IMG/VR virus record: IMGVR_UViG_3300020048_000022
Length of the DNA: 64,000 bases
Reading direction: 5' to 3' (one strand)
DNA from: an uncultured virus (IMG/VR IMGVR_UViG_3300020048_000022)
Taxonomy: Duplodnaviria; Heunggongvirae; Uroviricota; Caudoviricetes
The notes beneath the pieces are model-generated. The model had not been told where the DNA came from, did no database searches, and worked only from the letters and a program-made list of their open reading frames with translations. How positions within the stretch are numbered: the first letter of the stretch is position 1; the number at the start of each line of letters is the position of its first letter. This document shows, piece after piece, positions 1-64,000 of the stretch. The translations under genes and the position numbers were made by a program.

Positions 1-26
1 TGCTAAAATGATTAATTTTTTCATAA

Positions 27-533
27 TTAAATGTTTGTTTTGTGTTGTTTATATTCACTAACTAATCTCTCTCTAGCATTCATAATTGAAATGCCTAACC
101 AGTTTGTTCCTTGCCATTTTGATTTATCGTCACAAGCTTCATCATCAAAGTGAAGTCCAATACCCCAAACCTTGTCTAGTGGAGATGCCTCTACCATTTC
201 TTTATTAAGATGTTCTCCTAATAGGATTTTTGATAGACTTGGATTCTGTTTAAACTTTTGATAAGTTCCTTCTGTAACAATATCAATTGCATGTTCATTC
301 CATTTTTCAGAATTGAAGTCTCTTACTTGTCGACCTAGTACTTTTTGTTCCTTGGGATTTCTTGTCCTCATTACTGCATTGGCAACATCTTCATCACCGA
401 ATAACATCGCCTTCTTGTACATCATATATTGTTCTGCGCAGTTGAACTTTTGTCCTTCTGCCTCAAATGGTGATTCAAACCATTGACTATATAATCCGCT
501 CCAAAAAAATACCGATTTATCTGTTTCTCTCAT
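27..533 (-). CDS. NADAR (YbiA-like) family hydrolase
   Basis: Motifs FFW..YSQW, AEQYMM..KA.LFGD, KF.QN..L, VEASP.D..WGIG, G.NWLG..IM..RE typical of NADAR. Confidence 0.9.
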   Translation of the reverse strand: MRETDKSVFFWSGLYSQWFESPFEAEGQKFNCAEQYMMYKKAMLFGDEDVANAVMRTRNPKEQKVLGRQVRDFNSEKWNEHAIDIVTEGTYQKFKQNPSLSKILLGEHLNKEMVEASPLDKVWGIGLHFDDEACDDKSKWQGTNWLGISIMNARERLVSEYKQHKTNI

Positions 534-555
534 TGTGTTTATTTTTATTTTTTAG

Positions 556-653
556 TAGTCAGTGCAGGATTCGAACCTGCGGAATTACCGCTTCCAACCG
601 CTCGGTAATTCACTATTCTTGGGTGTGTGCTTGCGCCATCAAACATACTGACT
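556..653 (-). ncRNA. tRNA-like element with non-canonical anticodon arm
   Basis: Minus strand: acceptor AGTCAGT/ACTGACT+A, T-arm GCAGG-TTCGAAT-CCTGC, D-like stem TGTTT/AAGCA, 8-bp variable stem AATTACCG/CGGTAATT; anticodon stem pairs only 3 bp. Confidence 0.6.
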
Positions 654-655
654 GA

Positions 656-877
656 TTATTTTTTTTGGTGCATTAAAGATTCTAAATAGATTCTTGATTC
701 TGCAATTAATGCTTTCTCACACGAGCCATCTTCATCTTCAGTTAAATTAATAACACCTTCTAATATTATATGATTCACCGACATTTCGAGTATATGCTCA
801 AATGAAGGATCTCTCGAATTAATATAAAGATCGTAATGATCCTTAATAACTTTTTTTTCCTCGTGTGTTAATTCCAT
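656..877 (-). CDS. hypothetical protein between two tRNA-like elements
   Basis: 73-aa ORF with A-rich leader, co-oriented with neighbours. Confidence 0.7.
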   Translation of the reverse strand: MELTHEEKKVIKDHYDLYINSRDPSFEHILEMSVNHIILEGVINLTEDEDGSCEKALIAESRIYLESLMHQKK

Positions 878-892
878 AGAATTTATTTTTTG

Positions 893-995
893 TAGTCAGG
901 ACAGGATCCGACCCTGTGGATCCCCGGACTAGGTACTAGACTACCACCTAAGGACCTCTTTCTAGTTAGCGTTAATCCATCTCCGCCACCTGACT
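893..995 (-). ncRNA. tRNA-like element with degenerate T-loop and expanded anticodon loop
   Basis: Minus strand: acceptor AGTCAGG/CCTGACT+A, TGGCGGA D-arm start, T-arm ACAGG-GTCGGAT-CCTGT, stem ACTAGA/TCTAGT around a 20-nt loop. Confidence 0.55.
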
Positions 996-1007
996 ATAAA
1001 GATCTTT

Positions 1008-1349
1008 TTACAGATCTTTAAACACATTAAACACTTCTGAAATAGGTGTTTCGTTATTGAACACGTGAAGAGTTTCACCGTTCATTGTTCTTGCTCGCAT
1101 TTCAATGCTGATAGTCTCGTGATTGTAATACATTGCGTATTTTCCACTTTGAGCATGAAACCATAGGATGTTCCCCATTCCTCCGTCCTTTACAGACTTA
1201 ACCTCGATATCTCCTTCGGATCTCCAGATTACTGCTCCCATAAGAGCTAAAGAAATTTCTTGTACGCCTTTAGCGTGATGATCGGCTCTACTTAGAACCC
1301 CATTGAAGTACTCTTTCAGCAAATCCGCTGATTGCATTTTAACAGCCAT
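1008..1349 (-). CDS. integron cassette protein VCH_CASS14-like
   Basis: GV.SRADHHA..V.EI.LAL.GAVIWR, N.LWF, Y...YNH....IEMR, G...H.F.N.TP pattern recalled from Vibrio cassette protein Cass14. Confidence 0.75.
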   Translation of the reverse strand: MAVKMQSADLLKEYFNGVLSRADHHAKGVQEISLALMGAVIWRSEGDIEVKSVKDGGMGNILWFHAQSGKYAMYYNHETISIEMRARTMNGETLHVFNNETPISEVFNVFKDL

Positions 1350-1425
1350 AGTTATATTTGTTAATTAATAATAATGTAAATGTATAGATTTCTCTATAAA
1401 GAAAAAAATGATTTCTGTTAAAAAA

Positions 1426-1995
1426 TCATTCCCATATAAAATATGTAGATTTATCTTTTTGGTGTTCTACGTATCCTTCGGGATTGTATTGAGATTCGTC
1501 AAAAGTACATGAGTATTTATGTCCTAGATATCTTGTAGTGAGTCCAGGAAAAGATCCAGATACATCTTCTCTCTTTATTATACCATCAGAGATTAATTGA
1601 TCCTCTCTGACATCAACTCCAAGTTCCTCTTCTATTCCACGAATTAAAGAGTTCAAAGGATCTTCGCCTATTTTCATTTTCTCTGACATTGAAGATTCTT
1701 TCACTCTCGTTCTTTCTCTTCCGTCTTTGAATATTTGTTTCTCCTCTTTTAATTTAAGACCCTTATAGAATATCTCACACATTACGAATTCGATTTCTCT
1801 CACAAGAGTTCCGTTATCTTCGACTAATGAGCATTCTTCAGATTCAATCTCTTTCTCGAGATGCCATATTGTCTTAGCGTAACCCTTTCCCCATTCATCT
1901 ACAGGAATACCATAGCTAATAAGATATGATTTTAAATCGGTATTACTACCAGATTCTAAGCTTTCAAATTGTCTAGAAGAAAGAATGTATTTCAT
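1426..1995 (-). CDS. Nudix-like hydrolase
   Basis: Degenerate Nudix box EKMKIGEDPLNSLIRGIEEELGV; GATATATA upstream. Confidence 0.55.
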   Translation of the reverse strand: MKYILSSRQFESLESGSNTDLKSYLISYGIPVDEWGKGYAKTIWHLEKEIESEECSLVEDNGTLVREIEFVMCEIFYKGLKLKEEKQIFKDGRERTRVKESSMSEKMKIGEDPLNSLIRGIEEELGVDVREDQLISDGIIKREDVSGSFPGLTTRYLGHKYSCTFDESQYNPEGYVEHQKDKSTYFIWE

Positions 1996-2014
1996 ACTCT
2001 ATATATCTTGGAAA

Positions 2015-2614
2015 TTATTCCATTAGTTCAGATATGTAATTACTATATGCTATATTCTTATCTAAGTTTTCAGCTACGTAATCACAGTAATCCTGCATTC
2101 TTTTTAATTCATTGTCAATAACAGGTAAACGATGATGTAAATCTGGATCAGTAATCGGTTCAAATTTAGTATCTAATGAAATTATCTCTTCGTAAGGTAA
2201 TTCAAATTTGGAAAAATCATTGCCTTTATATCTGTATATTCCTCTTCCCGTGATTCTAGAATTTCCAATAAACTCTAAATCCGTTCTATGAGATAGCTCT
2301 GTATCGTAAGGAGATATAACTATAGATTTATTCAGAATCTCCTTGTTCCTTGGAGTTAACTCCATTGGTCTAATTCTTCTTTCCTCTTTCTTATTCTCCA
2401 GTGGATATTTAAAATCAGCAATAAAAGAAGATTTGTCTTTAGATGATTTAGTTTCCTTTATTGTAGATATAACCTCTTGAATTTCTGGAGATTTATATAC
2501 TGGTTTTTTCTTTCTTGATTTAATAATTGATTTTCCTTTATCAAATAAAAATATCATGGTTTTACTTACAAAAAAAGCAGGAGAGGCCTTAATTAAATCT
2601 GTGATCCTATTCAT
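2015..2614 (-). CDS. hypothetical protein
   Basis: 199-aa ORF, co-oriented. Confidence 0.65.
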   Translation of the reverse strand: MNRITDLIKASPAFFVSKTMIFLFDKGKSIIKSRKKKPVYKSPEIQEVISTIKETKSSKDKSSFIADFKYPLENKKEERRIRPMELTPRNKEILNKSIVISPYDTELSHRTDLEFIGNSRITGRGIYRYKGNDFSKFELPYEEIISLDTKFEPITDPDLHHRLPVIDNELKRMQDYCDYVAENLDKNIAYSNYISELME

Positions 2615-2676
2615 TCTTTCGAGTCTTTAACGGATTATTATTTTACCATTATACAGGCTCAAAAAATATTTGTTTC

Positions 2677-3171
2677 CTATTTAGAATAATTAGATCTTGC
2701 TTTTTCCCATATTTTACCAAGATGACTTTGTCCTATCCAAGCTCCGTCTTCAATTAGAGCACCCCAGAATAAATTACTTCCTCTTTTACCACGAGAAGCA
2801 ACATCTTCATATATTGGAAGATCCGCTGTTTTTAATAACTCTTTTAAAAGATCAGGATGCTGTGCTATTTTCAGTTCTATACAAAGCTCCATATTTTTTA
2901 AATCTTCAGAAGATAAAGGGATAACTGAAATCTTGCTAGAGTCACCAGAATCTTTAAGACGATTCATTATACCTTTAGCTTTCAATTTAGCACCCATAGG
3001 ACTTTTCTCGTCGCGTATCTCTTTCTGAATCGAAGGATCATTAAAACGTAAAGCTTGAAATAGAGCTTCTGTAGTTCGCCAAACCTCGCCGTTGTATGTT
3101 ACAGGATGTGGAGACATATTACCTAACCATCCATAAGGTAAAGCAACTTTTGTAAATGATATATACTTCAT
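2677..3171 (-). CDS. NADAR family hydrolase (second, divergent copy)
   Basis: YGWLGNM, W.TTEALFQA.RF, K..QHPDL...L..T, FWG, G...LG..W; start moved to MKYISF just downstream of the promoter at 3190-3228. Confidence 0.85.
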   Translation of the reverse strand: MKYISFTKVALPYGWLGNMSPHPVTYNGEVWRTTEALFQALRFNDPSIQKEIRDEKSPMGAKLKAKGIMNRLKDSGDSSKISVIPLSSEDLKNMELCIELKIAQHPDLLKELLKTADLPIYEDVASRGKRGSNLFWGALIEDGAWIGQSHLGKIWEKARSNYSK

Positions 3172-3229
3172 ATTAACAGATTTTATATAGCAAATATAGA
3201 ATATACTAGAAGAATAAAAAAACGATTTC

Positions 3230-4666
3230 ATGATTCATTTAAAATCATTTATAAATTTTATTAACGAAGGTGCTTGGTACGTGGGAAATGAAGAAGATCC
3301 TGAAAGTATTAGAGCTTTTATTTCTTTACAAAACGATTTTAATAATCCCAACGAATTATTAAAAACCCCGCCGTTAACAGGTAAAAATTACTCTGTTGAA
3401 GGACTTGGAAATATTAAAGTATATTACGGATTATACCCTCTTACCCCTTATTCAGGAACAAGAGGAGCAAACGGTGATCATGAATCTCAAAGAGCTAAGA
3501 AATACATCATGGATAATCTTAAAAAGGGAAATCCTAATATTGTTTCAATGGCTCCTGATGAAACATTAGAAAATTTTATAGAAAAAACGTTCATTAATAA
3601 TTTATCGTCTAATAGAGTAGATTATATAGTTAAGGTTGGTACATCACAAGGTCTGGTGGAAAAAATGGGTAAATCCTTATCTATTTTATATCCAGATTCT
3701 GAAGTTATAGATCTAACGAAGATAGATTATTTCAGTGCGGATGATGCAATAGATAAAGAAGCTTTAGAAAGATCTATAAAAAGAGAAATGAATAAACCCA
3801 GATATGCTGATAAGGAAAAGACAATCAAGATTGAAGGATACTCTTCTACAAAACCTCTCGTTGAAGACTGGGCAAAAAGAATAACAAAAAGTCTTAGAGA
3901 CAGAATAGAAGGCGGTGAGGAAAATCCATCATTCAAGATAAAATCTACAGGTATTAAAGGAAGTGTAAGATCCGCTCTTAGACCTAAATATAATACAGCA
4001 ACAGAGGAATTTGTTAATGCTGTAGTGCATTGTGTATTTGGAGATGAAAATGGAGATACGGGAAAGATGGTTATAATAGATGATAATAGCCAGGAGTTCA
4101 TAGATTTTAGAAATATATCAAATAAAATAGTAGAGATTCTTGCAGGAATAATAGACGTCACTTCTAACAAAGCACAAAAGGCTTTATTGGCTAGCAATAT
4201 ATTTGATGGCATTAAAGATAATTATAAAAAACATCTTGCTATCAGAGGAGCGGAGGATTATCTTGGAGATATAATGCCAGATATTAGCGATGAAAAAATT
4301 AAAAAAAGAATAGAAAATAATATAGCAGGATACGTTCTATATACTTTTAACAGCAAAATATCATATCATAAATATTCTACTAAAACGGACAAAGAAGGGA
4401 ATAAGGTAAAGAAATTGGTTAAGACGTTTGATAATAAATTTACTAAAGCACAAAGATTAGCTTTAGGTAAATTAGTATTTGATTTAATTAGTGCTGTTAG
4501 AATAAGAGTACCAATGTATAGATTTATAGAAGCTTCTCAGCCTTATGCTATAGAGAGGATTAATAGGGATAAAAACGTGGGATCTGAAGCAGAACTAAAA
4601 AAAATGTACAAAGAATATCTAATCGCAAATAAGATAGATAATAATACAAACTGGACAGGAAGATAA
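3230..4666 (+). CDS. hypothetical protein with KSF..FINE N-terminus; possible degenerate PRTase-like motif
   Basis: 478-aa ORF; MVIIDDN only weakly resembles a PRTase loop. Confidence 0.6.
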   Translation: MIHLKSFINFINEGAWYVGNEEDPESIRAFISLQNDFNNPNELLKTPPLTGKNYSVEGLGNIKVYYGLYPLTPYSGTRGANGDHESQRAKKYIMDNLKKGNPNIVSMAPDETLENFIEKTFINNLSSNRVDYIVKVGTSQGLVEKMGKSLSILYPDSEVIDLTKIDYFSADDAIDKEALERSIKREMNKPRYADKEKTIKIEGYSSTKPLVEDWAKRITKSLRDRIEGGEENPSFKIKSTGIKGSVRSALRPKYNTATEEFVNAVVHCVFGDENGDTGKMVIIDDNSQEFIDFRNISNKIVEILAGIIDVTSNKAQKALLASNIFDGIKDNYKKHLAIRGAEDYLGDIMPDISDEKIKKRIENNIAGYVLYTFNSKISYHKYSTKTDKEGNKVKKLVKTFDNKFTKAQRLALGKLVFDLISAVRIRVPMYRFIEASQPYAIERINRDKNVGSEAELKKMYKEYLIANKIDNNTNWTGR

Positions 4667-4667
4667 T

Positions 4668-5075
4668 ATGATACACTTAATACTTTTTGAAAATTTCTTT
4701 AATGAGAAAGAGCCTACACCAATATCAATAGGAGGTATAGAATCTATGATATCTAAAAAAGGTAAAATGCCTTTTATTGTAGCAGTAGATCCTAATATAG
4801 AAGCAGAATACATTTCTGCAGGATCTAATGGATGGCAAGAACCCGGATCTATTACTATGGCAAGAGTTAATGACCTATCTAAGATATTAAACAAACAAAT
4901 AGTAATAAGTCCGAAAGGATATAATATAAGAGAAAGGCCTACAGTTATTCTAGTATCAACTAGGGACTTCTCTAAGCTTCCAGAAAGAGTTTTGAATAAT
5001 TCTTATTCATTCATTGTGGATTCTCCACTTTATGGAATAATCACTAATGGAATAGATTACTATAAATTGAAATAA
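4668..5075 (+). CDS. hypothetical protein with LFENFFNE N-terminus
   Basis: 135-aa ORF abutting the previous gene. Confidence 0.7.
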   Translation: MIHLILFENFFNEKEPTPISIGGIESMISKKGKMPFIVAVDPNIEAEYISAGSNGWQEPGSITMARVNDLSKILNKQIVISPKGYNIRERPTVILVSTRDFSKLPERVLNNSYSFIVDSPLYGIITNGIDYYKLK

Positions 5076-5351
5076 TCAATCTACAAATTTAGCGTCAATT
5101 ATTAGAACATCTCCAACGATTATATGAGGGAGATTATTACTTTGTAGAAAAGTTGTAGCGGAAGTATTTAATCCAAGACCATCGATCTTACCTTCTTCAT
5201 TAACAACCATTATCATGTTATTAGGAAGGCGAATGAATTCAATGTATCCCTTAACACAATCTTGCATTTCTTTCAATGCCACGGTCTTACCAGAAAATTC
5301 TATTTTTTCTGGTTTACCTGAGCACTTTACTAAAAGTCCGTGAGCTTTCAT
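5076..5351 (-). CDS. DUF3846-like protein
   Basis: L.EMQ..V.GYIE, M.VNEEGK...L..N..AT, IVGDVLI. Confidence 0.75.
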   Translation of the reverse strand: MKAHGLLVKCSGKPEKIEFSGKTVALKEMQDCVKGYIEFIRLPNNMIMVVNEEGKIDGLGLNTSATTFLQSNNLPHIIVGDVLIIDAKFVD

Positions 5352-5352
5352 A

Positions 5353-5520
5353 TTAAGATTGTTTTTGTATTACCACTGCAAATTCTCCTTTTATCTCATT
5401 CCAGTTATCTCCAGTAACTGATACTTTCTGTGGGGTAACTGAAATGATTTCCCATCCCCTATCTAGCCATTCATTTACTGACCTTTCATTATTGACTATT
5501 AAAAATTTTTGCTCTTTCAT
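5353..5520 (-). CDS. small protein, DUF4177-like (55 aa, not in ORF track)
   Basis: Hand translation MKEQKFLIVNNERSVNEWLDRGWEIISVT...; fills the gap between co-oriented genes exactly. Confidence 0.65.
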   Translation of the reverse strand: MKEQKFLIVNNERSVNEWLDRGWEIISVTPQKVSVTGDNWNEIKGEFAVVIQKQS

Positions 5521-5521
5521 A

Positions 5522-6157
5522 TTAATTTAGATTATTAAGAATTGGATATTTTTTTATAAGATTCTCCTGCTCTGCACCAACTATTGCATCAGCATCAGGA
5601 GATTCTATTCCTTTAAGGGATCTTTTAATAATAAGGGATTCAACTTTGTCAATATAATCCGGATTTAGACAAGATATCATAATCAAAATTGCAATCACAT
5701 TTAGCATTTTTGAAATCTCCTCATAATCATTTAGATCATCTTCTCCTCTCAATCCCATTATAAATTCAGGATCGAATGTGTTTGAAACAAATGCTTGTAA
5801 ATTATTGAAAGGAACTGGTGGAAGTCCATCATATAATTTTTTGATATCATCCTCCACATTATTGATATTGCTGTATTTCTGACTTATTCCGCTAGACTTA
5901 CCAAAATCAATATCTGGATTTTTCACCTTGCTGGTTACATTTTCAGTGTACCAATTCCACATCTCCTCGAAAACATCATCAAATTCAAGCATTAATTCAT
6001 TAAGCTCAGTGGTATTACACATATAAAGTGTTGCTCCAAGTTTAATCATATTACCGATCCTTCGATCTTTCTCCGTTTCTAAAAAATTATCACCGATAGC
6101 AAAAAATTCAGTACCTAAAAATAATCTGCCTTTTTGTTTTTTACTCCGCTCTGTCAT
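5522..6157 (-). CDS. hypothetical protein
   Basis: 211-aa ORF with class-I promoter at about 6181-6217. Confidence 0.75.
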   Translation of the reverse strand: MTERSKKQKGRLFLGTEFFAIGDNFLETEKDRRIGNMIKLGATLYMCNTTELNELMLEFDDVFEEMWNWYTENVTSKVKNPDIDFGKSSGISQKYSNINNVEDDIKKLYDGLPPVPFNNLQAFVSNTFDPEFIMGLRGEDDLNDYEEISKMLNVIAILIMISCLNPDYIDKVESLIIKRSLKGIESPDADAIVGAEQENLIKKYPILNNLN

Positions 6158-6219
6158 GGTTTTTAATTTTAATTATTACTCAAATCTATATAGAATAAAC
6201 CATATAAAAAAATGATTCC

Positions 6220-6408
6220 TTATGACATGAAGTTTTTCACCATCTGATAAATCATTTTATAGACTTTTATAGAAGCCCAGATTCCAAAATAGATCAATGC
6301 TATAAGAAGGATTATGCTCATAACAAATGGACTGTTTAGTACATAAATAACTAAACCTATAAGTGCTAATAAGATTAATGCGGATACTACGTGTTGTTTC
6401 ATTTTCAT
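6220..6408 (-). CDS. small membrane protein
   Basis: Two hydrophobic segments. Confidence 0.65.
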   Translation of the reverse strand: MKMKQHVVSALILLALIGLVIYVLNSPFVMSIILLIALIYFGIWASIKVYKMIYQMVKNFMS

Positions 6409-6773
6409 TGGTTTAAATAATTAACTATACATTTTGCTGTTGTGTAATTTGTTGCTAGAGGAATATCATGTACGTTACATAATCTTGTTAGCATTTGAAC
6501 ATCAACCTCGTGAGGATGAGAAAATAGTGGATCAATAAAAAATAGTACAGCATCTATATTACCTTCAACTAATCTAGCAGCTATTTGAGCATCACCTCCC
6601 ATAGGACCAGACAGAAGACACTCGACATCTAATCCTGCATCTTCAATGTGTTTTCCTGTGGTTCCTGTTGCGTATATAACTACATCAGATCTTTTAAAGA
6701 AATCCATATTCTTCATAACAAAAGAAACCATATTGGGTTTCTTATTGTCGTGTGCTATCACTGCTACATTCAT
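6405..6773 (-). CDS. mgsA: methylglyoxal synthase
   Basis: IAHDNKK, ATGTTG, SGPMGGDAQI, FF.DP...HPHEVD...L.RLCNVHDIPLATN. Confidence 0.95.
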   Translation of the reverse strand: MNVAVIAHDNKKPNMVSFVMKNMDFFKRSDVVIYATGTTGKHIEDAGLDVECLLSGPMGGDAQIAARLVEGNIDAVLFFIDPLFSHPHEVDVQMLTRLCNVHDIPLATNYTTAKCIVNYLNQ

Positions 6774-6917
6774 ACTAATTCTCTACTATAAAGATTCGCT
6801 AATATCATTCTTGCTAACTTAAAATCTTTAGCGTTATTTAATTTAAGTCCGAAAGCAGAAGCAACACTTTTTAAATGTGGTAATGCCTCGCTGATTGTCA
6901 TTTTTCCTATTTCCATT

Positions 6918-7376
6918 TTATTCTTTATTTAATCTTTCAAAATTTCTAGTTACCCCTACTAAATCATACTCATCTAAGCATCTCCATGAATTAGAATACA
7001 ATATTCTATTATATCCTATCTCGTCTACTCTTTTGTAATATTCTAATGCTTCGTCGTCAATAATAAGGAATCGTGTATACCCCATTTCTTTCATTTTAAT
7101 GACGTATCCTGCACGATCATCGCAATCACCAATGGTAAGATTGTTAACTATAATACCACGGCTTAAAAGGAACTTTTTGAACTCATCTGGGTCTTTTCCT
7201 CTTCCCCAAGTTGACACAATACAAATATCCGCATCAAACATTGTGATTATAGTATTTAGCACATTAACTGCTTCGTGAACAAATGAATGCTTCCCGTCTT
7301 CGTGTCGATCTTTCAATTTTAAGTATGAGACTAAAACACCATCAATGTCCAAATATATTACAAAAGGCTTATTCAT
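6918..7376 (-). CDS. HAD-superfamily protein (Swiss-army-knife RNA-repair type)
   Basis: IYLDIDGVL, IVSTW, FLIIDD motifs. Confidence 0.75.
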   Translation of the reverse strand: MNKPFVIYLDIDGVLVSYLKLKDRHEDGKHSFVHEAVNVLNTIITMFDADICIVSTWGRGKDPDEFKKFLLSRGIIVNNLTIGDCDDRAGYVIKMKEMGYTRFLIIDDEALEYYKRVDEIGYNRILYSNSWRCLDEYDLVGVTRNFERLNKE

Positions 7377-7431
7377 ATTTTGTAAAGGTATAGATTAATC
7401 CAAAAAGAAAAAAATGATTCATATATAACTT

Positions 7432-7866
7432 ATGATTAAATATTTTGCATACGGGTCTAATATGGATATGTCTAGGCTATCTACTAGAGGTGTAAATCCA
7501 ATAACAAGAAACAAAGGCACTTTAAAAAATTGGAAATTAAAATTCAATAAGAAGGCATCTGCAGGAGATTGGAGCTTCGCTAATATAGAGCCTTCAGAAG
7601 GCGATACAGTAGAGGGATTAGTTTTTACTATTAAGGAAAGTGATCTTAAATTATTGGATAAATTCGAAGGAGCACCGAGACATTATAGGAGAGAAATTTT
7701 AATAGTCGAGACACACACAGAGACTGTTAAATGTGTGGCTTATATAGCACAACCAGAACATATAGTGGAAGATCTACTACCAACAAAAGAATATATGGGA
7801 TTTTTATTAAATGGTGCTAAGATGCTTTCTGATGGATATCAAGAAATGCTAAATTCAGTTTTATAA
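7432..7866 (+). CDS. gamma-glutamylcyclotransferase family protein
   Basis: YFAYGSNM, ANI.P..G..VEG, LDKFEG...Y, P..EY. Confidence 0.9.
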   Translation: MIKYFAYGSNMDMSRLSTRGVNPITRNKGTLKNWKLKFNKKASAGDWSFANIEPSEGDTVEGLVFTIKESDLKLLDKFEGAPRHYRREILIVETHTETVKCVAYIAQPEHIVEDLLPTKEYMGFLLNGAKMLSDGYQEMLNSVL

Positions 7867-9423
7867 TCCAAATCTTGTTTTATTAGAATTCCAAATTGAT
7901 GAGATTTCATTTGTATCTAAAGCTTTATCGTAAATATCAACCTTAGATAAATAACCCTCCCAATAATCAGATAAATCCCATCGTTCCATTAATCTTATAC
8001 CAGCACCTGATGATGTTGGGGTTCCTGTATAATTAGTGCTATCAACCAAAATATTATTAACATATAATTTAATAGTTGAGCCATCATAAGTTCCGACAAT
8101 ATAATACCAATTATCCGGAGTTAACGAATAACCGTCAGTAACTCTCCATCCACCATCAAAGAATCCTGAACTAAACGGGCCATTATTTTTACCAAGTGAA
8201 TAATTCAAACTTCCCCCAATAAATGTTTCAGTTACTATACAAGGTGCACTACCACTTTCCTCTCCTGCATAATAATGCCAAACCCCAACTGACCATGTAT
8301 TTAAACTAGGTAAGCTTGAACTACATATTGCATATTGTGATGATGCAGAAAGAAATTTAAAAGTTCCCCCTACCACGTTCGATCTCCAAGAAGGTGAATT
8401 GATTAATGTAAATTGTTTTCCTCCAACAGAATCAATCCAAGGTCCTGTTCCCGAATAATCAGCAGCATCCAAAGATAGAACGGAAGCGACAGAATCATTA
8501 TAGCTTGTCCAATATCCATTGGTGTTTAGCCAAGTTTTTGCATCAGCTCCTGTTGAAAAGCTTTGGAAAAAAACGGAATTAACCAAACTAATAAATGATC
8601 CCTCGGTCAAAGCATCGGATCTACTAAATCCAACAGAAGCTCCTAGGTTACCGCCTAATAATGTATAGCCCTCAGGAACTCCGTATGTTGCTGTGTTTTG
8701 TATAGTCATTGTGCCTTCATATCCTGGGCATAATACAGGATAAAAACGACCCCCAATAATCTCAATACTTCCAGAATTTGTAGATGGGCCTTCAGCAGGG
8801 TTATCGTTCCAATCACCTCCATTAACTCTTACCCACATACCATTGATAGTGTTATCAATAGCAATGTCAATAATATCACCATTTCCAAAAGATTGTAAAT
8901 CTGGAACATATACAACTCCGTTATACCATATATTACCGTCACTACCATATCCCACACTATAACCATCATTTCCAGGAAATGCTCCGTAAGGATTTCCTTG
9001 GTAAAACATAGATCTTGTCCCGATTCCAACGAAATGACTTCCTGGTAATGCTGGTGGATCAGCTAATGATACAGAAACGCTAAACAGCACTTTAGATCTA
9101 CTATCTAATACGGTATCGCACAGAACAGACATTTGATATCCGAATTGTTGATAAGCAGTCTGATTCGAATTACTTAAATTAATATCAACGCCTTTATAAG
9201 TTGTACTACATTGAAGATTACCAGAAAAGAATTGTGTAGGTTGTGTGTCAGAAGAAATTGGTTTACATATAACATATCCCAATTCTTCATCAGGACCATT
9301 CCACCATTCTAATCCAGTAGATTCAAATCCACTAGTTGGCCATCCAATAGCTATATCACCAACCTGCTCTGTTCCAGCTATAAGTGATTCTGTGTTATAT
9401 GCAAAAGGTCTAGATGCCGACAT
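7861..9423 (-). CDS. SPRY-like plus LamG (ConA-like) domain protein, probable virion or adhesin protein
   Basis: GDIIDIAID...MWVRVNG (SPRY-like); LDAADY.G.G.W.D, WYYIVGTYDGSTIKLYVN, IYDKAL...EI...WN..K.RFGL (LamG). Confidence 0.8.
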   Translation of the reverse strand: MSASRPFAYNTESLIAGTEQVGDIAIGWPTSGFESTGLEWWNGPDEELGYVICKPISSDTQPTQFFSGNLQCSTTYKGVDINLSNSNQTAYQQFGYQMSVLCDTVLDSRSKVLFSVSVSLADPPALPGSHFVGIGTRSMFYQGNPYGAFPGNDGYSVGYGSDGNIWYNGVVYVPDLQSFGNGDIIDIAIDNTINGMWVRVNGGDWNDNPAEGPSTNSGSIEIIGGRFYPVLCPGYEGTMTIQNTATYGVPEGYTLLGGNLGASVGFSRSDALTEGSFISLVNSVFFQSFSTGADAKTWLNTNGYWTSYNDSVASVLSLDAADYSGTGPWIDSVGGKQFTLINSPSWRSNVVGGTFKFLSASSQYAICSSSLPSLNTWSVGVWHYYAGEESGSAPCIVTETFIGGSLNYSLGKNNGPFSSGFFDGGWRVTDGYSLTPDNWYYIVGTYDGSTIKLYVNNILVDSTNYTGTPTSSGAGIRLMERWDLSDYWEGYLSKVDIYDKALDTNEISSIWNSNKTRFGL

Positions 9424-9431
9424 TTATTAAA

Positions 9432-9908
9432 TTATTTTATATTCTTCCAATCGGAAGTTAAATTAAATATAAGATCTACAATCTTTGACTTAGCATCAGA
9501 AGAATTGTCATATGTAGGTACAGGGATTTGTTTTCCGTCAGAATTATAGACTTCAATGATTTTTTTCATATCTGAAGCTTCAATCTTTCTTCTTTCCCCT
9601 TCGTTATCTTTAATAACATAGAAATCTCCTCTAGTGCTTTTCCAAAAATCAGAAAGAGTCACATCACCTTGATAAATTGGGGATTTAGAAGTGATCTTAT
9701 AATCTTTAATTCCATTAGGTCCATCGATTCTAAGAGCAGAATGTGTAGCATAATCCTCACCATGTTTTCTCATTGTTTTTTTAACAACACAGAATTTATA
9801 TGCTGTATCTGGCTTATGTAACTGAACCCAATCTGTGACTTCACCTGTGGGGTGTGCATAAATTCCAGATTCATTTATAAAGTCTTCGTATTTAGAAAGA
9901 TTTTTCAT
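9432..9908 (-). CDS. hypothetical protein, MKNLSKYEDFINE N-terminus
   Basis: 158-aa ORF. Confidence 0.75.
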   Translation of the reverse strand: MKNLSKYEDFINESGIYAHPTGEVTDWVQLHKPDTAYKFCVVKKTMRKHGEDYATHSALRIDGPNGIKDYKITSKSPIYQGDVTLSDFWKSTRGDFYVIKDNEGERRKIEASDMKKIIEVYNSDGKQIPVPTYDNSSDAKSKIVDLIFNLTSDWKNIK

Positions 9909-9911
9909 ATA

Positions 9912-10547
9912 TTATGCTATTGCAGTTACGAATTTTTCGGTGAGATTTCCCGATTTATGTATAGCCTCTTCGTATCCTTCTTTATTTCTGTATTTTTCAA
10001 GTCCACTGTAATCACCAGAATGACCTAATCCGCCTCTTCTTGCTATCTCGTAATGTGTGCCTTCTGGAATTTTTGTTAATGGCACGGAAACAACTAATTT
10101 ATTTCCCCCCATTTCCATTTTAATTCTTTTAACATCTGGCTTGACACTAACGGTTTTAAGGTATTCATTTAATTCCAAAGTGAGTACATTCAGAAGCTGA
10201 TGTATAGTATCTCCCTTACCACCTTTAGCGTGTTTAAGAAGAAATCCAGATTGTGGGCCATCATAAATGATATTAAAAGCAGTCGGTGTTTTATCTATAG
10301 CAATCTTAGGAACCGTTTTATCGTTAACTTTACTTACACCATTCCAAAATGCTTCTTTACCGAAGTGTGACCAACAGTCGTTATTAGGACATGAAGATTC
10401 GTCATTTCTTGTAGGAGAGACAGGACCGCTAGTAGTAGTAGTAGGCTGTTCCTTTTTATCTCCAAATCCTAATAGGTTAGCGAGCATATTAGCCTCTGGG
10501 AATAGATTTTCATTAATAAATTGATCTATATATTTGATATGTTTCAT
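9912..10547 (-). CDS. hypothetical protein, MKHIKYIDQFINE N-terminus
   Basis: 211-aa ORF; GATATATA upstream. Confidence 0.75.
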   Translation of the reverse strand: MKHIKYIDQFINENLFPEANMLANLLGFGDKKEQPTTTTSGPVSPTRNDESSCPNNDCWSHFGKEAFWNGVSKVNDKTVPKIAIDKTPTAFNIIYDGPQSGFLLKHAKGGKGDTIHQLLNVLTLELNEYLKTVSVKPDVKRIKMEMGGNKLVVSVPLTKIPEGTHYEIARRGGLGHSGDYSGLEKYRNKEGYEEAIHKSGNLTEKFVTAIA

Positions 10548-10596
10548 GTACTATATATCGCTATAGATTATTCATTAATTAGTAATATTTTTTTAT

Positions 10597-11817
10597 TTAA
10601 TCCTCGTCATCAAATTCAGTAAACCTACCTAGTCCGTATCCTGCTTTAACAAGAGGATCAGAATCTTTAAACGATTTTATAAATTTTTTCAAATCCTCAT
10701 TATCTGTTTTTGTTAGTATCTCATTAGAGAGTGTTCCAAATTTTATAAGATCATTATTAAAAAGATCACTAATATAATCTTTTAATATTATATTAACATC
10801 TGAATAAATTTCAGATTTACTTAAACTCTTATTCATTATTTTTTCGTCAAAAATCGTATAAGCAGAAACCAGCATTTTATCTATTGGATCGGAAGATCGA
10901 TTAGCATAATGTAATAGGTCTTTATTCTTAATATTAAATATAGCTCCAAATAAATCCCATGTGTATTTTTCTAATGTTTTATTATCTTTAGCTCCTATAG
11001 TATGATGCTGCCCATACGAATCACCTTTCTTAAATCCTCTCTTACGAGACATTAAATAATGTGAAATAAAATAATCATATGCTGATACACCGCTGCTACT
11101 TAGTGGCTCGACATACTTTTTTTGTGATGGCTCAATATAACTTTCCATCTGATTAGAGAAACTCAGCGAACCTTTAGGAGTCAATGAAATGCTAATTAAC
11201 GAAAGAAGATCACTTGGTGCTTTATATGGAAAAGGTGTAATAACAACATCATAAAAATTAGATACGTATTTAAAAGCCTCCGTGTCAGCTATTGCCAAAG
11301 GATCTAAAATATTTTCATTCATCATTATTTCAATTTTATCTATCTCATTTTTAAATGACGGATTAACAGATAAAGCATTGTTAACAATAAAATCGTAGAA
11401 CTTAGTATTTTCTCTCAGTTTAAGGTAAGCATCAACACCAAGCATCTTTCTACCCTCGTAAAAAGGCTGAAGTATATTGGAATTTATACTCAATTTAATT
11501 CCGATAGCATAAGAAGTTATAAATTTTAATATATTATCCCAGTTTGTAAATACATCAGGATTTTTATGAGAATTACACACATTAAAACTACCATAGAATA
11601 TTATATTTTTTGGGCTCACAGAAAAACTATAACCTAATCCAGCAACTGTTATCATCTTATTCTTGATTTTGCCAGCCCATGAAGGAGCTTCTGAGTCCAC
11701 GTTCCCAAAAATTTCTTCCATTTTTTTATAAGCAGGAAAATTGGTAATATCATCTTCTTTTTTGGGTGTAAATTCATTTACACTTTCGAATAGTTTAAAA
11801 TTTAATAGGTGCTTCAT
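10597..11817 (-). CDS. hypothetical protein, MKHLLNFKLFES N-terminus
   Basis: 406-aa ORF; AATATATA upstream. Confidence 0.75.
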   Translation of the reverse strand: MKHLLNFKLFESVNEFTPKKEDDITNFPAYKKMEEIFGNVDSEAPSWAGKIKNKMITVAGLGYSFSVSPKNIIFYGSFNVCNSHKNPDVFTNWDNILKFITSYAIGIKLSINSNILQPFYEGRKMLGVDAYLKLRENTKFYDFIVNNALSVNPSFKNEIDKIEIMMNENILDPLAIADTEAFKYVSNFYDVVITPFPYKAPSDLLSLISISLTPKGSLSFSNQMESYIEPSQKKYVEPLSSSGVSAYDYFISHYLMSRKRGFKKGDSYGQHHTIGAKDNKTLEKYTWDLFGAIFNIKNKDLLHYANRSSDPIDKMLVSAYTIFDEKIMNKSLSKSEIYSDVNIILKDYISDLFNNDLIKFGTLSNEILTKTDNEDLKKFIKSFKDSDPLVKAGYGLGRFTEFDDED

Positions 11818-11828
11818 TTAGTATATAT

Positions 11829-12248
11829 TCATATTTGTCTTATGATAAATGATATACTGGTTTCTGCATCCCAATCTATTATATCACTATCGCCTCTTTT
11901 TATGACAATCTCTTCTGAATCCTTATCTATTCCAGTGGCATCTTCACCATTAATAAATTTTTCAACTTCTATTGGATCATCTATTAATACACTTAATCCA
12001 TTCCTACTGAATCCAAAATCGTCCTCAACTTGTAATGTAATTTCTGAAACAAGACTAACTGAGTAATTATTCTTGATATTTTCAAAAATACCCAATTTTT
12101 TTAAGCTCATTATATATTTTGATTCTTTGTAACTAGATTTTCTTAAACCATCGCTCAGTGAATCTGCCCAATCCAAAAATTCTTTATAACTAGAGAAATC
12201 TCTATGTATAGGAATCAATTCAATATTTCCAAGTTTTATTGTACTCAT
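11829..12248 (-). CDS. hypothetical protein, KLGNIE paralog
   Basis: Shares KLG.IELI N-terminus and IDD..E.E.F..GE...G.D.D with the next ORF. Confidence 0.7.
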   Translation of the reverse strand: MSTIKLGNIELIPIHRDFSSYKEFLDWADSLSDGLRKSSYKESKYIMSLKKLGIFENIKNNYSVSLVSEITLQVEDDFGFSRNGLSVLIDDPIEVEKFINGEDATGIDKDSEEIVIKRGDSDIIDWDAETSISFIIRQI

Positions 12249-12652
12249 ATCTCTCTATAAATATAACAAGCTTTAGTATTAGTCTCTTCTATTGATAGAC
12301 ATGAGTCTACATGAACATCAAATTCCCCACCGTCCTCGTCAAATCCAAAACATTCTTCTCCTTTACAGAAATTCTCTATCTCGTCCTCATCATCTATTAT
12401 AACATATCTATTATCATCAGTAACAACATCAATTTGAGACACAACCATAACCCCATATAGTCTACTAAAATGTCTATAAATCCTCAATTTATCAAATTCA
12501 TTTCTTATATACTGATTAATCACTTCAGTAGTGAATTTATATTCAGGGCCTAATTCGCTCAAATAATCTTTAAGTTCACTATAACAATGAAAGTAACTCT
12601 TCTTTGGCTCAGTCTGAATTAATTCTATATGTCCAAGTTTTAATGTTTTCAT
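12245..12652 (-). CDS. hypothetical protein, KLGHIE paralog
   Basis: Paralog of 11829-12248; ATGA overlaps. Confidence 0.7.
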   Translation of the reverse strand: MKTLKLGHIELIQTEPKKSYFHCYSELKDYLSELGPEYKFTTEVINQYIRNEFDKLRIYRHFSRLYGVMVVSQIDVVTDDNRYVIIDDEDEIENFCKGEECFGFDEDGGEFDVHVDSCLSIEETNTKACYIYREI

Positions 12653-12981
12653 ATGCTTCTTACAATGATTAAATATCCCACAGCTGATGTCATACTACTA
12701 TTCATTAAACTACCATTCTTGATATTGTAAATGAAAGCATCATTACCGTGTACCCATCCATGATTAGTCCAATAGCTAGTGGAAATTGTATTATTGGAAA
12801 GAAAATCTCCTATTCCTATATCATATAATGACGTCAGATATTTCATCTCCTTAAGGGAAGGAAGCCTCCATGGTTTACCGCCATACTCGGTTTTGATGAT
12901 TTTTCTGCCTCTATTAAAGCTCATTCTTCCCATATCTTTAAGATTAATAACCTCTATATTTCCTAGCTTCAGTGATTCCAT
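12649..12981 (-). CDS. DUF1566/Lcl C-terminal (C-type-lectin-like) protein
   Basis: WRLPSLKEM, YWT, C-terminal IVR. Confidence 0.65.
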   Translation of the reverse strand: MESLKLGNIEVINLKDMGRMSFNRGRKIIKTEYGGKPWRLPSLKEMKYLTSLYDIGIGDFLSNNTISTSYWTNHGWVHGNDAFIYNIKNGSLMNSSMTSAVGYLIIVRSI

Positions 12982-13008
12982 AAATCTTTAGGTATATTAA
13001 TAAAATAA

Positions 13009-13530
13009 TTACATAACATTTAAAGCAATTCTATCAAAAGCCTTTCCTTGAACAGTCACACCGTAATCTATATTAAGAGATAAGATATAAGGAAATGCAC
13101 CACTAATACTTAAAATGTAATCTCCATCAAAATGGAATGATATAGCACCATGTCCTTCAGGGAGTTCATTTTTCTCGTCAACATAATCCTTATAAAAATT
13201 CATAGATTCTTCTATATTATTATAAGGATCTCCTATGATTATTTCATATGAATCCATATCCTGATCATCGTCATCGTCATACTCAGAATTTTTAATATAA
13301 TCACTCATTATAGAATTTAGCTCAATTTGAAGGGTTTTTAAATCAAAAAAACTAGGATCCATATTATCAATTCTATTTTCTATATTACTGACGTAATTCC
13401 AATTATCTTTAAAAGTATCAAAAATCATTATTTTTAAAGTATCCAAAGATTCAGAAGAATATAATTGGTATGTATTATATGTGCCGCCAACGCCGCCTGT
13501 TTTTTCGTATACATTAATAAAGTAATTCAT
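13009..13530 (-). CDS. acidic hypothetical protein (MNYF paralog 1)
   Basis: Start reassigned to MNYFINVYE after GATATATA; paralog of 14646-15125. Confidence 0.7.
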   Translation of the reverse strand: MNYFINVYEKTGGVGGTYNTYQLYSSESLDTLKIMIFDTFKDNWNYVSNIENRIDNMDPSFFDLKTLQIELNSIMSDYIKNSEYDDDDDQDMDSYEIIIGDPYNNIEESMNFYKDYVDEKNELPEGHGAISFHFDGDYILSISGAFPYILSLNIDYGVTVQGKAFDRIALNVM

Positions 13531-13678
13531 ATTGTATATATCACACATACTCAAAGAGAATTCCAAGCCATCTAAGATTAAAGGCCCCCTGGGCCACTTC
13601 CAAAGAATTGTAGAAAAATCCAAGAGCCCGGAGGGCGGATATATAATAAAAGCGGATATATAATAAAAAATAATCTCA

Positions 13679-14623
13679 ATGAAACACATTAAGTTATTTG
13701 AATCTTTTTTATTGGAAGGCACAGGATTAGTAACAGGAAAATATGATATTGACCCCCTAGTAGATTTTCTTATAAAAATTCCAACGACCGAAGCAACAGA
13801 CGGCATTGCTGCAGCTGTAATACAAACTAAGGGAACATATGGCGATAGAGAAATATTTATTTGTCTTCGAGGAAAAAGCGCAGGAACAATGGGATACTCT
13901 ATTTATCACACGAGAACAATAACAATCCATTCTTTCCCAGGTCAAGATATTTATCAGATGAGAATGGTTCTATCTCATGAGCTTTCACATATGTTGGATA
14001 TTGGGGTAAAGATAATGGATACTAAATATCCAGACCATATTCTTGATATTAATCTTAATTCAAAACGTTTATCTAAGGAAGCCTTATTTAAGAAGTACAT
14101 CAGTGATGAAACGGAAAGAGAAGCTTGGCCTTCTGGATTGGTGTATGTGATTAATTCTCTCCTAATAGAACACCCAGAGAAGATAGAAGCAGTTAAAGAA
14201 CTTATTAGAAAAAAAGATTGGCATATAGAGAAAGTTTTTCCAGAGATTCAGAATATTATTAATTATATATCGGATGTATTCTCATCTTACGGAAAAATAA
14301 GAGAGAGATTCTTTAAAAGATTAGCCGCAGCAATTATCACACACACAAAAGGTGAAATGATTGATATTAAAGCGGTAATAATTGATGACTCAGATGATGA
14401 AAGCATAATACGAGTTAAACCTATTAAACCAGAGGGATTCAGCTTTAACAATTACTATGCAACTCCAGAAGATAAGAAATATGAATCAGATATTTACTGG
14501 TATGAAAAAGGAATTAAAAATATCGAAAGAAATAGATTGGTAAAGAAAGCTGCCGACGAGATGAATATAGAAACTGTCACTATAAAAAGCAAGATTGCAA
14601 AAAGTATTAGCCAAGTATTTTAG
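13679..14623 (+). CDS. putative zincin metallopeptidase-like protein
   Basis: HELSH (HExxH) plus downstream ETEREA; MKHIKLFESF N-terminus; tandem GGATATATAATAAAA upstream. Confidence 0.6.
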   Translation: MKHIKLFESFLLEGTGLVTGKYDIDPLVDFLIKIPTTEATDGIAAAVIQTKGTYGDREIFICLRGKSAGTMGYSIYHTRTITIHSFPGQDIYQMRMVLSHELSHMLDIGVKIMDTKYPDHILDINLNSKRLSKEALFKKYISDETEREAWPSGLVYVINSLLIEHPEKIEAVKELIRKKDWHIEKVFPEIQNIINYISDVFSSYGKIRERFFKRLAAAIITHTKGEMIDIKAVIIDDSDDESIIRVKPIKPEGFSFNNYYATPEDKKYESDIYWYEKGIKNIERNRLVKKAADEMNIETVTIKSKIAKSISQVF

Positions 14624-14645
14624 TGGATTTGTTATAACCTAAATA

Positions 14646-15125
14646 TCATTTTATTAGTTCTAAAATACGCGTAACTGTATTGGAACTAATATGGACATTA
14701 TATTTACTAACTAAATCACTTAGTAGAGGAAGCGCTTTCTCTAATTCATTAGCGAATTCACCATAAGAGTAAAAGCCCACCTCAGCAGTATCAAACTCCT
14801 CCTCATCATCCAAATGATTTCCATAAAATCTCACAGCCTCCGTGATATTAGTATAAGGTGCACTAATTTCTATATGACAATCGGTCACGTAATCATTCTC
14901 ATCATCTATAACATCCGTGAAGAAATCAGCAATCTGTCCGAAATCCATCTTAGTGGGATTATTAAAATTATCAATCTTCTTAGAAACATCCATCCATGAG
15001 TCTTTTAAATCCTCAACTATTCTAAATTTTATTTCATCAGGCGATTCACCTGAATATAATCTATAAGTGCGATACGGTCCTGCAGACCCCTCTGTAATCT
15101 CCCAAACATTAACAAAGTAATTCAT
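14646..15125 (-). CDS. acidic hypothetical protein (MNYF paralog 2)
   Basis: MNYFVNVWE..G..G.Y.TY.LYS.ES shared with 13009-13530. Confidence 0.75.
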   Translation of the reverse strand: MNYFVNVWEITEGSAGPYRTYRLYSGESPDEIKFRIVEDLKDSWMDVSKKIDNFNNPTKMDFGQIADFFTDVIDDENDYVTDCHIEISAPYTNITEAVRFYGNHLDDEEEFDTAEVGFYSYGEFANELEKALPLLSDLVSKYNVHISSNTVTRILELIK

Positions 15126-15214
15126 ATCTTATATATCATCCTAGGAAACACACAATTTCCTACGCACGTAAAATTTTCAAAAATGATTCAATCTGAATTT
15201 TAGGGCCCTCCCCC

Positions 15215-15562
15215 TTATAAAGAAACTGTTCTCACAGGTCTAGCATAGCTTCTAGTACCATATCGAATATGATCTAAAAAGACATGACCATTATTGAATG
15301 ACCTTACATACTTATGATCTTCCTTGCTATACGAACTAGAATCACTTGAACTCCAATAATAATCTCCTACAAAATTAAGAACACCTAGATTATGAAGAGA
15401 GTACATATAAGAGAGTTCATTAAGAGTAGGCAATCTCCATCCATCTCCCTTAAGTGCTAGACACAAACTCGTATACTGATTAAAGCTCTTACCAGAAGGA
15501 AGATCCTTATAGAAGATCTCTAATCCCATAGGTTCTATTATGAAGTTCTTACCATTATACAT
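15215..15562 (-). CDS. DUF1566/Lcl C-terminal protein
   Basis: GWRLPTLNEL, YYWSSS, F.NG, YARPVR. Confidence 0.75.
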   Translation of the reverse strand: MYNGKNFIIEPMGLEIFYKDLPSGKSFNQYTSLCLALKGDGWRLPTLNELSYMYSLHNLGVLNFVGDYYWSSSDSSSYSKEDHKYVRSFNNGHVFLDHIRYGTRSYARPVRTVSL

Positions 15563-15599
15563 ATCCCTTATATATCACAGAGAGTACGGGGCACAACCT

Positions 15600-16100
15600 A
15601 GGAGGGCATAGTTTCCTCTAGAAAAAAAAATTTGTGTTTTGGAACATACCCACTTTTTAGGACCCTCCCCCTCCATTGACATAGTACTTATAGAGAGAAG
15701 GGAGTACAGAGGGTATCCTAGATTATCCCTGTGAAGTACTGGGGTCGAATCCCTAGAAACATTGATTTTTGAGGTCAATAAAAATTCGCCAGACCAGGAC
15801 CGGGGGGTGATTTTCCATATAGCCCCCGGGCCATTGAATTTGAGTTTTAGGGGGGGTAAAATGGCCATTTTAGGGGGGTAAAAAGGGGGCTTAGAAAAGG
15901 GCCTAAAACTCCAGTTTTCACTAAAAAATGTGTGTTTTTACGGGGGTACCCCGGGGGATGTAAAATAGAGTGATTTCTCAGGTTTTTGGTGTTTTTTCTC
16001 TTTTTCTGGGGTACCCTCAGGGATCTTATATTGCTTAGTTAGGAAACCTTGGCTCACAAAAAAAGGCCACAGCGGGCTTTAGAGAAATGGGGGGTATAAA
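15600..16100. other. GC-rich non-coding left flank of the array with G-tracts
   Basis: Many G5-G7 runs, palindrome TAAAATGGCCATTTTA, no convincing ORF. Confidence 0.6.
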
Positions 16101-16107
16101 ATCTAGG

Positions 16108-16290
16108 TTATAGTAGCTGCACTTTTAGGCCCTTAAGAATCTCTTTGAGTTGGGGGGTTATTTTGGATGTGCCTTGGACGGTTGGGATAACGGTAGGCCC
16201 CTGGAGGGAGAAGATGTAGTCTGGTCCTTCTAGAATGTCGTGGGCTTCTAGGAGTGTTTTAACTTGCTTTAGTGTGTATTGTTTGTTCAT
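16108..16290 (-). CDS. hypothetical protein, last gene of the minus-strand array
   Basis: Start MNKQY directly after the class-I promoter; terminator at about 16055-16080. Confidence 0.55.
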   Translation of the reverse strand: MNKQYTLKQVKTLLEAHDILEGPDYIFSLQGPTVIPTVQGTSKITPQLKEILKGLKVQLL

Positions 16291-16380
16291 AGAGTAAATA
16301 TAAGGGGTTTTCTTAGAAGAAAAAAATGATTTCTTGGAATAATCGAGTGTATAATACTCTCTTATCTTCTTCTTCATCTT

Positions 16381-16590
16381 TATCTGGGGTACCTCATATA
16401 TAGTGATCTATGGTAACCACTGCTAATACATGCTTTACTTATGGATCCGGGGGTACCTCAGTGTGTTTACCATAGAGCAAGTACATGAAATACATGCTAT
16501 GTTATCCCTATCTGGGGTACCTTCCTTGCTTTACCATAGAGCAGATAATCATTATACATGCTATTACATCTTCATCTGGGGTGCCTTCCT
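16381..16590. repeat. four imperfect direct repeats with exact 64-bp period
   Basis: GGGGT ends at 16390, 16454, 16518 and 16582; shared TTTACCATAGAGCA and ATACATGCT. Confidence 0.85.
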
Positions 16591-16673
16591 TGGTCTTCTT
16601 CTCTTCCTAAGGCTTTGTGCACAAAAAAAGAGGTTGTTAAGACCTCTTCATTTTAGTGATGTGTAATGAGTGT

Positions 16674-16808
16674 TTAGAACTCAAATGATGCTGTACTATG
16701 TACATTACCTGTTATGACTTGTATGAAGGCATAACATAGAGATACAATTGTCATTGACATTAGCACTCCCACCCATATTCCTGCTAATAGATTGATTGTT
16801 TTTTCCAT
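16674..16808 (-). CDS. small membrane protein (44 aa)
   Basis: Hand translation MENTINLLAGIWVGVLMSMTIVSLCYAFIQV...; followed by a terminator. Confidence 0.55.
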   Translation of the reverse strand: MEKTINLLAGIWVGVLMSMTIVSLCYAFIQVITGNVHSTASFEF

Positions 16809-17078
16809 TTTGTTTTATTTAGTTTAATTTAGTTTTGTGAGATTTGTGACCATATTCTTAATAGGTCTGAAAGAAGTAATTGAGACTTTACACTTAACAT
16901 TTGAATCTTTGAATACATGAGATATTGTTTAATTGATTTACATAGCTAATATATGGATTTTTCTACTAAGTAAAAAACGATTTCTTGGAATTATGTGGAA
17001 AAAGATTTAGAATAAGATGTGTTCCTGTGGGGTACCTCAAGAGTGTTACTAGATATATAAATGATCTAACTAATTATT

Positions 17079-17291
17079 ATGTCAGGACACGAAGATGTAT
17101 TCTATGAGATTTACCAGGAGGTTCACTCGAGAGGACAAGAAGAAGTATTCTATAAGCAGCTTGAGAAGATGAAGAGTCAAGATAAGCATAAGTATAAATG
17201 TGTTAAAGACCATTGGGAATATGCTTATGATAAAATCACTGGGGTTCATCAGAGTGCTGAGACTTTATTGAGTAATCAAGATTTAAAATAA
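17079..17291 (+). CDS. hypothetical protein
   Basis: GATATATA at 17052; counter-oriented insert in the array. Confidence 0.65.
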   Translation: MSGHEDVFYEIYQEVHSRGQEEVFYKQLEKMKSQDKHKYKCVKDHWEYAYDKITGVHQSAETLLSNQDLK

Positions 17292-17303
17292 AACCACTAT
17301 ATT

Positions 17304-17486
17304 ATGAATGAGTACAGACTATTAACCAAGGATATGGAGTCAATTAACACTGTGAGATGTGATAGTTTTGAAGAAGCAATTGCATACTTTGCAGAGAAGA
17401 AAAGACTTAGTACAACTGATCTAATGAGCATTTTTAAAGTTGACATTCTTCCAGCTGATCCAGTCGGGGGTACCTCAAGAAGGTAA
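17304..17486 (+). CDS. hypothetical protein
   Basis: 60-aa ORF following 17079-17291. Confidence 0.55.
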   Translation: MNEYRLLTKDMESINTVRCDSFEEAIAYFAEKKRLSTTDLMSIFKVDILPADPVGGTSRR

Positions 17487-17688
17487 AAGAAGAAGACCAA
17501 AGAAAATTTCTTAGTACTATCTCAAACTCCTGGGGTTCCCCACGATGCTTTCTTTGCATTTTAATTTTTTCATATTTTAAAAATCTGGGGGCCTAAATAT
17601 AAGAATTATCATCCTTATAAAAAAATGATTTCTAAGAGATTCCAGCGGGGGTTCCTCCATGGGATTTGATCAGACCAATTTTTTTCCC

Positions 17689-17716
17689 CACAAAAAAAGG
17701 AGTCCGAAGACTCCTC
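17689..17716 (-). terminator. rho-independent terminator (representative of about 30)
   Basis: Minus strand AGGAGTC-TTCG-GACTCCT-TTTTTTGTG; identical hairpin at about 20110-20130. Confidence 0.85.
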
Positions 17717-17741
17717 TTTCACTTTTTAAACTAAACCCGGA

Positions 17742-18077
17742 TTACTCCGCGGTTTGTGCGTTTACCAACTCGTTCGAAGTTGTGTAAAAAGTTCGACGTC
17801 CAGTTCGCTTAACTCTGAAAGTAATTAAATTATTTTCATTTTTAATTTGAGTGAAACTTAGGACAGACCCCGGACTTGCGCAATAGGAATTTTCAATTTC
17901 CATTTTAAGGTTTTTGTATAAACGAACCTTATGTGCGAACTCTTTTTCGAACTTCATTTCACTTAAGAAATCGTCAAATTTTGGCTGAGCCATTTCCACT
18001 TTTTTCTTTGCTGCGTAAGCTTTGTTGTAAGCTGCTTTTTTTGCTTTTTGTTCTGAAGTCATAATTGAGTTTTTCAT
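17742..18077 (-). CDS. basic protein, EQKAKKAAY family paralog 1
   Basis: Lys/Ala helix plus conserved VRLYKNLKM..NSY.ASPGSVLSF...FRVKRTGRRTFYT. Confidence 0.85.
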   Translation of the reverse strand: MKNSIMTSEQKAKKAAYNKAYAAKKKVEMAQPKFDDFLSEMKFEKEFAHKVRLYKNLKMEIENSYCASPGSVLSFTQIKNENNLITFRVKRTGRRTFYTTSNELVNAQTAE

Positions 18078-18323
18078 AATAGATTTTTTTAAGTTTTGTT
18101 TAATTGATTAACATTACAAATATAAGTGGTCTTCTTTGATATAAAAAATGATTCTGGGAATTTCTTGGAAATTTCTAAAAAAATATTTAGTGTGTTCCTT
18201 GTGGTTCCTACCCGATTCTGATCACCGGGGGTTCCTCAAGAAGTCTGATTGGGTTTAGGAAAAAGTTAGGGGCACAAAAAAATCCGAGGGGGACCCGGAT
18301 TTAAAAAAATAAATCTACACAAT

Positions 18324-18521
18324 CTATTCTTTTAGGTAATCACTTATAATAGAAGCAATCAGTGCTTTATTAAGATCACAACTTAAGGGTAGTCTAATTT
18401 CTTCAAGTCCTTGTGACACTTGTATATCGGCAATCTTCTCATTAAAGATGTCTAGCATCTTATCTACATTGACCTCAGGGTTCTTTGCCTTTAGCATCTT
18501 ATTAAATGGTGTGTCACTCAT
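18324..18521 (-). CDS. hypothetical protein
   Basis: Start reassigned to MSDTPF, overlapping the end of the upstream 38-aa ORF. Confidence 0.6.
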   Translation of the reverse strand: MSDTPFNKMLKAKNPEVNVDKMLDIFNEKIADIQVSQGLEEIRLPLSCDLNKALIASIISDYLKE

Positions 18522-18630
18522 TGGTCTTTGATTTATGTTTAGGTTTTCTTGTATACTTCTTTCTATTACGATACACATTAGGTCTCGTTGCCTGTCTTAA
18601 TTCCTGTAATGTTATCTCTATCTTTTCCAT
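18514..18630 (-). CDS. small basic protein, possibly ArfA-like (38 aa)
   Basis: MEKIEITLQELRQATRPNVYRNRKKYTRKPKHKSKTNE; ATG 7 nt after the -7 box. Confidence 0.55.
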   Translation of the reverse strand: MEKIEITLQELRQATRPNVYRNRKKYTRKPKHKSKTNE

Positions 18631-18686
18631 GACTCTACAAATATAGAGAATATTCTATTATATAAAAAATGATTTCTTGGAAAAAA

Positions 18687-18728
18687 CCCTCTCGTACGCA
18701 CGCACGTACGCACGCGTCCCCCGGGAGG
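18687..18728. repeat. alternating purine-pyrimidine element
   Basis: CGTACGCACGCACGTACGCACGCGT (25 nt) identical at 21046-21070; variants at 25093, 29429, 46401, 47665 and 48029. Confidence 0.85.
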
Positions 18729-18848
18729 AGCCATGGTATAATAATGTGAAGAAGAGTGAAGATGTACTGGGGCACCGCAGTGGGTTTACAGTAGACAGGT
18801 TACTGTAAACCTTGGTGCACAAAAAAAGACTCCTAAGAGTCTTTTTCT

Positions 18849-19133
18849 TTATGTTGAGTTTGTGGGCTCTCCTTTATTTCTAGGAGTTGTGATTTGATTC
18901 TTTATAATAGTGGCCCTTGAATTAGGCTCTCCTTTGTTACGCGGAATCTTTCTTTCTTGTATAATAGAAGCCCTTGATGTGGGCTGTCCTCTAGGTAGGT
19001 GAAAGAAATTATTGACTTCTCCTACCTCAGCATAAACTCCCCTTTTGTTTTTAATCGGGTGGTCAATCCCGTATGTCTTTATAATCTCGGGGACCAGGAG
19101 AGCTAAGATGAAAATTAGTATGAGCTTTAGCAT
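18849..19133 (-). CDS. putative exported or membrane-anchored protein with C-terminal peptide repeats
   Basis: Hydrophobic N-terminus; three G(Q/E)P(T/N)S-type repeats. Confidence 0.65.
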   Translation of the reverse strand: MLKLILIFILALLVPEIIKTYGIDHPIKNKRGVYAEVGEVNNFFHLPRGQPTSRASIIQERKIPRNKGEPNSRATIIKNQITTPRNKGEPTNST

Positions 19134-20147
19134 ATTCTTTTTATTAATTGGTTAAGACAAATATAGAAATTTCTACTTGATTAAAAAAATGATTTTTCAT
19201 CTTTTTCACTTGCTTTATCCATAAGGTGCATTGTGTAAAGACCTACGAAGACAGAAGCGATTACGATGTAATCACCTAAGTGATTTCCGAATACCATCAT
19301 TGTTGTTCCGAATACCATTCCTATAAAGAATAGGCACATTAAAATTGAAGTTTTCATATTGAGATTTGTTTAATTGGTTAAGACAAATATATAGAAACTT
19401 CTACATTATAAAAAATGATTCTTGGAATTTTTAAGAAAATGTTATCATGGCTTTACCATGATCCCGTGGGGTTCCTCATAGAGTTTACCATAGAGTAAAC
19501 TTTAAGAGAAACCTGCAACTGGTAAGTCTCTTGATCATTCTGGGGTTCCTCATTGGTTAATCCTAGCTGTCTTACCAGAATATAGCAATTTTTTTTAACT
19601 CCTTGTGATAGGATAAAGAAAGGTTCATCTACCTGGGGCACCTCAAGAATCCTGATCTGCTCTTGGTCAAATTCTTGGTCCACAAAAAAAGAGGACCTAA
19701 GTCCTCTCTCATTTCATTATAACCCCTTATAATGAAAAGCAAAAATTATTCATCTTCAAGAATTTCTTCTTTTTTAAATTCTTGAGATTGATTTAAGATT
19801 TCTTGTGCATCAAGTATTTCATTGATTTCATTTTGGTTTAGACCTAATTCAATTAAGAATTTTAATTTCTTTTTAATTTCTGGGTTCATATCTTATTTGT
19901 TTAATTGATTAACATTACAAATATATGGATTTTTCTACAATATAAAAAACGATTTCCAAGAATTGTTTTAGGTAAGTATCCAGATCCCGCGGGGTTCCCC
20001 AGAGTGAATCATCAGGTTATCATCTGGAATCACCTGGTAAGTATCCAGACCCGCTGCGGTTCCCCAGGAGAATCTCCTTAGCCACATCCAGAATTCTTAG
20101 CCCACAAAAAAAGGAGTCCGAAGACTCCTCTCTGTTTCCTGACCGGT

Positions 20148-20459
20148 TTACTGTGCCGGCGCCAACTCATTTGAGGTGGTGTAGAAAGTTCTGCGACCTG
20201 TGCGCTTAACTCTGAAAGTTGTTAAGTTGTTTTCGTTAGAAATTTTAACGAAACTTAAAACTGAACCTGGACTTGCGTTGTAGGAATTTCCCAACTCCAT
20301 TTTCAGATTTTTGTATAATCTGATTTTGTGGTCGAAAGCCATTTCGAATTTGTCAAGCGCCATCCAATCTGGAGTTTGCACTTTCTCTTTTTTCTTAGCC
20401 GCATACGCTTTGTTGTAAGCTGCCTTTTTTGCTTTTTGTTCTGCTGATAAAGTTTTCAT
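20148..20459 (-). CDS. basic protein, EQKAKKAAY family paralog 2
   Basis: High identity to 17742-18077, including promoter and terminator DNA. Confidence 0.85.
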   Translation of the reverse strand: MKTLSAEQKAKKAAYNKAYAAKKKEKVQTPDWMALDKFEMAFDHKIRLYKNLKMELGNSYNASPGSVLSFVKISNENNLTTFRVKRTGRRTFYTTSNELAPAQ

Positions 20460-20724
20460 AATTTGTTTTTGTTTAATTGATTAACATTACAAATATAAGT
20501 GGTCTTCTTTGATATTAAAAATGATTTCTGGGAATTTCTTGGAAATTTCCACAAGGGTACTGATCCATCCCTCTGGGGTTCCTACTCTGATCCTTACAGC
20601 GGGGGTTCCTCCAGCTGGACGCGCGGACTCGGCGCGGAATCCGATCCGAATCTTTTTAAATAAAAAAAAGACTCCGAAGAGTCTTTCCTTTTACATCTGA
20701 TAAGTGTTAATCAATCAAAAGTGT

Positions 20725-20955
20725 CTATCTAGTGCTCACTTTAATAGTGAATAATTTGTCTTGCATACCTGCTAGGTCAACCATATCTCTGACCTTCTTA
20801 GCAGTTTCCTCGTGGTTATACCCAAACACTTCTATAATGTATTTAGCCTTACCTTCTTTAGTGCCTCCTCTAACAAAGTATTCTCTAGAAGGTTCAGTGG
20901 TTCTTCTCACTCTGTTGTCCTTAGTACTCACATAGAATGTGTCTGTGTTTGCCAT
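20725..20955 (-). CDS. hypothetical protein
   Basis: Own promoter, leader and terminator. Confidence 0.75.
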   Translation of the reverse strand: MANTDTFYVSTKDNRVRRTTEPSREYFVRGGTKEGKAKYIIEVFGYNHEETAKKVRDMVDLAGMQDKLFTIKVSTR

Positions 20956-21143
20956 AATGAAGTTTTAATTGGTTTACTTAGCTAATGTAAAATAAATGCT
21001 TTAAATTAAAAAATGATTTCTGAGATTTTATTGGAAATACCCTCTCGTACGCACGCACGTACGCACGCGTCCCCCGGAGGGGCTCTCGTCATTATAGCCT
21101 TCAGGGTTAGTCCCCTGTGCTTACTTAATGACGAGAGAGTGTG

Positions 21144-21344
21144 TTAATCATCCAGCTCCATCAGAGAGACATCCCAATCTCCGTATCTGTCTCTGAAGGT
21201 TACACCACCGTGAATGTTTGGACCCACTTCGCCTATCCAGTCTTGTATACCCATTCGATCTTCTGGATGCACTTTAGAGTTCCATTCGGATAGGTCCTTT
21301 CTTACTAAGTCCCACCATTCTTGTTTTGAGATTGCTCCTGGCAT
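21144..21344 (-). CDS. hypothetical protein
   Basis: Last of a three-gene unit. Confidence 0.65.
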   Translation of the reverse strand: MPGAISKQEWWDLVRKDLSEWNSKVHPEDRMGIQDWIGEVGPNIHGGVTFRDRYGDWDVSLMELDD

Positions 21345-21349
21345 ATGTT

Positions 21350-21571
21350 TTAGTTTAATTCGATCTTTTCTTTTTTCATTTTCTTACAATGCTCGCACTC
21401 ATAGAATTTTACATATCCCACTTGAACTTCTTGACCATTGCGGAAGGTATTAATTGTTGCGTTTTTAAAAAGAACCCAGTTGTGTTTGCATTGGGGGTTA
21501 ACTGCCTGTCTGATTAGATACCCAATTCCCAATCCGAACACTAAGCAAAAAATATAAACCGCTATTAACAT
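21350..21571 (-). CDS. membrane-anchored protein with C.H.W and CxxC motifs
   Basis: N-terminal TM segment; CKHNW and CEHC. Confidence 0.7.
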   Translation of the reverse strand: MLIAVYIFCLVFGLGIGYLIRQAVNPQCKHNWVLFKNATINTFRNGQEVQVGYVKFYECEHCKKMKKEKIELN

Positions 21572-21576
21572 CTTCT

Positions 21577-21789
21577 TTATTTTTTAGTGGATAACTCTTT
21601 AATCATTTGACATATGCTTTCTTCTAACTTCTCTGGATCTTCTAAAGCTTCTAGCAATCTTCCTTGAATCGAATGCTTAATAACTACCTCCATCTTCTCT
21701 GCATACTCGTAAGACTCTTTAGGTCCATTTCCGCCTCTGCATAAAACCGTGTTCTCTAAAGCTATTTTAATTGTTGCTGATACTGACAT
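21577..21789 (-). CDS. hypothetical protein
   Basis: Class-I promoter at about 21814-21850. Confidence 0.7.
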   Translation of the reverse strand: MSVSATIKIALENTVLCRGGNGPKESYEYAEKMEVVIKHSIQGRLLEALEDPEKLEESICQMIKELSTKK

Positions 21790-21857
21790 TCTTATTTTGT
21801 TAATTGGTTAACTCAAATATATGGAATTTTCTACTTAGAAAAAAATGATTCTTGGAA

Positions 21858-22076
21858 TTATCTTTCAAGTATTACAAATGCTCCGAAGTAGTTATCAAAC
21901 ACTTGAAGTGCGTTCTCATAATCTCCTGACATCATCTCTTTGTGAATCACACTAGCATCTAAGTCTAATTGTCTTGCAAATCTTTTAGCGTATCCCATAA
22001 GGGCAAACACATTACCATCAGGTCCAGTTAAATCGATAACGATTGGTCCTTCTTTAGCTTCTTTCTTTCTTATCAT
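21858..22076 (-). CDS. conserved phage hypothetical protein
   Basis: IDLTGPDGN.FALMG...M.SGDY motif common in phages. Confidence 0.8.
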   Translation of the reverse strand: MIRKKEAKEGPIVIDLTGPDGNVFALMGYAKRFARQLDLDASVIHKEMMSGDYENALQVFDNYFGAFVILER

Positions 22077-22185
22077 TTGGTTTGTTTAATTGATTAACAT
22101 TACAAATATATAGAATTTTCTACAAAGTAAAAAATGATTTCCAAGAATAATAATCATGTCAATATAACATGATTGACATGATACT

Positions 22186-22262
22186 CCTGGGGTTCCCCAA
22201 GAATTCTTGCATGTGCTACCAGAAAAACTTCAGCACACAAAAAAGGAGACATGAAGTCTCCT
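22186..22262. repeat. unit-boundary element: GGGGTTCCCC box, spacer, CACAAAAAA and hairpin (representative)
   Basis: CCTGGGGTTCCCCAAGAATTC(T/C)TGCATGTGCTA(C/T)CAGAAAA near-identical at 22186, 23434 and 25507. Confidence 0.85.
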
Positions 22263-22285
22263 TTAATGATTTTAGCGTTTGTGTT

Positions 22286-22675
22286 TTAGATTTCTATGTG
22301 AGGAGCTTTTGATTTAAGCTCATCAACATAAGAGTTTAACTCTTCTACAGTATTGAAGTGAATCTGTTTAGAAGACTTATCGTTCATGCAGATTGTACAA
22401 TGAGGTTTTTCATAAAGCACATCATCTTCACCGAAGTAATAATACTCACTTTTAAAATCTTTTAATTCACAAACAAATCCCTGACGATCTTCAAAAAGAC
22501 CTGATGTTCTTACCACTGCTACTGGAATGATTTCATACACAGGGAAGATCAAATACTTACGACCAACTTTATGTTTGAAGTTTCTCTCTATTGAAAGAGA
22601 GCATTCAAATCTATGAGGCTCGTGTTTAGGGTGTACATTTACTCTTGTGATTGAATGATTAAATAAAATTGCCAT
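22286..22675 (-). CDS. hypothetical protein
   Basis: Own promoter and terminator. Confidence 0.75.
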   Translation of the reverse strand: MAILFNHSITRVNVHPKHEPHRFECSLSIERNFKHKVGRKYLIFPVYEIIPVAVVRTSGLFEDRQGFVCELKDFKSEYYYFGEDDVLYEKPHCTICMNDKSSKQIHFNTVEELNSYVDELKSKAPHIEI

Positions 22676-22835
22676 ATTGTCTTTGTTTAATTGATTAACT
22701 AAGCAAATATATAGAAACTTCTACATTATAAAAAATGATTCTTGGAAAAATTGGGAAACAAAAAAAAGAGATATGAATCTCTTTTTTAAAGATAAGAAAA
22801 TGCTCTATCTCAAACCCGTGGGGAGCCTCAGGTGA

Positions 22836-23411
22836 TTACTTACTCCCGCTTCCTTTTGGCCCTGATGCGTGTTTATCTACAATTATCTTCTCAACACCGC
22901 GTTTTGTTATATGTGGAAATTGTTTAGGAAATTTTTTGCCGGTTCTTTTAATGAAATATCCAGTTCCATTAATATATTCGGTCAACATATTTCTTAATTT
23001 AACTGCAATTGTTATTGGTTCTTTTGTCTCAATTTTATCTAAATATTTAGTTACTAATTCTGTCCAATCTTTTTTTGTCTTAGGATCCTGTTGGTTAGGT
23101 GCACTAAACAGACCAGCAAATTTATTAAAGATGTTATTCATTCCTTCATCGATATCATCAATTTCGTTATAATCTTCATTAATCTTTGCTTTGTAATCTG
23201 CAATTAAGTATTCTAAATCTTGAATCATATCTTTTAAAGACTTAGGTTTGCTTCCGAAGGTACCTTCTGCAAAGTTTGGTCTAGCAACTGTGTCTTGAAC
23301 TAATACTCTTTCAACATCAGTTTTGAAATCTTTTAACATCATATCTTGTTGTTCTGAAAGATTGTTAGAGTTATCTTCGTTTATGAAGTCTCCGAATTTA
23401 AGTATTTCCAT
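22836..23411 (-). CDS. hypothetical protein, MEILKFGDFINE N-terminus
   Basis: Start reassigned downstream of GATATATA; the ORF-track extension runs through the boundary element. Confidence 0.75.
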   Translation of the reverse strand: MEILKFGDFINEDNSNNLSEQQDMMLKDFKTDVERVLVQDTVARPNFAEGTFGSKPKSLKDMIQDLEYLIADYKAKINEDYNEIDDIDEGMNNIFNKFAGLFSAPNQQDPKTKKDWTELVTKYLDKIETKEPITIAVKLRNMLTEYINGTGYFIKRTGKKFPKQFPHITKRGVEKIIVDKHASGPKGSGSK

Positions 23412-23532
23412 AGTTAATATTTTATGTATATATCCTGGGGTTCCCCAAGAATTCTTGCATGTGCTATCAGAAAACATTAGCACACAAAAAATCCCAAGAT
23501 CTCTCTTGGGATTTTTCATAGTTTAATCTGGA

Positions 23533-23754
23533 TTAGTAAATTTCATGTCCACATCTTAAAGGTGTACCGTCAGAGTTCATGACCTGAATTGTGCCTCTTC
23601 GATGAGGTAGAGTTTTATAAACGAATCCGTTCTCACACTCTATAGAATAGTCAAAGTGCATACCCTCTTCGTAGGGATCTTTTTGACTCTCACAGTAACC
23701 AGCAAGAATGAATACTGCGATTAGTCCAAGAAATAAAATTGCCATGGCCTTCAT
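23533..23754 (-). CDS. putative lipoprotein or exported protein
   Basis: Signal-like N-terminus ending LAGYC; C.NG.VY. Confidence 0.65.
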   Translation of the reverse strand: MKAMAILFLGLIAVFILAGYCESQKDPYEEGMHFDYSIECENGFVYKTLPHRRGTIQVMNSDGTPLRCGHEIY

Positions 23755-23954
23755 TGCTTATCTGATAATTCGTTATTCAAATTTCTTAACTCATTCAATG
23801 AAAGCTCTTGAGCAACAATGATATCTGATAGCCTTTTGTAAGCTGCCACATCGTATGACTCCCTGAGCAAATCGATTGTGGATTCTGTGTTTGCGATTGC
23901 CTGAAGTACTCTCTTACTCACTTGGTCTTTTTCTTCTTCTGTTGCTTTTGCCAT
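23751..23954 (-). CDS. hypothetical coiled-coil protein
   Basis: Class-I promoter upstream. Confidence 0.7.
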   Translation of the reverse strand: MAKATEEEKDQVSKRVLQAIANTESTIDLLRESYDVAAYKRLSDIIVAQELSLNELRNLNNELSDKQ

Positions 23955-24157
23955 TTTCTTTTTCTTTAATTGGTTCTCTCAAATATATGGAATTTTCTAC
24001 AATATAAAAAATGATTCCAAATTATCCTCCGGAGATCTGCTGGAGATCTGCTGGAGATAATCTCTGGGGTTCCCCACGAAGTTCCCACAGCTACGTGGGA
24101 AATCTTAGGTCACAAAAAAGGAGTCCTAAGACTCCTTCCACCCTAAAATAATTCCGG

Positions 24158-24472
24158 TTATTGAGCCGGAACTAATTCGTTAGATGTCGTGTAAAAAGTT
24201 CTGCGACCAGTTCTTTTAACTCGGAAAGTGATTAAGTTGTTTTCGTTAGAAATTTTAACGAAGCTTAAAACTGAACCAGGACTCGCACAGTAAGAATTTT
24301 CCAACTGCATTTTTAAGTTCTTGTATAAACGAACTTTGTGTGCGAAAGCCATTTCGAATTTGTCCTCATTGAAAACCATTACGTTTTCAGTTGACTGAGC
24401 TTTTTTCTTCGCTCTGTAAGCTTTGTCGTAAGCTGACTTTTTCGCTTTTTGTTCTGCTGTTAAGTTTTTCAT
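24158..24472 (-). CDS. basic protein, EQKAKK family paralog 3
   Basis: High identity to paralogs 1 and 2. Confidence 0.85.
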   Translation of the reverse strand: MKNLTAEQKAKKSAYDKAYRAKKKAQSTENVMVFNEDKFEMAFAHKVRLYKNLKMQLENSYCASPGSVLSFVKISNENNLITFRVKRTGRRTFYTTSNELVPAQ

Positions 24473-24696
24473 AATTGGGTTTTTTTAGTTATTGTTTAAT
24501 TGATTAACATTACAAATATAAGTAGAATCTTCTAATATAAAAAACGATTTCTTGGAATTTCTTGGAATTTTTTCCAGGGGTTTAAAGGGGTTTCGTGGGG
24601 GTTCCTCAGGAAACCTGATCCAGACCAGGTGAAAACATAGGGTCACAAAAAAGGACCCGAAGGTCCGTTTCCGTTTCCGCGATGCGATCGCCCTAG

Positions 24697-25023
24697 TTAT
24701 TTTCTATTAAATAATAATTGTGTTGCTGCATTAAGGTCGTGAATCCCTTCATCATCATCCTTATCACATTTAACCCATTGTCCATTATTCCATTTACAGA
24801 ATAGGTCATTTTCTTCAGCAACTAGACGGGTTCTTTCCCAAGCCACACCAGTATGGATTTCTTTCTGATAATCTCCATATTCCGGACAGTCACATGAGAG
24901 TCGTTGGGCTTCACATTCTGTACACCTTTCAATGTCACATCCATTAAGGTGAGCCTGTCCAGGTTCAACACCACAATCGTAACATGGTTCCTTTGGAAAA
25001 TCTTTAACTAATAACACACCCAT
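24697..25023 (-). CDS. Cys-rich putative zinc-binding protein
   Basis: CYDCGV.PG..H..GCD.ERC..C..Q..SC.C. Confidence 0.75.
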   Translation of the reverse strand: MGVLLVKDFPKEPCYDCGVEPGQAHLNGCDIERCTECEAQRLSCDCPEYGDYQKEIHTGVAWERTRLVAEENDLFCKWNNGQWVKCDKDDDEGIHDLNAATQLLFNRK

Positions 25024-25141
25024 AGCTTTTATTTTAAGTAAATATATAGATTTTTCTAAGAATAAAAAAATGATTTAGTGAAAAAACCCCTTCGCGAGCA
25101 CGCATACGCAAGTCCCCCTCCTAAGGTCCCCAGGGGGTTAA

Positions 25142-25426
25142 TCACCTTTTAATTAGATCGTAAGTTCTTCTCCCTTCATTATAAACGAATTTGTGAGAAA
25201 TCGTTTTAGCAAATTCCTTTATGTCCTTAACCATTCTTTTGAAGTCGGAGCATTTCTTAGCATACTCTTTCTCTTCAGCTGAACGAGATTTAGCTGGTGA
25301 ATCCACCCAATAATCATTTACCTTTCCCTCAGCGAAGTATAATGCTTCCCCTAAATCTTTTCCTTTGAATCCTTCATCTGAAAGGTCATCGATTATCTTC
25401 GCAGTGTAAACTTTAATTATCAGCAT
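25142..25426 (-). CDS. hypothetical protein
   Basis: Own promoter. Confidence 0.7.
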   Translation of the reverse strand: MLIIKVYTAKIIDDLSDEGFKGKDLGEALYFAEGKVNDYWVDSPAKSRSAEEKEYAKKCSDFKRMVKDIKEFAKTISHKFVYNEGRRTYDLIKR

Positions 25427-25608
25427 ATCCTTTTTATTTACTTAGCTAATATATAGATTTTTCTACAAAGTAAAAAATGATTCCTGAATCAGTCCTACAT
25501 CTTTTTCCTGGGGTTCCCCAAGAATTCCTGCATGTGCTACCAGAAAACCTTAACACACAAAAAACCCCAAGATTTCTCTTGGGGTTTGAATTAAACTTCA
25601 GTCAGGTC

Positions 25609-25824
25609 TCAATTATCTTCTGGAGGAGGTGGATTTCTATGTCCAGGCATATTTGATTCTTTTACTTCTTCTTTTACTTCTTCTTTGTCTTCCTGAGTGT
25701 ATTCTCTGTAGCCTATACCTATTCCGAATGCTGAAATTGCAATTACGATAGGGTAGTTCTCGAATAGAGTAAGACCGATAAGTGCAAGTATTGTGATGAT
25801 AAGATAATAAGTTTTAGTTTTCAT
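25609..25824 (-). CDS. small membrane protein
   Basis: Likely start MKTKTYY; two TM segments. Confidence 0.6.
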   Translation of the reverse strand: MKTKTYYLIITILALIGLTLFENYPIVIAISAFGIGIGYREYTQEDKEEVKEEVKESNMPGHRNPPPPEDN

Positions 25825-26176
25825 AGTTTTCAATTTCGTGTTTGTATTTAGGGAATTTAATAATTTCATCGTACCATTTAAAATTGTCAAGGTCTTCGTC
25901 TTTCATTGTATGAAGCAAAGATAAGTATTCCATTCCAGATTCGTAATAATTACTTACGAACCATTTGATTCTTTCTTCGTATGTTAAACCGTCCCAACCA
26001 ATTCCTCCGAAGTTGTAGTTGCCTTTTTTAATCTCTTCAAGTTCTTTAGCGCAAGCTTCTTCGTACTTCGGATGTGTTCTTTCAATCTCTCTACACGGAA
26101 TACAAATAGTCTGTGTATTAAACATAGACATTGTCGTTGTATTTGTTTCAATATTACATCTTTCACATTTGCACAT
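25814..26176 (-). CDS. putative zinc-binding phage protein
   Basis: CERC...TMSMFNT..IC..C...E..HP.Y. Confidence 0.75.
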   Translation of the reverse strand: MCKCERCNIETNTTTMSMFNTQTICIPCREIERTHPKYEEACAKELEEIKKGNYNFGGIGWDGLTYEERIKWFVSNYYESGMEYLSLLHTMKDEDLDNFKWYDEIIKFPKYKHEIENYEN

Positions 26177-26236
26177 AGAACTGAGTTAATTGGTTAATGC
26201 AAATATATGGAATTTTCTACAAAGAAAAAAATGATT

Positions 26237-26428
26237 CTACAAAAATCCATCCATAATAACAACAAGATGTTTAGAGATTTCATCTAGTAACTCACCTTCG
26301 TATCCATAGCACTGGACAGTTTGTTTAGCTTGTTGTAAATCAATCACACCATGTACAAGATCTCCGTGCTCCTCGTAAATATCCTCCGCAATATTTTGAG
26401 CTTCTAATTCAATTTCTTCCTTTGACAT
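26237..26428 (-). CDS. hypothetical protein
   Basis: Own promoter. Confidence 0.65.
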   Translation of the reverse strand: MSKEEIELEAQNIAEDIYEEHGDLVHGVIDLQQAKQTVQCYGYEGELLDEISKHLVVIMDGFL

Positions 26429-26602
26429 ACTTTCCTATTTGATTACTAAGCTAATATAGAAATTTCCATACAAAGAAAAAAATGATTTCTAATCTAATCC
26501 TTTATACAGAACGAAGTAGATAAATGCTATGCACACTGCGGCAATACATACAATTGCAGACACTTGAGCTGCTGGGTGTAAACTTTCCATAACTATTCTT
26601 TA

Positions 26603-26938
26603 TTAATCTTCGTAAATTGAAATCCATTCGATCTTCTTGTCGAGGGTATCAAACAAATCCTCTAAGTAAACATCTTCGATCTTCTCCTTAATGTTACCGT
26701 GTGTACTTGTAATGTAGATATCAAATAAGTCCAGACCATTAACGAACAGATAAACATGTCCTTTATGATGGTGCCCGTTAACTTTAAAACGAAGACCTCT
26801 GTCTCTAACGTTAACAAAATTCTGTGAACCCCAAGACCAGAATTTAGATCCGTGTCCATAAAAGAACTTCACTAGCCCATTAACGTCTAAGTCTCTTGAA
26901 CTCTTCGCTATCTTTAGCGGATCGATTTTCTCTGCCAT
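26603..26938 (-). CDS. conserved phage hypothetical protein
   Basis: SWG, L.FKVNG.HHKG.V, DL.DI, VY.EDL...LD..IE. Confidence 0.75.
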   Translation of the reverse strand: MAEKIDPLKIAKSSRDLDVNGLVKFFYGHGSKFWSWGSQNFVNVRDRGLRFKVNGHHHKGHVYLFVNGLDLFDIYITSTHGNIKEKIEDVYLEDLFDTLDKKIEWISIYED

Positions 26939-26940
26939 GT

Positions 26941-27300
26941 TTACTTCTTTTTAAATTGTTCAAGTATTCTTTGTTTAGCATCACTGAAAGTCTCGCCTTC
27001 ATTGTCTTCACAACTTAACCAAGCTTCTGAAATAATCTCATTAACTTCTTCCTCACTATACATTCTTTCAGCTTGGTATTTAGCACCATTCATAAAAGCA
27101 AGTCTTCTAATTAAAGCTTGTTCTATAGTCCAAACATCACCTTCAGGATAATTGTTTATAGCCGCTTCTTTAAGTGTTTCTTGTTTAGATTCTTCTTGTG
27201 GAATTATAATACAATCACAAGTTTTAAATCCACTAATTGTAGTAGATGAAACTACTTGTCCTGTTCCTTCACAAAATAAACAAGGTTCTTCTTTTTCCAT
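26941..27300 (-). CDS. hypothetical protein
   Basis: CxxC.G.G N-terminus; KQETLKEAA and ERMYSEEEV. Confidence 0.7.
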   Translation of the reverse strand: MEKEEPCLFCEGTGQVVSSTTISGFKTCDCIIIPQEESKQETLKEAAINNYPEGDVWTIEQALIRRLAFMNGAKYQAERMYSEEEVNEIISEAWLSCEDNEGETFSDAKQRILEQFKKK

Positions 27301-27409
27301 AACTATTTATGTTTTCTATTAATACTTAATCCTAATATTAAACCAGCTATAATTCCAACCATTAACATTACTGTATCTAAATTCATACTACTTACGTTTT
27401 AAAATTAAA

Positions 27410-27649
27410 TCACTTCTTTAGTTTATTTAAACCGTCCTTAATCTTATCTCTATCAACTCCCATCGCAAATAGTATCAGAACAACTCCTAATGCAACAGCG
27501 AGTATAAAGAATACCAAAGCAATCGGAATCCATATCGGAGATGTGACCCAAACCCAAGACCAATCGATAACTCCAGTTAGCTTAAGAATAACTAGGATTA
27601 GAGTTATCAATGGTAGTGATACCGAGCAACCTGATTTTTTATTAGACAT
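27410..27649 (-). CDS. small membrane protein
   Basis: LKLTGVIDWSWVWV.SPIW. Confidence 0.75.
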   Translation of the reverse strand: MSNKKSGCSVSLPLITLILVILKLTGVIDWSWVWVTSPIWIPIALVFFILAVALGVVLILFAMGVDRDKIKDGLNKLKK

Positions 27650-27651
27650 AA

Positions 27652-27930
27652 TTAGAGTTTTTCGATTTTAAAATTTTTAGAAATCTGTCCGGCAATTTCT
27701 GCATCTATTTTCAAATGATGAAGAGCCGCACGATAGTTTGGATTCGATATCCAGCTCATATGATTCATAGCCACAGTAGATACTGTTTCACTAAGAATTT
27801 TTCCAATAGCTTCATATTCATACGAGTCTAATACATCTCTTGATGTCTCTTTTACCAAATCTGGACTAGCATCTCTAAAGAAGGCTTCAAAATCTATATC
27901 CAATTCGATTGTTACTTTGAACTTTGACAT
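27652..27930 (-). CDS. hypothetical protein
   Basis: Co-oriented ORF. Confidence 0.65.
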   Translation of the reverse strand: MSKFKVTIELDIDFEAFFRDASPDLVKETSRDVLDSYEYEAIGKILSETVSTVAMNHMSWISNPNYRAALHHLKIDAEIAGQISKNFKIEKL

Positions 27931-28154
27931 AATTTAAAATTGTATAAGATCGATAACTAGTTCTCCTGTCTTCTTTCCGCCTTTCGTAATTTCATAATTA
28001 GGATCCATACCTGAATTAATTACGTCCTCAATAAGTTGATCTAAGGTCGAGAATGTTTTAGTGTAATACACGCAATCTAATGAGTACATAGTTTTTTGTT
28101 TAATTGATTAACATTACAAATATATGGAATTTTCCAAGAATAAAAAAATGATTT

Positions 28155-28529
28155 CTAAGAATTTACATAGAGTCTATTTCCTCTACTCTCTATACGATCA
28201 AACTCTTTTCCATCAGAGTTAACCTCTTGATAATCCCAACATGGCTTAACCCTAGGATTGTATCTGAGTCTGGATGTCTCTATGATATCTTTCTGAGGAA
28301 CCCCAGTGATTTTCATCTCTTCACATAATACCCATGCACACACAGTTTTACTCTCCCCTTGAAATATCTTCTCTGCTTGTTTAGCATTATTACTTAACTT
28401 ACACTTCATCATTATAAGAGAAACTTCATCTGGTGATAAGTATTCGATAGTGCCATCGGGGAAGACACACTTCCATTTCATATAGTTCTTCCCTCTGGAT
28501 AAATTGAATCTAACTTTTATTCTAGCCAT
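28155..28529 (-). CDS. hypothetical protein
   Basis: 124-aa ORF; KTVCAWV, YNPR. Confidence 0.7.
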   Translation of the reverse strand: MARIKVRFNLSRGKNYMKWKCVFPDGTIEYLSPDEVSLIMMKCKLSNNAKQAEKIFQGESKTVCAWVLCEEMKITGVPQKDIIETSRLRYNPRVKPCWDYQEVNSDGKEFDRIESRGNRLYVNS

Positions 28530-28631
28530 GCTTATTTTACCTGGGGTTCCTCAGAGAGTTTCACTAGCAGCAACAAAACCTTCACACACAAAAAAGGAGA
28601 CCTAAGTCTCCTCCCTTGCTTGGGGTGTTAA

Positions 28632-28829
28632 TCAATTAAATTGACCCAAATTTATCTTCTTATCTAAATACTTTAACTTATTCTTATCATTTAATTTCAA
28701 ATCCTGCTTAGTGTGATTACATCCACATGATCCAAAATTAACTTCGTGTTTCATACCAGTCATATCACATGTAAATGTTCTAATTTCAGATTTAATTAAG
28801 CTCCCACATTCATTGCATTTAGTATTCAT
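28632..28829 (-). CDS. small Cys-containing protein
   Basis: CNECG and C.C; own promoter and terminator. Confidence 0.65.
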   Translation of the reverse strand: MNTKCNECGSLIKSEIRTFTCDMTGMKHEVNFGSCGCNHTKQDLKLNDKNKLKYLDKKINLGQFN

Positions 28830-29033
28830 GACTTATGTTTTAATTGGTTAATACAAATATAAGTACTTCCCTTTGATATAAAAAATGATTCTTAGAAAAA
28901 TTTGGAAAAAGTGTTTAGGGCCATCCTAAAGTTCCTGGGGTTCCCCAAGAGATCTGATCAGGAAATGTTTGAAAACCTTACCCCACAAAAAAACCCCGAT
29001 GATCCGGGGTGGTGCCGTGCCGTGGCGAGCCGA

Positions 29034-29354
29034 TTAGCTATACGGATCCAAATCAGGATTAGGTATTAGTCTCCAGCTCTTCTCCGCACCAGGTAGATTA
29101 GTTAACCTCAGAGTTTCTACCGAGCCTTTTAGATTATCTAAAGCTTCTATAAAAAGACCATCATCCAAATCTGCTTGTATCGAAGCGGCAGTTTCTTCTG
29201 AAATATCAACAATGAATACTATTGCGTGTCTGTGTCTGTTAGCACCTGCTCTTAAATCAAGTACCATAGCTTGAACTGAATGATTAATATCAGTAGGATC
29301 TCCTTGAATGAAGCTTTCAATCCCGTGTGCATCTGCAATTCCGAAGTATTTCAT
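29034..29354 (-). CDS. hypothetical protein
   Basis: Own promoter and terminator. Confidence 0.75.
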   Translation of the reverse strand: MKYFGIADAHGIESFIQGDPTDINHSVQAMVLDLRAGANRHRHAIVFIVDISEETAASIQADLDDGLFIEALDNLKGSVETLRLTNLPGAEKSWRLIPNPDLDPYS

Positions 29355-29514
29355 AGTGTGTTGTTTAATTATTAAGCTAATATATGGATTTTTCTACAAT
29401 ATAAAAAATGATTTGATGAAAAACCTCTCGCGTACGCACGTATGCGCAAGTCCCCCTCCTGAGGTCCCTGCACAAAAAAAGGGACCGAAGTCCCTTTCTT
29501 AATCATTACTGGAT

Positions 29515-29949
29515 TTAAAACCATGTCAGAAAGTAGTTAACTAATCCAGAGGTGTTATTGAAATGTACTAAGAAGATGTCTGCTATAACCGTAGCACAGA
29601 CTAATCCATCTATAATCTTAATACCTAATCTAAGCTTACTATACTCAAGCTTGAATCGTTTTAGTATACTAGATGTAATTCCAGATACTAGTCCCATTAT
29701 CACGAGTATTAAGAACGATTCCCATTGGGAGGCAAATGCTAGACCTATAAACGTCCAGAGCAAATATCCTATATGCAAAAAAACGAATAGGCATCCATTC
29801 ATAGATTCACTCTTGGGCTTCTCCTTGTCCTCGTGAAATTCTTTACTCGAATACTTCTTTAATCGATCTACCTCTTTTTGAGGATTAAGAAATGTCGTAA
29901 ATTCATAGAAGAAGAAAACGATCGCTAAAAAGAAAAAAATACTTGTCAT
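29515..29949 (-). CDS. multi-pass membrane protein
   Basis: Start likely MTSIFF, downstream of the promoter; about four hydrophobic segments. Confidence 0.7.
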   Translation of the reverse strand: MTSIFFFLAIVFFFYEFTTFLNPQKEVDRLKKYSSKEFHEDKEKPKSESMNGCLFVFLHIGYLLWTFIGLAFASQWESFLILVIMGLVSGITSSILKRFKLEYSKLRLGIKIIDGLVCATVIADIFLVHFNNTSGLVNYFLTWF

Positions 29950-30020
29950 AATAAATAATTTAATTGGTTTACTTAGCAAATATATAGAATTTTCTACAAT
30001 ATAAAAAATGATTCATGAAA

Positions 30021-30356
30021 TTAATTCAAAAGGGATTCATCAATCTCGAATCGAGATATCTCATCGATCTGTGATTCAGTGAACCCCATTTTTACTAAAG
30101 CACTTTTGAACGGGAGCCAAACATTTGGACTCGGTAGCCAATCAAATTTCACTTTGTAATTGTCTGTACCCCATGCACCAACTACTGCTTTAGCTCTTCT
30201 CACTAGCTTGTACGGATCCTTAATTGCATTGGCCATTCGCTGAGCTTTTCCTGTGTCTGGTACATACTCGTCATGTGAAGAGGTAAGTCCTACTGCTCTA
30301 TCGTAATCCTTTGGTTCCGGTTCGATTGAGTCTATGTTAAATTCTTTTACGTTCAT
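30021..30356 (-). CDS. hypothetical protein
   Basis: Co-oriented ORF. Confidence 0.7.
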   Translation of the reverse strand: MNVKEFNIDSIEPEPKDYDRAVGLTSSHDEYVPDTGKAQRMANAIKDPYKLVRRAKAVVGAWGTDNYKVKFDWLPSPNVWLPFKSALVKMGFTESQIDEISRFEIDESLLN

Positions 30357-30368
30357 GTGTTCTTAAAT

Positions 30369-30842
30369 TTAGGATAAAAATTCTTTGATATTAAACCAGA
30401 TCTCGAATCCATTAGCGATCTTGTCCTGTCTTCCGTTCTTACTCCAGAACCAATCATGCGTGAACTCGCCTTTAATCTTTGAGACCTCTTTAACTATAGG
30501 TTCATCTCCAACGTAACCAAATACTACTTGAATAGGAGTTGCAAACTCGATGATAGCTTCGTCCTGATAGTCTGCGGATCTCTCAATCTTACAACCGTAA
30601 AATTCGATTGTCTTTTTGTTGCGCTTACGAGTGAGTCTATTAACCCAAGCTGATGTACCGTCATTATCAATCTGGTTAGCTAAACGAGTATAATCAGAAA
30701 CTCGTGGGTAAGTTCCATCCTCGTTATCGTCAGATATCTCAAATAAGATTGCCTTTCTTATATGCGAAGAATGACTTCCTGTATAAGGAGATAATACCTT
30801 TCCTTCTTCAATAACGTCCCAAAGGGTGTGTGTTGATTCCAT
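30369..30842 (-). CDS. hypothetical protein
   Basis: Own promoter. Confidence 0.75.
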   Translation of the reverse strand: MESTHTLWDVIEEGKVLSPYTGSHSSHIRKAILFEISDDNEDGTYPRVSDYTRLANQIDNDGTSAWVNRLTRKRNKKTIEFYGCKIERSADYQDEAIIEFATPIQVVFGYVGDEPIVKEVSKIKGEFTHDWFWSKNGRQDKIANGFEIWFNIKEFLS

Positions 30843-31022
30843 AGCTTTTATTTAATTGGTTAACTCAAATATATAGATTTTTCTACATAATTAAAAATGA
30901 TTTCCCAACATTTCCTGATCAGAATCTCTGGGGTTCCCCAAGATATCCTGCGGCTGCTACGTGGCAAACCTGAGGCCACAAAAAAAGACCCCGAAGGGTC
31001 TTAGTCGTTAACCAATTAACTC

Positions 31023-31442
31023 TTATTCGTCGTCTTCGTCGAATTCGATTTCTCCTAAAAGGTCTCGAAGTTCTTGTGGAAGATCAGGATCGTTAAGCAT
31101 CATATCGATCAGACCCTTAGGTGGTTTGCTCGGTCCCTTTCCTTTTACCATGCCTTTCATGTCCTCCAACATTTTGACCATCATCATTTTTTGTTTAGCT
31201 TCGGCAGAAGCACGAATACATCCCATTACGAAACCAGCAAGGACTAGTTTTTTCTCGTAAGCGGTGATCTTCATATCGACCTCTCCAAGCTCGCCATCTC
31301 TGACCTCAGCTGCAGTTGCTGCTAAAGCGTCCGATATGGTATCGTACTTTTCAAGATTCTCTTTTACGATTTCTTCAGCCTCTTTGAAGAAATCATCTTT
31401 AAGGCCTAAGCCTCCTGTAACCGTTTGTGTTTTTTCTGACAT
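31023..31442 (-). CDS. hypothetical protein
   Basis: Own promoter and terminator. Confidence 0.75.
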   Translation of the reverse strand: MSEKTQTVTGGLGLKDDFFKEAEEIVKENLEKYDTISDALAATAAEVRDGELGEVDMKITAYEKKLVLAGFVMGCIRASAEAKQKMMMVKMLEDMKGMVKGKGPSKPPKGLIDMMLNDPDLPQELRDLLGEIEFDEDDE

Positions 31443-31582
31443 AGTTAATTATTTAATTGATTTACATAGCTAATATAGAAACTTCTACTTGATATAAAAA
31501 ATGATTTTTAGAAATTTCTGGAAAAAGTTTTAAGGGAGAAAAAAAAGGTCCCGAAGGACCTTCTCTTGATAACCAATCAAAC

Positions 31583-31834
31583 TTAATCTACCCAAATCTC
31601 TTGAGATTCAGAAACCGATCTCCATGCGCCTTTCTCCAAATCGTAATAAGAAGTTTTAGCTCCTGGTGATGTACCACCCTTAGGGTGTTGTAGTGAAGGA
31701 ACACGATCGAGATCTAATGTTCCTAATGCGATGCGTAATGATCCGCCAACCTTTCTGTAATAGAATTTGAACGAACCTGTTCTTAGACCTTTCTTAAGAT
31801 CCGTGTGTGAAATTTGTTTTAAACTGTCTGCCAT
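31583..31834 (-). CDS. WYL_2/DUF2693-like Sm-like SH3 beta-barrel protein
   Basis: F.Y.KV.GS.R.A.GTL, P...HPKG, YYDLEK.AWRS. Confidence 0.8.
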   Translation of the reverse strand: MADSLKQISHTDLKKGLRTGSFKFYYRKVGGSLRIALGTLDLDRVPSLQHPKGGTSPGAKTSYYDLEKGAWRSVSESQEIWVD

Positions 31835-32029
31835 AGTTTTTTTTATTTGTTTGATTAACTATATAAATATAAGGGAAATCAATTGATATAAAAAATGATT
31901 TCTAAACATTTCCGGATTAGCAGATCTGGGGTTCCCCAGGAATCTTCCCGTAGATACGGGGGAAACCTTAACCCACAAAAAAACCTAGGATAAATCCTAG
32001 GTCTCTTCAACAACTAAACTATGTCGAGT

Positions 32030-32290
32030 TTAATTTTGACAGATTGCTTCTTCTTTGAAATGTTCAGCAACGGTTCTTTCACCGTTTAACATCTGTAATT
32101 CATTTAAGAAATTCACTATGTGAACTCCCATAAGTTCAGCGTGGTTTACATCGTTACCAGCTAACAGTACAACTTTCATCGTCTGTGCAATGAAGTTGAT
32201 TTGAGAGTCATCATTTGCTTCTCCTAGATCAGAAAGATCTCTAATGTCTTCCATCACCTTTTTGATTGCGTTTAATTTTCTTGAGTCCAT
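32030..32290 (-). CDS. hypothetical protein
   Basis: Own promoter and terminator. Confidence 0.75.
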   Translation of the reverse strand: MDSRKLNAIKKVMEDIRDLSDLGEANDDSQINFIAQTMKVVLLAGNDVNHAELMGVHIVNFLNELQMLNGERTVAEHFKEEAICQN

Positions 32291-32359
32291 TTCCTATGTT
32301 TTAATTGGTTAAGACAAATATAGAAAATTCTATTTAATCAAAAAAATGATTCTTGGAAA

Positions 32360-32659
32360 TTATCTTATTGTGAGTTTCTTTACATCTACAACGGATCCAT
32401 CAGACTTAAGTAATACAACATAAGTTCCTTTCTCATTTGTATTTATGTGTATAGATTTAGCTCCGTTAGAAGGGATAGCATCTAGATAAGTTATATCATC
32501 TTTCGTTACCGAGATGGTATCTGCGTTTACTTCCCAATTAATAGTTCCGTAAGCATCACAGTCAGAGTTCTTTTTAGTCTTACATGAAAGTATTATCGAT
32601 AGTAAACATAATATACCTAGGATAATAATAAGTCGTGTGTTTAATGTTTGGTTTTTCAT
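32360..32659 (-). CDS. putative lipoprotein
   Basis: Lipobox-like ILSC followed by KT...CDAY. Confidence 0.7.
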   Translation of the reverse strand: MKNQTLNTRLIIILGILCLLSIILSCKTKKNSDCDAYGTINWEVNADTISVTKDDITYLDAIPSNGAKSIHINTNEKGTYVVLLKSDGSVVDVKKLTIR

Positions 32660-32718
32660 ACTTAATTTTAGTTGTGATTTATAGTGAAATCTACGTGAAT
32701 GTTTCGGGGGTACCTCAG

Positions 32719-33120
32719 TTAGAAGAGTGTAACACCATGACTATTACGATTCATCATAGCATCTATAATTTCTTGAACTCTAGTGTATCTTCTTGTCTCT
32801 ATTATAGTACGTGCATCTATCTTTAACTTAAGAGTACCATTGTTATGTACTAATGTCCAGTAATCTTTCTCGTGTTCATCATTACAGAAACCTAGTTTAG
32901 GTGAGTGCTCTATGGAGGCTCCGCAGAAGTTACACCATCTTAATTTAGCACCTGATTCTTTAGGTATAGGAATGATCTGAAACTTCACTGTGTCTCTCTT
33001 AACCAACGGAGGAGCATCCGCACTTCCTTTCTTACGTGCTCTGTATGCTTTGTCAGTACATTTCTTTGAACAATAAGTTCCTTTTCTTTCGTGTTCGGTA
33101 GAACATATCGGGCATGTCAT
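32719..33120 (-). CDS. double zinc-finger protein
   Basis: CPIC...YCSKKC...AYR.RK and CNFC...FC...H. Confidence 0.75.
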   Translation of the reverse strand: MTCPICSTEHERKGTYCSKKCTDKAYRARKKGSADAPPLVKRDTVKFQIIPIPKESGAKLRWCNFCGASIEHSPKLGFCNDEHEKDYWTLVHNNGTLKLKIDARTIIETRRYTRVQEIIDAMMNRNSHGVTLF

Positions 33121-33325
33121 AGTATTCTTTATTTGTTATAGAGCAAATATAATGAAAGAATCCTGGATTCTGGCCTGGGGAACCCCAGGAAAATATCATC
33201 AGATGAATGATAAAAAACCATTACACAAAATAAAAGCTCGATTTCTCGAGCTTTTTTGAGTTGACAGATTGGAACTGAGATAATGGCAGTAATCTCAGGG
33301 TATTCGGGATATGGCAGTCACCCGA

Positions 33326-33538
33326 TTATACTTCTTCTAGGATATAATAGTTTCGCGTATTTTTACGTAATCGAAGTACCTTGCAATCTTTTCCTTCCGG
33401 GTTTGTGTGTATTTTTCCTGTTTCTTCGAATGTCACGGTTGCGCCAGCTTTTAAACTAGTTAGACCTTTTTCTTCGAATTTGAGACTTGCGTAAAGTTTG
33501 ACAGGATTCTCTAAGATGATGGTTTGTTTTCGGTTCAT
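33326..33538 (-). CDS. small protein, possible distant relative of the EQKAKK-family C-terminal domain
   Basis: VKLY..LK.E......AG....F, R..K..RNYY. Confidence 0.6.
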   Translation of the reverse strand: MNRKQTIILENPVKLYASLKFEEKGLTSLKAGATVTFEETGKIHTNPEGKDCKVLRLRKNTRNYYILEEV

Positions 33539-33555
33539 TTTTTTATGTTTTTAAA

Positions 33556-33789
33556 TTAAACTATTCTTCGGTAACTATTAAAATCGTTCATAACATAAAC
33601 GTACGAATTTCCGGAAATATCAGTGCCTCTTACTAGAAGATTATCTCCTTGCCACATAGCGTTATCAAGTGTTAAGAAATTTGGACTACCGGCTAATCTC
33701 CATTCGTATGGACTGTAATACAGAAGTATCGTATTATTATTCGGGTCAATTTTTATTAAGCCGAAGTTTTTGCATTGTTGCCAGTTCAT
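33556..33789 (-). CDS. hypothetical protein
   Basis: Promoter variant at about 33814-33850. Confidence 0.7.
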   Translation of the reverse strand: MNWQQCKNFGLIKIDPNNNTILLYYSPYEWRLAGSPNFLTLDNAMWQGDNLLVRGTDISGNSYVYVMNDFNSYRRIV

Positions 33790-33875
33790 GTTATTTAGAG
33801 TTTAATAATTATTACAAATCTATGGAGTATTTTCTATATAAAAAAATCTTTTTCGGACTTTTTAACATTTCGTTG

Positions 33876-34397
33876 TTAATTACTGAATGATATCGTCATT
33901 ACTATATCATTAAAAGCTCTCACGGTGTTATCTTTATCTACCCGATTACCTCTTATATAAAGTATCATCTTAGGGTTTGAAACAGAGTTTACTGTCTTAG
34001 CGTCAATAGTAGATAATACGTATTCATCATCCATAATTTCTAGTAGATCAATATACTCATCTCTCTCTCCTACACTATCGGTAAATAAAGTACCGAATAT
34101 TTTTTTCTCGAATTCGGTTGTTGCTAAACCTTTTATAGTCGTATTAAAGTCTTCTGGAAATATATGGTTACATACGCTGACTATTTCAATATTCTTATCT
34201 TGCGCTGCTTTTATTATTTCTTCTAATTTATATTTCTCGTTTCTCTTTAACCCTATCTGTAAAAAAAGTGCGTCAACCAATCCCTTTATCTTCATATGCT
34301 CCATCGATCTTCTAATATTGATTATAGATAAAGCACTCAAAGAAGTTACCGAATTATTTTGGCCGATTAATCGGCTTTGTTCCCTGTGCGATTTCAT
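33876..34397 (-). CDS. hypothetical protein
   Basis: ORF of up to 173 aa; start uncertain. Confidence 0.6.
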   Translation of the reverse strand: MKSHREQSRLIGQNNSVTSLSALSIINIRRSMEHMKIKGLVDALFLQIGLKRNEKYKLEEIIKAAQDKNIEIVSVCNHIFPEDFNTTIKGLATTEFEKKIFGTLFTDSVGERDEYIDLLEIMDDEYVLSTIDAKTVNSVSNPKMILYIRGNRVDKDNTVRAFNDIVMTISFSN

Positions 34398-34614
34398 AAT
34401 AATAAGGTTTTGGTTTTTCCTTTGGCTTGCTCGTCTTACTCATAATTATCCGTTTTTGTATAGAGTAAATGTAGACGATTCTACTTGATATAAAAAATGA
34501 TTTTATATAAAATTTACTCGAGGAAAAAAACGATTCTTAGAAAAAATGTGAACAAAAAAAAGCCGGATATAAACCCGGCTTCTCCAAACAACCAATCGAA
34601 CGAACAACAACTGA

Positions 34615-35067
34615 TTAGATTATCCCCACTCTGAAGAAGTGCGGATCTTTCTCTTGTAACTGATGCGTCATACGAAGCACATTAAGTATCTCCTTCTGAC
34701 CACCAGCAATATCTTTTACCTCTACTGGAGGATTTTCTGCTTGCTCAATCAAATCTTCTGGTAGCACCATCAATCTAGGTGATAGTCCTGTATCAGTCCA
34801 AATCTTAATTACGAGTTCAATAAGATTAGTAGGAGTCTTACCCTCTTTAATCTCTTCAGCAATCTTAATCTGAAACTCTGGGTCCATCTCTATAGCTTGC
34901 TCATCAATGGAATTCATTATATCTTCTGCTTGTGCATTATCTAAAATGAAATTAAGTCCTCTTAAAGGTCCATACATGTGATGTACCATGCCCATGAAGA
35001 CCTTACCTTTGGTTTGATCAATCATTTCATTTAACTGTCCTATAACTTGTTCTTTTGTCTGGTCCAT
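34615..35067 (-). CDS. hypothetical protein
   Basis: Own promoter and terminator. Confidence 0.75.
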   Translation of the reverse strand: MDQTKEQVIGQLNEMIDQTKGKVFMGMVHHMYGPLRGLNFILDNAQAEDIMNSIDEQAIEMDPEFQIKIAEEIKEGKTPTNLIELVIKIWTDTGLSPRLMVLPEDLIEQAENPPVEVKDIAGGQKEILNVLRMTHQLQEKDPHFFRVGII

Positions 35068-35271
35068 TTGATTTATTTATGAGACAAATATAAGAACTCA
35101 TCTCTGATTAAAAAAATGATTTCTAGAATTTTCTAAAAAATCAACCTATAGGTTTAGCACCGATTCATTTCCGGAGGTTCCCCAGAAAATCCTGCGGATG
35201 CTGCGTGGCAATTCCTGAGGCCACAAAAAAAGGAGACCGAAGTCTCCTTGATTTTGGATATGGATTGGGCG

Positions 35272-36777
35272 TTATTGAAATTCCACTCTAACCACTTGAT
35301 TGACGATTGAAGATACCTCTTTAGGTAGAAGCTTCAAATCCCAAACACATTTCGAATAAGTGTAAAGAGTTCCGACGTGGTCTGCTTCGATACCAATTCC
35401 GACTGTGACAAATTCGTCTCTTCTTGCTCGTTCTAAAATTCTTTTGAGCTCTTCGTTATGCGCTTGACCTCCATAACTATTACCGCAAGGTTCACCGTCG
35501 GATAGAGATATGAAGATTATGCGGTCATCATTAGTCTCTCGCACTTTCTTATGAATAGCTTCGATAACCGGTCCATCGTAATTTTGTTGCCAAGACACCT
35601 GATTGTAAAAGCGGATATTCTTTTCGTACTCTGGGTCGTGTGGTGAATAGAACGTGTAAATCTCAGGTGAGTACTCTCCACTATGTCCGTAGATGTATAA
35701 TTTATCTGGAGGTAGAATTTGACTCATTGCGAGATACAGAGTATTCAGAATATGATGCTGAGCGGCAATTCGATTTCCTTGTCCCATGCTTCCTGACATG
35801 TCGGCTAATATACATACTGAGAAGGGTTTCGTATCCTGCTCCTCTACCGTTTGTTTATAGACGCTCATATTCCCTGCAGGGATCTCGGCTATTTTAGATG
35901 TGTCGAGTTTGCCAATTCGAAGGTTCTTAACATCATCGCTCTTCGGATCAAAACTGATGTCCAATAGTTTGATTAACATCTCGGAATCTTTCTTCTCCGC
36001 TTCAGTGAAACGATAAGTATTTTCTTCTTTGATTTTCTTTTTATCAAAAGGTACGAACTTAGGTATTTCTGTATATTCGGATAATGATTTTGTATGCGAC
36101 CAAGGTTTACTTTCGTTAATGTCTTTCATTAACTCCTGAATCGTCTTACCGCTTTTTCCTTGAGGTTGACTTCTACCAGGTTTCTTGCCTTCGCCTTTTG
36201 CTTCACCCTCGCCTTCTCCTTCACTTTCGTTCTCTCCTTCTCCTTCTCCCTCGTCTTCTCCTTCGCCTTCTCCTTCACTTTCGTTCTCTCCTTCTCCCTC
36301 GCCTTCTCCCTCGCCTTCTCCCTCGCCTTCTCCTTTCTCTGGTTTCGGTTCAGGAATTTCCATCTCGATTGTACTTGATAAGATCGAATCTTTGAAGTGT
36401 TCAAACATAGGCGCCATCTCAGGATAAGCTGCGCAAATCCGACTTAAGATATCTTCGCTATCCAAAGACACTACCGAATACTTCTTAATAGTGGTTCCGA
36501 AGTAAGAAGGCTTCTCGATAACCTTTGAAGGAAACTTATCGATTAAACCTTTCTCTTTCGCTTTAAGGATATAAAGTTTAACAAGCTTCTCCGCTTGCCA
36601 ACTTCCTAATTCCTTAGCGGCTTCGCCATTGGCTTTCACGTCCAAATCGAAGTCTAATTTAATAAATGGATAATCCGAGAGTACTCTACTAAATCCACCA
36701 AAGTGAGACTTTTCCCACCCTGAGGTTGATTTGTAACCTCCGCCCCATGAACTACCCCATCCTTTGTAACCTGCCAT
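35272..36777 (-). CDS. VWA-domain protein (CobT/NorD-like), paralog A
   Basis: MIDAS DMSGSM, NYDG..I, LSDGEP, VGIGI; (EG)n acidic linker. Confidence 0.9.
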   Translation of the reverse strand: MAGYKGWGSSWGGGYKSTSGWEKSHFGGFSRVLSDYPFIKLDFDLDVKANGEAAKELGSWQAEKLVKLYILKAKEKGLIDKFPSKVIEKPSYFGTTIKKYSVVSLDSEDILSRICAAYPEMAPMFEHFKDSILSSTIEMEIPEPKPEKGEGEGEGEGEGEGEGENESEGEGEGEDEGEGEGENESEGEGEGEAKGEGKKPGRSQPQGKSGKTIQELMKDINESKPWSHTKSLSEYTEIPKFVPFDKKKIKEENTYRFTEAEKKDSEMLIKLLDISFDPKSDDVKNLRIGKLDTSKIAEIPAGNMSVYKQTVEEQDTKPFSVCILADMSGSMGQGNRIAAQHHILNTLYLAMSQILPPDKLYIYGHSGEYSPEIYTFYSPHDPEYEKNIRFYNQVSWQQNYDGPVIEAIHKKVRETNDDRIIFISLSDGEPCGNSYGGQAHNEELKRILERARRDEFVTVGIGIEADHVGTLYTYSKCVWDLKLLPKEVSSIVNQVVRVEFQ

Positions 36778-36802
36778 ATCTCTTTTGTTTAATTGGTTAA
36801 GA

Positions 36803-36839
36803 CAAATATATGGATTTTTCTACAATATAAAAAATGATT
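36803..36839 (-). promoter_or_regulatory. class-I promoter (representative copy)
   Basis: AATCATTTTTT-ATATTGTAGAAAAATCCA-TATATTTG then TCTTAACCAATTAAACAAAAGAGAT-ATG. Confidence 0.9.
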
Positions 36840-36981
36840 CCTGAAATAAACCTATTTGTAGTATTTGTAGATTCATTTCCGGGGGTTCCCCAAGATTTTC
36901 CTTATTTGCCTTATTCGGATTCTTGGCCCACAAAAAAAGGAGACCGAAGTCTCCTCTCTTAGATATATGGAGGGTGTGGAA

Positions 36982-38448
36982 TTACTGAAACTCGGTCTTA
37001 ACGACTTGATTTAAAATGTTCGCAATTTCCTTTGGCATCTTAGTCAAATCGAAAACTGATTTGTGATACGTGTAAAGTTCCTTTACATAATCTGTAGCGA
37101 TACCAATACCTACTGTGACAAATTGATCTCTCCTCGCTCTCTCTAGAATTTTCTTCATGTTGTCGACATCGTCGCAAGGCTGTCCATCGGAAAGACTAAT
37201 AAGAATAACTGGTCGGTCTGTGGTCTCTCGTATCTTCTTGTGAACCGCTTCGATTACTACTCCATCGTAATTTGATTGATTCTCGATCTTGTAATATTGC
37301 TGTATATTCTGAAGATAGTTTGGAGAGTACGGACTACAGAATGTGTGGATTGTGGGATCGTTATCATCTGTGTGTCCGTAGATATGTAAATCGCTTTCAG
37401 GAATGATTTCGCTAAGTGCTAGGTATATCGAATTCAGAACCGAGAATTGCATATCTAATCTTGATCCCTGCATACTACCAGACATATCGGCTAACACACA
37501 TACGGCAAATTCTTTTGTGTCCTGATCGTCAACTGTCTGTTTATAGACACTCATATTTCCTGCAGGGATCTCGGCTATTTTTGAAGTGTCGAGCTTACCA
37601 ATGCGAAGGTTCTTAACCTCGTCACTCTTAGGATCGAAACTAATATCAAGCTGTTTAAGTATCATCTCGGCATTTTGTTTCTCTTCATGCGTCGGTTTGT
37701 AATCTTCTCTTTTAGAAGACTTATCTTTAGGCGTAATAAACTTAGGCTTATAATCATCGCCACTTAAACTACCCCATTTTGCAAATGGTTTCTGTTCCGC
37801 CATTCCTTCAATAAGCTCCTTAAGCTTTTTGTAGTCCGGAGTCGAAGCTCCCCATCCGCCAGGCTGCTTTTTCTCCTTGCCCTCACCTTCTCCGTCGTCT
37901 TGTCCTTCACCTTCGCCTTCACCTTCGCCTTCACCATCTCCTTCTTGTCCTTCCCCTTGGCCTTCTTTCTCGTCTTCGCCTTCTCCCTCTCCTTCACCTC
38001 CTTGACCTTCGCCATCCTCCTCTTCAGGAACTTCGACCTCGATTGAGCTATTTAGAATAGCGTCTTTGAAGTGTTCGAACAAAGGAGCAAACTCTTTAGA
38101 CTTCCTCATGACCTCGTTTAGTACATCAAGACGATCTAACTTAAGTACGTCGAACTGTGCATCGCGACCTATAATGTTTGGCTTAACCACTCGCTCTATT
38201 GTGAGGTGATGAATAAGTTCGTACTCTTTACATTTCATAACGTAGATCTTAACGAGCTTCTCCGCTGTGAAGATTCCTTCCTTCTTTCTTAGCTCTGGAT
38301 CTGCTTCGATCCTACCTTCGTGCCCAATCTTGATATATGGGTAGTCCCAGATGATTCGACTAAATCCTCCGTAGTGTGAATGTTCCCACCCTGACGTTGA
38401 CCAAAACGATCTTTTCTTTTTACCATATCCGTACCCGTATCCTGACAT
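36982..38448 (-). CDS. VWA-domain protein (CobT/NorD-like), paralog B
   Basis: DMSGSM, NYDG, LSDGQP; acidic Gly-Glu linker. Confidence 0.9.
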   Translation of the reverse strand: MSGYGYGYGKKKRSFWSTSGWEHSHYGGFSRIIWDYPYIKIGHEGRIEADPELRKKEGIFTAEKLVKIYVMKCKEYELIHHLTIERVVKPNIIGRDAQFDVLKLDRLDVLNEVMRKSKEFAPLFEHFKDAILNSSIEVEVPEEEDGEGQGGEGEGEGEDEKEGQGEGQEGDGEGEGEGEGEGQDDGEGEGKEKKQPGGWGASTPDYKKLKELIEGMAEQKPFAKWGSLSGDDYKPKFITPKDKSSKREDYKPTHEEKQNAEMILKQLDISFDPKSDEVKNLRIGKLDTSKIAEIPAGNMSVYKQTVDDQDTKEFAVCVLADMSGSMQGSRLDMQFSVLNSIYLALSEIIPESDLHIYGHTDDNDPTIHTFCSPYSPNYLQNIQQYYKIENQSNYDGVVIEAVHKKIRETTDRPVILISLSDGQPCDDVDNMKKILERARRDQFVTVGIGIATDYVKELYTYHKSVFDLTKMPKEIANILNQVVKTEFQ

Positions 38449-38555
38449 ATCCTTTTGTTTAATTGGTTAAGACAAATATAGAAAATTCTACTTAATATAA
38501 AAAATGATTTCAAAAAAAAGGACTGACGAATTTAATCGCCAGTCCCGTATCTTTT

Positions 38556-39596
38556 TTACTTAGCGTCGTCCAAGATCGCTTTGATACTTTTAAGACCTTC
38601 TTGACTTCCAAGACCTTTGCAAAGTACGACGTAACCGTCATAGATCGTAAAGCCGTTTGAAACCAATTTCGTAATTGTCTTAAGGTGACGAAGCGAAAGG
38701 TTGAACGAGATTTTGAACTCTTCGTGTTCCTTGTTAATCTTAGTGAACACGTCAACCAATTTTTTGATCTTCGTATCGTCCACTGTAGGGAACTCGCTTT
38801 TAAGCGTTGCCTCGATATCTTTGCTGTTGATTGCATCGACTTCGATTAACATGAAGCGGTCAAGTAATGCACGGTCTAACTTGTGCGTTCCTGTGTATTG
38901 ACTACCCATGTTAGCCGTTGAGAAGAACACGCAGTTCGGGTGGATCTTTACGGCCGTCGTATCGTGGAACGAATACTCCATCGGTAACTCTCTTCGGAAG
39001 TCAAGGCAAGGGAATAACAAGTTGTTCGACATTGCTCCAGCTCTTGAGATTTCGTCTAAGAGTACGATACCCGGTTGTTGAATGACCTCGGAGAAGCGAG
39101 AACGTTTGAACTCCGATTTCGTTACTCCGTCTTCTACTGTGATGACGTGAGTTCCGACAAGCCCCATTACAGGATCGGTCATTGTGCCCATGTCGAAGAT
39201 CGTAAGCGGTATTCCAAATACCTTAGCCAAGTTTGCGACCACTTCCGTCTTTCCAGTTCCCGTTGCCCCGATAAGCATCGTATTGACCCCAAATTCGATG
39301 TTGTGCTTAGCGATCTCGAAAGTGCCCGACTCCATCTTGAAGTATCCGTTCAGTGTGACAGTGTTGCCCGACTTCACAGCCAACTTAGGGTCTGCGGTTA
39401 AGCGAGGGGATTCGTCTATCGCTTCTACAGCTTCCGATACTACCGTCTTTCTCTTTCTTAGAGATTCCGAGATCTTTGCCTTAGCTTCCTCGCTCATAGG
39501 CTTTCTCACTTTCGGAGTAGCTTCTGATGCCGCTGCCAGGTCTAAAATTTCCAACGTTTCCGTTACTGCCACTTCTGCTTTTTTTGTTCTTGCCAT
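38556..39596 (-). CDS. MoxR-type AAA+ ATPase (CbbQ/NirQ/NorQ/CobS-like)
   Basis: Walker A GATGTGKT, Walker B VLLDEISRA, TAN.G..Y.GT..LD.ALLDRF, S.R.L. Confidence 0.92.
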   Translation of the reverse strand: MARTKKAEVAVTETLEILDLAAASEATPKVRKPMSEEAKAKISESLRKRKTVVSEAVEAIDESPRLTADPKLAVKSGNTVTLNGYFKMESGTFEIAKHNIEFGVNTMLIGATGTGKTEVVANLAKVFGIPLTIFDMGTMTDPVMGLVGTHVITVEDGVTKSEFKRSRFSEVIQQPGIVLLDEISRAGAMSNNLLFPCLDFRRELPMEYSFHDTTAVKIHPNCVFFSTANMGSQYTGTHKLDRALLDRFMLIEVDAINSKDIEATLKSEFPTVDDTKIKKLVDVFTKINKEHEEFKISFNLSLRHLKTITKLVSNGFTIYDGYVVLCKGLGSQEGLKSIKAILDDAK

Positions 39597-39684
39597 TTTT
39601 ATATAGTTTTAATTGGTTTACTTAGCTAATATAGAATAATCTACTTGATAAAAAAAATGATTTTTAGATTTTTTTGGACTTTTT

Positions 39685-40023
39685 TTATTCTTTAATTTCA
39701 CTGTCCGAAGTGAAGAAGTTACGCTTGCCTCGACGTACTCTGTAGATCACACGACCACCTCGATTTGTGATTTGTTCGAAGCTTAACGTGGTACCTGCTT
39801 TGGCGCAAGACGAATTCACTGGTTCTAATCTACGGTTCCAATATAGCCTAACAGGGAATCCGAAAGTCTTCGTGAACGTTGCTACTACTACGTCCGGATC
39901 AGTGCGAGATCCTTCAACTGGCTCTAGCGTTGGTGTAGCCGCTGAGGCTTTCTTTCTTTCGCGGTAGGCTTTGTCGTAAGCTGCCTTCTTCGCTTTTTGT
40001 TCTGTGGATAATTCCTTTTTCAT
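39685..40023 (-). CDS. basic protein, EQKAKKAAY family paralog 4 (divergent)
   Basis: EQKAKKAAYDKAYR; VRLY...L...NS.CA..G..LSF..I.N....YRVRRGKRNFFT. Confidence 0.85.
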   Translation of the reverse strand: MKKELSTEQKAKKAAYDKAYRERKKASAATPTLEPVEGSRTDPDVVVATFTKTFGFPVRLYWNRRLEPVNSSCAKAGTTLSFEQITNRGGRVIYRVRRGKRNFFTSDSEIKE

Positions 40024-40095
40024 TTGTATTTGTTTAATTGATTTACTTAGCTAATGTAGAATAATCTACTTGATAAAAAAAATGATTTTGAGAAT

Positions 40096-40401
40096 TTAAT
40101 AGAAAAATCTTTTAACCGACGTGTCACTGTAACCCTTGAACTTCCAATCTAAAGCGATTCGCTCAATACCTACACTCTCGCAAAAGAGTGTGAATAGATA
40201 GTTGTCATTGTCTTTCGGATTAAGAAAGAATATCACATCGACATCACCGGTCTTTTCTTTAAACGCCTCTCCAGCATATTCAATCTCGCAAGAGAAACTT
40301 GTTGAGACGAATTGTTCGAATGATTCGATTGAAGTTATCGGACCTGCTTTAGGCCAGATAAACATCTGTCTCCTTATCGCCCATGTGTTTTTTCCTTGCA
40401 T
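40096..40401 (-). CDS. hypothetical protein
   Basis: Own promoter. Confidence 0.7.
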   Translation of the reverse strand: MQGKNTWAIRRQMFIWPKAGPITSIESFEQFVSTSFSCEIEYAGEAFKEKTGDVDVIFFLNPKDNDNYLFTLFCESVGIERIALDWKFKGYSDTSVKRFFY

Positions 40402-40595
40402 ATTGAATTAATTGGTTAAGACAAATATATGGATTTTTCTACAATATAAAAAATGATTTCCAAAAAAATCTAGTCCGCGTTTTTCACCGCAGTGCGCCTG
40501 AGGATCCCCAGGGAATTTGGGATGGCCTAAAAAAGTTTAGGGCAAAAGAAAGGGCTCAGATTTCTCTGAGCCCCGTGTTTTAAACCAATTAAACA

Positions 40596-41015
40596 CTAAA
40601 CGTCTTTTTCCACACCGTTTAATATATCAACAACTGATTTAATCGTTTCATCAACAACCTTCCATTCATTGTCTCTTGTGAACACATATCCGTATTCTTC
40701 ATAGTCGGACTTAGCGTAAGCTTCGATTGATTCATCAATTCTAGCTTCTTGAAGTGCCTCACCTCGGTCTCTGTGATAAGCGATTGTGACATCTTCTTGT
40801 GGTGACTCAAACGAGTGTGTCCCACTAGTATTAACGAGATTCTTTCTTAAGGAACTAATTGACCCTAAAGAGATTAACGCTTCAACATTCTCACGGTCTG
40901 AGTAATGCTTAACTAGTAAGTCACCGTTATGAGAAGGGTATCCATCCCAGTGACAATAAACTGAAGAGACTGAGCCATCTTCGTTTTCAATTCCGATTCT
41001 TGATCTTGTTGCCAT
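40596..41015 (-). CDS. conserved phage hypothetical protein
   Basis: MATRSRIG, YCHWDGYP..NG..L, AYHRDRGE, EYGY.F. Confidence 0.8.
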   Translation of the reverse strand: MATRSRIGIENEDGSVSSVYCHWDGYPSHNGDLLVKHYSDRENVEALISLGSISSLRKNLVNTSGTHSFESPQEDVTIAYHRDRGEALQEARIDESIEAYAKSDYEEYGYVFTRDNEWKVVDETIKSVVDILNGVEKDV

Positions 41016-41077
41016 ATCTTTTTTTTAATTGGTTTACTTAGCAAATATAGAAAATTCCATTTGAATAAAAAAATGAT

Positions 41078-41434
41078 TTATTTCCAATCTTCCCATTCGT
41101 CTTCTTCTTCCTCTTCTTCCTCTCCGTCATCATCATCAAAAAGAGGTAGCTCATTTTTCAATCTTTGACCGTTATGTCCTCCGTTTGGATCATCATAGTC
41201 ATAGTCACTGGTTACTTCATATTTATTAATCAATTGGACGTTACACCATCTCTGTGCCCACTCCGCAATATACTCTTCTTTATAGTAATTGATTGCATCC
41301 TCTTCGGTCTCTGAGTCATCCTCACCTAAGTATTCATTAATGTTCTCTTGTGTGATTACGAATTCCTCCATTAGAACTCCACCCGGTAAATACTCCTTCG
41401 GTCCAGTAATAATTGCTTTATATTTTCTTTCCAT
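41078..41434 (-). CDS. acidic hypothetical protein
   Basis: Very Asp/Glu-rich. Confidence 0.7.
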   Translation of the reverse strand: MERKYKAIITGPKEYLPGGVLMEEFVITQENINEYLGEDDSETEEDAINYYKEEYIAEWAQRWCNVQLINKYEVTSDYDYDDPNGGHNGQRLKNELPLFDDDDGEEEEEEEDEWEDWK

Positions 41435-41435
41435 A

Positions 41436-41813
41436 TTACTTATTTTTCACAATTTCAATTAACTTTTTAAGACATTCAAGTTCTGCTTCTTCACTTGTAA
41501 GATATTCATAACCTCCATATCTAATTCTTTTACCATCTTCTAAGTATAGGTAAATAGAAAATTTATACCATACTTTATCTTCTGCACGTTGTGAAATACC
41601 TTCTAACCCATAGTTCTCTCTAAAGAATCTAAATGCTTGTGAGAATGTTGGTGCCTTAAAATGAGTATCGTGTTTACATAATCTTTCACAAACTTCACTA
41701 GATATAGTATCTAGTTCCATTTTAATTACATCATAGTACGCAAAACAAGGTTCATCAAATCCTATTTTTTTTAACTCTAATGCTTGTTCGTAGGGTAAAA
41801 ATTCTTTTTCCAT
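41436..41813 (-). CDS. conserved phage hypothetical protein
   Basis: EF.PYEQAL.LK..GFDEPCF, APT.SQAFRFFRE, EEAELECLKKLIEI. Confidence 0.8.
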   Translation of the reverse strand: MEKEFLPYEQALELKKIGFDEPCFAYYDVIKMELDTISSEVCERLCKHDTHFKAPTFSQAFRFFRENYGLEGISQRAEDKVWYKFSIYLYLEDGKRIRYGGYEYLTSEEAELECLKKLIEIVKNK

Positions 41814-41817
41814 ATCT

Positions 41818-42039
41818 TTATTCTTCAGGTAACAAATGACAGAAAGTCGCTCTTCCTGTTCTCTTAACTACATCAGCATCGAATGAAGCATACTCCATCT
41901 CAGTGGCTTTCTTAAAAGGTAACTCTTGATCTAAGAACGAATCAACAATCATCTTCTCCTCATCTGATCCTCTATCGACTGCTATAACTCCTATTATCTT
42001 ACCCCTTGCATTTTCGATTTTTATGAAATTAATATCCAT
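41818..42039 (-). CDS. hypothetical protein
   Basis: Own promoter. Confidence 0.7.
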   Translation of the reverse strand: MDINFIKIENARGKIIGVIAVDRGSDEEKMIVDSFLDQELPFKKATEMEYASFDADVVKRTGRATFCHLLPEE

Positions 42040-42225
42040 GACTGAATCTTTAATTGGTTAAGCTAATATATAGAATCTTCTACAAAATAAAAAATGATTT
42101 CCAAGAAAGTTTTAAGTATCCGGTTTCGGGGGTTCCTCAGGAAGTGTGCGGAAGTGCTACGAAAAAAGCCCAACAAAAAAGCCCGAGATAATTCTCAGGC
42201 TTTTTTTATATAATGATGGAAGTCG

Positions 42226-42657
42226 CTATTGAATAGCTTCCTTCTCCTTGATTTCAAGAATGTCCTCTAAGATCGAATCCAGAGTGCGATCATTTTTGGT
42301 TTTAATTCTTTCTTGAATTCGATTGGCTCTTTCGTTAAGCACACTATTAATACGTGTCTTAAGCTGTGCGCGAACCTTATCATTGAAATGTAAATAATAC
42401 TGAAACTTACCGTTGATTATCTCAAGATCATTTCCGTCAAGTATAAGGTAAATATCTCCAATAACAATATAAATAACGTCACTTTCCCAGTGTGCGGCAA
42501 TCTCTACGTCCTTAATAGAAATAGCTTTTTCAAATATTTTGATTCCTCTCTTCTGATTCTCCGATAGAGTCTGATTAGGAAAAAACTTATCACCCACAGA
42601 GTTAGTGCGTTTTAGAAATCTAAGCCATTGTACTCGGATGTTTCTTTTGATACTCAT
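42226..42657 (-). CDS. hypothetical protein (predicted sRNA target)
   Basis: 143-aa ORF downstream of the WYL_2-like gene. Confidence 0.75.
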   Translation of the reverse strand: MSIKRNIRVQWLRFLKRTNSVGDKFFPNQTLSENQKRGIKIFEKAISIKDVEIAAHWESDVIYIVIGDIYLILDGNDLEIINGKFQYYLHFNDKVRAQLKTRINSVLNERANRIQERIKTKNDRTLDSILEDILEIKEKEAIQ

Positions 42658-42674
42658 ATTTAGGTTGTTATTGG

Positions 42675-42920
42675 TTACTTAATTATCTTAACCTTCTCTA
42701 CCGTCTCAGCAATCGCTCTCCACTCATTAAGGTCTAAGTCGAAATAGGGAGTTCCTAAATGAGCTTTGTTGTCCCCTTTCGGATGCCATTCTTCTGGTAT
42801 TAAATCCAAACGAGTCGTACCATATGCAGCTCTCTTTGAACCATCAACTTTTTCGAACTCAAATCTGACCTCTCCTTTAGCTAATCGTTTCTCTAAGACA
42901 CTTCTTTTAATCTTTCCCAT
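42675..42920 (-). CDS. WYL_2/DUF2693-like Sm-like SH3 beta-barrel protein (second copy)
   Basis: V.F.F.KVDGS.R.A.GT, IP...HPKG, YFDLD..EWR. Confidence 0.8.
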   Translation of the reverse strand: MGKIKRSVLEKRLAKGEVRFEFEKVDGSKRAAYGTTRLDLIPEEWHPKGDNKAHLGTPYFDLDLNEWRAIAETVEKVKIIK

Positions 42921-43061
42921 ATGATATTATAGTCGTTTGAACTGGTTTTGTTTCTTATCTCAAATATAAATAGATTTTTCTAATTAAAAAAATGATTTCA
43001 CAATAAACCCCAGGGACCATAGAACAAAGCAGAAATCTATTGTCGCCCGGGGCTTCGTCTA

Positions 43062-44021
43062 TTAGTCCTTCTTCGGACTTCTAAACAGTGTATCAAGTAT
43101 TTCCATTCTTCTTATTAAATCCGAATCGTCCAGCGGAAGTACCTCAGATGAATCTGTCGTTTCATCTACGTCCTCTTGACCCTCCAAATCATAACTCACA
43201 TCGCCAGTTGATGAAAGGTCGAATTGCATTTTTATATTGACCTCTCCCCTTCGGTTCTTAGTGAACATCGCATAGCGTGTCCCGTCCTTATCGAACCTAA
43301 GCTCCATCATACCTGTCGTATTGTGCTTGAGTTTATTTGATCCGAGAAACACTCCCTCTTTTGTGACCTGTTGGATACACAAGAAGCTCGTCCATTTGTT
43401 ACCTTCGTTATTAGCCATGTTGTGGTGACGCATAAGATCGACCAACCATTTTTCCGCCTTCTTACCACTCATCGCACTGGCTTCAGCAACCGTGTCTTGA
43501 ACCTCAACAAATGAATCGATCAGTACCACATCGTAACCTCGATTCAACATAGTCTCAATAATCGATTTGGGATTTTCATCTACGTACTCGCCAAGAAATA
43601 GAATGTCAAGATTTCCAAACTTAGGGTAACGCTTTACGTATCTGTAAAGATCCACTCGGTCCATCTCACCAGATATGAAAAGTACCGAAGCTCCGTTATT
43701 CTGTAAGTCTGCTAGAATATCCATTGACACTGTGCTCTTACCGACACCAGGATCACCGACCAGTATAAAATTGGTGGCTTTAGGAAAACCACCTTCGGTA
43801 CTTAATAATTTATCGATTGGTTTGTGCGTCTTAAGACACTTAAATAAATCAGGGTCGAATGTGAGCTCGTTCATCTTCACACTCTCTGGCTCAACCCCTA
43901 TCGCCTTAGCCGCTTCTGAGATTGTGGACTTAGCTAATCGCTTAGCCTCAAAACTCTTACGAACACCCTCTGCGATACGTGCTTTAGCTTCTTCGGACAT
44001 TGGTGTTCTTGGTGCGTTCAT
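43062..44021 (-). CDS. RadA/Sms-like RecA-family ATPase lacking the Zn-finger and Lon-like domains
   Basis: Walker A GDPGVGKST, LFISGEM, VLIDS, QVTKEG, KNRRG (compare RadA KNRFG). Confidence 0.8.
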   Translation of the reverse strand: MNAPRTPMSEEAKARIAEGVRKSFEAKRLAKSTISEAAKAIGVEPESVKMNELTFDPDLFKCLKTHKPIDKLLSTEGGFPKATNFILVGDPGVGKSTVSMDILADLQNNGASVLFISGEMDRVDLYRYVKRYPKFGNLDILFLGEYVDENPKSIIETMLNRGYDVVLIDSFVEVQDTVAEASAMSGKKAEKWLVDLMRHHNMANNEGNKWTSFLCIQQVTKEGVFLGSNKLKHNTTGMMELRFDKDGTRYAMFTKNRRGEVNIKMQFDLSSTGDVSYDLEGQEDVDETTDSSEVLPLDDSDLIRRMEILDTLFRSPKKD

Positions 44022-44072
44022 TTTATGAGATTTGAGATAAAAATAATCAATCGGTTCTGAAATAAAAAATGA

Positions 44073-44948
44073 TTATTCTTCGTTTACCGCAATGGTGTTC
44101 TTAATGCGCTCTGCAAATTCGTAATTCTCGTCTTCAACCGCCATATGCTCCATCACCTCTAGAACCACTTTCGGAAAATCTCCTAGTACGCCTTTTCCAT
44201 ACACATAGCGTATTGAATTAATCTCGTAATCTTCTAACTCCCCAGCGCTCTCAGCTTCAATCTCGTATAAACGGTCTGTGTACCATTCAGGTGAACCTTG
44301 AATATCTGCAGCTAATTCATAAGCCTCATCCGAACCACCCTCTGGGGTATTCTCTTCGACTAAGTCTCCTGCTTGAAATGTGTACTCGCCAACATTGTGA
44401 CCAAAATCCTCATCCGCATATCTCATACTAATAACTGCTTCCGGATACTTACGGCTTAAAGCCTCTATTACAGGATAAGGTGTACCCCACGCGGTTTCAA
44501 ATGAGATCTCGTTACTTCCTTCATCGGAGTTCTGAGAGTAAGCGTTCCATTTTGTACCCCAGTTGGCAGTGCTCCATGAATACCAATCTTGGTGTCCGTA
44601 TAATCTCACGTTATCTAAAGCCTGCTGAGCCTCTTCTAAATTAGCCGTGCCCTTCTCTAGCATATATGTGATTAATGCTTCCTCAGACTCAAACTCAGTC
44701 GCCCAATTGAACCCCATTATCTTTCTGATATCAGAAGGGTCACCTGCACGGTACTTTAATATAGCGATACCATTACTTGTGGAACTTCCGCTTGTGATAT
44801 TCAATGTGCCAGGACGAGGTAGGATCTTATTAAAATCAATGTGCATCGGCTCTCCGTCATCGTATGAGCCAGCGATTTCTGATTTAATCTTAGCGACTAA
44901 TTCTTCCGGTCCTGTGATTGTTAAAATGTTCGTTACGTGATTTGGCAT
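44073..44948 (-). CDS. YubB/DUF1281-like protein with C-terminal UVR-like motif
   Basis: MPNHV.N.L, WY.W...NWGTKWNA, FETAW..P, LS.KYP; AVEDENYE.A..IKN. Confidence 0.75.
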   Translation of the reverse strand: MPNHVTNILTITGPEELVAKIKSEIAGSYDDGEPMHIDFNKILPRPGTLNITSGSSTSNGIAILKYRAGDPSDIRKIMGFNWATEFESEEALITYMLEKGTANLEEAQQALDNVRLYGHQDWYSWSTANWGTKWNAYSQNSDEGSNEISFETAWGTPYPVIEALSRKYPEAVISMRYADEDFGHNVGEYTFQAGDLVEENTPEGGSDEAYELAADIQGSPEWYTDRLYEIEAESAGELEDYEINSIRYVYGKGVLGDFPKVVLEVMEHMAVEDENYEFAERIKNTIAVNEE

Positions 44949-45008
44949 TTTCTTTTTATTAATTGGTTAATGCAAATATAGAAAAATCTATTTAATTAAA
45001 AAAATGAT

Positions 45009-45533
45009 TTATGACATTTTTGTATCATAGCGATTAATCAATTTCAGAATCGCTTCTTGGTGTTTGTATTCGTACACACTCATAAGGGCTAACCAATAGA
45101 TTTGTTCCACCTTGCCTAATACGATAACATCAGGTGTAGCGAAAGGCATTCGATCTGCTGCCACTTGTTGAAGGGATCTTAATTGACCGATACCAACTTG
45201 AAGTTTCATATGACCTTCAGGATCCACCCCGTCTAATATGCGGCTCATAGCAATTCCTGTTTTCGATTCGACCTCATCGATATCAACTCCGAAGAATTCT
45301 CCTGATCCTAATTGTCCGCCCATATCCTGATACATCTTATTGTGTATCCGAGCCATGTCCTCATACACATTCTGAACATCGTTCCAGAATAAATCGAATC
45401 TCTTCTCACTGCGGTCTAACATATCACCTGCACCATCGAGTATACATGCCATACGCTTACTCTTATCATTACCACGTGCAAGATCATCAACGATACCTCT
45501 TAAAGACGCAATTAAAATAGCCTTTGATTTCAT
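45009..45533 (-). CDS. hypothetical protein
   Basis: Own promoter. Confidence 0.75.
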   Translation of the reverse strand: MKSKAILIASLRGIVDDLARGNDKSKRMACILDGAGDMLDRSEKRFDLFWNDVQNVYEDMARIHNKMYQDMGGQLGSGEFFGVDIDEVESKTGIAMSRILDGVDPEGHMKLQVGIGQLRSLQQVAADRMPFATPDVIVLGKVEQIYWLALMSVYEYKHQEAILKLINRYDTKMS

Positions 45534-45805
45534 AGTTTCCCCCTTTTGTTTATTAATTTATAGATCAAATATAAGGAATTATCTCTGAGAAAAAAAATGA
45601 TTTCTAGAAATTTCTATTAATCCGATGCGGAATCCGAGCGGCTCGCACTACGGAATCCGAGCGGAATCCGACACTCGAATCTCTCTCTGGGGTTCCCCAA
45701 GAATTCTGCGGATGCAATGCAGAGAAAATCCGGATGTGGCTGCGGATTAATCACGGGGGTTCCACAGGCGCCATCGATTCGTATAGAATTTTCTACAAAT
45801 GTCCG

Positions 45806-45890
45806 CACAAAAAAACCGAGACGAATCCCGGTTTTTTTCTAACCAATATAAACCTAAATAGTATGAGCGAAACCTGAGTGGAGTTTCACA
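45806..45890 (-). ncRNA. candidate small regulatory RNA (ORF-less promoter-terminator unit)
   Basis: Promoter variant 45894-45925, 5' hairpin GTGAAAC/GTTTCGC, terminator CCGGGA-TTCG-TCTCGG-T-run, no AUG-initiated ORF. Confidence 0.6.
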
Positions 45891-45946
45891 CCGCAAATAT
45901 AAGCGGTCTTTCACTAATAAAAAAATTTAATTCGGATAAATACACT

Positions 45947-46372
45947 ATGCGCACAATCAAACTATACGAGAATTTCGGACAAGATCGGATCGCCTTCTCA
46001 AATAAAATAGGCAGAGAGAACACACACCTTGACCTCTATGACGAACCAATGGATATGAAATTCGCCACAGTAAGAGATGGTGTTGTTAATTGGGATCTAG
46101 AACTCAGACAGAGAGAGTGGGGATTAGAGCTAGGCGGAACCCCAGCAACTATCACATCTATCAGATTTGATTACGAGGTAGACGACGAAGAGACCGGTGA
46201 TGCTATAGAGAAAGAGTGGGAGATCGGAGAAGGCACATTCTCTAATGAGCAATTCGAGACAGAGATTAACTCATTCCCTCTATACCTAGAAGCTATTGAA
46301 ATCAAAATGAACCACACCAAAGATCCCAAATTCTGGAAGATCAAATTGTATTTAGGTAAGAACGAATACTAA
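45947..46372 (+). CDS. hypothetical protein, MRTIKLYENF N-terminus
   Basis: Start reassigned after GATAAATA. Confidence 0.75.
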   Translation: MRTIKLYENFGQDRIAFSNKIGRENTHLDLYDEPMDMKFATVRDGVVNWDLELRQREWGLELGGTPATITSIRFDYEVDDEETGDAIEKEWEIGEGTFSNEQFETEINSFPLYLEAIEIKMNHTKDPKFWKIKLYLGKNEY

Positions 46373-46504
46373 TCCAGAGAATTTTCTAAACACTATTCCC
46401 TACACACGCACGTGAATACACGCATCCGCGCGGGGTCCCTCCCAGGTCTCCTCCCACAAAAAACCCCAGAGCTAAATCCAGGGTTATTGTAAGAAGCGAT
46501 AAAA

Positions 46505-47167
46505 TTATTTACTCATCTTAACCTCAGTGCCATTAGCAGTCACATTCACAGTGATGTTAACACCGTAGTCCTTAACGATCTGAGCAAGCTGAATCAACTC
46601 GATTGAATTGTTAACCGATGCTGGAGTAGCAACTGGAGCAGCTACGGGAGCAGTGTGTTCTTTCACTTCCTCAACCACATCTTCTATTACCTCTGGAGAT
46701 TCTAGTACATGAGTCATTGGCTTACGTACTCTTTTGATTCCTTTACCAAGAGTGAATCTTGTCTCAGGATCATTAAAGAATCCCTCATCGATCAATTGAC
46801 ACTTACGACAGTAGATAGAAGGAGCAGTGCGTCCTAGAAGCTCAACAGTCTCTTTCACAGTCATCTTACTAAGTACAGCATCTCTTAACATCTCATCTTC
46901 TTCTTGAGTCCATCTCTGATTCGAATTAGGAGTTGCAGAACTCACTGTTGATGTACGTACCTTACGTCCATTAATAGTACTAGGAGTCTTAACCGAACCA
47001 TCAGCTAAGTAACGTGTACCTCTTGGTCTCACTTTGGAACCTAGGATTCTTCGTAGAGTCTCAGGGTTGATTCCGTGCTTACTAGCAACATCTCTTAATG
47101 TTCCGTTGTTGTGCACATAATCTTTTGTTGCTGCAGCCTTGACTGCCTTTGAAATTACTCTTGCCAT
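46505..47167 (-). CDS. DNA-binding protein with HTH and Myb-like domains
   Basis: TLRDVASKHGINPETLRRIL; RWTQEEDEML...LGRT..SI. Confidence 0.7.
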   Translation of the reverse strand: MARVISKAVKAAATKDYVHNNGTLRDVASKHGINPETLRRILGSKVRPRGTRYLADGSVKTPSTINGRKVRTSTVSSATPNSNQRWTQEEDEMLRDAVLSKMTVKETVELLGRTAPSIYCRKCQLIDEGFFNDPETRFTLGKGIKRVRKPMTHVLESPEVIEDVVEEVKEHTAPVAAPVATPASVNNSIELIQLAQIVKDYGVNITVNVTANGTEVKMSK

Positions 47168-47188
47168 TATTTATTTAGATTTAAAAAG

Positions 47189-47572
47189 TTACAGATCTTC
47201 AACAAAGAACATAGCCATAGTGATGCGCTTACCATTAGCTCGTGCTATCTGACGAGCCGCAGATGACATATCCTTAGCTTGCTCTCTTGTGATTGTTTGT
47301 GGTGTATCAACCTGAGTGACACCAGTAGGTATTTTAACCTCTTTACCCTTTGAGTTCTTTATCTTGGGAGACTTTACCTCAACCTTAATCTTCTTAGTCT
47401 TAGTTAATCCCATTTGCGATTTCTGATAGATCACAGCCGCTGGAGTGCGTCCTAGTGCATCAGAGATTTCTTTAATTGCCTTTCCCTCTTTGGTCATGGT
47501 CTTAAGAGACTTCCGATCTTGTTTAGTCCATTTTGACATATTGCGGGACGGGGTCGTAGTTTTGATTTCCAT
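47189..47572 (-). CDS. Myb/GcrA-like HTH protein
   Basis: KWT..D...L......G..IKEISDALGRT..AV......MGL. Confidence 0.7.
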   Translation of the reverse strand: MEIKTTTPSRNMSKWTKQDRKSLKTMTKEGKAIKEISDALGRTPAAVIYQKSQMGLTKTKKIKVEVKSPKIKNSKGKEVKIPTGVTQVDTPQTITREQAKDMSSAARQIARANGKRITMAMFFVEDL

Positions 47573-47649
47573 TTTTATTCAGATTTTATTTATTTGATTT
47601 TATTTGTTATTGCAAATATAGAGACTTCTATTAAAAGAAAAAAAGGATT

Positions 47650-48765
47650 CCCAAAAATAACTCCTACGCATATACGCACACGCATTACGCGTTCATATAA
47701 TAGTGCGCAAAGCCCACACACACTTCCTAGACAATTCCCCGAGTAGACCTCCGGGTTCCCAGGGGTTTCCCCGAGCACTTCTAAGAGTCTCTAAGAGTCT
47801 CTAGGTATAACCCCGTGGAGGTACCTCCGGGATAATTAGTGTCAGGGAGTTTCTAAGAGATCCCTAGATTATCTGGGAACACACCCTGGTGTGTTATCTA
47901 ATGAAATCCCAGAGAATCCCAGATGATACCCCGAATAAGATCCCTAGATTACCTGGGGAACCTCCGAGATTTCTTTTAGTAACTCCAGAGAGAAATAAAA
48001 AATGTATAATCAGAGATTAGATTGGATTCGCACGTGTACGTATACGCAAGGGGCCCAGGGGAGGTCCCGCGGGGACGCTCGTAGAAAGAGGGTTTAACCC
48101 TGCACACTTTGTAGTATATTCTACGGGCCTTGTACACGGGATGGACGGGATGATTACTTGATCTCTATATAGGGGATTACTCTTCTCTTTCTCTCTCTAG
48201 TTATAGTGGGAGTAATAGGCCTTTATATAGTACTAGTCTCCACTTATATAATGTGGGGTTTCTCTTATGTGTTCTGTATAGAGAAGGGGAGTGATTTATG
48301 TGTCTTCACTATGTGTGTACTCTCTAGTATATGTGTCACTCTCTTATGTATAGAAGTGGGGAGATTATTTGTTTTGATTAGTTCTGATAAGGTTCTGTGT
48401 TGAGTGTGTATAATGAGAGTGTGTGAGTTCTCTATATAGTGATTGCTTGTCTTCTCTATGTATGTGTTCATTCTCTCTAGTAGAGTAGTGGTGTTATGTT
48501 TATTAAAGAGCGAGGGCGTGTTTGGGGATTTTTTGGTGTTTTGTCCCCCCTCCGAAAGGGTAGAAAATTCTTTGGTTTAAGCGAGTGTTTTCCGAGTGTT
48601 TTCTCTGCGTTAAATAGAGAATTTTCTATTCCGCGCTTTATGACTATTTAGGTATAGATTTCGGGGCGAACTAGATATTTCTTATAAATGAGGCGAGAAA
48701 TCGGGGCAAAACGGGGCAAGTTTATAGGTGTCCGCCTCTGGGTAATGAGGCGATGTGAATAACGA
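47650..48765. other. about 1.1-kb non-coding divergent region, right flank of the array
   Basis: Gene-strand switch; short repeats CTAAGAGTCT x2, GATCCCTAGATTA x2, TCGGGGC x2; G+T-rich + strand over 48200-48620. Confidence 0.65.
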
Positions 48766-48771
48766 TATATA
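48764..48771 (+). promoter_or_regulatory. class-II motif GATATATA (representative; putative late promoter)
   Basis: Recurs 4-25 nt upstream of about 20 start codons on both strands, for example 13639, 17052, 50444, 56716, 61038 and 63492. Confidence 0.7.
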
Positions 48772-48776
48772 GTGTA

Positions 48777-49163
48777 ATGACACAAGAAGAATTTATCAGT
48801 ATATTAGACAAGAAAGGTTACTCCTACAAGATAGAAGGAGATAGGATAGTTGTTACTTACGAAGGGAATGTCGATTTGGAAGGTCTCACTTCTCTTCCTC
48901 CTAGTGTGGTGTTTAAGAATGGAGGGGCTGTCGATTTGGAAGGCCCCACTTCTCTTCCTCCTGGTGTGGTGTTTAAGAATAGAGGGAATGTCTATTTGAG
49001 TTCTCTCACTTCTATTTCTCCTGGTGTGAAGTTCGAGAATGAAGGTGATGTCTATTTGAAAGCTCTGGAAGATTGGTTTAATGATTGGAAAGGTAATATG
49101 GAAGGTATAGATTCAAAGAGGCTATTGAATCTGATGATTAAACAAGGTGTATTTGAAAGATGA
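48777..49163 (+). CDS. LRR-like repeat protein, tandem paralog 1
   Basis: 22-aa repeats V.L..LTSLPP.VVF.N.G. Confidence 0.8.
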   Translation: MTQEEFISILDKKGYSYKIEGDRIVVTYEGNVDLEGLTSLPPSVVFKNGGAVDLEGPTSLPPGVVFKNRGNVYLSSLTSISPGVKFENEGDVYLKALEDWFNDWKGNMEGIDSKRLLNLMIKQGVFER

Positions 49164-49561
49164 CACAGAAAGAATTTATTAAAGTATTAAGGGAGAAAGG
49201 ATACTCCTACGAGATTGAAGGTGATAAGATAATTGTTATTAATAAAAATCATAACGGTGTTGTTAATCCTTCCATAGATTTAAGGGACATTACAAGTATT
49301 CCTTCTGATGTTATATTTAATAATAGTGGTTATATTTTTCTCACTGAATTAACTGCTATTCCTCCTAATGTTGTATTTAATAATCGCAGATATATCGATT
49401 TAAGAAATTGTTTAAAAATTGATTCTAGTGTGATATTTAATAATGCTGGAAGTATTTTCACTGATAAATTAATTACAGATAAATGGGAAGGTAATATAGA
49501 AGGGATAAATAGCAATAGAATATTTAAGATAATGATTAAACGAGGGGTATTTGAAAGATGA
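49160..49561 (+). CDS. LRR-like repeat protein, tandem paralog 2
   Basis: Same caps MTQ.EFI and IEGI.S.R; repeats IP..V.FNN. Confidence 0.8.
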   Translation: MTQKEFIKVLREKGYSYEIEGDKIIVINKNHNGVVNPSIDLRDITSIPSDVIFNNSGYIFLTELTAIPPNVVFNNRRYIDLRNCLKIDSSVIFNNAGSIFTDKLITDKWEGNIEGINSNRIFKIMIKRGVFER

Positions 49562-50070
49562 CTAGAGAAGAGTTTATTATTTTATTAGAATCGAAAGGAT
49601 ATGATTATGATATTTCAGGGGATTCGATTATAATTAATAGAGGAGACGAGAAAAATATAGTCTCTCTAGAATTGATTGATTCTATGCCTTCTGATGTGGA
49701 ATTTTCTAAAAATTGTGAGGGAGTCAGATTGTATAATTTAAAAGAACTTCCTCCGAGGGTTTATTTTAATAATTCCTCCTATGTTAATCTCAAGTCATTA
49801 GAATACATAGATACAGAGGTGGAGTTTAATAATGGAGCTATGGTTCATTTGGATTCTCTAAAGGAGTTAAACCCTAATGTGAAATTTAATAATGGTGGGT
49901 ATGTTGGTGTTAATTCTTTAAAGAAAATATCCCAAGATTTTGAATTTAATAATGGTGGCAATGTTTACTTTAGTAACTTTAACACTAAGACATGGGATTA
50001 TTCTATAGATGGTATAAATTCCGGTAGGTTATTGAACTTCGTTATAAGTAAAGGACTATTAGAAAGATGA
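49558..50070 (+). CDS. LRR-like repeat protein, tandem paralog 3
   Basis: About five repeats. Confidence 0.8.
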   Translation: MTREEFIILLESKGYDYDISGDSIIINRGDEKNIVSLELIDSMPSDVEFSKNCEGVRLYNLKELPPRVYFNNSSYVNLKSLEYIDTEVEFNNGAMVHLDSLKELNPNVKFNNGGYVGVNSLKKISQDFEFNNGGNVYFSNFNTKTWDYSIDGINSGRLLNFVISKGLLER

Positions 50071-50444
50071 CACAGGAAGAGTTTATTAATGTGATAGAGA
50101 GAAAGAATTACCCTTATTCTATTGAGGGTGACACTATAGTTTTTCCGTCAAGAATTAATAATATCACATTTGATATTACGTCTATTCCTTCTAATGTGGA
50201 ATTTAGAAATGGGGGTGATGTTGTTATGAATGATTTAGAAAGTGTCCCTGCTAATGTGAAATTTAATAACGGTGGATCTATATTTATGCACAATGTGAAG
50301 AGTGTAGATCCAAGTTCCCCATTCTTGAATAAGAGTAGAGTGTTTTTATATGAAATTTCCACCATGATTTTTCCTCCTAAGATTAAAGGTATAAGGAATA
50401 AGAGAATTTTAAATTTGATGGTTAAAAGAGGTTTATTTTTATAG
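50067..50444 (+). CDS. LRR-like repeat protein, tandem paralog 4
   Basis: About three repeats. Confidence 0.8.
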   Translation: MTQEEFINVIERKNYPYSIEGDTIVFPSRINNITFDITSIPSNVEFRNGGDVVMNDLESVPANVKFNNGGSIFMHNVKSVDPSSPFLNKSRVFLYEISTMIFPPKIKGIRNKRILNLMVKRGLFL

Positions 50445-50455
50445 ATATATAATAT

Positions 50456-51175
50456 ATGAGACACATTAAGGCTTTTCGTATATTTGAATCTAAACACGTA
50501 TACGACACTTTATATGATGCTTGTTCAGATTACTTAGAAGGCACAGAGATATGGTCGCAGATGAAAGATAAGGTTAGGAAGGCTAATCCTAGATTAACTA
50601 TTAAAGAAGACACTGAACTCAATATTGATGTTGATGCACAATTTGATTATGAGGAATCGACTAAGGATAATTTGGTTGTGATTATAAATCCGAATCATCA
50701 ATACGACAAAGGTTATAAAAGCACAATGGCTCATGAATTAACTCATGCCTTACAATTTATAAGAGATGGTTATTTAGATCTATTCAACAGTGATGCAACT
50801 AGAGAGTTCAAAGAGTTATCACCAGAGAATGAATGGGAGAAATTAATGATGGCTATTTACCTATCTGATCCTATAGAGATTGAAGCTAGCCAATCTGAAG
50901 AGAAATATGGTAAGAGTAATTTCATAGAGTATATGAGTCAATGGATGAAAGAATTTTCTCCTGAGGAATCTGCTAATAGATTTAAAATGTTTCCTCCTGA
51001 TATCAATAACAAATTTGATCTCACTTCTTTTGATGAGTTTCCAGATCTATGGGTTTCGGTCTATATTAACTATGAGGTGGAAACACCTAATCAAGAGATA
51101 ATAGATTTGAAGAGTAAAACATTAGAAGAGTTCTTACAGTACTACGATAAGAGATTTAAAAAATATCCACTATAA
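50456..51175 (+). CDS. putative zincin metallopeptidase-like protein
   Basis: AHELTHALQ plus DPIEIEA; MRHIKAFRIFES N-terminus. Confidence 0.65.
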   Translation: MRHIKAFRIFESKHVYDTLYDACSDYLEGTEIWSQMKDKVRKANPRLTIKEDTELNIDVDAQFDYEESTKDNLVVIINPNHQYDKGYKSTMAHELTHALQFIRDGYLDLFNSDATREFKELSPENEWEKLMMAIYLSDPIEIEASQSEEKYGKSNFIEYMSQWMKEFSPEESANRFKMFPPDINNKFDLTSFDEFPDLWVSVYINYEVETPNQEIIDLKSKTLEEFLQYYDKRFKKYPL

Positions 51176-51540
51176 TGAAGAAGGAGTATAAACTTGGAAA
51201 GATAGCAATAATGGGAGCTGATCTTAGGCAGAATATATCACACGGTGGTTTTGTATTCGCAAATAAAATGGACTACGAGACTGCACTTAGACTTATCGAA
51301 GAGATACAGGACGTTTGGCTTTGGAGACTTCCTTCTATTGAAGAACTTAAATTCTTACAAGGGTATCACGATCTAAAGATATTAAATTTCTCAGGAGATG
51401 CTTATTGGACTAGTGACATTATTGGTGATTACGGTGATCAATATTCTTATAACCATTATGGCTATTATTTCAATGGACCAAGGTATGGAGGTATACCTAA
51501 AACTGAAAGACTTTGTGTGAGACTGGTTAGAGATATTTAA
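51175..51540 (+). CDS. DUF1566/Lcl C-terminal protein
   Basis: WRLPSIEEL, YWTS, CVRLVRDI. Confidence 0.75.
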   Translation: MKKEYKLGKIAIMGADLRQNISHGGFVFANKMDYETALRLIEEIQDVWLWRLPSIEELKFLQGYHDLKILNFSGDAYWTSDIIGDYGDQYSYNHYGYYFNGPRYGGIPKTERLCVRLVRDI

Positions 51541-51648
51541 CAAAACCCCTCCCTACGAAAATCATTTGCATACGTTTGTTAATTTATGAATCAAATTCCC
51601 ATTCTATGTGGTAATTTCTAATATATAAATTACAAAAAATCTTGCCTT

Positions 51649-52710
51649 ATGAAAAATGTACTAATACTATTAATGGTGCTGATTAGTATCATCGCTAAAC
51701 CTCAAGCTATTTATAGGTCAGATTATATAGAGACCTTCGATGTGGATTGGTCAGGAAATTGGTGGACACCTATAGCAACAACTAATTATTTCACTAATGC
51801 TTCAGTTAGTCCTTCCGCAAGTGCTGTTTTATATGGAGCGGGTAACGGAACTTCAGGATTGGAACAAGATTGGTATTCATTTCCCAACTTAGCAGTTAAT
51901 CCGGTTAATGATTATTATTTGACATTCAGATTGGGATCTTATCGTTTCACATCAACTGCAGGTACCAGGGGAGTGGATGGTGGTGATTATGTAACAGTAC
52001 AATTAAGCACTAACGGGGGAAGCACTTATACAAACGAATTAAGAATAACAGGGAATGCCAATGCTTATTGGAATTACAATGGTGCATCTTATACTAAAAC
52101 TGCTAATGGAGCTCTAACTGTTATTGGTCCTGCTGCTGGAGGTGATAGAACAAGTACAGGCGATGGCTATTCGAATATACGTTTAAATATTCCTTCTAAT
52201 ACTAGCAACATAGCAATTGATATTTATTGTAGGGCTAATTCAGCAGGAGAAGAATGGTGGTTAGATAATTTCGAATTGCATGAGATAGTTAATTCGCCGT
52301 TACCAGTTGAGCTATTATATTTTTATGGAAATAAATATCCCACATTTAATACTCTGAGATGGTCTACTGCATCAGAGAACAATTCAGATTACTTTTCTAT
52401 AGAAGTAAGTACAGATGGATTAACATGGAATAAAATAGGTGAAAAGAAAGCATCAGGCAATTCCAATACAAAAATGGATTATTCATACACACATTCATTC
52501 AATGATCATGATATTCATTATTATAAATTAATTCAATATGATTATGATGGAGTGTTCAAAGAATATGGGCCAATAGGTATGGACAACACATTGAAACCCA
52601 ATAAGCTTCTAAAATCCACGAATTTAATAGGGCAAGAAATAGATGAAAATTATAGAGGGATCGTTATAGATGTATATGAGGATGGAACTATTATTAGAAC
52701 ATTAAGGTAA
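51649..52710 (+). CDS. secreted Bacteroidota-type protein with PLPVEL domain
   Basis: Signal peptide; PLPVELLYF, L.W.TASE.NSDYF.IE.S.DG..W, YY.L.Q.DYDG; C-terminal NL.GQ.....G.VI..YEDG. Confidence 0.8.
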   Translation: MKNVLILLMVLISIIAKPQAIYRSDYIETFDVDWSGNWWTPIATTNYFTNASVSPSASAVLYGAGNGTSGLEQDWYSFPNLAVNPVNDYYLTFRLGSYRFTSTAGTRGVDGGDYVTVQLSTNGGSTYTNELRITGNANAYWNYNGASYTKTANGALTVIGPAAGGDRTSTGDGYSNIRLNIPSNTSNIAIDIYCRANSAGEEWWLDNFELHEIVNSPLPVELLYFYGNKYPTFNTLRWSTASENNSDYFSIEVSTDGLTWNKIGEKKASGNSNTKMDYSYTHSFNDHDIHYYKLIQYDYDGVFKEYGPIGMDNTLKPNKLLKSTNLIGQEIDENYRGIVIDVYEDGTIIRTLR

Positions 52711-52718
52711 TTTTTGGA

Positions 52719-52755
52719 AATCATTTTTTATATCAAATAGAATAGTCTACATTTA
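52719..52755 (+). promoter_or_regulatory. class-I promoter on the plus strand
   Basis: AATCATTTTTT-N18-TACATTTA upstream of 52784, showing that the motif follows gene orientation. Confidence 0.85.
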
Positions 52756-52783
52756 CTTTATAAACAAATAAAATATAAAGGTC

Positions 52784-53119
52784 ATGAAAAAAGAAGCAAA
52801 TGTTATAAACTCAATCAAGCCAGGTACATCTCTTGATGAGCATTTCGATTCATTAGACATCTTCAAAAAAAGAGAAATGATCGACGAACTTAAACAATCT
52901 AAAGAATACTTCAGCAAAAACATGGGAAGAAACATATTTTTAGCTGTTTTCTCCTATATTTGCTCTGCAATTTGTTATTTTGGAGTACAAGAAACATGGT
53001 TTATTTACTATCTATTAGTGATTAACGTGCCTTTGAGTATTTTCCTTTACCTAAACCTTCGTGACTTCACTAGATACGCTAAATTAGCTGAAAGATACGA
53101 GAAAAGATTAGCAGAATAA
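52784..53119 (+). CDS. membrane protein
   Basis: Two TM segments. Confidence 0.75.
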   Translation: MKKEANVINSIKPGTSLDEHFDSLDIFKKREMIDELKQSKEYFSKNMGRNIFLAVFSYICSAICYFGVQETWFIYYLLVINVPLSIFLYLNLRDFTRYAKLAERYEKRLAE

Positions 53120-53134
53120 AATCCTTCTCTCACT

Positions 53135-53169
53135 AAAAAGGCCTTTAAAATAATTAAAGGCCTTTTTTA
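53135..53169. terminator. bidirectional terminator
   Basis: AAAAAGGCCTTTAA-loop-TTAAAGGCCTTTTT between convergent genes. Confidence 0.85.
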
Positions 53170-53185
53170 TGTGGTTTAATTTCTA

Positions 53186-53728
53186 TTAATAACCTCCTCC
53201 GAAGATGTGAGATTTATAAGTAGATCTATCTTTTTTGATAGAAGGGTGATCTAATCCACCTTCCCATTTAGCTTTTTTAAGTTTAGCTTGAACCATTGGA
53301 TCATTTTTAAGTTCTTCAGTAACTTTAGTGATTAATTCTGCTTGTCTGTCGATTAAAGATCCGTCTTTTTTAATCATATTTTTAACTCTCTGTTCAGCTT
53401 CAGCTTTAATCCATCTTTTATTTTGTGCCCATCCTTCTAATCTTGTACCTCCTAAAGCAAGAGTAACTAATCCTGCAACAACACTAGGGAATATAACGAA
53501 GAAATCTGCTATAGTAGCAATAGATTCACCACCGATCCATTCGTTGATTTTGTTTTCCATAACACCATCTTCTTCAAGATCTGATTGAACCATCATTAAT
53601 AGTTCTTCAGCATCAACACCATTTTCTGCTGCAATATCTCTGATTAATGTTTTAGTATCTCTTTTAAGAGCTTGTTCATTAACTCTATTAGATTTTAAAT
53701 AAGTTTCGTATCCGGTAAGATTTTTCAT
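53186..53728 (-). CDS. hypothetical protein with one hydrophobic segment
   Basis: MKNLTGYETYL N-terminus; GATATATA upstream. Confidence 0.75.
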   Translation of the reverse strand: MKNLTGYETYLKSNRVNEQALKRDTKTLIRDIAAENGVDAEELLMMVQSDLEEDGVMENKINEWIGGESIATIADFFVIFPSVVAGLVTLALGGTRLEGWAQNKRWIKAEAEQRVKNMIKKDGSLIDRQAELITKVTEELKNDPMVQAKLKKAKWEGGLDHPSIKKDRSTYKSHIFGGGY

Positions 53729-54030
53729 TTTAATATCTTTTTTGTTTTATATATCTATATATCCATAGTATTTGGATTTTTTGTTATGAAAACCAGATTT
53801 ATCATAGCATTTGAATAATACATTCATTATCTTATTATAATAGCAGAGATATATAAGAGAAAACCATATTATGAAATTTAAAAATTCGTGGGGATCTAAA
53901 TTCAAGCAATGGGATAAGATCCAAATAAACGTAAGAATTGGAGCAGTAACTGTTTTCTATTTAGATCTTGATTGGTCTGCAAGAAGATTTTCATTAGCAT
54001 TAATGAACTTTAAAATAAGCAACAGATAAT

Positions 54031-54552
54031 ATGATACCATCTATTAAAAAATTCAATGAATTCATTTCAGAAAGTCACGAGGAAGAATGGATTGATGATG
54101 CAGTTAAAAAGCCTGGAGCATTAAGAAGACATTTCCATAAGAAGGAAGGTGAAAAAATCACTAAGACTGAGATTAACGATGAAATAGCAGAGTTAATTAA
54201 AAAGGACATGAATAAGGAAAAACCAGGAGCTCAATTAGGTAAAAGAGATGCTACTCTTTATAAGAGACTGAATCTTGCTAAGAACCTAATGGATATGAAT
54301 GAGGATCATAACGAGTCTGAGAATTATATGTTCTTCGCAAACATATCTAATATTAAAAGAATGTGTGAGGAGATGTTAGAAATGGATCCTTCAATGGTGG
54401 ATTCAATACTTACTGACGGGCATGGATGGGCAGTAGATCATATTGCAACTTCTAAAGACGATGTTGAAGAAGTATACAATTTCTTAAAATCCACATCTGA
54501 ATTATCACACGGCGCTAAAAATGGTCTAATATCAGACGATAATAACAATTAA
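54031..54552 (+). CDS. hypothetical protein, IKKFNEFISE N-terminus
   Basis: WI..AVKKPGALR; NYMFF; W..DHIAT. Confidence 0.8.
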   Translation: MIPSIKKFNEFISESHEEEWIDDAVKKPGALRRHFHKKEGEKITKTEINDEIAELIKKDMNKEKPGAQLGKRDATLYKRLNLAKNLMDMNEDHNESENYMFFANISNIKRMCEEMLEMDPSMVDSILTDGHGWAVDHIATSKDDVEEVYNFLKSTSELSHGAKNGLISDDNNN

Positions 54553-54564
54553 AAGAAAAGAAAA

Positions 54565-56709
54565 ATGAGATACCTATCACTATTTGACGATTTTAGTAAA
54601 GTTGACGAATCATATAATTTCGATAGCGATTCTATAATGGAATCTAAAATTAACCAGATGTTATCATTAACAACTAATGGATGTGCAGCTGGTTTCACAT
54701 TAAACGAATTTAAAGAACTATTCAGAAGTGATTCTTTAATAGAGAGTCAAGGATATGATGAGTCAGAGGCTCTTTTAGAAAAAGCTTATAGTGTATATGA
54801 GATAGGTATGCTTCAAGAAGCTAAATCACATTGGTTTGATGAAAATAAACCGCAGATTTATGAGCATTCAAGAGGTGTAATATCATATTTAGAATTTGAA
54901 GGCAACATACTTCTTTTTAAAGACGGTGAAGCTTTTATGGTAAATGAAAGATCTCTTAAGATGATACACGATCAGGATCAATCTATAAATGAGGATTTAT
55001 TTGATCTTGTATTGGGTGATAAATTATACGAATGGTGGAGCTGGAGCGATAATCCAATAACTAATGGTATAAAAGGTGCTGCAAAATGGGCAAATACTAA
55101 TATTGTACAACCAGCTGCAAAGATAGTTAAAACTTATGTGGTAGATCCTTTAAAAAGCGCATGGGATGCTTTAAGTACTGGAGCAAAAAAAGTATATGAA
55201 TTTGCAAAAAAGATATTAAGTGCAATTGGTACTTTCATAAAAGAAAATTGGCAAGACATAGTTTTTTACATCACTGTAGCATTACAAGTTATTGCGGGTA
55301 TTGTAGCATTTATACCGGCAGCGGGTCAAGTTGTTGGTCCCGTTCTTTTAATAATAGCAGGAAGTATACAGGTATTTCTAGGAGGATATGATATATTTGA
55401 GGGTATAAAAATAGTTAGAGAATGCCCAGTAGATCCTATGAAAAAAGCAGCTCCTGAATTTATAAAAGGAGGTGCAAAATTATTAGGTGGTGGAGTTAGT
55501 TTACTTTTGGGAATACATGATATAGTTACAAGTCCTAAAGCAGCAGCACCGGGAGGTGCATTAGCAAGTACTGCAGTAGCAGTTCCTGCAAAATCATGGG
55601 TCTCTAAAACTGTTACAGCACTAGGAACATCAGGAGCAGCTATAGGTATGTTTGAGACTTTAATAAAATTTCTAGTAGAATCTGGGGGTAAGGTAATTAC
55701 TAAGGCTGGTGTTGAAACTGTGATAAGTTCAGGAGGAAAATATGCTGCTAAAAAAACTGCAGTTATAGCTGGTGAGGCTTTAACTAAAGCTGGAGCTGAG
55801 ATCATAGGAAAAAAATTAGGGGATAAAGCTAATGAAGCAGCAATACCTATGCTATGTATAGCAGGAAATTATGCTCTAGGGTGGCTATGGGATATTATAC
55901 TTGGCGCAATTGCAGGATTTGGTAAAATGATTAATGGTATATTAGATTTACCTAAAAAAACTGTGAGTTCTATAGATGAATTTAATAAAAAACATTCAGG
56001 AAGCATTATAGGATCAATAATTGGAGGGGCATTAAAAACATTCGTAAGCCCCGTAGCAAAAGTTCTAGCCTGGTTCTGTGAAAATAAAATAAAACCAATA
56101 ATTAAGCCAGTTACTAATTGGATGATAGGATTAGGAAAACATAATAAATCCATCAAAAAATCAGTAGAAAGCACTCCAGCATTAAAAGCTGCAGTTTCTG
56201 GGGGAAAAATACCTCAGCCTAAAGGAGGTATACCTGGAGAAAAAGTCGAGATATCTCCGACTGATAAAAGAAATCTAACTAAAATAGAGTCGTCTAAGAC
56301 AGCAGCAAAAGGAAATACGGCGATAGCTAAAGAAGGTGGATTTTTCACAGATAAATTTAAAAAAATACAAGAAGAGAACATAGCTAAAGCCAAAAAACAA
56401 CAGGAGAAGATTTTCAATGATAAATTCCCAGGAGTAATTAATAATAAAGCTTCAGGTCAATTTGTAACAAACAAAGACGGAAGTTTATGTTTTAAATATA
56501 AATCCAGTGTGGCAAAAGGCACAGTGATTCTATATAATAACGGTAGATACCAAGTTAAAGATGGACCAAATGCAGGAGTGAAGGGTGATTATAATGCTAA
56601 AAAAAATATAGGACTTCATCCGCCAAAAGATGGATGGAAAAAAGACACTAAAGGTAAAAATGAATCAATGAGATATCTTGACAATTTCGATGGATTCTCT
56701 CTTATATAA
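54565..56709 (+). CDS. large Gly/Ala-rich hydrophobic protein, paralog 1 (possible ejection or membrane-channel protein)
   Basis: 714 aa; hydrophobic hairpin IVFYITVALQ...FIPAAGQV. Confidence 0.75.
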   Translation: MRYLSLFDDFSKVDESYNFDSDSIMESKINQMLSLTTNGCAAGFTLNEFKELFRSDSLIESQGYDESEALLEKAYSVYEIGMLQEAKSHWFDENKPQIYEHSRGVISYLEFEGNILLFKDGEAFMVNERSLKMIHDQDQSINEDLFDLVLGDKLYEWWSWSDNPITNGIKGAAKWANTNIVQPAAKIVKTYVVDPLKSAWDALSTGAKKVYEFAKKILSAIGTFIKENWQDIVFYITVALQVIAGIVAFIPAAGQVVGPVLLIIAGSIQVFLGGYDIFEGIKIVRECPVDPMKKAAPEFIKGGAKLLGGGVSLLLGIHDIVTSPKAAAPGGALASTAVAVPAKSWVSKTVTALGTSGAAIGMFETLIKFLVESGGKVITKAGVETVISSGGKYAAKKTAVIAGEALTKAGAEIIGKKLGDKANEAAIPMLCIAGNYALGWLWDIILGAIAGFGKMINGILDLPKKTVSSIDEFNKKHSGSIIGSIIGGALKTFVSPVAKVLAWFCENKIKPIIKPVTNWMIGLGKHNKSIKKSVESTPALKAAVSGGKIPQPKGGIPGEKVEISPTDKRNLTKIESSKTAAKGNTAIAKEGGFFTDKFKKIQEENIAKAKKQQEKIFNDKFPGVINNKASGQFVTNKDGSLCFKYKSSVAKGTVILYNNGRYQVKDGPNAGVKGDYNAKKNIGLHPPKDGWKKDTKGKNESMRYLDNFDGFSLI

Positions 56710-56726
56710 ATTTTGATATATACTAT

Positions 56727-58781
56727 ATGAAATACTTATCACTATTTGATGACTTTGCTAAAGTGGACGAATCATACAATTTTGACTCTGATGGATTATT
56801 AGAAGCAAAAATAAATCAAATGTCTTCTCTTAGAGAAAACTGTATGGCAGCATGGGATTTTTCAGAATTCAAAAACTTCTTTGGTGGTTCTTTAAATGAG
56901 AATAACACAGAAGATGAAAATCAATCACTATTAGAACAAGCTTATTATACATACGAGCTAGGAGTTTTATACGAAAACAATCAGGATTGGTTTAGCACTA
57001 AAGGGGAGATATTTTTCCTAAGCGACGAAAGAATATCAGAAGGACATGTTATTCTTTTTAAAAATAACAGGCTTCATATAGTTAAAGAATCAACACTCGA
57101 AAGACTAAAACAAAACTCAGAATTAATCCTTGAAGGATTTTGGGGAGCAGTTGGAGATTTCGTTGGCGGTGCAGTTAAAGCTGTAGGAAGTGCGGTTAAT
57201 AAATATGTAGTTCAACCAGTTAAAAAGGCAGCAGCTTATGTTGGTAAAAAAGTTAGTCAAGCATGGGATGCTTTATCTTCTGGCGCTAAAGCAGTATGGG
57301 AATTTGGTAAAAAAATAGTTTCTGCTATTGGAGCATTTATTAAAGAAAATCCTCTTACCGCAATTGGTATAGGACTACAGATATTAGCAACAATTGTATC
57401 ATTTATACCTGTAGCAGGTCAGGTAATAGCTCCTATATTAACAATGATAGCTGGAGCGATTACAGTTTATGAAGGGGTTACCAATTTAATAACTGCATCT
57501 AAAGAAGTTGCAGGTGCTAAGAAAGTTTTGGATATCGTAAAAGGTGGTGCTAAAACAATATTCGGATCTGCTAGTTTGATATTAGGTATTAAAGATTTAA
57601 TTTCAGCTACTGCAGATGCTCTTCCTGGAATGGGATCTGTAGGTGTTGCTATTAAAACATCGGTTAGCACATGGACAACAACTTTCACTAAAACAGCATT
57701 CGGCGGTGTTGCTGCTGTTGGTATAGGTAAAACTCTAGGATGTTCTAAATGGTTAGGAGAATTCTTTAGTACACTTTGTGAAAATGCACCATTCATGGCT
57801 AAATTAGCAGATAAATCACCTAATTTAGTTAAAGGAGCCAAATATTTAGCTCAAGGAGCAGATGCAGGAGCAGATAAAGGTAAAGAAGCAGTTCTAGATC
57901 ATGAAGAATATCACGAAGAATGGGACGAGACCATAAACGAAGCAGAAGGCGGTAGCTGGGGATTTGGTGAATTACTTATTAATTTCTTGGCATATGTAGG
58001 TAAATCTTGTTTTAGCTGGCTTTATAATACAGTCGTATCTGGAATAGGTATGGTAGGTAAAGCTATTAACGGACTTTTAGATTTACCAGGCAGAATAACT
58101 AAGGGAATAGACAATTTTAAAAAGAATTATAGCGGTTCATTTGTAGGAGGAATAATATCAGGAGCTCTTTCTTCAGCTGTTAGACCTTTAACTAGCTGCT
58201 CACAGAGATTTTTAGATACTTATATTAAACCTAAGGTTAAACCTGTTACTGGATGGATGACTTCATTAGCAAAAAGAAATCAAGCAATAGGTAAAAAAAT
58301 AGACGGTAACAAGAATCTAAAATCACCTGTAGCACCTATTAAAGAACAAGGACCTCCTAAAATAGTACCTAAAAAGGTTGATGTGACTGCTAAGGATAAA
58401 GCACTAGTTAAAAAAATAGGGGTAACTGGTACTAAAACACTAGTTAAAGCAGGGGGTGGATCTGAAAAGATCATAGATAAAATGAAAAAAACTCAGGATG
58501 AATTCAAAAAGAAATTCCCAGGAGTTTCTAAATTGAAAGGTACCTGGGGACAAAGCCCTAGCGGTAAATCAACATACACTTACAAATCAAAAGAAGCGGA
58601 AGGTACTGTTACTCTATTTAACGACGGGAAATACACAGTGATATCCGGGCCAAACAAAAAAGCAAGAGGAGAATTTCAAGCAGATAAAGGTGTTAACTTA
58701 AATGCTCCTAAGGATGGATGGAAAAAGAATGAATCCGGATTTAACTACTTAACTTCGTTTGACACATTCTTAGCTAGCTAA
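56727..58781 (+). CDS. large Gly/Ala-rich hydrophobic protein, paralog 2
   Basis: 684 aa; colinear similarity to 54565-56709. Confidence 0.75.
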   Translation: MKYLSLFDDFAKVDESYNFDSDGLLEAKINQMSSLRENCMAAWDFSEFKNFFGGSLNENNTEDENQSLLEQAYYTYELGVLYENNQDWFSTKGEIFFLSDERISEGHVILFKNNRLHIVKESTLERLKQNSELILEGFWGAVGDFVGGAVKAVGSAVNKYVVQPVKKAAAYVGKKVSQAWDALSSGAKAVWEFGKKIVSAIGAFIKENPLTAIGIGLQILATIVSFIPVAGQVIAPILTMIAGAITVYEGVTNLITASKEVAGAKKVLDIVKGGAKTIFGSASLILGIKDLISATADALPGMGSVGVAIKTSVSTWTTTFTKTAFGGVAAVGIGKTLGCSKWLGEFFSTLCENAPFMAKLADKSPNLVKGAKYLAQGADAGADKGKEAVLDHEEYHEEWDETINEAEGGSWGFGELLINFLAYVGKSCFSWLYNTVVSGIGMVGKAINGLLDLPGRITKGIDNFKKNYSGSFVGGIISGALSSAVRPLTSCSQRFLDTYIKPKVKPVTGWMTSLAKRNQAIGKKIDGNKNLKSPVAPIKEQGPPKIVPKKVDVTAKDKALVKKIGVTGTKTLVKAGGGSEKIIDKMKKTQDEFKKKFPGVSKLKGTWGQSPSGKSTYTYKSKEAEGTVTLFNDGKYTVISGPNKKARGEFQADKGVNLNAPKDGWKKNESGFNYLTSFDTFLAS

Positions 58782-58831
58782 AGAAATCATTCAAAAAAAA
58801 TATATATAACATACATAAAAAATAAATAGAT

Positions 58832-60364
58832 ATGGAAATGAAAAAACAAGTATTATCCTTCAATGAATTCGTATTTGAGGCTTATGATAGCTACAGTAGA
58901 ATAATGGAGGGTGAAAAAGCTGGAGCTGGAGCTCTTATCGAAGCTATAAGTAAACTTGATGGCTCGGGAATGAGTAAAGAAGCTAAGGATGAATTAGGTA
59001 TTATCTCAGGAATTGCTAAAGCAGTAGCAACAAAGGCAGATAAAGAAACAGAACAAAATTTAGGAGAAGCTCTTTTAAATTTTATTAATGGTATGACAGA
59101 AGAAGGTGTATTTATTACTAATATGGAATCTAAGATCAATGTCATTACTTATGATAATGTAGTTGGTGAAAGTGTTCTTCTTGAAAATGATGAGAGAGTA
59201 AAACTTCTTGATTGGTTATACCTTCTAAATCTATCTAATTCGCAATCTAAATCTAGTGCTGGTGCACGTAAATCATATAAAGGAAAAATACTTTGGAATA
59301 AAGTTAAAACAGACAAAAGATTGGTCGGTATTGGTGGAATGTCTCCATATATAGGAAATAAAAAAAGAGGCTGGGGTGGTAAAATCCTTAATTTCCTTGG
59401 TGCTATGATTCCATTTAAAAAAGAAACAAACACAATGGGTGGAGGTTCAGAGTCTAAGGATACTAAATATCTAGCAGATTCTGGGCTTTTAGGTAATGAG
59501 GTTATTACTGCTATTAGTAGTAAAGTAATATTAACAGAAGAATCTAAGATCACTAGAAGAGATATGTTTTTAGGAGGTGCTGACGTCAAAAGAGCAGGTG
59601 CTAAAGATAGAAGAGGTCTTTCTAATGTCAAAGGTGATAAGAGTGTTGTTAATGGATATTCTATTGCTATCCCTCTAGATGCTAAACTTACAGATGCAGA
59701 AATGGATCCTACTAGTAATAAGGCTAAAAAGGTTGGTGAAGAAAAAGCACATTATACTTTGGTTCTATATTCAATGGGGGATCTTAGAAAAAGTACAAGA
59801 CAAATACCTTTTTCTGATATTGTTCTTACAGAAAAAACAGTACCAACGGGTGAAAATATCGCAACATACACAGAGGATCTTTTAAATAACGAAGATGAAA
59901 ACAAAAGAGTACTTTTTGCATTAGACAGTTCTGTATTAACACCTGCTGGTAAAGATAATATCAACAATCTTATAGAATCATTCTATTCAATTGAATCAGT
60001 AGAGATTCAAGGATTTGCTTCTAAAGAAGGTGATAAAGATAATAATGATAAATTATGTGTACAAAGAGCTGCATCGGTAGCAGCATATATTAAAAGTGTA
60101 AAAGATTGGGGAATAGCAGCATCTAAAGTTACTTCTTCAGCAACACCAAACGTACAGCCAAAAACTAGTACTGAGACACTTCCTTCTTGGAGAAAAGTTA
60201 GATTCATAGTTAAGGGTACTAAAGCAGGAACAGTTCCTGCTACACAAACAGTTCCTGTTATTACCCCTACTATTGGTAAATTTACTCCTGATGCGGTTGA
60301 CATTAAACAAATATGTCTTTGCTTTGAAGTTGGAAAAAAACAAACAACAAGAAAAGGAAAATAA
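58832..60364 (+). CDS. protein with C-terminal OmpA-like domain, paralog 1
   Basis: LF..DSS.L, IQGFAS.EG...NN..L...RA.SV..Y, WRKV.F. Confidence 0.75.
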   Translation: MEMKKQVLSFNEFVFEAYDSYSRIMEGEKAGAGALIEAISKLDGSGMSKEAKDELGIISGIAKAVATKADKETEQNLGEALLNFINGMTEEGVFITNMESKINVITYDNVVGESVLLENDERVKLLDWLYLLNLSNSQSKSSAGARKSYKGKILWNKVKTDKRLVGIGGMSPYIGNKKRGWGGKILNFLGAMIPFKKETNTMGGGSESKDTKYLADSGLLGNEVITAISSKVILTEESKITRRDMFLGGADVKRAGAKDRRGLSNVKGDKSVVNGYSIAIPLDAKLTDAEMDPTSNKAKKVGEEKAHYTLVLYSMGDLRKSTRQIPFSDIVLTEKTVPTGENIATYTEDLLNNEDENKRVLFALDSSVLTPAGKDNINNLIESFYSIESVEIQGFASKEGDKDNNDKLCVQRAASVAAYIKSVKDWGIAASKVTSSATPNVQPKTSTETLPSWRKVRFIVKGTKAGTVPATQTVPVITPTIGKFTPDAVDIKQICLCFEVGKKQTTRKGK

Positions 60365-60381
60365 TAAAAACATAGACACAT

Positions 60382-60411
60382 AAAAAAAGGATCTTTAGGA
60401 TCCTTTTTTTA
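60382..60411. terminator. bidirectional terminator
   Basis: AAAAAAAGGATC-TTTAG-GATCCTTTTTTT. Confidence 0.85.
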
Positions 60412-60426
60412 TGAGCTAAGAATAAT

Positions 60427-60864
60427 TTAGTTGATAGCAACTACCAAGTAATATTTATCACCTTTCTTAACTACTTCTACCCAATATCTTTCTCCTTCCA
60501 TTCTAGAGAAATAGTCTTTATAAACGTCCTGTTTGATCATTTTATCAAAGCTGTTTGTGATACTCTCAGTTTTGTAATTCTCTATAGGATCAGTCAAAGT
60601 CCACATTTGATGAAAGTAGGCATATTTTTCGTCTCTTTCTACTTGTTTCCCTTCAACTTCTTCTTCTACGAATTTAAGACAGCTTGATCTTAATGTTGAG
60701 TCCAAAGCTAATTCGTGTCCAAAAAATCCTATAAGTACTGCTCCAAAATCTTTTGCAATTTCAGTTTTTCCTTGAACTGGTTTAGGAAGTTCATTCATAC
60801 TAAATGAATTAGTAGAGAAAATGATAGAAAATCCTAGTGCGATTATTAAGCTTAAAGTTTTCAT
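60427..60864 (-). CDS. secreted or periplasmic protein 1
   Basis: Sec signal peptide; tandem class-I promoters upstream. Confidence 0.75.
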   Translation of the reverse strand: MKTLSLIIALGFSIIFSTNSFSMNELPKPVQGKTEIAKDFGAVLIGFFGHELALDSTLRSSCLKFVEEEVEGKQVERDEKYAYFHQMWTLTDPIENYKTESITNSFDKMIKQDVYKDYFSRMEGERYWVEVVKKGDKYYLVVAIN

Positions 60865-60883
60865 AATTTTAGTTTTTATTTGT

Positions 60884-61025
60884 TTATAATGTAAATGTAG
60901 AATAATCTCTTTAATAAAAAAAATGATTTCTAAAATTTCTTTTTGTTTTATTTCTTATCATTTTTTGTTTATCGGATTAACACTATAAATGTAGAACAAT
61001 CTATTCGATTAAAAAAATGATTTCA
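60884..61025. repeat. duplicated tandem-promoter block (copy at about 62910-63051)
   Basis: About 85 nt near-identical from TATAATGTAAATGTAGAATAATCTC to TTATCATTTTTTGTTTAT. Confidence 0.9.
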
Positions 61026-61069
61026 CAAGAGAAAAAAGATATATATAGCATAAATAAAAACAAATAGAC

Positions 61070-62347
61070 ATGGAAATGAAAAAACAGGTATTATCCTTCA
61101 ATGAATTTGTCAATGAAGCATACAAGATTATAACAGAAGCAGAAGGATCTGAAGGATCAATTGATGCACTTAAAAAATTATTAGGCGGTGGTCTTGGTTT
61201 TACTTCAACAGACCAAGCACAATTTGTAAGGGTTATAGACAGAATCGATTCACTAGGTGTATCTAGTGTATACGCAGAGGAGGCTAAAGATTTTGCTCAA
61301 ACTATTACAGATTTTTTAAACTCTAAGGAAAGTGGAATTGTAATTAAACAAAAAGGAATGACATCAGATGCAAAAATATTGAAGGATCAATTCGGATGGT
61401 TAGTTAACGGTACTGTGAGAGTTAAAGGAAATCCTTCTTTAGCCGACGACGGATCATTAGCCAGTAGTAAAGGAATTGAGGATGACTCTTCAACACCTTA
61501 TCCTTTGGCAGATATTATTAGAGGTCTATTTGCATACAATCTTTATGTTTTAAGTAACCAAACAGGAAGCGGTACTAAGATTCTTAAACAAGAATCTAAT
61601 TACGGAATAAAAGCAAAGAACAAGAAAGATGCCGTAAAATATTTAACTATCGATGAGGCTTCTCTAGAAACCGATCTAATTCAAATAATTCCTTATGTAG
61701 AGGAAACAGTTGGAGTATCTCCTGTAGGAGAATATGGTTTTGCGTTTCCTATATACACTATAGGTGCTATTAGTAAAGGAGCAGGTAAAGAATTATCAAA
61801 AGATATGTATACTGAAGTTATTCCTCCCAATCCATCAGAATCGATAGAAGAGGTAACTGATTTAGCATATAATTCATCTGCTATGGACTTCTTTGAAGAA
61901 AATAAGGTAGTTATAGGAGAAGAAGGTAAAGCATCTCTTAACGCAATTTTATCTGAATTCCACTCTATTTCAAAAATAGTAGTTAATGGCGGAGCTTCTA
62001 GTAAGCCAACAAGCAGAGCGGGAGGAAACGAGGCACTTGCTAAAGATAGAATGAAAGCTGGTGTTGCCATGCTTAACCAATTAAAAAAAGGTGGTAAAGA
62101 TGGTAAAGATGGTGTAGCTCAGCTTAAAGATGCTAATATAGTAGAAGGTAAAGCTGTAGTACAAAGTGCGGCAGCTACTGAAAGTGATCCTAAAATGCAA
62201 CAGGTTTCTTTCGTAATATCAGGATCTATTAGAAAAATTGAAAATAAAGGAGAAGCTAAAGAAATAACTATACAAAGAGTAGATCTTAAAAAAGCAGATA
62301 GAGTTTCATTCAAGAAGAGTATAATTTACTGTTCTTATAATGCTTAA
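61070..62347 (+). CDS. protein with C-terminal OmpA-like domain, paralog 2
   Basis: Identical N-terminus MEMKKQVLSFNEFV; FF.EN, V.GGAS, NE.LA..R. Confidence 0.7.
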   Translation: MEMKKQVLSFNEFVNEAYKIITEAEGSEGSIDALKKLLGGGLGFTSTDQAQFVRVIDRIDSLGVSSVYAEEAKDFAQTITDFLNSKESGIVIKQKGMTSDAKILKDQFGWLVNGTVRVKGNPSLADDGSLASSKGIEDDSSTPYPLADIIRGLFAYNLYVLSNQTGSGTKILKQESNYGIKAKNKKDAVKYLTIDEASLETDLIQIIPYVEETVGVSPVGEYGFAFPIYTIGAISKGAGKELSKDMYTEVIPPNPSESIEEVTDLAYNSSAMDFFEENKVVIGEEGKASLNAILSEFHSISKIVVNGGASSKPTSRAGGNEALAKDRMKAGVAMLNQLKKGGKDGKDGVAQLKDANIVEGKAVVQSAAATESDPKMQQVSFVISGSIRKIENKGEAKEITIQRVDLKKADRVSFKKSIIYCSYNA

Positions 62348-62367
62348 TTATTAATTATAAAAACACT

Positions 62368-62402
62368 AAAAAGCCTATCTAATATTAGATAGGCTTTTTT
62401 TA
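62368..62402. terminator. bidirectional terminator
   Basis: AAAAAGCCTATCTAATATTAGATAGGCTTTTT perfect inverted repeat. Confidence 0.85.
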
Positions 62403-62415
62403 TGATAATCTTTAT

Positions 62416-62880
62416 TTATTCTCCTGCTACTTCTTTGCTTTCTGTTACAATGGATTCTCTTGTTATATTATTATCTATTATAAGTCCGTAGCGTACCATT
62501 CCATTTTGTTTAGTAGCAGTTGCGCAGAATTCAGTAAATCTGCATCTTTTTATTGCTACTTCATCAAAATATAAAGTATTTTTAAGATATGATTTGTATG
62601 CTGTAACCAATCTTACTGCTTCTTCCTTTTCATCGTTTGCAGTATTAACCATACCACCTTTTTTAGTCCCGTAGCATTCAGGATATCCTGCTTCTGCCTG
62701 GCTTGTAGCTCTTGCTGCAAAATTTAAAGTGGTATCTAATGTCATACCTGGAAATTGAACTGACATTTCTTTAATAAGTTCTTTCTCAAATTTAGCTACA
62801 TCGAAGTTGTTAGCTTTCTGAGCTTGCGCTCCTATAATCATCGAGAAGATTAATGCGAATGTTAAAATTAAATTTTTCAT
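62416..62880 (-). CDS. secreted or periplasmic protein 2
   Basis: Signal peptide ending AQA; LD.TL motif shared with 60427-60864. Confidence 0.75.
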   Translation of the reverse strand: MKNLILTFALIFSMIIGAQAQKANNFDVAKFEKELIKEMSVQFPGMTLDTTLNFAARATSQAEAGYPECYGTKKGGMVNTANDEKEEAVRLVTAYKSYLKNTLYFDEVAIKRCRFTEFCATATKQNGMVRYGLIIDNNITRESIVTESKEVAGE

Positions 62881-63095
62881 GATTTTTGGTTTTATTTGTT
62901 TATATTAATTTATAATGTAAATGTAGAATAATCTCTTTAATAAAAAAAATGATTTCTGAAATTTCTTTTTGTTTTATTTCTTATCATTTTTTGTTTATTA
63001 GATTAACAAGACAAATATAGAATGTTCTATTTAATAAAAAAAATGATTCCACAAAAAAAGACCCCAAAGGGTCTTTTCAGTTTGATCAGAATTGA

Positions 63096-63416
63096 TTAAG
63101 CGTTAGCCCAAACAAATCCTCCTGCAGTTTTCATAATTCCACGAACCACTTTAGAGATTGAACCAGTGTTAACCCCTGTAGCTCTTTCAGCATCCGACAT
63201 AGAATTGTATTTTCTAATTCTACGTCCTCTTGGAGTTAATTGAACTACCGCAATAGTATTTCTGTTAGAAGTTTTAGCTTTCTTAGAAACTGTTTTAGAT
63301 GGAGCTGCTTTAGCAACAACCTTTACAGTTTTAGTAGCTTTAGGTGCAGCTTTCATAGGTGCAGCCTTTACAGTCTTAGCAGTAGCCTTAACAGTTTTCT
63401 TTGTTTTTGTGCTCAT
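63096..63416 (-). CDS. histone-H1-like Lys/Ala-rich tail fused to a NUMOD1-like HTH domain
   Basis: Likely start MSTKTKK; VVQ....G..I..Y.S..DAERATG.....ISKV.RG..KTAGGFVW. Confidence 0.75.
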   Translation of the reverse strand: MSTKTKKTVKATAKTVKAAPMKAAPKATKTVKVVAKAAPSKTVSKKAKTSNRNTIAVVQLTPRGRRIRKYNSMSDAERATGVNTGSISKVVRGIMKTAGGFVWANA

Positions 63417-63504
63417 AAAATATTTATTTTTGATTATATTAATTATACTCGCATACGCGTGTAAAGTTTCATTTAAACACATTTAACAAAGGATATATAG
63501 GTTA

Positions 63505-64000
63505 ATGAAGAAGAAAAAGAAAAGACGCATTGACAGCTTTAAAAACTGGTTACTTGCAAGAGATTCTGCTAGTCGAATAAACAATGCTGATGGCAATAGT
63601 GCATTTTTTGAAAGTGTTAATTCGAGAGAAGATGATAGAAGGAGAATGGAAATATTTGATCTGATAACAGGGTCTTTACCCTTTATAAAATTAAGGAGTA
63701 AGATATTTGATTTTGGAATGATGAAAGATGCAGGAGCAGGCAATATGACAATTGTAATAAGAAATCAGGATATACAAAGACAGTTTGGTGAATTTATAGA
63801 ATGTCTAGAACCTAAAGAATGGAACATGGTAAATAGAATATTTATAAAGATTGCGGATGAATTAGTAATAGGTGATGCTGAACAAGATTCTCCTGGTATA
63901 ATTAAAATGAATTGCGAGATACCTTTGTATCATAGCGGTTCTGATGTGGATAAAGCAGCTCGTTCTATTATAAGAAGTTGGATAGCTCAGTCATCATTCG
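63505..64000 (+). CDS. hypothetical protein, runs off the window end
   Basis: ATG after GATATATA; MKKKKKRRIDSFKNW... Confidence 0.6.
   Translation, partial: MKKKKKRRIDSFKNWLLARDSASRINNADGNSAFFESVNSREDDRRRMEIFDLITGSLPFIKLRSKIFDFGMMKDAGAGNMTIVIRNQDIQRQFGEFIECLEPKEWNMVNRIFIKIADELVIGDAEQDSPGIIKMNCEIPLYHSGSDVDKAARSIIRSWIAQSSF

Follow-up and report, generated by a model that had tools for sequence, protein, structure and literature searches.

What does a short quasi-palindromic box, GGGGWWCCYC, do between the genes of a giant phage? The stretch analysed here, which we call the window (64,000 nucleotides), comes from an uncultured giant phage of lake water and includes its early-gene array. Within the window the box occupies 30 distinct places (43 strand matches; shuffles give 0.37 expected and at most 2), all of them at 15943-47964, and with up to one mismatch there are 45 places, at 14-49 kb. 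A crude ORF map places 26 of the 30 between genes; the remaining four fall in a real-looking gene (28295), in an ORF called with a start that runs past a terminator (23437) and in two small unverified plus-strand ORFs (16450, 17467). On the gene-sense strand the central dinucleotide of 95 pattern matches in five arrays is AA in 75, TT in 9 and TA or AT in 11. The full polar core, CT-GRGGAACCCC-MG, spans about 14 bp and is unchanged among genomes whose marker proteins are only 35-45% identical. A preliminary description of this DNA had reported about 40 copies confined to 15.9-48 kb, almost all intergenic and with asymmetric variants of a single polarity, and the counts bear this out. Four relatives of about 130-250 kb show the same restriction, each with the box limited to one stretch of about 30 kb and to one polarity; a reversed-pattern control gave 0-3 matches per strand per genome.

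Almost every small gene of the array ends in a terminator, with the polar box about 40 bases further on. The order within a cassette is promoter, small ORFan, GC hairpin, T6-7 GTG, the AAGGTTTT motif, some 17 variable bases and the core CT-GRGGAACCCC-MG. Hairpin and T run score as an intrinsic terminator, and the minus strand has 33 terminator-like sites against 11.5 expected. Because the genes of the stretch lie on the minus strand, spacings were read along that strand, with the G of T5GTG as origin and the box's first base as end point. The features are as follows.

47750..47964, minus: control region upstream of the array's first promoter, with variants GAGGTTCCCC (47955), GAGGTACCTC (47818) and GGGGAAACCCC (47762) among short direct repeats
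47189..47572, minus: P0001, array gene 1, 127 aa; one HTH/Myb-like domain, invariant C-terminal tail; candidate box binder
46505..47167, minus: P0002, array gene 2, 220 aa; two three-helix HTH domains with a basic linker between; candidate box binder
46400..46464, minus: P0002 terminator, G at 46457; GC-rich alternating purine-pyrimidine module instead of box module
45756..45815, minus: tail and box; G of GTG at 45808, box-like GTGGAACCCC (1 mismatch) at 43 nt; second strict box 67 bp on (45689-45698)
42129..42181, minus: tail (T6GTT) and box; G at 42174, GAGGAACCCC at 36 nt
40500..40509, minus: box GGGGATCCTC, about 45 nt past a variant terminator
36882..36938, minus: tail and box; G at 36931, GGGGAACCCC at 40 nt; promoter motif at 36838
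35174..35231, minus: tail and box; G at 35224, GGGGAACCTC at 41 nt; then a AACCTATAGGTT palindrome module, then the promoter
33177..33186, minus: box GGGGTTCCCC, about 40 nt past a variant tail (hairpin, TTTTATTTTGTG)
32707..32716, minus: box GAGGTACCCC, adjoining the stop codon of gene 32719-33120, without hairpin or T run
31928..31983, minus: tail and box; G at 31976, GGGGAACCCC at 39 nt
30930..30986, minus: tail and box; G at 30979, GGGGAACCCC at 40 nt
29430-29480: second case of a GC-rich module in place of a box module
28937..28993, minus: tail and box; G at 28986, GGGGAACCCC at 40 nt
28543..28596, minus: tail and box; G at 28589, GAGGAACCCC at 37 nt; next ATG 13 nt past the box, no standard promoter motif between
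28295..28304, minus: inverted box, GGGGTTCCTC on the sense strand; the only box within a well-supported ORF (28155-28529)
25510..25565, minus: tail and box; G at 25558, GGGGAACCCC at 39 nt
24598..24653, minus: tail and box; G at 24646, GAGGAACCCC at 39 nt
24066..24120, minus: tail and box; G at 24113, GGGGAACCCC at 38 nt
23437..23492, minus: tail and box; G at 23485, GGGGAACCCC at 39 nt; no standard promoter motif before the next ATG
22189..22245, minus: tail and box; G at 22238, GGGGAACCCC at 40 nt
20602..20611, minus: box GAGGAACCCC, about 50 nt past a T8 run
19991..20112, minus: tail and two boxes; G at 20105, box-like GGGGAACCGC at 40 nt (20056-20065), strict box 65 bp on (19991-20000)
19468..19690, minus: tail and three boxes; G at 19683, box-like GAGGTGCCCC at 39 nt (19635-19644), strict boxes 19542-19551 and 19468-19477
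18769..18827, minus: tail and degenerate box; G at 18820, GCGGTGCCCC (2 mismatches) at 42 nt
18690-18725, minus: GC-rich alternating purine-pyrimidine module after the degenerate box of the preceding tail
18228..18282, minus: tail and box; G at 18275, GAGGAACCCC at 38 nt
17467..17698, minus: tail and boxes; G at 17691, GAGGAACCCC at 34 nt (17648-17657), more boxes at 17532-17541 and 17467-17476
17029..17038, minus: lone box GAGGTACCCC, no recognised tail upstream
16386..16629, minus: tail and four boxes or box-like sites; G at 16622, sites about 64 bp apart (16578, 16514, 16450, 16386) in a tandem 64-bp repeat
15943..16064, minus: last array tail and two boxes; G at 16057, box-like AGGGTACCCC at 40 nt (16008-16017), strict GGGGTACCCC 65 bp on (15943-15952)

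For the tail CACAAAAAA, 1.6 matches are expected and 23 occur, of which 20 lie on the plus strand within 16.0-46.5 kb. A strict box lies 34-43 nt past 13 of the 21 tails in the window; random placement over the array yields a mean of 0.16 (maximum 3), and random placement within 200 nt after the terminator a mean of 1.55 (maximum 6). When T5GTT tails and up to two mismatches are admitted, a box-like site is found 34-43 nt on at 20 of 24 tails, with a mode of 39-40. Across five related genomes, a box with at most one mismatch follows 74 of 97 tails at 28-55 nt, again with a mode of 39-40, and a strict box follows 58 of the 97 at 34-43 nt (null maxima 4-6 per genome). The claim that the box is held about 42 bp from the tail in some 20 cases is thus upheld: every example pair given for it is correct, and the spacing statistics it called for show enrichment far above both random-placement nulls. 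Terminator distances differ by a few bases, whereas promoter distances cover a five-fold range, 23 to 114 nt over 89 junctions. The box belongs to the terminator, not to the next promoter. Terminators that lack the module abut the promoter directly.

The stretch between tail and box has one conserved element, (T)AAGGTTTT on the sense strand at +7 to +14 past GTG, and the AAACCTTA-like motif noticed earlier in the spacer is therefore real. The roughly 17 nt that separate AAGGTTTT from the box have almost zero information content. At orthologous junctions of two relatives the spacer sequences differ and their lengths agree within 0-3 nt. Motif and box form an accessory module of about 55 bp directly 3' of intrinsic terminators, and what the 40-nt spacing measures may be something other than helical phase, for example the length covered by a blocked polymerase or the reach of a two-domain protein. 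An inverted repeat had also been reported in the spacer; some spacers do contain a hairpin, but 52 units folded one by one against shuffles have a mean z of -0.40 (median -0.16) with no common RNA structure, and the hairpin is not kept in the orthologous spacers of the two relatives compared. Rfam has no family that matches the element, and at one orthologous junction of two relatives the entire 15-bp site is inverted at an unchanged distance from the tail. The fold scores, the Rfam result and this inversion together favour a site at the DNA level over one in RNA.

Recurrent box-to-box gaps of 64-67 bp, read at first as about six helical turns, do occur six times in the window, yet they are due to tandem duplication (the repeat at 16466-16592 has 79% matches). 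Tandem boxes of the relatives lie 50-87 bp apart, and six-turn spacing is therefore not a property of the family, which leaves the helical-turn argument weak. The distal end of the array is a pile-up of tandem boxes in the window and in two relatives.

The phages are giant, uncultured and from lake water; they form one clade, and their promoters are of Bacteroidota type. The cassettes, which lie in an early or hyperplastic region, have been gained, lost and reordered among relatives. Whole cassettes resemble the PeSL elements of T4, the box being an extra part here. The box module travels with the upstream gene: at one junction compared in two relatives, similarity stops two bases past the box, just where the other genome has its insertion. 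Of 286 starts of similarity blocks between relatives, 64 lie in the promoter zone (6.6% expected) and none in the box zone; of 287 block ends, 6 lie in the box zone (1.1% expected). The box as a recombination breakpoint was rejected on these counts.

As for what might bind the box, P0001 and P0002 stand at the head of the array in all four box-bearing relatives and are absent from the one box-less relative searched, a co-occurrence that rests on one clade and on that single box-less genome. Among metagenome loci of at least 4 kb found via P0002, 20 of 22 hold strict boxes, and the box sequence is the same at loci down to 40% protein identity. Of the two three-helix domains in the P0002 model, the central one aligns with SANT, Myb, GcrA-DBD and Reb1 domains at Z 6-7, a range that the tool calls common; Foldseek with P0002 returned nothing at E <= 0.001. 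P0001 has weak GcrA and HTH hits (E 0.004), and one homologue matches GerE at 27.1 bits (cut-off 23.5). The two Myb/SANT-like HTH proteins are the best candidate binders, and the invariant C-terminal tail of P0001 could contact polymerase.

With its invariant 14-bp core, its polarity and no RNA fold, the box is best read as a putative protein-DNA site. Our preferred, though tentative, interpretation is that it may serve, as a polar protein-binding site, to back up or insulate terminators and so separate neighbouring transcription units; the binding, the binder and the roadblock are inferred. A sequence-specific protein, with P0001 and P0002 as the best candidates, would occupy the box, and RNA polymerase that reads through the hairpin terminator would halt before it. 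The RNA-DNA hybrid of the halted polymerase would lie over the T-rich AAGGTTTT stretch, 25-29 nt upstream, where release would be favoured, and the next promoter would thereby be shielded against incoming polymerases. The box, about 40 nt past the T run, is too far away for direct help to the terminator, and such a barrier therefore presumably needs this second T-rich stretch as its release site. Of the three options suggested earlier, a recombination site, a transcription roadblock and a DNA-organising site, the roadblock agrees best with a box that is tied to terminators instead of promoters, whereas a recombination site is at odds with the block starts. Some observations count against the barrier. 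The terminators look strong alone (GC-rich stems, seven T) and may seem to need no back-up; the copy found inverted at an unchanged position speaks against strict polarity; and the fold matches of P0002, as its candidate binder, are middling.

Somewhat less probable, yet a real possibility, is that the box is an operator or upstream activator through which the HTH proteins of the array head switch the early promoters jointly on or off, the terminator distance being secondary. As in autoregulated genes, the promoter of P0001 and P0002 themselves has box variants upstream, both in the window and at three metagenome loci, and the GcrA/HTH hits and C-terminal tail of P0001 would suit such a role. 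Box-to-promoter distances are also non-random, with none below 23 nt (a floor of 23-28 nt), peaks at 27, 38-40, 51-53 and 57-59 and a weak periodicity near 11.25 bp (nR2 about 6); floor and peaks would also suit an upstream regulator site. One orthologous junction of two relatives has the box where the usual upstream promoter motif would be, 14 nt ahead of a TAnnTTTG element, which again tells against the barrier. However, 134 of the 210 promoter motifs lack a box in the 125 nt ahead of them (76 have one), the two promoter classes being alike; some boxes have no promoter behind them, and others form tandem runs at the array end. The five-fold variation in promoter distance and the exchange of cassettes, which leaves the module with the upstream gene, likewise speak for the terminator. 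It is unlikely that the spacing is functionless, a relic of descent left by copying terminator, spacer and box (any protein site) as one unit among cassettes. Sub-families of near-identical spacers inside one genome would fit (three window junctions, 22238, 23485 and 25558, have one spacer in common, and three junctions of one relative another), as would the duplicated 64-bp spacing and the shuffled cassette order. Most spacers, though, are unrecognisably different and still 39-40 nt long in five genomes with marker proteins 35-78% identical, and orthologous spacers keep a nearly constant length through many substitutions while the box-promoter stretches of the same junctions vary freely.

Equally improbable is a second promoter for host polymerase carrying a phage sigma factor, with AAGGTTTT as upstream element and a start at or just past the box. 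Sigma-70-family proteins score above the Pfam cut-off in three of the four box-bearing relatives (1-3 hits), the outline of T run, about 20 nt, AGAATTCT-like stretch and element is that of a standard promoter, and two window junctions have terminator and box but no other promoter motif ahead of the next gene. Nevertheless, a G4-N2-C4 core is poorly suited to DNA melting, nothing is conserved at +13 to +39 past the box, the pre-box stretch agrees with TAnnTTTG in its last two letters only, the tandem boxes of the array end have no genes behind them, and the box is missing elsewhere in four large genomes, late regions included. We give still less credence to an element acting in RNA that passes the hairpin, for instance a processing or protein-binding site in a 3' extension. 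The sense-strand polarity (AA 75 of 95 against TT 9), the position of the module in the 3' end of the upstream gene and the pairing, via G-T pairs, of GTG and the next bases with a downstream stretch in some spacers are consistent with it; the position behind strong intrinsic terminators, the absence of a common fold or Rfam family and the fully inverted site are not, and G4-AA-C4 cannot form a hairpin because its loop would be only 2 nt. Least probable of all is a crossover site at which a recombinase moves cassettes, comparable to integron attC. Cassettes do come, go and change order, each with one box copy at its 3' end, and metagenome contigs from one lake-water DNA run join distant array junctions, with short flanks of 21-80 letters. 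Against this, 64 of 286 similarity blocks start at promoters and none at boxes, 6 of 287 block ends lie in the box zone, a scan of 104 window proteins turned up no integrase family, and attC has paired inverted core sites, which the box site lacks. The GC-rich module after the P0002 terminator takes the position that the box module holds at other junctions.

A divergent control region near 47.6-48.7 kb stands at the head of about 70 mostly small minus-strand ORFs, which extend in the window to about 15.9 kb, as drawn on a crude ORF map (ATG starts only, greedy choice). Most of the small ORFs of this stretch (15.9-47.6 kb) have no Pfam family at E <= 0.001, which makes the array an ORFan-rich, hyperplastic region, and the terminator tails and the box GGGGWWCCYC are both restricted to it. 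The junctions between its genes are composite.

Parts of an array junction, in minus-strand reading
Part 1, stop codon
Part 2, GC-rich hairpin with a four-base loop
Part 3, T6-7 followed by GTG (the tail)
Part 4, (G/T)GC(T)AAGGTTTT
Part 5, about 17 variable bases, rather G+C-rich
Part 6, A-n-T-T-C-Y-T, then GRGGAACCCC (the box on the sense strand), then (A/C)G
Part 7, stretch of variable length
Part 8, promoter: (GA)AATCATTTTTT, 18 nt, then TAtaTTTG or TATATTAGC
Part 9, A-rich leader (AACCAATTAAA-like), then ATG

The tail motif CACAAAAAA has 23 matches in the window where 1.6 are expected, 20 of them on the plus strand between 16.0 and 46.5 kb. What the preliminary description had called a terminator tail proves to be the T run of an intrinsic terminator, read from the opposite strand. 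These sites have a GC-rich hairpin, a T run on the transcribed strand and a position at a gene 3' end, as intrinsic terminators do, and a consensus scan of 16-36 kb returned 33 terminator-like sites where 11.5 are expected; those on the minus strand fall on the T6-7 GTG tails. At most junctions, the hairpin and its T6-7 are followed within 5-230 nt by a promoter motif (ATCATTTTTT, 18 nt, then TAnnTTTG or TATATTAGC). Across five arrays, that of the window and those of four box-bearing relatives (130-248 kb), the promoter classes have the upstream part (ATCATTTTTT, 18 nt) in common; 74 matches carry the host-type TAnnTTTG ending and 85 the TATATTAGC-like one, which may require a phage factor, and the relatives encode 1-3 sigma-70-family proteins.

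The box has 43 matches over both strands of the window, at 30 distinct places that all lie within 15943-47964, against a mean of 0.37 and a maximum of 2 in shuffled sequences. With the G of GTG and the first box base as end points of the distance, a strict box (no mismatch) stands 34-43 nt after 13 of the 21 window tails; random placement within the array gives a mean of 0.16 such cases (maximum 3), and placement within 200 nt after the terminator a mean of 1.55 (maximum 6). When T5GTT tails and up to two mismatches are included, a box-like site occupies the 34-43 nt interval in 20 of 24 window tails; two of the other four are followed by a different GC-rich module and two directly by a promoter. 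Across the five arrays, whose counts, like those of the metagenome loci treated below, are not independent because all of them are mutually related, a box with at most one mismatch lies 28-55 nt after 74 of 97 tails (mode 39-40) and a strict box at 34-43 nt after 58/97, with every genome far above both random-placement nulls.

The genome-wide distribution was tested on the four relatives, standing in for the window's own genome. In these, the box is limited to one stretch of about 30 kb and to one polarity, with a single outlier in one genome, and a reversed-pattern control gave 0-3 matches per strand in each. A fifth relative (482 kb) has one box match and no cassettes. The enrichment of the terminator-box spacing over both nulls bears out the held distance that the preliminary description had proposed, and its picture of a mainly intergenic motif confined to part of the genome agrees with the restriction to about 30 kb in the four relatives and with the position of 26 of the 30 window boxes outside the crude ORFs. 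A search of viral contigs for the exact 15-mer around the box gave 46 single matches on unrelated contigs; a second strict box was present in only one of the 46, and they were set aside as chance matches. Repeated 10-mers of the box kind were absent from 16 loci of relatives found via the AAA protein (52-70% identity).

A position table built from 52 tail-to-box units has T6 GTG fully conserved, GC-AAGGTTT at +4 to +13 with about 1 bit per position, about 17 nt nearly without information and a weak A-n-T-T-C-Y-T. Eight of the ten box positions carry about 2.2-2.5 bits (positions 4 and 5 are lower) and the two positions past the box 1-1.6 bits, while nothing is conserved from +13 to +39 after it. 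T is the commonest base at each of positions -28 to -25 before the box (27-41 of the 52 units). On the sense strand, 75 of 95 matches have AA at the box centre and 9 have TT, and two linked box types, CTGGGGAACCCCAG and CTGAGGAACCCCCG, occur within every genome. The dyad symmetry is limited to the 14-bp core; a 20-bp dyad was tried and rejected, since mirror agreement drops to 45-47% at the first pair flanking the core and to under 35% further out. The idea that box type (GGGG...AG or GAGG...CG) tracks residues of P0002, the product of the second array gene, was also dropped, with both types present in every genome and five genomes too few. In the window, but not in the relatives, boxes with a TA centre cluster towards the distal array end. 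A host-type promoter hidden in spacer and box was rejected as well, given that only the last two letters of TAnnTTTG match.

No common spacer fold was found when the 52 units were compared with shuffles (mean z -0.40, median -0.16), and Rfam gave 0 matches at gathering score over the whole window. The spacer hairpins of some junctions are not retained in the orthologous junctions of two relatives, where the length is retained, and at one orthologous junction in two relatives the entire 15-bp site is inverted at the same distance. Together with the conservation by position and the polarity, these observations favour a duplex-DNA site read by a predicted protein, the spacing itself probably being under selection.

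The evidence points to the box belonging with the terminator, since its distance to the promoter is variable (23-114 nt over 89 junctions), most promoters are boxless (of 210 promoter motifs, 76 have an upstream box within 125 nt and 134 have none) and two window junctions have a terminator and a box with no promoter motif before the next ATG. Moreover, at junctions without the box module the GTG directly abuts the promoter, and at one junction in two relatives the similarity stops two bases past the box, where the other genome has an extra promoter-plus-gene unit; the portable unit is therefore promoter, gene, terminator, spacer and box. The promoter classes do not differ in having a box upstream (29/74 vs 30/85). 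The box-to-promoter distances are non-random, with none below 23 nt, peaks at 27, 38-40, 51-53 and 57-59 nt and a weak periodicity near 11.25 bp.

The genes come in a shuffled order when the window is compared with a relative. Of the 286 distinct starts of similarity blocks between relatives, 64 lie in the promoter zone, where chance would place 6.6%, and none in the box zone; of the 287 block ends, 6 lie in the box zone and 9 in the spacer. The cassettes are thus points of exchange between related genomes, via the promoter repeats and not the box. Joints between distant array junctions were seen in one DNA metagenome run, with short flanks, and may stem from related phages. An integron attC site was considered and rejected: the dyad ends at the 14-bp core, AAGGTTTT does not read as the box inverted, the 104 window proteins that were scanned gave no match to an integrase family, and the breaks lie outside the box.

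We tentatively propose, as a possibility still open to considerable doubt, that the box is the polar site of a predicted terminator-coupled protein barrier. A protein on the box would stop polymerases that had got past the hairpin terminator. When a bacterial polymerase is blocked by a bound protein, its RNA ends about 15-20 nt before the obstacle; by this estimate, the RNA-DNA hybrid of the blocked polymerase would cover the T-rich AAGGTTTT stretch situated 25-29 nt upstream of the box, and release would be favoured. Tandem boxes accumulate at the distal array end in the window and two relatives, where they would keep early transcription out of the next same-strand module. Such a barrier would explain the fixed distance from the terminator, the polarity, the promoterless modules, the travel of the box with the upstream gene and the distal tandem boxes.

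The proposed barrier leaves three features unexplained, namely the preferred box-to-promoter distances, the box variants in the control region and a junction in two relatives with a box 14 nt before the TAnnTTTG element. All three fit the main alternative, in which the box is an operator or activator site for P0002 and for P0001, the product of the first array gene. We regard this alternative as only slightly less probable than the barrier; promoter distances of 23-114 nt, with 134 of 210 promoter motifs boxless, argue against an activator box in fixed position. It seems improbable that the terminator-box spacing is only a relic of duplication, and there is a similarly small chance that the box is a promoter for a phage sigma factor of the kind found in the relatives. 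That the box acts as an RNA element is very improbable, in view of the fold statistics of the 52 units (mean z -0.40) and the lack of an Rfam match in the window, and a recombinase site, against which the empty box zone stands (0 of 286 block starts), is the least probable of these readings.

Candidate box binders at the array head
47189..47572, minus strand, P0001, first array gene (127 aa)
46505..47167, minus strand, P0002, second array gene (220 aa)

P0001 has one HTH and an invariant 19-residue C-terminal tail, and matches GcrA weakly (E 0.004); one of its homologues is above the GerE cut-off. Its profile found nothing useful among PDB sequences, the GcrA DNA-binding domain coming at E 1.5. 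The N-terminus of P0002 matches HTH_Tnp_1 above cut-off, and its centre matches Myb and homeodomain-like families below cut-off (Pfam Myb_DNA-binding, E 0.033). A structural model built from 32 sequences (mean pLDDT 70) has three-helix domains at 7-45 and 88-128, a basic linker of about 40 residues and a small C-terminal domain. Foldseek gave no PDB match for P0002 at E <= 0.001. With VIA-align, the central domain aligned to SANT, Myb, GcrA-DBD, Tc3, Reb1 and TRF1 at Z 6-7, a range that the tool calls common; for the Reb1-Ter structure 5eyb the values are Z 6.4 and rmsd 1.7 over 50 residues.

The P0001 and P0002 genes head the array in 4/4 box-bearing relatives and are absent from the box-less relative. 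P0002 has 292 metagenome relatives at E <= 0.001, and 46 metagenome loci were found with it; among the 22 of at least 4 kb that were examined, some of which repeat contigs already counted, 20 have strict boxes and 17 at least one tail-plus-box pair. These boxes and pairs occur down to 40% protein identity, with the box unchanged. In the window and three metagenome loci, the P0001 and P0002 genes have box variants, mostly TT-centred, upstream of their own promoter. By their co-occurrence with the box within one clade and by their predicted fold, P0001 and P0002 are candidate box binders and nothing more.

Polar roadblock terminators are known for RNA polymerase I (Reb1, Nsi1, TTF-I) and in mitochondria (mTERF), with an oriented site downstream of a T-rich release stretch, and the binding proteins of the Reb1/TTF-I type are Myb-like. 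The array resembles these systems in having an oriented putative site downstream of a release point (AA centre in 75/95, 34-43 nt past the tail, one inverted orthologous junction). The P0002 central domain aligns to Myb-type folds, although the match is middling and common to many HTH families. Unlike those systems, the array belongs to a bacterial virus and a bacterial polymerase, has an intrinsic hairpin terminator in front, and has a predicted binding site. The MotA box of T4 occupies a fixed place inside the middle promoter and is read by a phage activator. Here too one short box precedes many phage genes and the candidate reader is an early phage-encoded DNA-binding protein, but the box-to-promoter distance is 23-114 nt and most promoters are boxless. 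REP/BIME elements of enterobacteria are imperfect, hairpin-forming palindromes of 35-40 bp, found chromosome-wide, to which DNA-organising proteins bind and which may influence termination and topology. They share with the box the character of repeated oriented elements past gene 3' ends, whereas the core here is 14 bp long, is unable to fold and occurs in one 30-kb phage stretch.

In the available parts of two papers, PeSLs between genes of T4-type phages are described as having two parts, a promoter and a stem-loop, which often overlap, and their cassettes are exchanged between related genomes through the repeated promoter (PMC2839356; PMC4122927). In our arrays too, short composite units of a terminator and a host-type early promoter lie between ORFans of a hyperplastic region, and relatives gain, lose and reorder whole cassettes, with breaks at the repeated promoter. 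The arrays differ from that account in having the box as a third part, conserved, set at a constant 39-40 nt past the terminator and lying outside the break zone, and in a promoter of the Bacteroidota type TAnnTTTG (PMC9723704) instead of the sigma-70 consensus. PeSLs belong to T4-like myoviruses and form encapsidated mini-circles; the likeness seen here is in the composite unit, the ORFan region and the exchange points. Having these three PeSL features, the cassettes as a whole appear to work like PeSLs; the box and its 40-nt ruler are not part of the PeSL description in those parts.

The third part is unchanged across phages whose proteins are at 35-45% identity and keeps its distance from the terminator, which points to insulation between units as an added and hitherto undescribed control layer. 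Most unknown genes of large phages sit in their early regions, where gene exchange is also fastest. A further-reaching proposal, which we consider unlikely, is that a phage Myb-like protein is an oriented barrier set by a 40-nt ruler behind every early-region intrinsic terminator in giant phages of freshwater Bacteroidota, the bacterial-virus counterpart of Reb1/TTF-I of RNA polymerase I. If true, the Myb-like barrier would turn every ORFan cassette into a portable unit of transcription sealed off from its neighbours. Genetic circuits in Bacteroidota could also profit from a terminator-plus-barrier module that is short, portable and works in that phylum. Literature searches by box spellings returned, among the matches listed, only primers or unrelated sequences, and a search by topic (jumbo phage or Bacteroidetes intergenic motif at terminators) gave nothing on the box element.

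Near-identical DNA to the window was not found among deposited phages, and its 714-aa protein had no tblastn match among them. Among the proteins that the window encodes are two ATPases, one of MoxR-type AAA kind and one DnaB-like, along with a pair of vWA proteins and a virion-type Laminin_G protein; no gene for the capsid, the tail or the T4 core was recognised in it. The best cultured relative of the ATPase is in a Bacteroides phage (36% identity), and its uncultured relatives are encoded by viral contigs of 130-482 kb. The contig that carries the P0002 protein of the window itself extends to 162,731 bases. At least half of the words sampled from 22.0-32.0 kb are present in aquatic and lake-water metagenome runs of 19 studies. 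To judge from the contig sizes of the relatives and the occurrence in lake water, the source is an uncultured giant phage of lakes. These phages are common there, with the window stretch in runs of 19 studies and 292 metagenome relatives of the candidate binder. Flavobacteria have TAnnTTTG as their sigma-A element, at -12 to -5 (PMC9723704), and because the array promoters are of this type they point to a probable Bacteroidota host.

None of the listed runs containing the window stretch was recorded as RNA. Three metatranscriptome runs of one study gave few contigs, all of them gene-internal and silent on the junctions. Contigs from two freshwater metatranscriptome runs match the gene-internal stretches 24858-25008, 31029-31372 and 31570-31712 with 0-2 differences; DNA carry-over is possible, and the matches are a hint of natural activity of the phage or of a very close strain.

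Some junctions contain further elements. At some junctions, the position directly after the terminator is taken not by the box module but by a second junction module, in which a G-run with GGGAC precedes a GC-rich stretch of alternating purines and pyrimidines (CGTACGCACGCA-like); after the P0002 gene this is always the case. Alternating purine-pyrimidine runs are able to adopt left-handed DNA.

Occurrences of the second junction module
Window: 18690-18725, 21046-21068, 29430-29460, 46400-46445, 47670-47700, 48040-48070
Related sequences: near L047 1970; L048 12700, 20150; L106 10760; L110 3530; L124 10680

An optional module between box and promoter consists of the 12-bp perfect palindrome AACCTATAGGTT and KATTT (window ~35125-35140; related sequences L048 ~15800 and L065 ~15420 and ~19480), the palindrome being retained in relatives whose AAA protein is at only 35% identity. 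The divergent control region at 47600-48700, between the minus-strand array and a plus-strand module, has dense short direct repeats (e.g. CTAGGGATCT, AGAGACTCTTAG) and, at 48140-48500, a long C/A-rich, T/A-interspersed stretch similar to one upstream of the same genes in the related sequence L076; it may be an origin or other regulatory hub.

Other features of the window
27-7866: accessory block adjoining the array, with two NADAR domain proteins, an MGS-like protein, an RNA-repair-type HAD domain, a gamma-glutamyl cyclotransferase-like protein and a member of an integron-cassette protein family (VCH_CASS14, E 2e-25)
3230-4666, plus strand: 478-aa protein whose match to the CRISPR-associated RAMP superfamily is borderline, at 22.0 bits for a cut-off of 22.1 (E 2.6e-4)
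31583-31834 and 42675-42920: small paralogous WYL_2 (Sm-like SH3 barrel) proteins in the array (E 5e-13 and 7e-14)
35272-39596: adjacent MoxR-type AAA ATPase (346 aa) and two vWA proteins (488 and 501 aa, CobT-like C-termini)
36188-36335 and 37871-37999: imperfect 6-, 12- and 18-bp tandem repeats inside both vWA genes

The MoxR/vWA trio is chelatase-like, is embedded in the early array and is widely conserved among large phages, and the tandem repeats of its vWA genes would encode acidic, Glu/Gly-rich low-complexity linkers.

Follow-up and report, generated by a model that had tools for sequence, protein, structure and literature searches.

Organization of the array and its relatives

In the window, that is, the whole 64,000-nucleotide stretch analysed here, the minus strand of 15900..47650 holds a cassette array of about 60 small open reading frames (ORFs), arranged in about 40-41 promoter-headed units according to the ORF list, the promoter and terminator counts, and the occurrence of a similar cluster in relatives. 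Its sequence suggests the fast-evolving accessory region of an uncultured freshwater (lake) jumbo phage, the genes of which would be expressed early. Family matches are absent for most of the array products, so that a host-takeover role, as suggested earlier, would be a conjecture; the genes referred to below by their likely function are as follows.

46505..47572 (-): pair of helix-turn-helix, regulator-like genes that open the array; conserved in G001, G002, G004 and G005
43062..44021 (-): RadA/Sms-like RecA-superfamily ATPase
38556..39596 (-): AAA_5/MoxR-like ATPase, the most highly conserved gene
35272..38448 (-): pair of VWA/CobT-like paralog units with separate promoters and the same terminator

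Relatives were located via the AAA_5/MoxR-like ATPase gene, and the whole design is common to four large IMG/VR phage contigs and several lake metagenome contigs. The same promoter occurs on a single strand 37 times in G001, 42 times in G002, and 26 times in G003, mostly gathered in a single cluster of about 30-37 kb, and G004 carries a promoter variant beginning with AAACATTTTTT, together with the same leader and boundary.

The promoter-leader module

The sequence-only reading held that nearly every one to three genes have their own fixed-spacing promoter, and this is borne out by the counts. The pattern AATCRTTTTT-N19-TANNTTWR has 49 matches in the window, where 100 shuffles lead one to expect 0.01; the minus strand carries 48 of them, and 40 fall within 16,295-45,602. 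A 41st copy, a variant starting with AATCC at 47,613-47,649, was read by eye and fails the strict pattern. The predicted promoters, strict matches except for the first, are listed in the direction of the genes.

47613..47649 (-): variant AATCCTTTTT-N19-TATATTTG, heading the array's first gene (repeat families D1, D5 and D6, by eye)
45566..45602 (-): promoter
44973..45009 (-): promoter
44038..44074 (-): promoter, weak -7 box TATTTTTA
42961..42997 (-): promoter
42063..42099 (-): promoter
41042..41078 (-): promoter
40422..40458 (-): promoter
40051..40087 (-): promoter, matching the one that follows (39,662) at 90% identity over 49 nt
39626..39662 (-): promoter ahead of the AAA (MoxR-like) gene
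38473..38509 (-): promoter ahead of VWA gene 1
36803..36839 (-): promoter ahead of VWA gene 2
35085..35121 (-): promoter
34466..34502 (-): promoter, with a second AATCGTTTTT box 33 nt upstream
32315..32351 (-): promoter
31864..31900 (-): promoter
31470..31506 (-): promoter
30866..30902 (-): promoter
29977..30013 (-): promoter
29377..29413 (-): promoter
28854..28890 (-): promoter
28117..28153 (-): promoter, site of a 393-bp insert in L031
26451..26487 (-): promoter
26200..26236 (-): promoter
25446..25482 (-): promoter; the gene behind it is replaced in L031 from -7 box to stop codon
25039..25075 (-): promoter
24513..24549 (-): promoter of F2 paralog 24,158-24,472
23980..24016 (-): promoter; at this point L034 carries an additional ORF of 142 bp, with the promoter-leader on one side and a second leader on the other
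22704..22740 (-): promoter
22103..22139 (-): promoter
21814..21850 (-): promoter, missing with two genes (21,337-21,859) in lake contigs
20982..21018 (-): promoter, replaced together with its gene (20,727-21,171) in lake contigs from a single run
20490..20526 (-): promoter of F2 paralog 20,148-20,459
19918..19954 (-): promoter
19384..19420 (-): promoter
19158..19194 (-): promoter
18638..18674 (-): promoter
18117..18153 (-): promoter of F2 paralog 17,742-18,077
17594..17630 (-): promoter
16946..16982 (-): promoter
16295..16331 (-): promoter of the last unit

The -7 box reads TATATTTG in 25 of the 40 strict array promoters, and the distance from box to ATG is 19-30 nt in most. Regarding the leader, A[AT]YCAATTA has 30 copies on the gene strand against 5 on the opposite one, and 27 of the copies lie downstream of a promoter. 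The leader claimed earlier is thus real, while its share, said to be most of the units, comes to only about half to two thirds (19 of 40 array promoters with the stricter pattern, or the 27 promoter-linked copies). Promoters of the sigma-70 type are not in excess (56 found, 67 +/- 9 expected), and just one of 39 leaders has a Shine-Dalgarno-like tetramer. A published study gives the -7 consensus of Bacteroidota as TANNTTTG/TAHHTTTG, in a phylum without Shine-Dalgarno sequences, and the array -7 box agrees with that consensus (PMC6847099). In contrast, the upstream box AATCATTTTTT differs from the published -33 TTTG. Among the matches listed for the promoter pattern in a species genome collection, 42 of 80 bear Bacteroidota names, and the host is probably a member of this phylum. 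Taken as a whole, about 41 copies of one strong predicted promoter-leader module would drive the roughly 60 small genes, each module running from AATCATTTTTT through 18 nt to a Bacteroidota-type -7 box TATATTTG and then to an A-rich leader that lacks a Shine-Dalgarno sequence and often contains TAAYCAATTA.

Terminators and the GC-rich boundary

Many units end, as had been noticed, in a hairpin followed by TTTTTTGTG. This element has 23 copies where 1.6 would be expected; the minus strand carries 22, all but one of them (21) inside the array. A generic terminator scan found 33 sites at 16-36 kb (11.5 +/- 3.7 expected) and 12 at 36-48 kb (8.0 +/- 2.9 expected). These hairpins would act as intrinsic terminators closing many of the units, and six of them have particular surroundings.

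46455..46490 (-): TTTTTTGTG terminator, then an alternating purine-pyrimidine GC element
45806..45840 (-): TTTTTTGTG terminator; GGAACCCC 50 nt behind, full word at 45,698
29471..29505 (-): TTTTTTGTG terminator, then an alternating GC element
18818..18850 (-): TTTTTTGTG terminator, then a variant word and an alternating GC element
16620..16650 (-): TTTTTTGTG terminator, then four degenerate GGTACCCCAGAT copies
16055..16090 (-): TTTTTTGTG terminator at the array end; words at about 16,015 and 15,952

The minus strand has 19 copies of the GC-rich word G[GA]GGAACCCC and the plus strand has 2, always within 17.5-45.7 kb. A looser form that allows variant letters stands behind 15 of the 22 TTTTTGTG sites of the window, mostly at 43-45 nt (distance filter 30-60 nt), and in four genomes the word stands behind 58 of 82 such sites, mostly at 44 nt (filter 30-52 nt). 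In full the word is an oriented two-box element, GTG-N-GCTAAGGTTTT followed after about 22 nt by CT-G[GA]GGAACCCC, and composite boundaries that contain it recur through the array.

36878..36960 (-): hairpin, T-run, GTG, box A, about 22 variable nt, word GGGGAACCCC
35170..35253 (-): composite boundary, word GGGGAACCTC; shares the hairpin of 36,960
31924..32005 (-): composite boundary
30926..31008 (-): composite boundary
28933..29015 (-): composite boundary
28539..28618 (-): composite boundary abutting gene 28,155-28,529, which has no canonical promoter; found with that gene elsewhere in relative L033
25506..25587 (-): composite boundary, one of three near-identical
24594..24675 (-): composite boundary, word GAGGAACCCC
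24062..24142 (-): composite boundary
23433..23514 (-): composite boundary, near-identical to 25,506; then gene 22,836-23,411 without canonical promoter
22185..22267 (-): composite boundary, 23,433/25,506 family
20052..20134 (-): composite boundary, word GGGGAACCGC; another word follows at 20,000
19631..19712 (-): composite boundary, word GAGGTGCCCC; two more words at 19,551 and 19,477
18224..18304 (-): composite boundary
17644..17720 (-): composite boundary, short spacer of 39 nt

The near-identity of boundaries that flank unrelated genes holds on alignment: 23,433-23,514 and 25,506-25,587 are 91% identical over 82 nt, and each is 75-79% identical to 22,187-22,247 over 61 nt (families D16 and D19). 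All 34 matches of CTGRGGAACCCC in 775 kb of relatives fall in arrays or at an array edge, and 34 of the 55 matches of the composite pattern in 2.9 million viral contigs belong to those four contigs. On these counts the word is confined to the putative early arrays of this clade, and it is most likely a docking site for a clade-specific factor that would affect transcription at unit borders.

Duplicated units

Whole units are duplicated together with their signals, as previously proposed. The F2 stretch at 18,240-17,687 matches 20,614-20,101 at 74% over 557 nt, spanning GC word, promoter, leader, gene, and hairpin up to TTTTTTGTG, and further copies exist.

17687..18240 (-): duplicated F2 unit, copy 1 (by alignment)
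20101..20614 (-): copy 2, 74% identical to copy 1
24064..24571 (-): copy 3, 76% identical to copy 2 over 517 nt
39685..40023 (-): fourth F2 paralog gene, its order relative to its neighbour swapped in G001

The fourth gene is bracketed by the promoters at 40051..40087 and 39626..39662, and the fourth unit copy is partial (40,105-39,942). The two VWA units likewise share a 79% identical stretch in the genes (family D20); their promoters are similar and their terminator hairpins identical.

Gene order and rearrangement junctions

Between relatives, gene order is scrambled and orientation is always kept. All 36 reciprocal best hits with G001 are co-oriented and 19 of 35 adjacencies are kept; with G002 the figures are 34 of 34 and 10 of 33. 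The block F5-F16-F36-F27 of the window reads F27-F36-F16-F5 in G001, with zero gene inversions. Collinearity with G001 prevails over most of the proximal half (47.6-32 kb), and therefore the shuffling is concentrated in the distal half.

Six closer pairs yielded 37 rearrangement events. In 30 of them, one side or both fall within 40 nt of a repeated signal, mostly the promoter-leader; both sides do so in 21 events, and neither in 7. As adjacencies are lost and most junctions lie near signals, the relatives do not display a conserved order with breakpoints off the repeats; they gain, lose, and reorder units at the repeats, as the sequence-only reading had anticipated. Overlap at a junction is the mark of a flanking direct repeat, and overlaps of 8-158 nt occur in 16 events, 12 of them within a signal on inspection. 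At least four overlaps are at plain gene starts within operons, e.g., the deletion of 27,652-27,930. Lake contigs also skip or replace genes or units, joining 21,336 to 21,860 (two runs), 27,641 to 27,923 (four runs), 22,832 to 23,413, and 20,726 to 21,172. A backward joint from 24,399 to 20,387, present in three runs, could reflect a circle, a tandem duplication or a hybrid paralog, among which the contigs do not discriminate.

Position near a signal has to be weighed against two other explanations. Promoter-flanked junctions will arise for any promoter-carrying cassette, whatever its route of insertion, so that junctions at promoters are partly built into the design, because every cassette brings its own. 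In addition, alignments naturally run into conserved promoters and end there. Breakpoint coordinates are near a signal in 86 of 148 cases (58%), compared with 250 of 536 gene ends (47%) and 20-24% of random positions; the excess over gene ends is modest, and its nominal p of 0.003 overstates the case because every event is counted in two genomes. The 393-bp insert of L031 is a recent insertion and is flanked by a promoter pair with 96% identity over 49 nt, where promoter pairs average 64-68%. An identity of 90% or more is seen in 6 of 205 adjacent promoter pairs (all pairs have their 99th percentile at 0.86-0.94, the upper value being that of G004/L001), and only 16 of 205 reach the 95th similarity percentile, against about 10 expected.

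The view that the elaborate GC-rich boundary is the shuffling device is not supported: the 86 motif-near breakpoints are nearest the promoter in 66 cases, TTTTTGTG in 11, and the word in 9, and the stretch between terminator and word lacks a conserved fold. Placed some 44 nt behind terminators, the two-box word would be a feature separate from shuffling.

The proposed mode of shuffling and its relation to PeSL cassettes

We hold, with moderate confidence, that the promoter-leader modules are shuffled by homologous recombination and that the boundary word is a separate element, not the crossover site. Because modules of about 75 to 200 nt repeat head to tail in a single orientation, general homologous recombination could act between them; it would delete, duplicate, insert, and move whole units, each of which would keep its own signals and orientation. 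A dedicated recombinase would not be required. No recombinase or transposase catalytic domain was found among the 102 window ORFs scanned, and no tyrosine recombinase in five relatives. The RadA-like ATPase inside the array is real and resembles RadA/Sms; since it is missing at that place in G002 and G003, both shuffled alike, it is unnecessary to explain the shuffling.

For the PeSL cassettes of T4-type phages, homologous recombination among repeated regulatory modules has been proposed, without a dedicated recombinase. The analogy drawn earlier with these cassettes fits, in that units are gained, lost, and moved between relatives, and the array resembles them as a Bacteroidota-style variant. 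The gain, loss, and movement of promoter-bearing units is thus a behaviour already known from T4-like phages.

Organization of the early-gene array

The minus strand is the coding strand of the genes between about 15.9 and 47.65 kb, and the intergenic regions of this array share a layout that is not complete everywhere, with parts missing from some units. Read along the gene strand, a stop codon is followed by a GC-rich hairpin, a T-run ending in GTG (the terminator end, TTTTTGTG), a motif referred to here as box A, N-GCTAAGGTTTT, then by about 22 variable bases, the GC-rich motif CT-G[GA]GGAACCCC-[AC]G, whose core G[GA]GGAACCCC will be called the word, and a variable spacer. The promoter half then comprises (TTCCAAGA)AATCATTTTTT, 18 bases, the -7 box TATATTTG, a few bases, TAAYCAATTAAAC, 6-10 A-rich bases, and the ATG. 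Repeat comparison and alignments confirmed both the duplication of whole units and the three near-identical boundaries that had been reported by the sequence-only reading.

The promoter pattern AATCRTTTTT-N19-TANNTTWR has 49 matches in the window, against 0.01 expected from shuffles; 48 of the 49 are on the minus strand and 40 lie within 16,295-45,602. One further promoter stands ahead of the first array gene:

47,613-47,649, minus strand, variant promoter, counted as the 41st copy

The -7 box is TATATTTG in 25 of the 40 array promoters, the others being TATATTAG (7), TATATTTA (4), TACATTAG (2), TACATTTA (1), and TATTTTTA (1), and it is mostly 19-30 nt away from the ATG. Regarding the leaders, a Shine-Dalgarno-like tetramer is present in 1 out of 39, and 30 copies of the leader core A[AT]YCAATTA lie on the gene strand versus 5 on the opposite one, 27 copies being located behind a promoter. 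The motif TTTTTTGTG occurs 23 times against 1.6 expected, with 22 copies on the minus strand and 21 within the array. A generic scan for sigma-70-type promoters gave no excess (56 versus 67 +/- 9 and 30 versus 28 +/- 7), and a generic scan for terminator-like hairpins between 16 and 36 kb did give one (33 versus 11.5 +/- 3.7 expected). The hairpin and its T-run directly adjoin the promoter in a few units, such as at 38,519-38,546, and also at 63,058 outside the array; in 15 composite borders, a GC-rich spacer of about 70-190 nt separates the hairpin from the downstream promoter.

Some other elements accompany these signals. A dyad TAGA-N3-7-TCTA, which may be the operator of a dimeric regulator, is located between AATCATTTTTT and the -7 box, overlapping the latter, in 19 of the 40 promoters, and it is present in relatives too. 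The minus-strand genes 60,427-60,864 and 62,416-62,880, which sit amid plus-strand genes in a moron-like fashion, are headed by two nearly identical modules of about 130 nt (60,890-61,060 and 62,918-63,060), in each of which a pair of tandem promoters is spaced about 94 nt apart. The spacers contain a second GC-rich element, roughly GGGGGAC-(GCGTRCGTAC)n-GAGAGGG, with up to 23 strictly alternating purine-pyrimidine bases just upstream of promoters:

18,690-18,735, minus strand, alternating GC element
21,040-21,085, minus strand, alternating GC element
25,085-25,135, minus strand, alternating GC element
29,420-29,470, minus strand, alternating GC element
46,390-46,445, minus strand, alternating GC element

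Copies resembling this element are also found in four related large phage contigs, G001, G002, G003, and G004; alternating purine-pyrimidine runs are prone to form left-handed (Z) DNA. Finally, the stretch 47,650-48,776, between the minus-strand array and the plus-strand genes, has about 1.1 kb without a convincing ORF, contains many unusual short repeats (CTCTATATAG, GTGTGT, TCTCTAGT) together with two variant GC words, and may serve as an origin or a control region of another kind.

Relatives and likely host

A nucleotide search with 24 kb of the array gave no match among 50,697 phage records, nor did a protein search with the 714-aa product of 54,565-56,709; other protein searches among deposited phages gave distant matches only, the nearest being uncultured phages. 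No T4 core gene was seen in the 64-kb window, Rfam at gathering scores returned no family over the whole window, and a tRNA scan returned none. IMG/VR contains relatives whose contigs measure 130-248 kb and whose two most conserved proteins show 71-78% identity, and 65-98% of the sequence words sampled from 20-30 kb are present in public lake-water metagenomes of 2018-2025; the window is therefore assigned to an uncultured freshwater jumbo phage.

The same promoter pattern has 37, 42, and 26 copies on one strand in G001, G002, and G003, respectively, where it never matches read backwards and most copies fall in one cluster of about 30-37 kb. The more distant G004 shares the leader and the terminator-word border and uses the promoter variant AAACATTTTTT-N18-TACATTAG.

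As for the host, several pointers, none of them proof, point to Bacteroidota. In the accessible part of PMC6847099, the primary-sigma promoter of this phylum is described by a -7 element TANNTTTG (TAHHTTTG), preceded at about 19 nt by a weak, T-rich -33 element, with A-rich leaders devoid of a Shine-Dalgarno sequence. The -7 box of the array promoters fits this consensus and the array leaders are alike, and the upstream box is T-rich but reads AATCATTTTTT instead of the published TTTG. A search of the promoter pattern in a species genome collection gives a weak hint in the same direction: among the matches listed, mostly single ones, 42 of 80 bear Bacteroidota names. Two short contigs from a genome bin labelled Chlamydiales (L190-L195) have three and four copies of the pattern within 5-6 kb, and probably represent misbinned phage contigs of this clade.

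The GC-rich word

The word occurs 19 times on the gene strand and twice on the opposite strand, always between 17.5 and 45.7 kb of the window. With a looser, distance-filtered pattern that allows variant letters, 15 of the 22 TTTTTGTG sites of the window are followed by a word, mostly 43-45 nt further on, and in the window and three relatives together the word lies 30-52 nt behind TTTTTGTG in 58 of 82 sites. The next downstream promoter is instead 27-96 nt away; since the distance is fixed to the terminator and variable to the promoter, the word belongs to the former. The pattern TTTTTGTG-N30-40-GRGGAACCCC gave 55 matches in 2.9 million viral contigs, 34 of which are in four relatives, and all 34 matches of CTGRGGAACCCC in 775 kb of the relatives' contigs are in, or at the edge of, promoter clusters.

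Several structural interpretations of the word were discarded. It is not a perfect palindrome because its middle AA is on the gene strand in 19 copies and on the opposite one in 2. Pairing of GRGG with CCCC through compensating changes was rejected as well, the subtypes GGGG...AG and GAGG...CG showing, by eye, no compensation. A second conserved hairpin between the terminator and the word, suspected by eye, did not survive RNAalifold and the folding of shuffled sequences: 70 aligned boundary elements yielded only two invariant G-C pairs, both inside the word, and no covariation, and the stretch from GTG to the word did not differ significantly from shuffles on either strand (mean z -0.15 sense and -0.19 antisense, with 1% below -2).

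Gene families and neighboring loci

Most of the 46 small products examined in the window lack a Pfam match, and most of 61 lack an annotated PHROG. Among the protein families, F2 has four copies in the window and 3-5 in relatives:

17,742-18,077, minus strand, F2 copy
20,148-20,459, minus strand, F2 copy
24,158-24,472, minus strand, F2 copy
39,685-40,023, minus strand, F2 copy

F2 proteins are basic, about 105 aa long, with EQKAKKAAYNKAY conserved at the N terminus and RTGRRTFYTTSNEL at the C terminus, and searches of Pfam and PHROG gave no match. The family F3 (200-290 aa) has 3-6 copies in G001, in G003, and in L036, a metagenome contig close to G001, and none in the window or G002:

L008:6169-6978, F3 copy
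L008:12860-13576, F3 copy
L024:2161-2952, F3 copy
L024:14203-14883, F3 copy
G001 and L036, further F3 copies

The F3 copies examined stand behind a terminator-word border and have no early promoter. Their identification as homing endonucleases was rejected, as they have no such Pfam domain and only weak leucine-rich-repeat matches.

A tandem family of about 125-170 aa lies across the divergent region (window 48,777-50,444; G001 contig, about 77.2-81.4 kb), with four copies in the window, nine in G001, and five in G002. Both VWA genes include a low-complexity tract of 6-18-nt repeats (36,170-36,343 and 37,856-38,026), CT-rich on the plus strand and thus coding for acidic, glycine-rich residues. 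At the other end of the window, there are two NADAR-domain genes (27-533 and 2,677-3,231), a homologue of the integron cassette protein of unknown function VCH_CASS14 (1,008-1,349), and a gene for a 478-aa product with a weak match to the RAMP superfamily (3,230-4,666).

Gene order and breakpoints among relatives

The sequence-only reading had compared the array with the PeSLs, composite elements made of a sigma-70 early promoter and a stem-loop terminator, about 50 per genome, that precede orphan genes in the hyperplastic regions of the T4-type phages RB49/phi1, T4/PST, and KVP40/nt-1 (PMC2839356, PMC4122927, as far as the accessible parts of these papers go). In the same parts, PeSLs are reported to adjoin 10 of the 14 genes that differ between RB49 and phi1 (PMC2839356), and to be able, by experiment, to form mini-circles (PMC2839356, PMC4122927). 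Our preferred explanation of the array is of this kind, namely homologous recombination between its repeated promoter, leader, and terminator modules.

For the comparison of gene order, ORFs were called by one simple procedure in all the sequences, and families were derived from BLASTP.

Conservation of gene order between the array of the window and those of two related contigs
Pair; reciprocal best hits; same orientation; adjacencies kept; mean amino acid identity
Window and G001; 36 (63 and 70 array genes); 36; 19/35; 56%
Window and G002; 34 (of 63 array genes); 34; 10/33; 58%

The reordering that a shuffling platform calls for is indeed seen among these relatives, and orientation is always kept. 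The head half of the array (47.6-32 kb) is largely collinear with G001, save for indels and one swap, and the far half is thoroughly permuted. For instance, the family order F5-F16-F36-F27 of the window becomes F27-F36-F16-F5 in G001 with no gene inverted, and the AAA and VWA genes are arranged as AAA-VWA-VWA in the window, VWA-AAA-VWA in G002, and AAA-VWA in G003.

Breakpoints were mapped with closer relatives, obtained from a metagenome scan with one array protein: L031, L033, and L034, mostly 80-100% identical to the window at the protein level, and L035 and L036, close to G001. Six pairs were aligned by chained BLASTN (L031, L033, L034, and L038 with the window, G003 with G002, and L036 with G001), leaving out L035, which repeats L036, and L032, which is collinear; gaps of at least 100 nt were taken as junctions, for a total of 37. 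In agreement with the earlier proposal that relatives differ by gain, loss, and reordering at the repeats, 30 of the 37 junctions lie within 40 nt of a promoter, TTTTTGTG, or a word on one side or more, and 21 do so on both sides, nearness being scored in at least one of the two genomes of a pair; in reading these counts, alignments extend into conserved promoters and stop at promoter edges, and a cassette with its own promoter appears promoter-flanked whatever inserted it. Taking the coordinates of each genome, 86 of 148 are near a signal, the nearest being a promoter for 66, a T-run for 11, and a word for 9. The background is 250 of 536 for gene starts and ends and 20-24% for random positions, so that the excess over gene ends is modest (58% versus 47%; nominal p 0.003, with each event counted twice).

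This small excess is the first point in favor of a different view, in which the repeats are dense regulatory punctuation with no mechanical part in shuffling, illegitimate or microhomology recombination moves genes at any position, and the intergenic events are those retained by selection. It would also accommodate the 7 of 37 events without a signal near either side, and several clean single-gene indels at operon-internal start codons, with overlaps of 10-28 nt and no promoter (27,923/27,653; 27,412/26,972; the first indel between G003 and G002, at a bare leader). We consider it rather unlikely, as overlaps of 8-158 nt, which place a direct repeat on either side of the inserted piece, exist at 16 of the 37 junctions; by reading, 12 of these overlaps fall within a promoter, leader, or word, and the other 4 coincide with ordinary gene starts. 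L031 provides the clearest case: a 393-bp insert occupies the site of the window promoter 28,117-28,153 and is flanked by two promoters that are 96% identical over 49 nt, variable spacer and upstream flank included, against an average of 64-68% for promoter pairs; neither of the two is identical to the one promoter present at this site in the window. Such a pattern would be the residue expected from the single-crossover integration of a circle with one promoter. A third argument against mere punctuation comes from the borders 22,185-22,238, 23,433-23,485, and 25,506-25,558 and their orthologues in L031, L033, and L034, which, by eye, share mosaic differences; the L031 counterpart of the 25,506 border equals the 23,433 border of the window save for one base. 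Judged from these alignments, this suggests gene conversion between near-identical borders.

Other observations bear on the same question. A replacement of another gene in L031 starts precisely at the -7 box and ends at the stop codon. Similarity between adjacent promoters limits the case in that only 16 of 205 pairs reach the 95th percentile, where about 10 are expected; 90% identity is nevertheless attained by 6 of 205, versus about 2 expected. Contigs from four lake runs that cover 16-36 kb skip whole genes or units:

21,336 to 21,860, skipped in 2 runs
27,641 to 27,923, skipped in 4 runs
22,832 to 23,413, skipped in 1 run
20,726 to 21,172, skipped in 1 run

In three of the four runs, assembled contigs have a joint that goes back from 24,399 to 20,387, between two F2 paralogs, which may represent a circle, a duplication, or a hybrid gene. 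The joints 20,133 to 35,834, 25,130 to 29,958, and 27,187 to 28,835 were not used owing to short sides or unknown letters between them.

A further proposal assigns the word, or the terminator-word module, to a dedicated site-specific recombination system comparable to integron attC sites or shufflon sites and served by an unrecognised recombinase. The word is oriented, fixed in position, and found at unit borders; two to four tandem words in the spacers 20,000-20,065, 19,477-19,640, and 16,395-16,600 could be scars. Moreover, one insertion in L036 has a 23-nt flanking repeat at a word and another starts 4 nt behind a word, and the border and gene 28,315-28,598 (94% identical) are located in L033 downstream of the 26,176 unit, not upstream as in the window, the common stretch starting 4 nt before the TTTTTGTG of the unit. 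Against this stands the distribution of the breakpoints, with 9 of 86 nearest a word and 11 of 86 nearest TTTTTGTG versus 66 of 86 nearest a promoter, which also led us to reject the word as the main crossover site. In addition, attC sites are defined by structure, and the terminator-to-word stretch has no conserved pairing. The GC-rich boundary as a shuffling device, as initially envisaged, is therefore not upheld. As for the enzyme, no recombinase domain was detected in the 102 window ORFs scanned, in line with the sequence-only reading, which had seen none beyond a RadA-like ATPase, and the Pfam model Phage_integrase (tyrosine recombinase) had no match in these ORFs or in the five related contigs. 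The relatives were scanned with the tyrosine recombinase, RecA, and sigma models, and serine recombinases and transposases were sought in the window ORFs. Altogether, we regard a dedicated site-specific system as very improbable.

The product of 43,062-44,021 resembles the RadA/Sms and RecA cores. Its gene is present in G001, G004, and G005 and absent at that place in G002 and G003; because the latter two show the same kind of indels, the gene is not needed for the explanation. The RecA Pfam model gave, among the relatives, one sub-threshold match, in G004.

Possible roles of the word

A distinct question is what the word does at the borders, for which no explanation was found in the published literature. 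One answer is that box A and the word form a second promoter, read by RNA polymerase with a phage-encoded sigma factor, in which case a middle promoter would stand between the terminator and the early promoter of each border; such a role, proposed for the word alone, does not conflict with PeSL-like shuffling. In T4, middle promoters occur in tandem with early ones, and the array is similar in having several signal classes stacked before early-region genes and relatives with their own sigmas. These are sigma-70-family factors, three in G001, one in G002, and one in G004:

L027:9076-9921, sigma-70-family factor in the G001 array (281-299 aa, the range for all the factors listed)
G001 near 148.9 kb, sigma-70-family factor
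G001 near 172.7 kb, sigma-70-family factor
G002 near 216.8 kb, sigma-70-family factor
G004 near 13.7 kb, sigma-70-family factor

The one within the G001 array possesses regions 1.2, 2, 3, and 4. The spacing of about 33 nt between box A and the word corresponds roughly to that from a -35 element to the start site. Furthermore, at 18 of 72 terminator-word borders the next gene is without a canonical early promoter, 5 of these 18 being in G004, whose promoter variant is missed by the pattern; the genes concerned include 28,155-28,529 and F3 copies in G001, G003, and L036, and, by reading, 22,836-23,411 likewise has no canonical promoter.

A second promoter is nonetheless distinctly unlikely. By eye, no AT-rich -10-like or TANNTTTG-like box is in fixed register before the word, and its assignment as a sigma-70 or Bacteroidota-type promoter was discarded for want of a -10/-7 box. 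The word is also absent from the remaining window and from the remainder of the relatives' 775 kb, where middle or late genes should be; being absent outside the arrays, it is not a general middle or late promoter, and a promoter for a phage sigma that acts on the array block only is possible. The position of the word, tied to the upstream terminator and not to the downstream gene, departs from T4 tandem promoters too, and no sigma gene was found in the 64-kb window.

We prefer to read the word as the docking site of a clade-specific factor that would act on transcription at the unit borders. In a more specific and tentative form, the word, at its fixed distance of about 44 nt behind some 20 terminators and confined to the early arrays of the clade, might be the address of a single phage-encoded factor, which could be a phage sigma or one of the two conserved helix-turn-helix proteins encoded at the array head (47,189-47,572 and 46,505-47,167). 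If so, one factor would control all the units together, whether by preventing or permitting read-through at each border or by launching a second round of transcription, and this would be a terminator-coupled global control system without a described phage counterpart.

Comparison with known systems

The analogy with PeSLs holds for repetition, location, and association with indels. Both systems have dozens of composite copies of a host-type early promoter and a terminator in a single orientation, promoter activity being predicted for the array, and both are concentrated in regions of small genes without a known family. In both, relatives differ by insertion, deletion, and replacement adjoining the repeats (30 of 37 junctions for the array, 10 of 14 genes for PeSLs), and recombination between repeats, with no need of a dedicated enzyme, is the proposed cause. 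However, the array promoter is of the Bacteroidota -33/-7 kind, and not sigma-70 -35/-10; its leader has no Shine-Dalgarno sequence and carries a conserved word of its own; and its hairpin is upstream of the promoter, about 70-190 nt away in composite borders, instead of within or overlapping it. The borders are much longer, with the additional oriented, clade-specific word at a fixed distance behind the terminator, and no T4 core gene was seen in the 64-kb window, for which no close cultured relative was found. The PeSL studies share the same limits on breakpoints and add mini-circle experiments, the array having been analyzed in assembled contigs. Among the papers listed by literature searches on PeSLs since 2015 and on freshwater Flavobacterium jumbo phages, none describes such arrays in Bacteroidota phages; cultured Flavobacterium jumbo phages are reported to carry sigma factors (PMC13573597, the accessible part of which does not mention promoters).

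The array also recalls integrons, as a series of small, mostly unknown genes in one orientation, each with a repeated 3' element, and with a content that varies between relatives. It differs in that each array unit has its own promoter, integron cassettes being mostly promoterless, in that the element at the 3' end is a sequence motif, the word, that lacks a conserved fold, and not an imperfect inverted repeat like attC, and in that no IntI or other integrase was found in the window ORFs or the five relatives.

Implications

These findings would extend the PeSL idea from the T4-like phages of Proteobacteria to large freshwater phages with a different grammar of promoters and translation: the strong promoters and terminators of the phage would double as crossover points, and accessory genes would move ready to be expressed. 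The window, four related contigs, and several metagenome contigs are also a large source of natural regulatory parts for Bacteroidota, namely promoters, leaders, and terminators. Finally, if the word is a control site, it would offer a handle on the timing of early genes in such phages.

Follow-up and report, generated by a model that had tools for sequence, protein, structure and literature searches.

A predicted small RNA gene complementary to early gene leaders in a clade of uncultivated freshwater phages

Introduction

The window analyzed here, a stretch of 64,000 nt of phage DNA (IMG/VR record IMGVR_UViG_3300020048_000022), is almost wholly a minus-strand early region of small genes with short spacers between them. 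Each of these spacers combines a terminator with one or two GGAACCCC boxes and a promoter that is nearly identical from spacer to spacer. One unit on the minus strand (45941-45809) stands out: no other promoter-like site of the window leads into a terminator without an ORF. This raises the question of what such a unit encodes and, if it encodes an RNA, on which mRNAs that RNA would act. An initial annotation had read it as the gene of a trans-acting small RNA (sRNA) that represses translation of a 143-aa protein, possibly in the manner of a type I antitoxin.

So far, the sRNAs known to be encoded by phages come from a small number of enterobacterial, Pseudomonas and cyanobacterial phages. A full-text literature search returned no phage sRNA from Bacteroidetes, and no word starting with "Bacteroid" or "Flavobacter" occurs in the 2025 phage sRNA review (PMC12197685).

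Results

The early region and its ORF-less unit

The early promoter, AATCATTTTTT-N18-TATATTTG, is present in 22 exact copies in the window, all on the minus strand, with 0 expected. The TAnnTTTG -7 box has been described as the sigma-A box of Bacteroidetes, spanning positions -12 to -5 (PMC9723704). Most early leaders open with TTAACCAATTAAA, and when up to one mismatch is allowed, the window holds 129 occurrences of TAACCAAT (94 expected) and 57 of the GGAACCCC box (19.5 expected). Most early units between 15900 and 48300 carry these boxes between the terminator and the next promoter, where they read as GGGGTTCC on the plus strand (e.g., at 42129, 45689 and 45756), often within a dyad such as CTGGGGAACCCCAG; the box is possibly a protein-binding site. 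We observe no sign of lysogeny in the window.

Several further features of the window and of other viral records are recorded here in their own right. A 64-nt tandem repeat of 2 to 4 copies, each with a GGGGTACC box, occupies the intergenic stretch 16386-16592, and two near-identical modules on the minus strand (about 60926-61063 and 62952-63048) each carry two tandem early-type promoters with a short frame of about 15 codons between them. The 478-aa protein encoded at 3230-4666 on the plus strand shows a borderline match to the RAMP superfamily (22.0 bits, cut-off 22.1), and in the early region, at 35272-39596 (minus strand), a gene for a MoxR-type AAA+ ATPase precedes two VWA/CobT_C-like genes. 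In seven unrelated IMG/VR records (L094, L096, L098, L101, L105, L109 and L119), a conserved promoter is followed by about 90 nt that end in a strong hairpin, which may be another noncoding unit.

In the order of its predicted transcription, the unit under study starts with a variant of the early promoter, after which come a 5' hairpin, a middle of about 25 nt that is unpaired and, at the end, an intrinsic terminator (Table 1). The initial annotation had listed these parts together with a downstream GGGG box and the lack of an ORF, and every one of them can be read in the sequence, on the minus strand. The promoter variant keeps the 17-18 nt spacing of the 22 exact copies, but is without their ATCA, and the position of its -7 box would place the transcription start at about 45889. 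The predicted RNA folds at -23 kcal/mol (z -3.2), a value that none of 200 shuffles reaches, and a covariance model of the unit scores 93.6 bits at the window copy. The terminator, which was missing from the output of a simple terminator scan, can act in both directions in this phage. Directly 3' of it, on the minus strand at 45778-45802, we observe a degenerate copy of the early promoter in which TTGTAGAAAATTCTATACGAATC replaces ..TATATATTTG.

Table 1. Positions of the unit, its parts and its candidate partners in the window
Feature	Position	Strand	Description
Unit promoter	45894..45941	-	Conserved upstream ATTTATCC, T7 tract, -7 box TATATTTG at 45901-45894
Predicted sRNA, about 80 nt	45809..45889	-	Putative start from the -7 box, putative end from the U-run
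5' hairpin	45867..45889	-	8-bp stem, 7-nt loop CCACUCA
Unpaired middle (anti-leader/seed)	45841..45868 (also read as about 45866-45839)	-	Reverse complement resembles the leader cassette with ATG
Intrinsic terminator	45809..45838	-	A-run, 6-bp G+C-rich stem, 4-nt loop, U7
Two GGAACCCC boxes downstream of the unit terminator	45689..45763	-	Read on the plus strand as GGGGTTCC at 45756-45763 and 45689-45696
Gene C, 141 aa	45947..46372	+	Divergent from the unit promoter; ATG 5 nt past conserved GGATAAAT
Gene B, 220 aa, HTH protein	46505..47167	-	HTH_Tnp_1 and phrog_323 "transcriptional regulator, D5-like"
Gene B start region	47165..47191	-	Gene A stop codon, 21-nt spacer containing AAATCTAAATA, ATG
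143-aa gene	42226..42657	-	Second gene, after the WYL_2 gene (42675-42920)
Pairing site of the initial annotation	42653..42677	-	Intercistronic leader and AUGAG of the 143-aa gene
Predicted RNA/start-region pairing blocks			AUUUAGGUU/AACCUAAAU and UAUUGGUUA/UAACCAAUA

The unit overlaps no ORF and lies upstream of gene C, which is on the other strand. There is no ATG-started ORF on the strand of the RNA, and across the 21 variants described below no ORF is conserved on either strand; an opposite-strand mini-ORF (ATG at 45864, 4 codons) was rejected because several lineages are without it. Judged by these motifs, the unit appears to combine the own promoter, the intrinsic terminator and the missing ORF of a trans-encoded base-pairing sRNA. 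The window has no Rfam match at gathering thresholds, the best sub-threshold hit reaching 23.8 bits with a threshold of 54. DNA runs from 19 studies contain DNA of this phage. The four runs compared with the window consist of contigs, and those of the two DNA runs have no listed difference from the window in the sRNA or at the site of the 143-aa gene. One RNA-library contig of a relative crosses the unit and also 23 of the 30 bins of the whole stretch, which tells nothing about the unit's expression, ends or strand.

Conservation, synteny and covariation

No GenBank phage matches the window by DNA similarity, close relatives of gene C, the 143-aa gene and a 174-aa gene were not found in IMG/VR with peptide patterns, and the exact 28-mer of the RNA middle is absent from that database. 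Relatives were obtained by scanning IMG/VR with the early-promoter pattern for long contigs with many promoter copies: three (G001-G003) of five related records contain a homologue of the unit (71-74% identity), and in the same three a homologue of the 143-aa gene lies 2.8-3.1 kb downstream of it. When metagenomes were scanned with a pattern that joined the -7 box to the core of the middle, 93 loci were obtained, 35 being homologues of the unit and the others unrelated, and an IMG/VR scan with the sRNA-promoter pattern gave 28 loci, of which a single one was a new homologue and the rest were unrelated Bacteroidetes-type promoters. In nine further IMG/VR records, the covariance-model search returned nothing other than terminator look-alikes (27-29 bits, in three records), with no homologue of gene B or C nearby. 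The collection comprises 21 distinct variants of the unit in about 40 viral or metagenome loci.

The invariance of the -7 box and the core among the metagenome loci arises by construction, because the search pattern fixed both. The core of the middle, UAUUUAGRUUU..AUUG, is also kept in the three IMG/VR homologues, which were found by similarity search, and their -7 box is intact although it had not been required. The upstream TTTATCC and T-tract, which lie outside the search pattern, were found in G001-G003 and, among the 35 homologous metagenome loci, in 33. Gene order is fixed, with genes A, B (HTH) and C (opposite strand) followed by the unit. A homologue of gene C adjoins the unit in 37 of 39 loci, the two misses being loci of at most 651 nt, and a homologue of gene B is found upstream in 32 of 39, the other loci being without upstream flank. 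Gene C itself matches no Pfam or PHROG family and gave no other lead.

All 21 variants fold as a hairpin, an open middle and a terminator, with stem sequences that differ from one another. On an alignment fitted to the covariance model, a procedure that leans towards the given structure, 93% of the cells are paired and 12 of the 19 pairs have changed on both sides, which none of 500 shuffles matches, while controls with the structure slid along the alignment are 26-60% paired. Changes on both sides affect 6 of the 8 pairs of the 5' hairpin and 6 of the 11 pairs of the terminator, in which 99.6% of the cells are paired. RNAalifold on a MAFFT alignment found the terminator alone, because the 5' hairpin is misaligned there. 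The earlier description of a stand-alone, ORF-less, sRNA-shaped unit is borne out, and conservation and covariation together are good evidence, at the level of sequence comparison, for a conserved RNA gene. The unit also has the conserved single-stranded seed between structured flanks that is characteristic of base-pairing sRNAs, with the qualification that the invariance of the seed is partly forced by the search pattern.

Predicted pairing with start regions

The 23 bp in three blocks that the initial annotation had drawn between the middle of the RNA and positions 42677-42653 are exact (5+9+9). Among the 167 start regions of the window, that of the 143-aa gene ranks first, 7 kcal/mol ahead of the next, both with RNAduplex (-25.7 vs -18.6 kcal/mol for the runner-up) and with cofold, which charges for opening the RNA's own structure (ddG, -22.3 vs -15.2 kcal/mol); the ranking against all start regions that had been put forward as a check comes out in favor of this site. 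Its pairing energy is reached by 2 of 2,000 shuffled targets and by none of 2,000 shuffled sRNA middles. In a scan of 12,790 windows on both strands, the site is the best non-self match with a lead of just 1 kcal/mol, several other positions coming within 1-2 kcal/mol of it (RNAduplex, all positions). The complementarity to a start region is thus beyond chance, with a marginal lead when all positions are scanned.

Outside the closest lineages, the pairing with the 143-aa start falls to background. Energies in relatives are -23.4 (L135), -18.8 (L138), -14.7 (L120) and -13.5 kcal/mol (G001), and -15.3 (G002), -8.9 (G003), -10.7 (L171) and -10.3 kcal/mol (L149), with the start ranking 10th (RNAduplex) and 7th (cofold) in G001, 25th in G002 and 45th in G003 (both cofold). 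Cognate pairs show no advantage over non-cognate ones (-15.7 vs -15.1 kcal/mol, p 0.28). In the close relatives L138 and L120, the sRNA is without the CUCAU that covers the AUG, L138 keeping the AUGAG, and in L146 and L186, which have kept the sRNA, the 4.5 kb downstream contain no homologue of the 143-aa gene. The proposal that this gene is the target of the RNA therefore does not hold for the family, and the pairing with the 143-aa start shows no co-variation in relatives.

A 9-nt stretch at 42718-42726 is identical to the hairpin loop and upper stem of the sRNA, so that the mRNA at this place is the complement of the loop. The stretch falls within the 3' end of the WYL_2 gene, 70 nt ahead of the AUG of the 143-aa gene. 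As a second contact it was set aside: it is kept in L138, and the match is probably due to chance because it is lost in L135 and falls over conserved Glu-Trp codons.

The start of gene B recurs as a site in all four large genomes, where it is always within the top 1 to 7. Its ranks with RNAduplex are 3 of 167 (window), 1 of 211 (G001), 7 of 230 (G002) and 1 of 147 (G003), and with cofold 6, 1, 5 and 7, respectively. An 18-nt perfect match links the sRNA and the gene B start in G001, and the predicted pairing is -14.2 kcal/mol or stronger in 12 of 12 lineages. Cognate pairs are favored (-19.5 vs -16.8 kcal/mol for non-cognate ones; permutation p 0.0006, with shared ancestry uncontrolled), and a single position that alternates between A-U, G.U and G-C was seen by eye. 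The pairing is modest in the window itself (-17.3 kcal/mol, cofold rank 6), and in the L120 group neither gene B (-14.2 kcal/mol) nor the 143-aa gene pairs well. Taken together, these comparisons of sequence suggest the gene B start as a recurrent candidate target across lineages.

Shared leaders and anti-leader motifs

The middle of the RNA is the antisense of the leader cassette of the phage (TAACCAAT..AAAYCTAAATA..ATG), in agreement with the partial match to the general TAACCAAT leader that had been reported before. For start regions with the leader, the real middle is a better pairing partner than shuffled middles (0 of 60 shuffles reach the real value in each of four genomes), and in G002 ordinary leaders are the best-pairing sites. 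Motifs of the anti-leader kind are also found ahead of terminators: ATTGGTT or ATTGATT occurs within 32 nt upstream of 4/27, 4/35, 3/32 and 2/18 terminators in the four genomes, vs 0.6-1.2% of random windows, and the motif in the 3' UTR after a 139-aa gene is conserved in all four related phages. In the window, such motifs lie in minus-strand 3' UTRs at about 40575-40596, 31005-31020, 31565-31580, 34585-34600 and 20700-20716, just past stop codons and before terminators, with an approximately tenfold enrichment over background. The sRNA covariance model also gives a weak hit (31 bits, E 7e-4) at 31539-31615 on the minus strand, which was rejected as a second copy of the sRNA, as it is a 3' UTR with an anti-leader motif and a terminator after the gene at 31583-31834.

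Discussion

We give an even chance to the reading in which the unit is a genuine gene whose product, an sRNA of about 80 nt found in a clade of uncultivated freshwater phages, acts as an anti-leader with a best target that depends on the lineage. Its homologues would then form a probable new family of phage sRNAs, defined by the anti-leader middle and by lineage-specific best targets. Taking the anatomy, the conservation, the stem covariation and the complementarity ranks as observed, we infer transcription, pairing in vivo and repression along the following lines. The RNA would start near 45889, at the foot of the 5' hairpin, and end at the U-run near 45809, and its single-stranded middle would pair with the A-rich, Shine-Dalgarno-less leaders and the start codons of phage early mRNAs. 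Pairing would make the early leaders double-stranded, and initiation would therefore be blocked; the early mRNAs may also become exposed to decay. Initiation in Bacteroidetes is described as relying on leaders that are unstructured and have no Shine-Dalgarno sequence (PMC6847099).

In this phage, the strongest predicted target is the start of the 143-aa gene (42677-42653), the gene B start (47191-47165) would be the site that stays high family-wide, and the generic TAACCAAT leaders would be weaker partners. Because the 143-aa start comes out on top in this phage and the gene B start recurs across the family, the best target appears to vary by lineage. Best targets that differ between lineages are usual for fast-evolving sRNA regulons. 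With gene B as a target, the RNA would act as a post-transcriptional brake on an early regulator.

Unlikely, in our estimate, is a wider scheme in which the sRNA and the 3'-UTR motifs together form a global anti-leader RNA layer, pairing with the common leader cassette of dozens of early mRNAs and timing or shutting off early translation in a host phylum devoid of both Shine-Dalgarno sequences and Hfq, while the strongest sites of the sRNA would put the early HTH regulator and lineage-specific genes under tighter control.

Less likely again is a role of the unit in the service of gene C, either as a cis-antisense RNA on a long 5' UTR or as a back-to-back promoter that competes or insulates, the trans complementarity being incidental. 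The near-constant adjacency of gene C to the unit would fit such a role, as would the conservation of the shared A/T tract and of GGATAAAT, and on the strand of gene C the tract reads, by eye, as a near -7 box (AAAATTTA/G). However, with this tract as the likely promoter of gene C, its mRNA and the sRNA would not overlap, there is no sigma-A-type promoter upstream of the sRNA body on the strand of gene C, and in this phage the unit terminator would stop incoming antisense transcripts. A role for gene C also leaves the conserved unpaired middle and the stem covariation unexplained.

We place lower still the possibility that the sRNA is aimed at host mRNAs, its core pairing with an A-rich host leader that the phage leaders mimic. 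No phage site that the middle pairs with is as conserved as its core, and prophage sRNAs such as DicF are described as acting on host mRNAs (PMC12197685), but the complement extends across the phage-specific TAACCAAT cassette.

Improbable as well is a dedicated trans-repressor of the 143-aa gene alone, in the form of a type I antitoxin-like control of a toxic early protein. The pairing over leader and AUG, first among the start regions by a wide gap and still strong in the closest relative (L135), is what such a repressor would show, but it is at background in G001, G003, L171 and L149, and the gene is missing downstream of the sRNA in two lineages. As to the antitoxin part, which the initial annotation had offered as a possibility, it finds no support in the protein: its model (pLDDT 77.5) has helices and a five-stranded beta meander and is predicted to be soluble, not hydrophobic. 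The protein has no Pfam or PHROG family, no PDB sequence match and no Atlas lead, and its model resembles no PDB fold at E<=0.001. Neither a toxin family nor a toxin fold is matched, and nothing indicates toxicity. Gene and unit are 3.2 kb apart with four genes between them, neither overlapping nor abutting.

Just as improbable is the absence of any RNA function, in which the cassette is a DNA site (the leader motif could work in either orientation), e.g., an operator at +1 to +12 of early promoters for phage HTH proteins, and the unit either a left-over of cassette shuffling or an inverted copy flanked by a promoter-like tract and a terminator. Inverted leader motifs do recur beside terminators, a degenerate promoter copy does lie just downstream (45778-45802) and the cassette is nearly palindromic. 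However, the conservation of the 21 variants extends to the -7 box, which is intact in the three homologues whose detection did not depend on it, and two compensatory stems with a middle kept unpaired are what a transcribed RNA would show, rather than a binding site.

The unit and its homologues represent an sRNA family with structural support, from lake phages that are abundant and uncultivated, and its candidate targets are concrete enough to be tested. Should the anti-leader reading be true, it would amount to RNA-based control of translation in a phylum whose initiation does without Shine-Dalgarno pairing and uses A-rich, unstructured leaders, and it would offer a natural tool for silencing genes that share a common leader.

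Comparison with known systems

Among phage RNAs, the c4 RNA of P1/P7 (77 nt) is described as an antisense RNA that pairs imperfectly around a ribosome binding site and blocks a downstream regulator gene (PMC12197685). The unit resembles it as a phage small RNA that is predicted to pair imperfectly with the phage's own mRNA at a translation start. c4 is excised from the operon transcript that it controls, and it governs the immunity of a temperate phage. In contrast to c4, the unit comes with a promoter and a terminator of its own, and its candidate sites are 1.2-3.3 kb away. It is antisense to a leader of many genes and belongs to a phage without sign of lysogeny in the window.

The sar RNA of P22 (68/69 nt) and the OOP RNA of lambda (77 nt) are reported to have their own promoter and terminator and to repress a phage gene by pairing (PMC12197685). 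Their likeness to the unit lies in being short phage RNAs of that build. Both are cis-antisense RNAs that overlap their target gene with perfect complementarity, whereas the unit overlaps no ORF, and its candidate sites, which lie at other places, are matched imperfectly. The same source describes DicF of the Qin prophage and similar RNAs as trans-acting, with imperfect pairing at the translation initiation region of several targets (PMC12197685). Trans action, imperfect start-region pairing and several sites are likewise predicted for the unit. DicF-type RNAs are Hfq-dependent and act on host genes in enterobacteria, whereas the best sites of the unit are in phage genes. To our knowledge, Bacteroidetes are without Hfq.

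With type I systems such as hok/sok, the unit shares a small RNA with complementarity to a protein gene at its start region. Type I toxins are small hydrophobic peptides, under about 60 aa. The protein at issue here differs in having 143 aa and in being no membrane peptide, its gene is neither adjacent nor overlapping, and there is no evidence of toxicity.

In build, the unit is like chromosomal sRNAs of Bacteroidetes, which, as described, share the TAnnTTTG promoter type with the unit (PMC9723704, PMC7366714). Like the unit, GibS of Bacteroides thetaiotaomicron and the Rfp RNAs of Flavobacterium psychrophilum combine a structured 5' region with a single-stranded seed and end in an intrinsic terminator, and their predicted pairing is at start regions without a Shine-Dalgarno sequence (PMC9723704, PMC7366714). 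They differ from the unit in being chromosomal, not phage-borne, and there is no relation between them in sequence or through Rfam. We predict that the unit, while belonging to no described RNA family, acts like the phage RNAs that block ribosome sites and is built like the sRNAs of Bacteroidetes.
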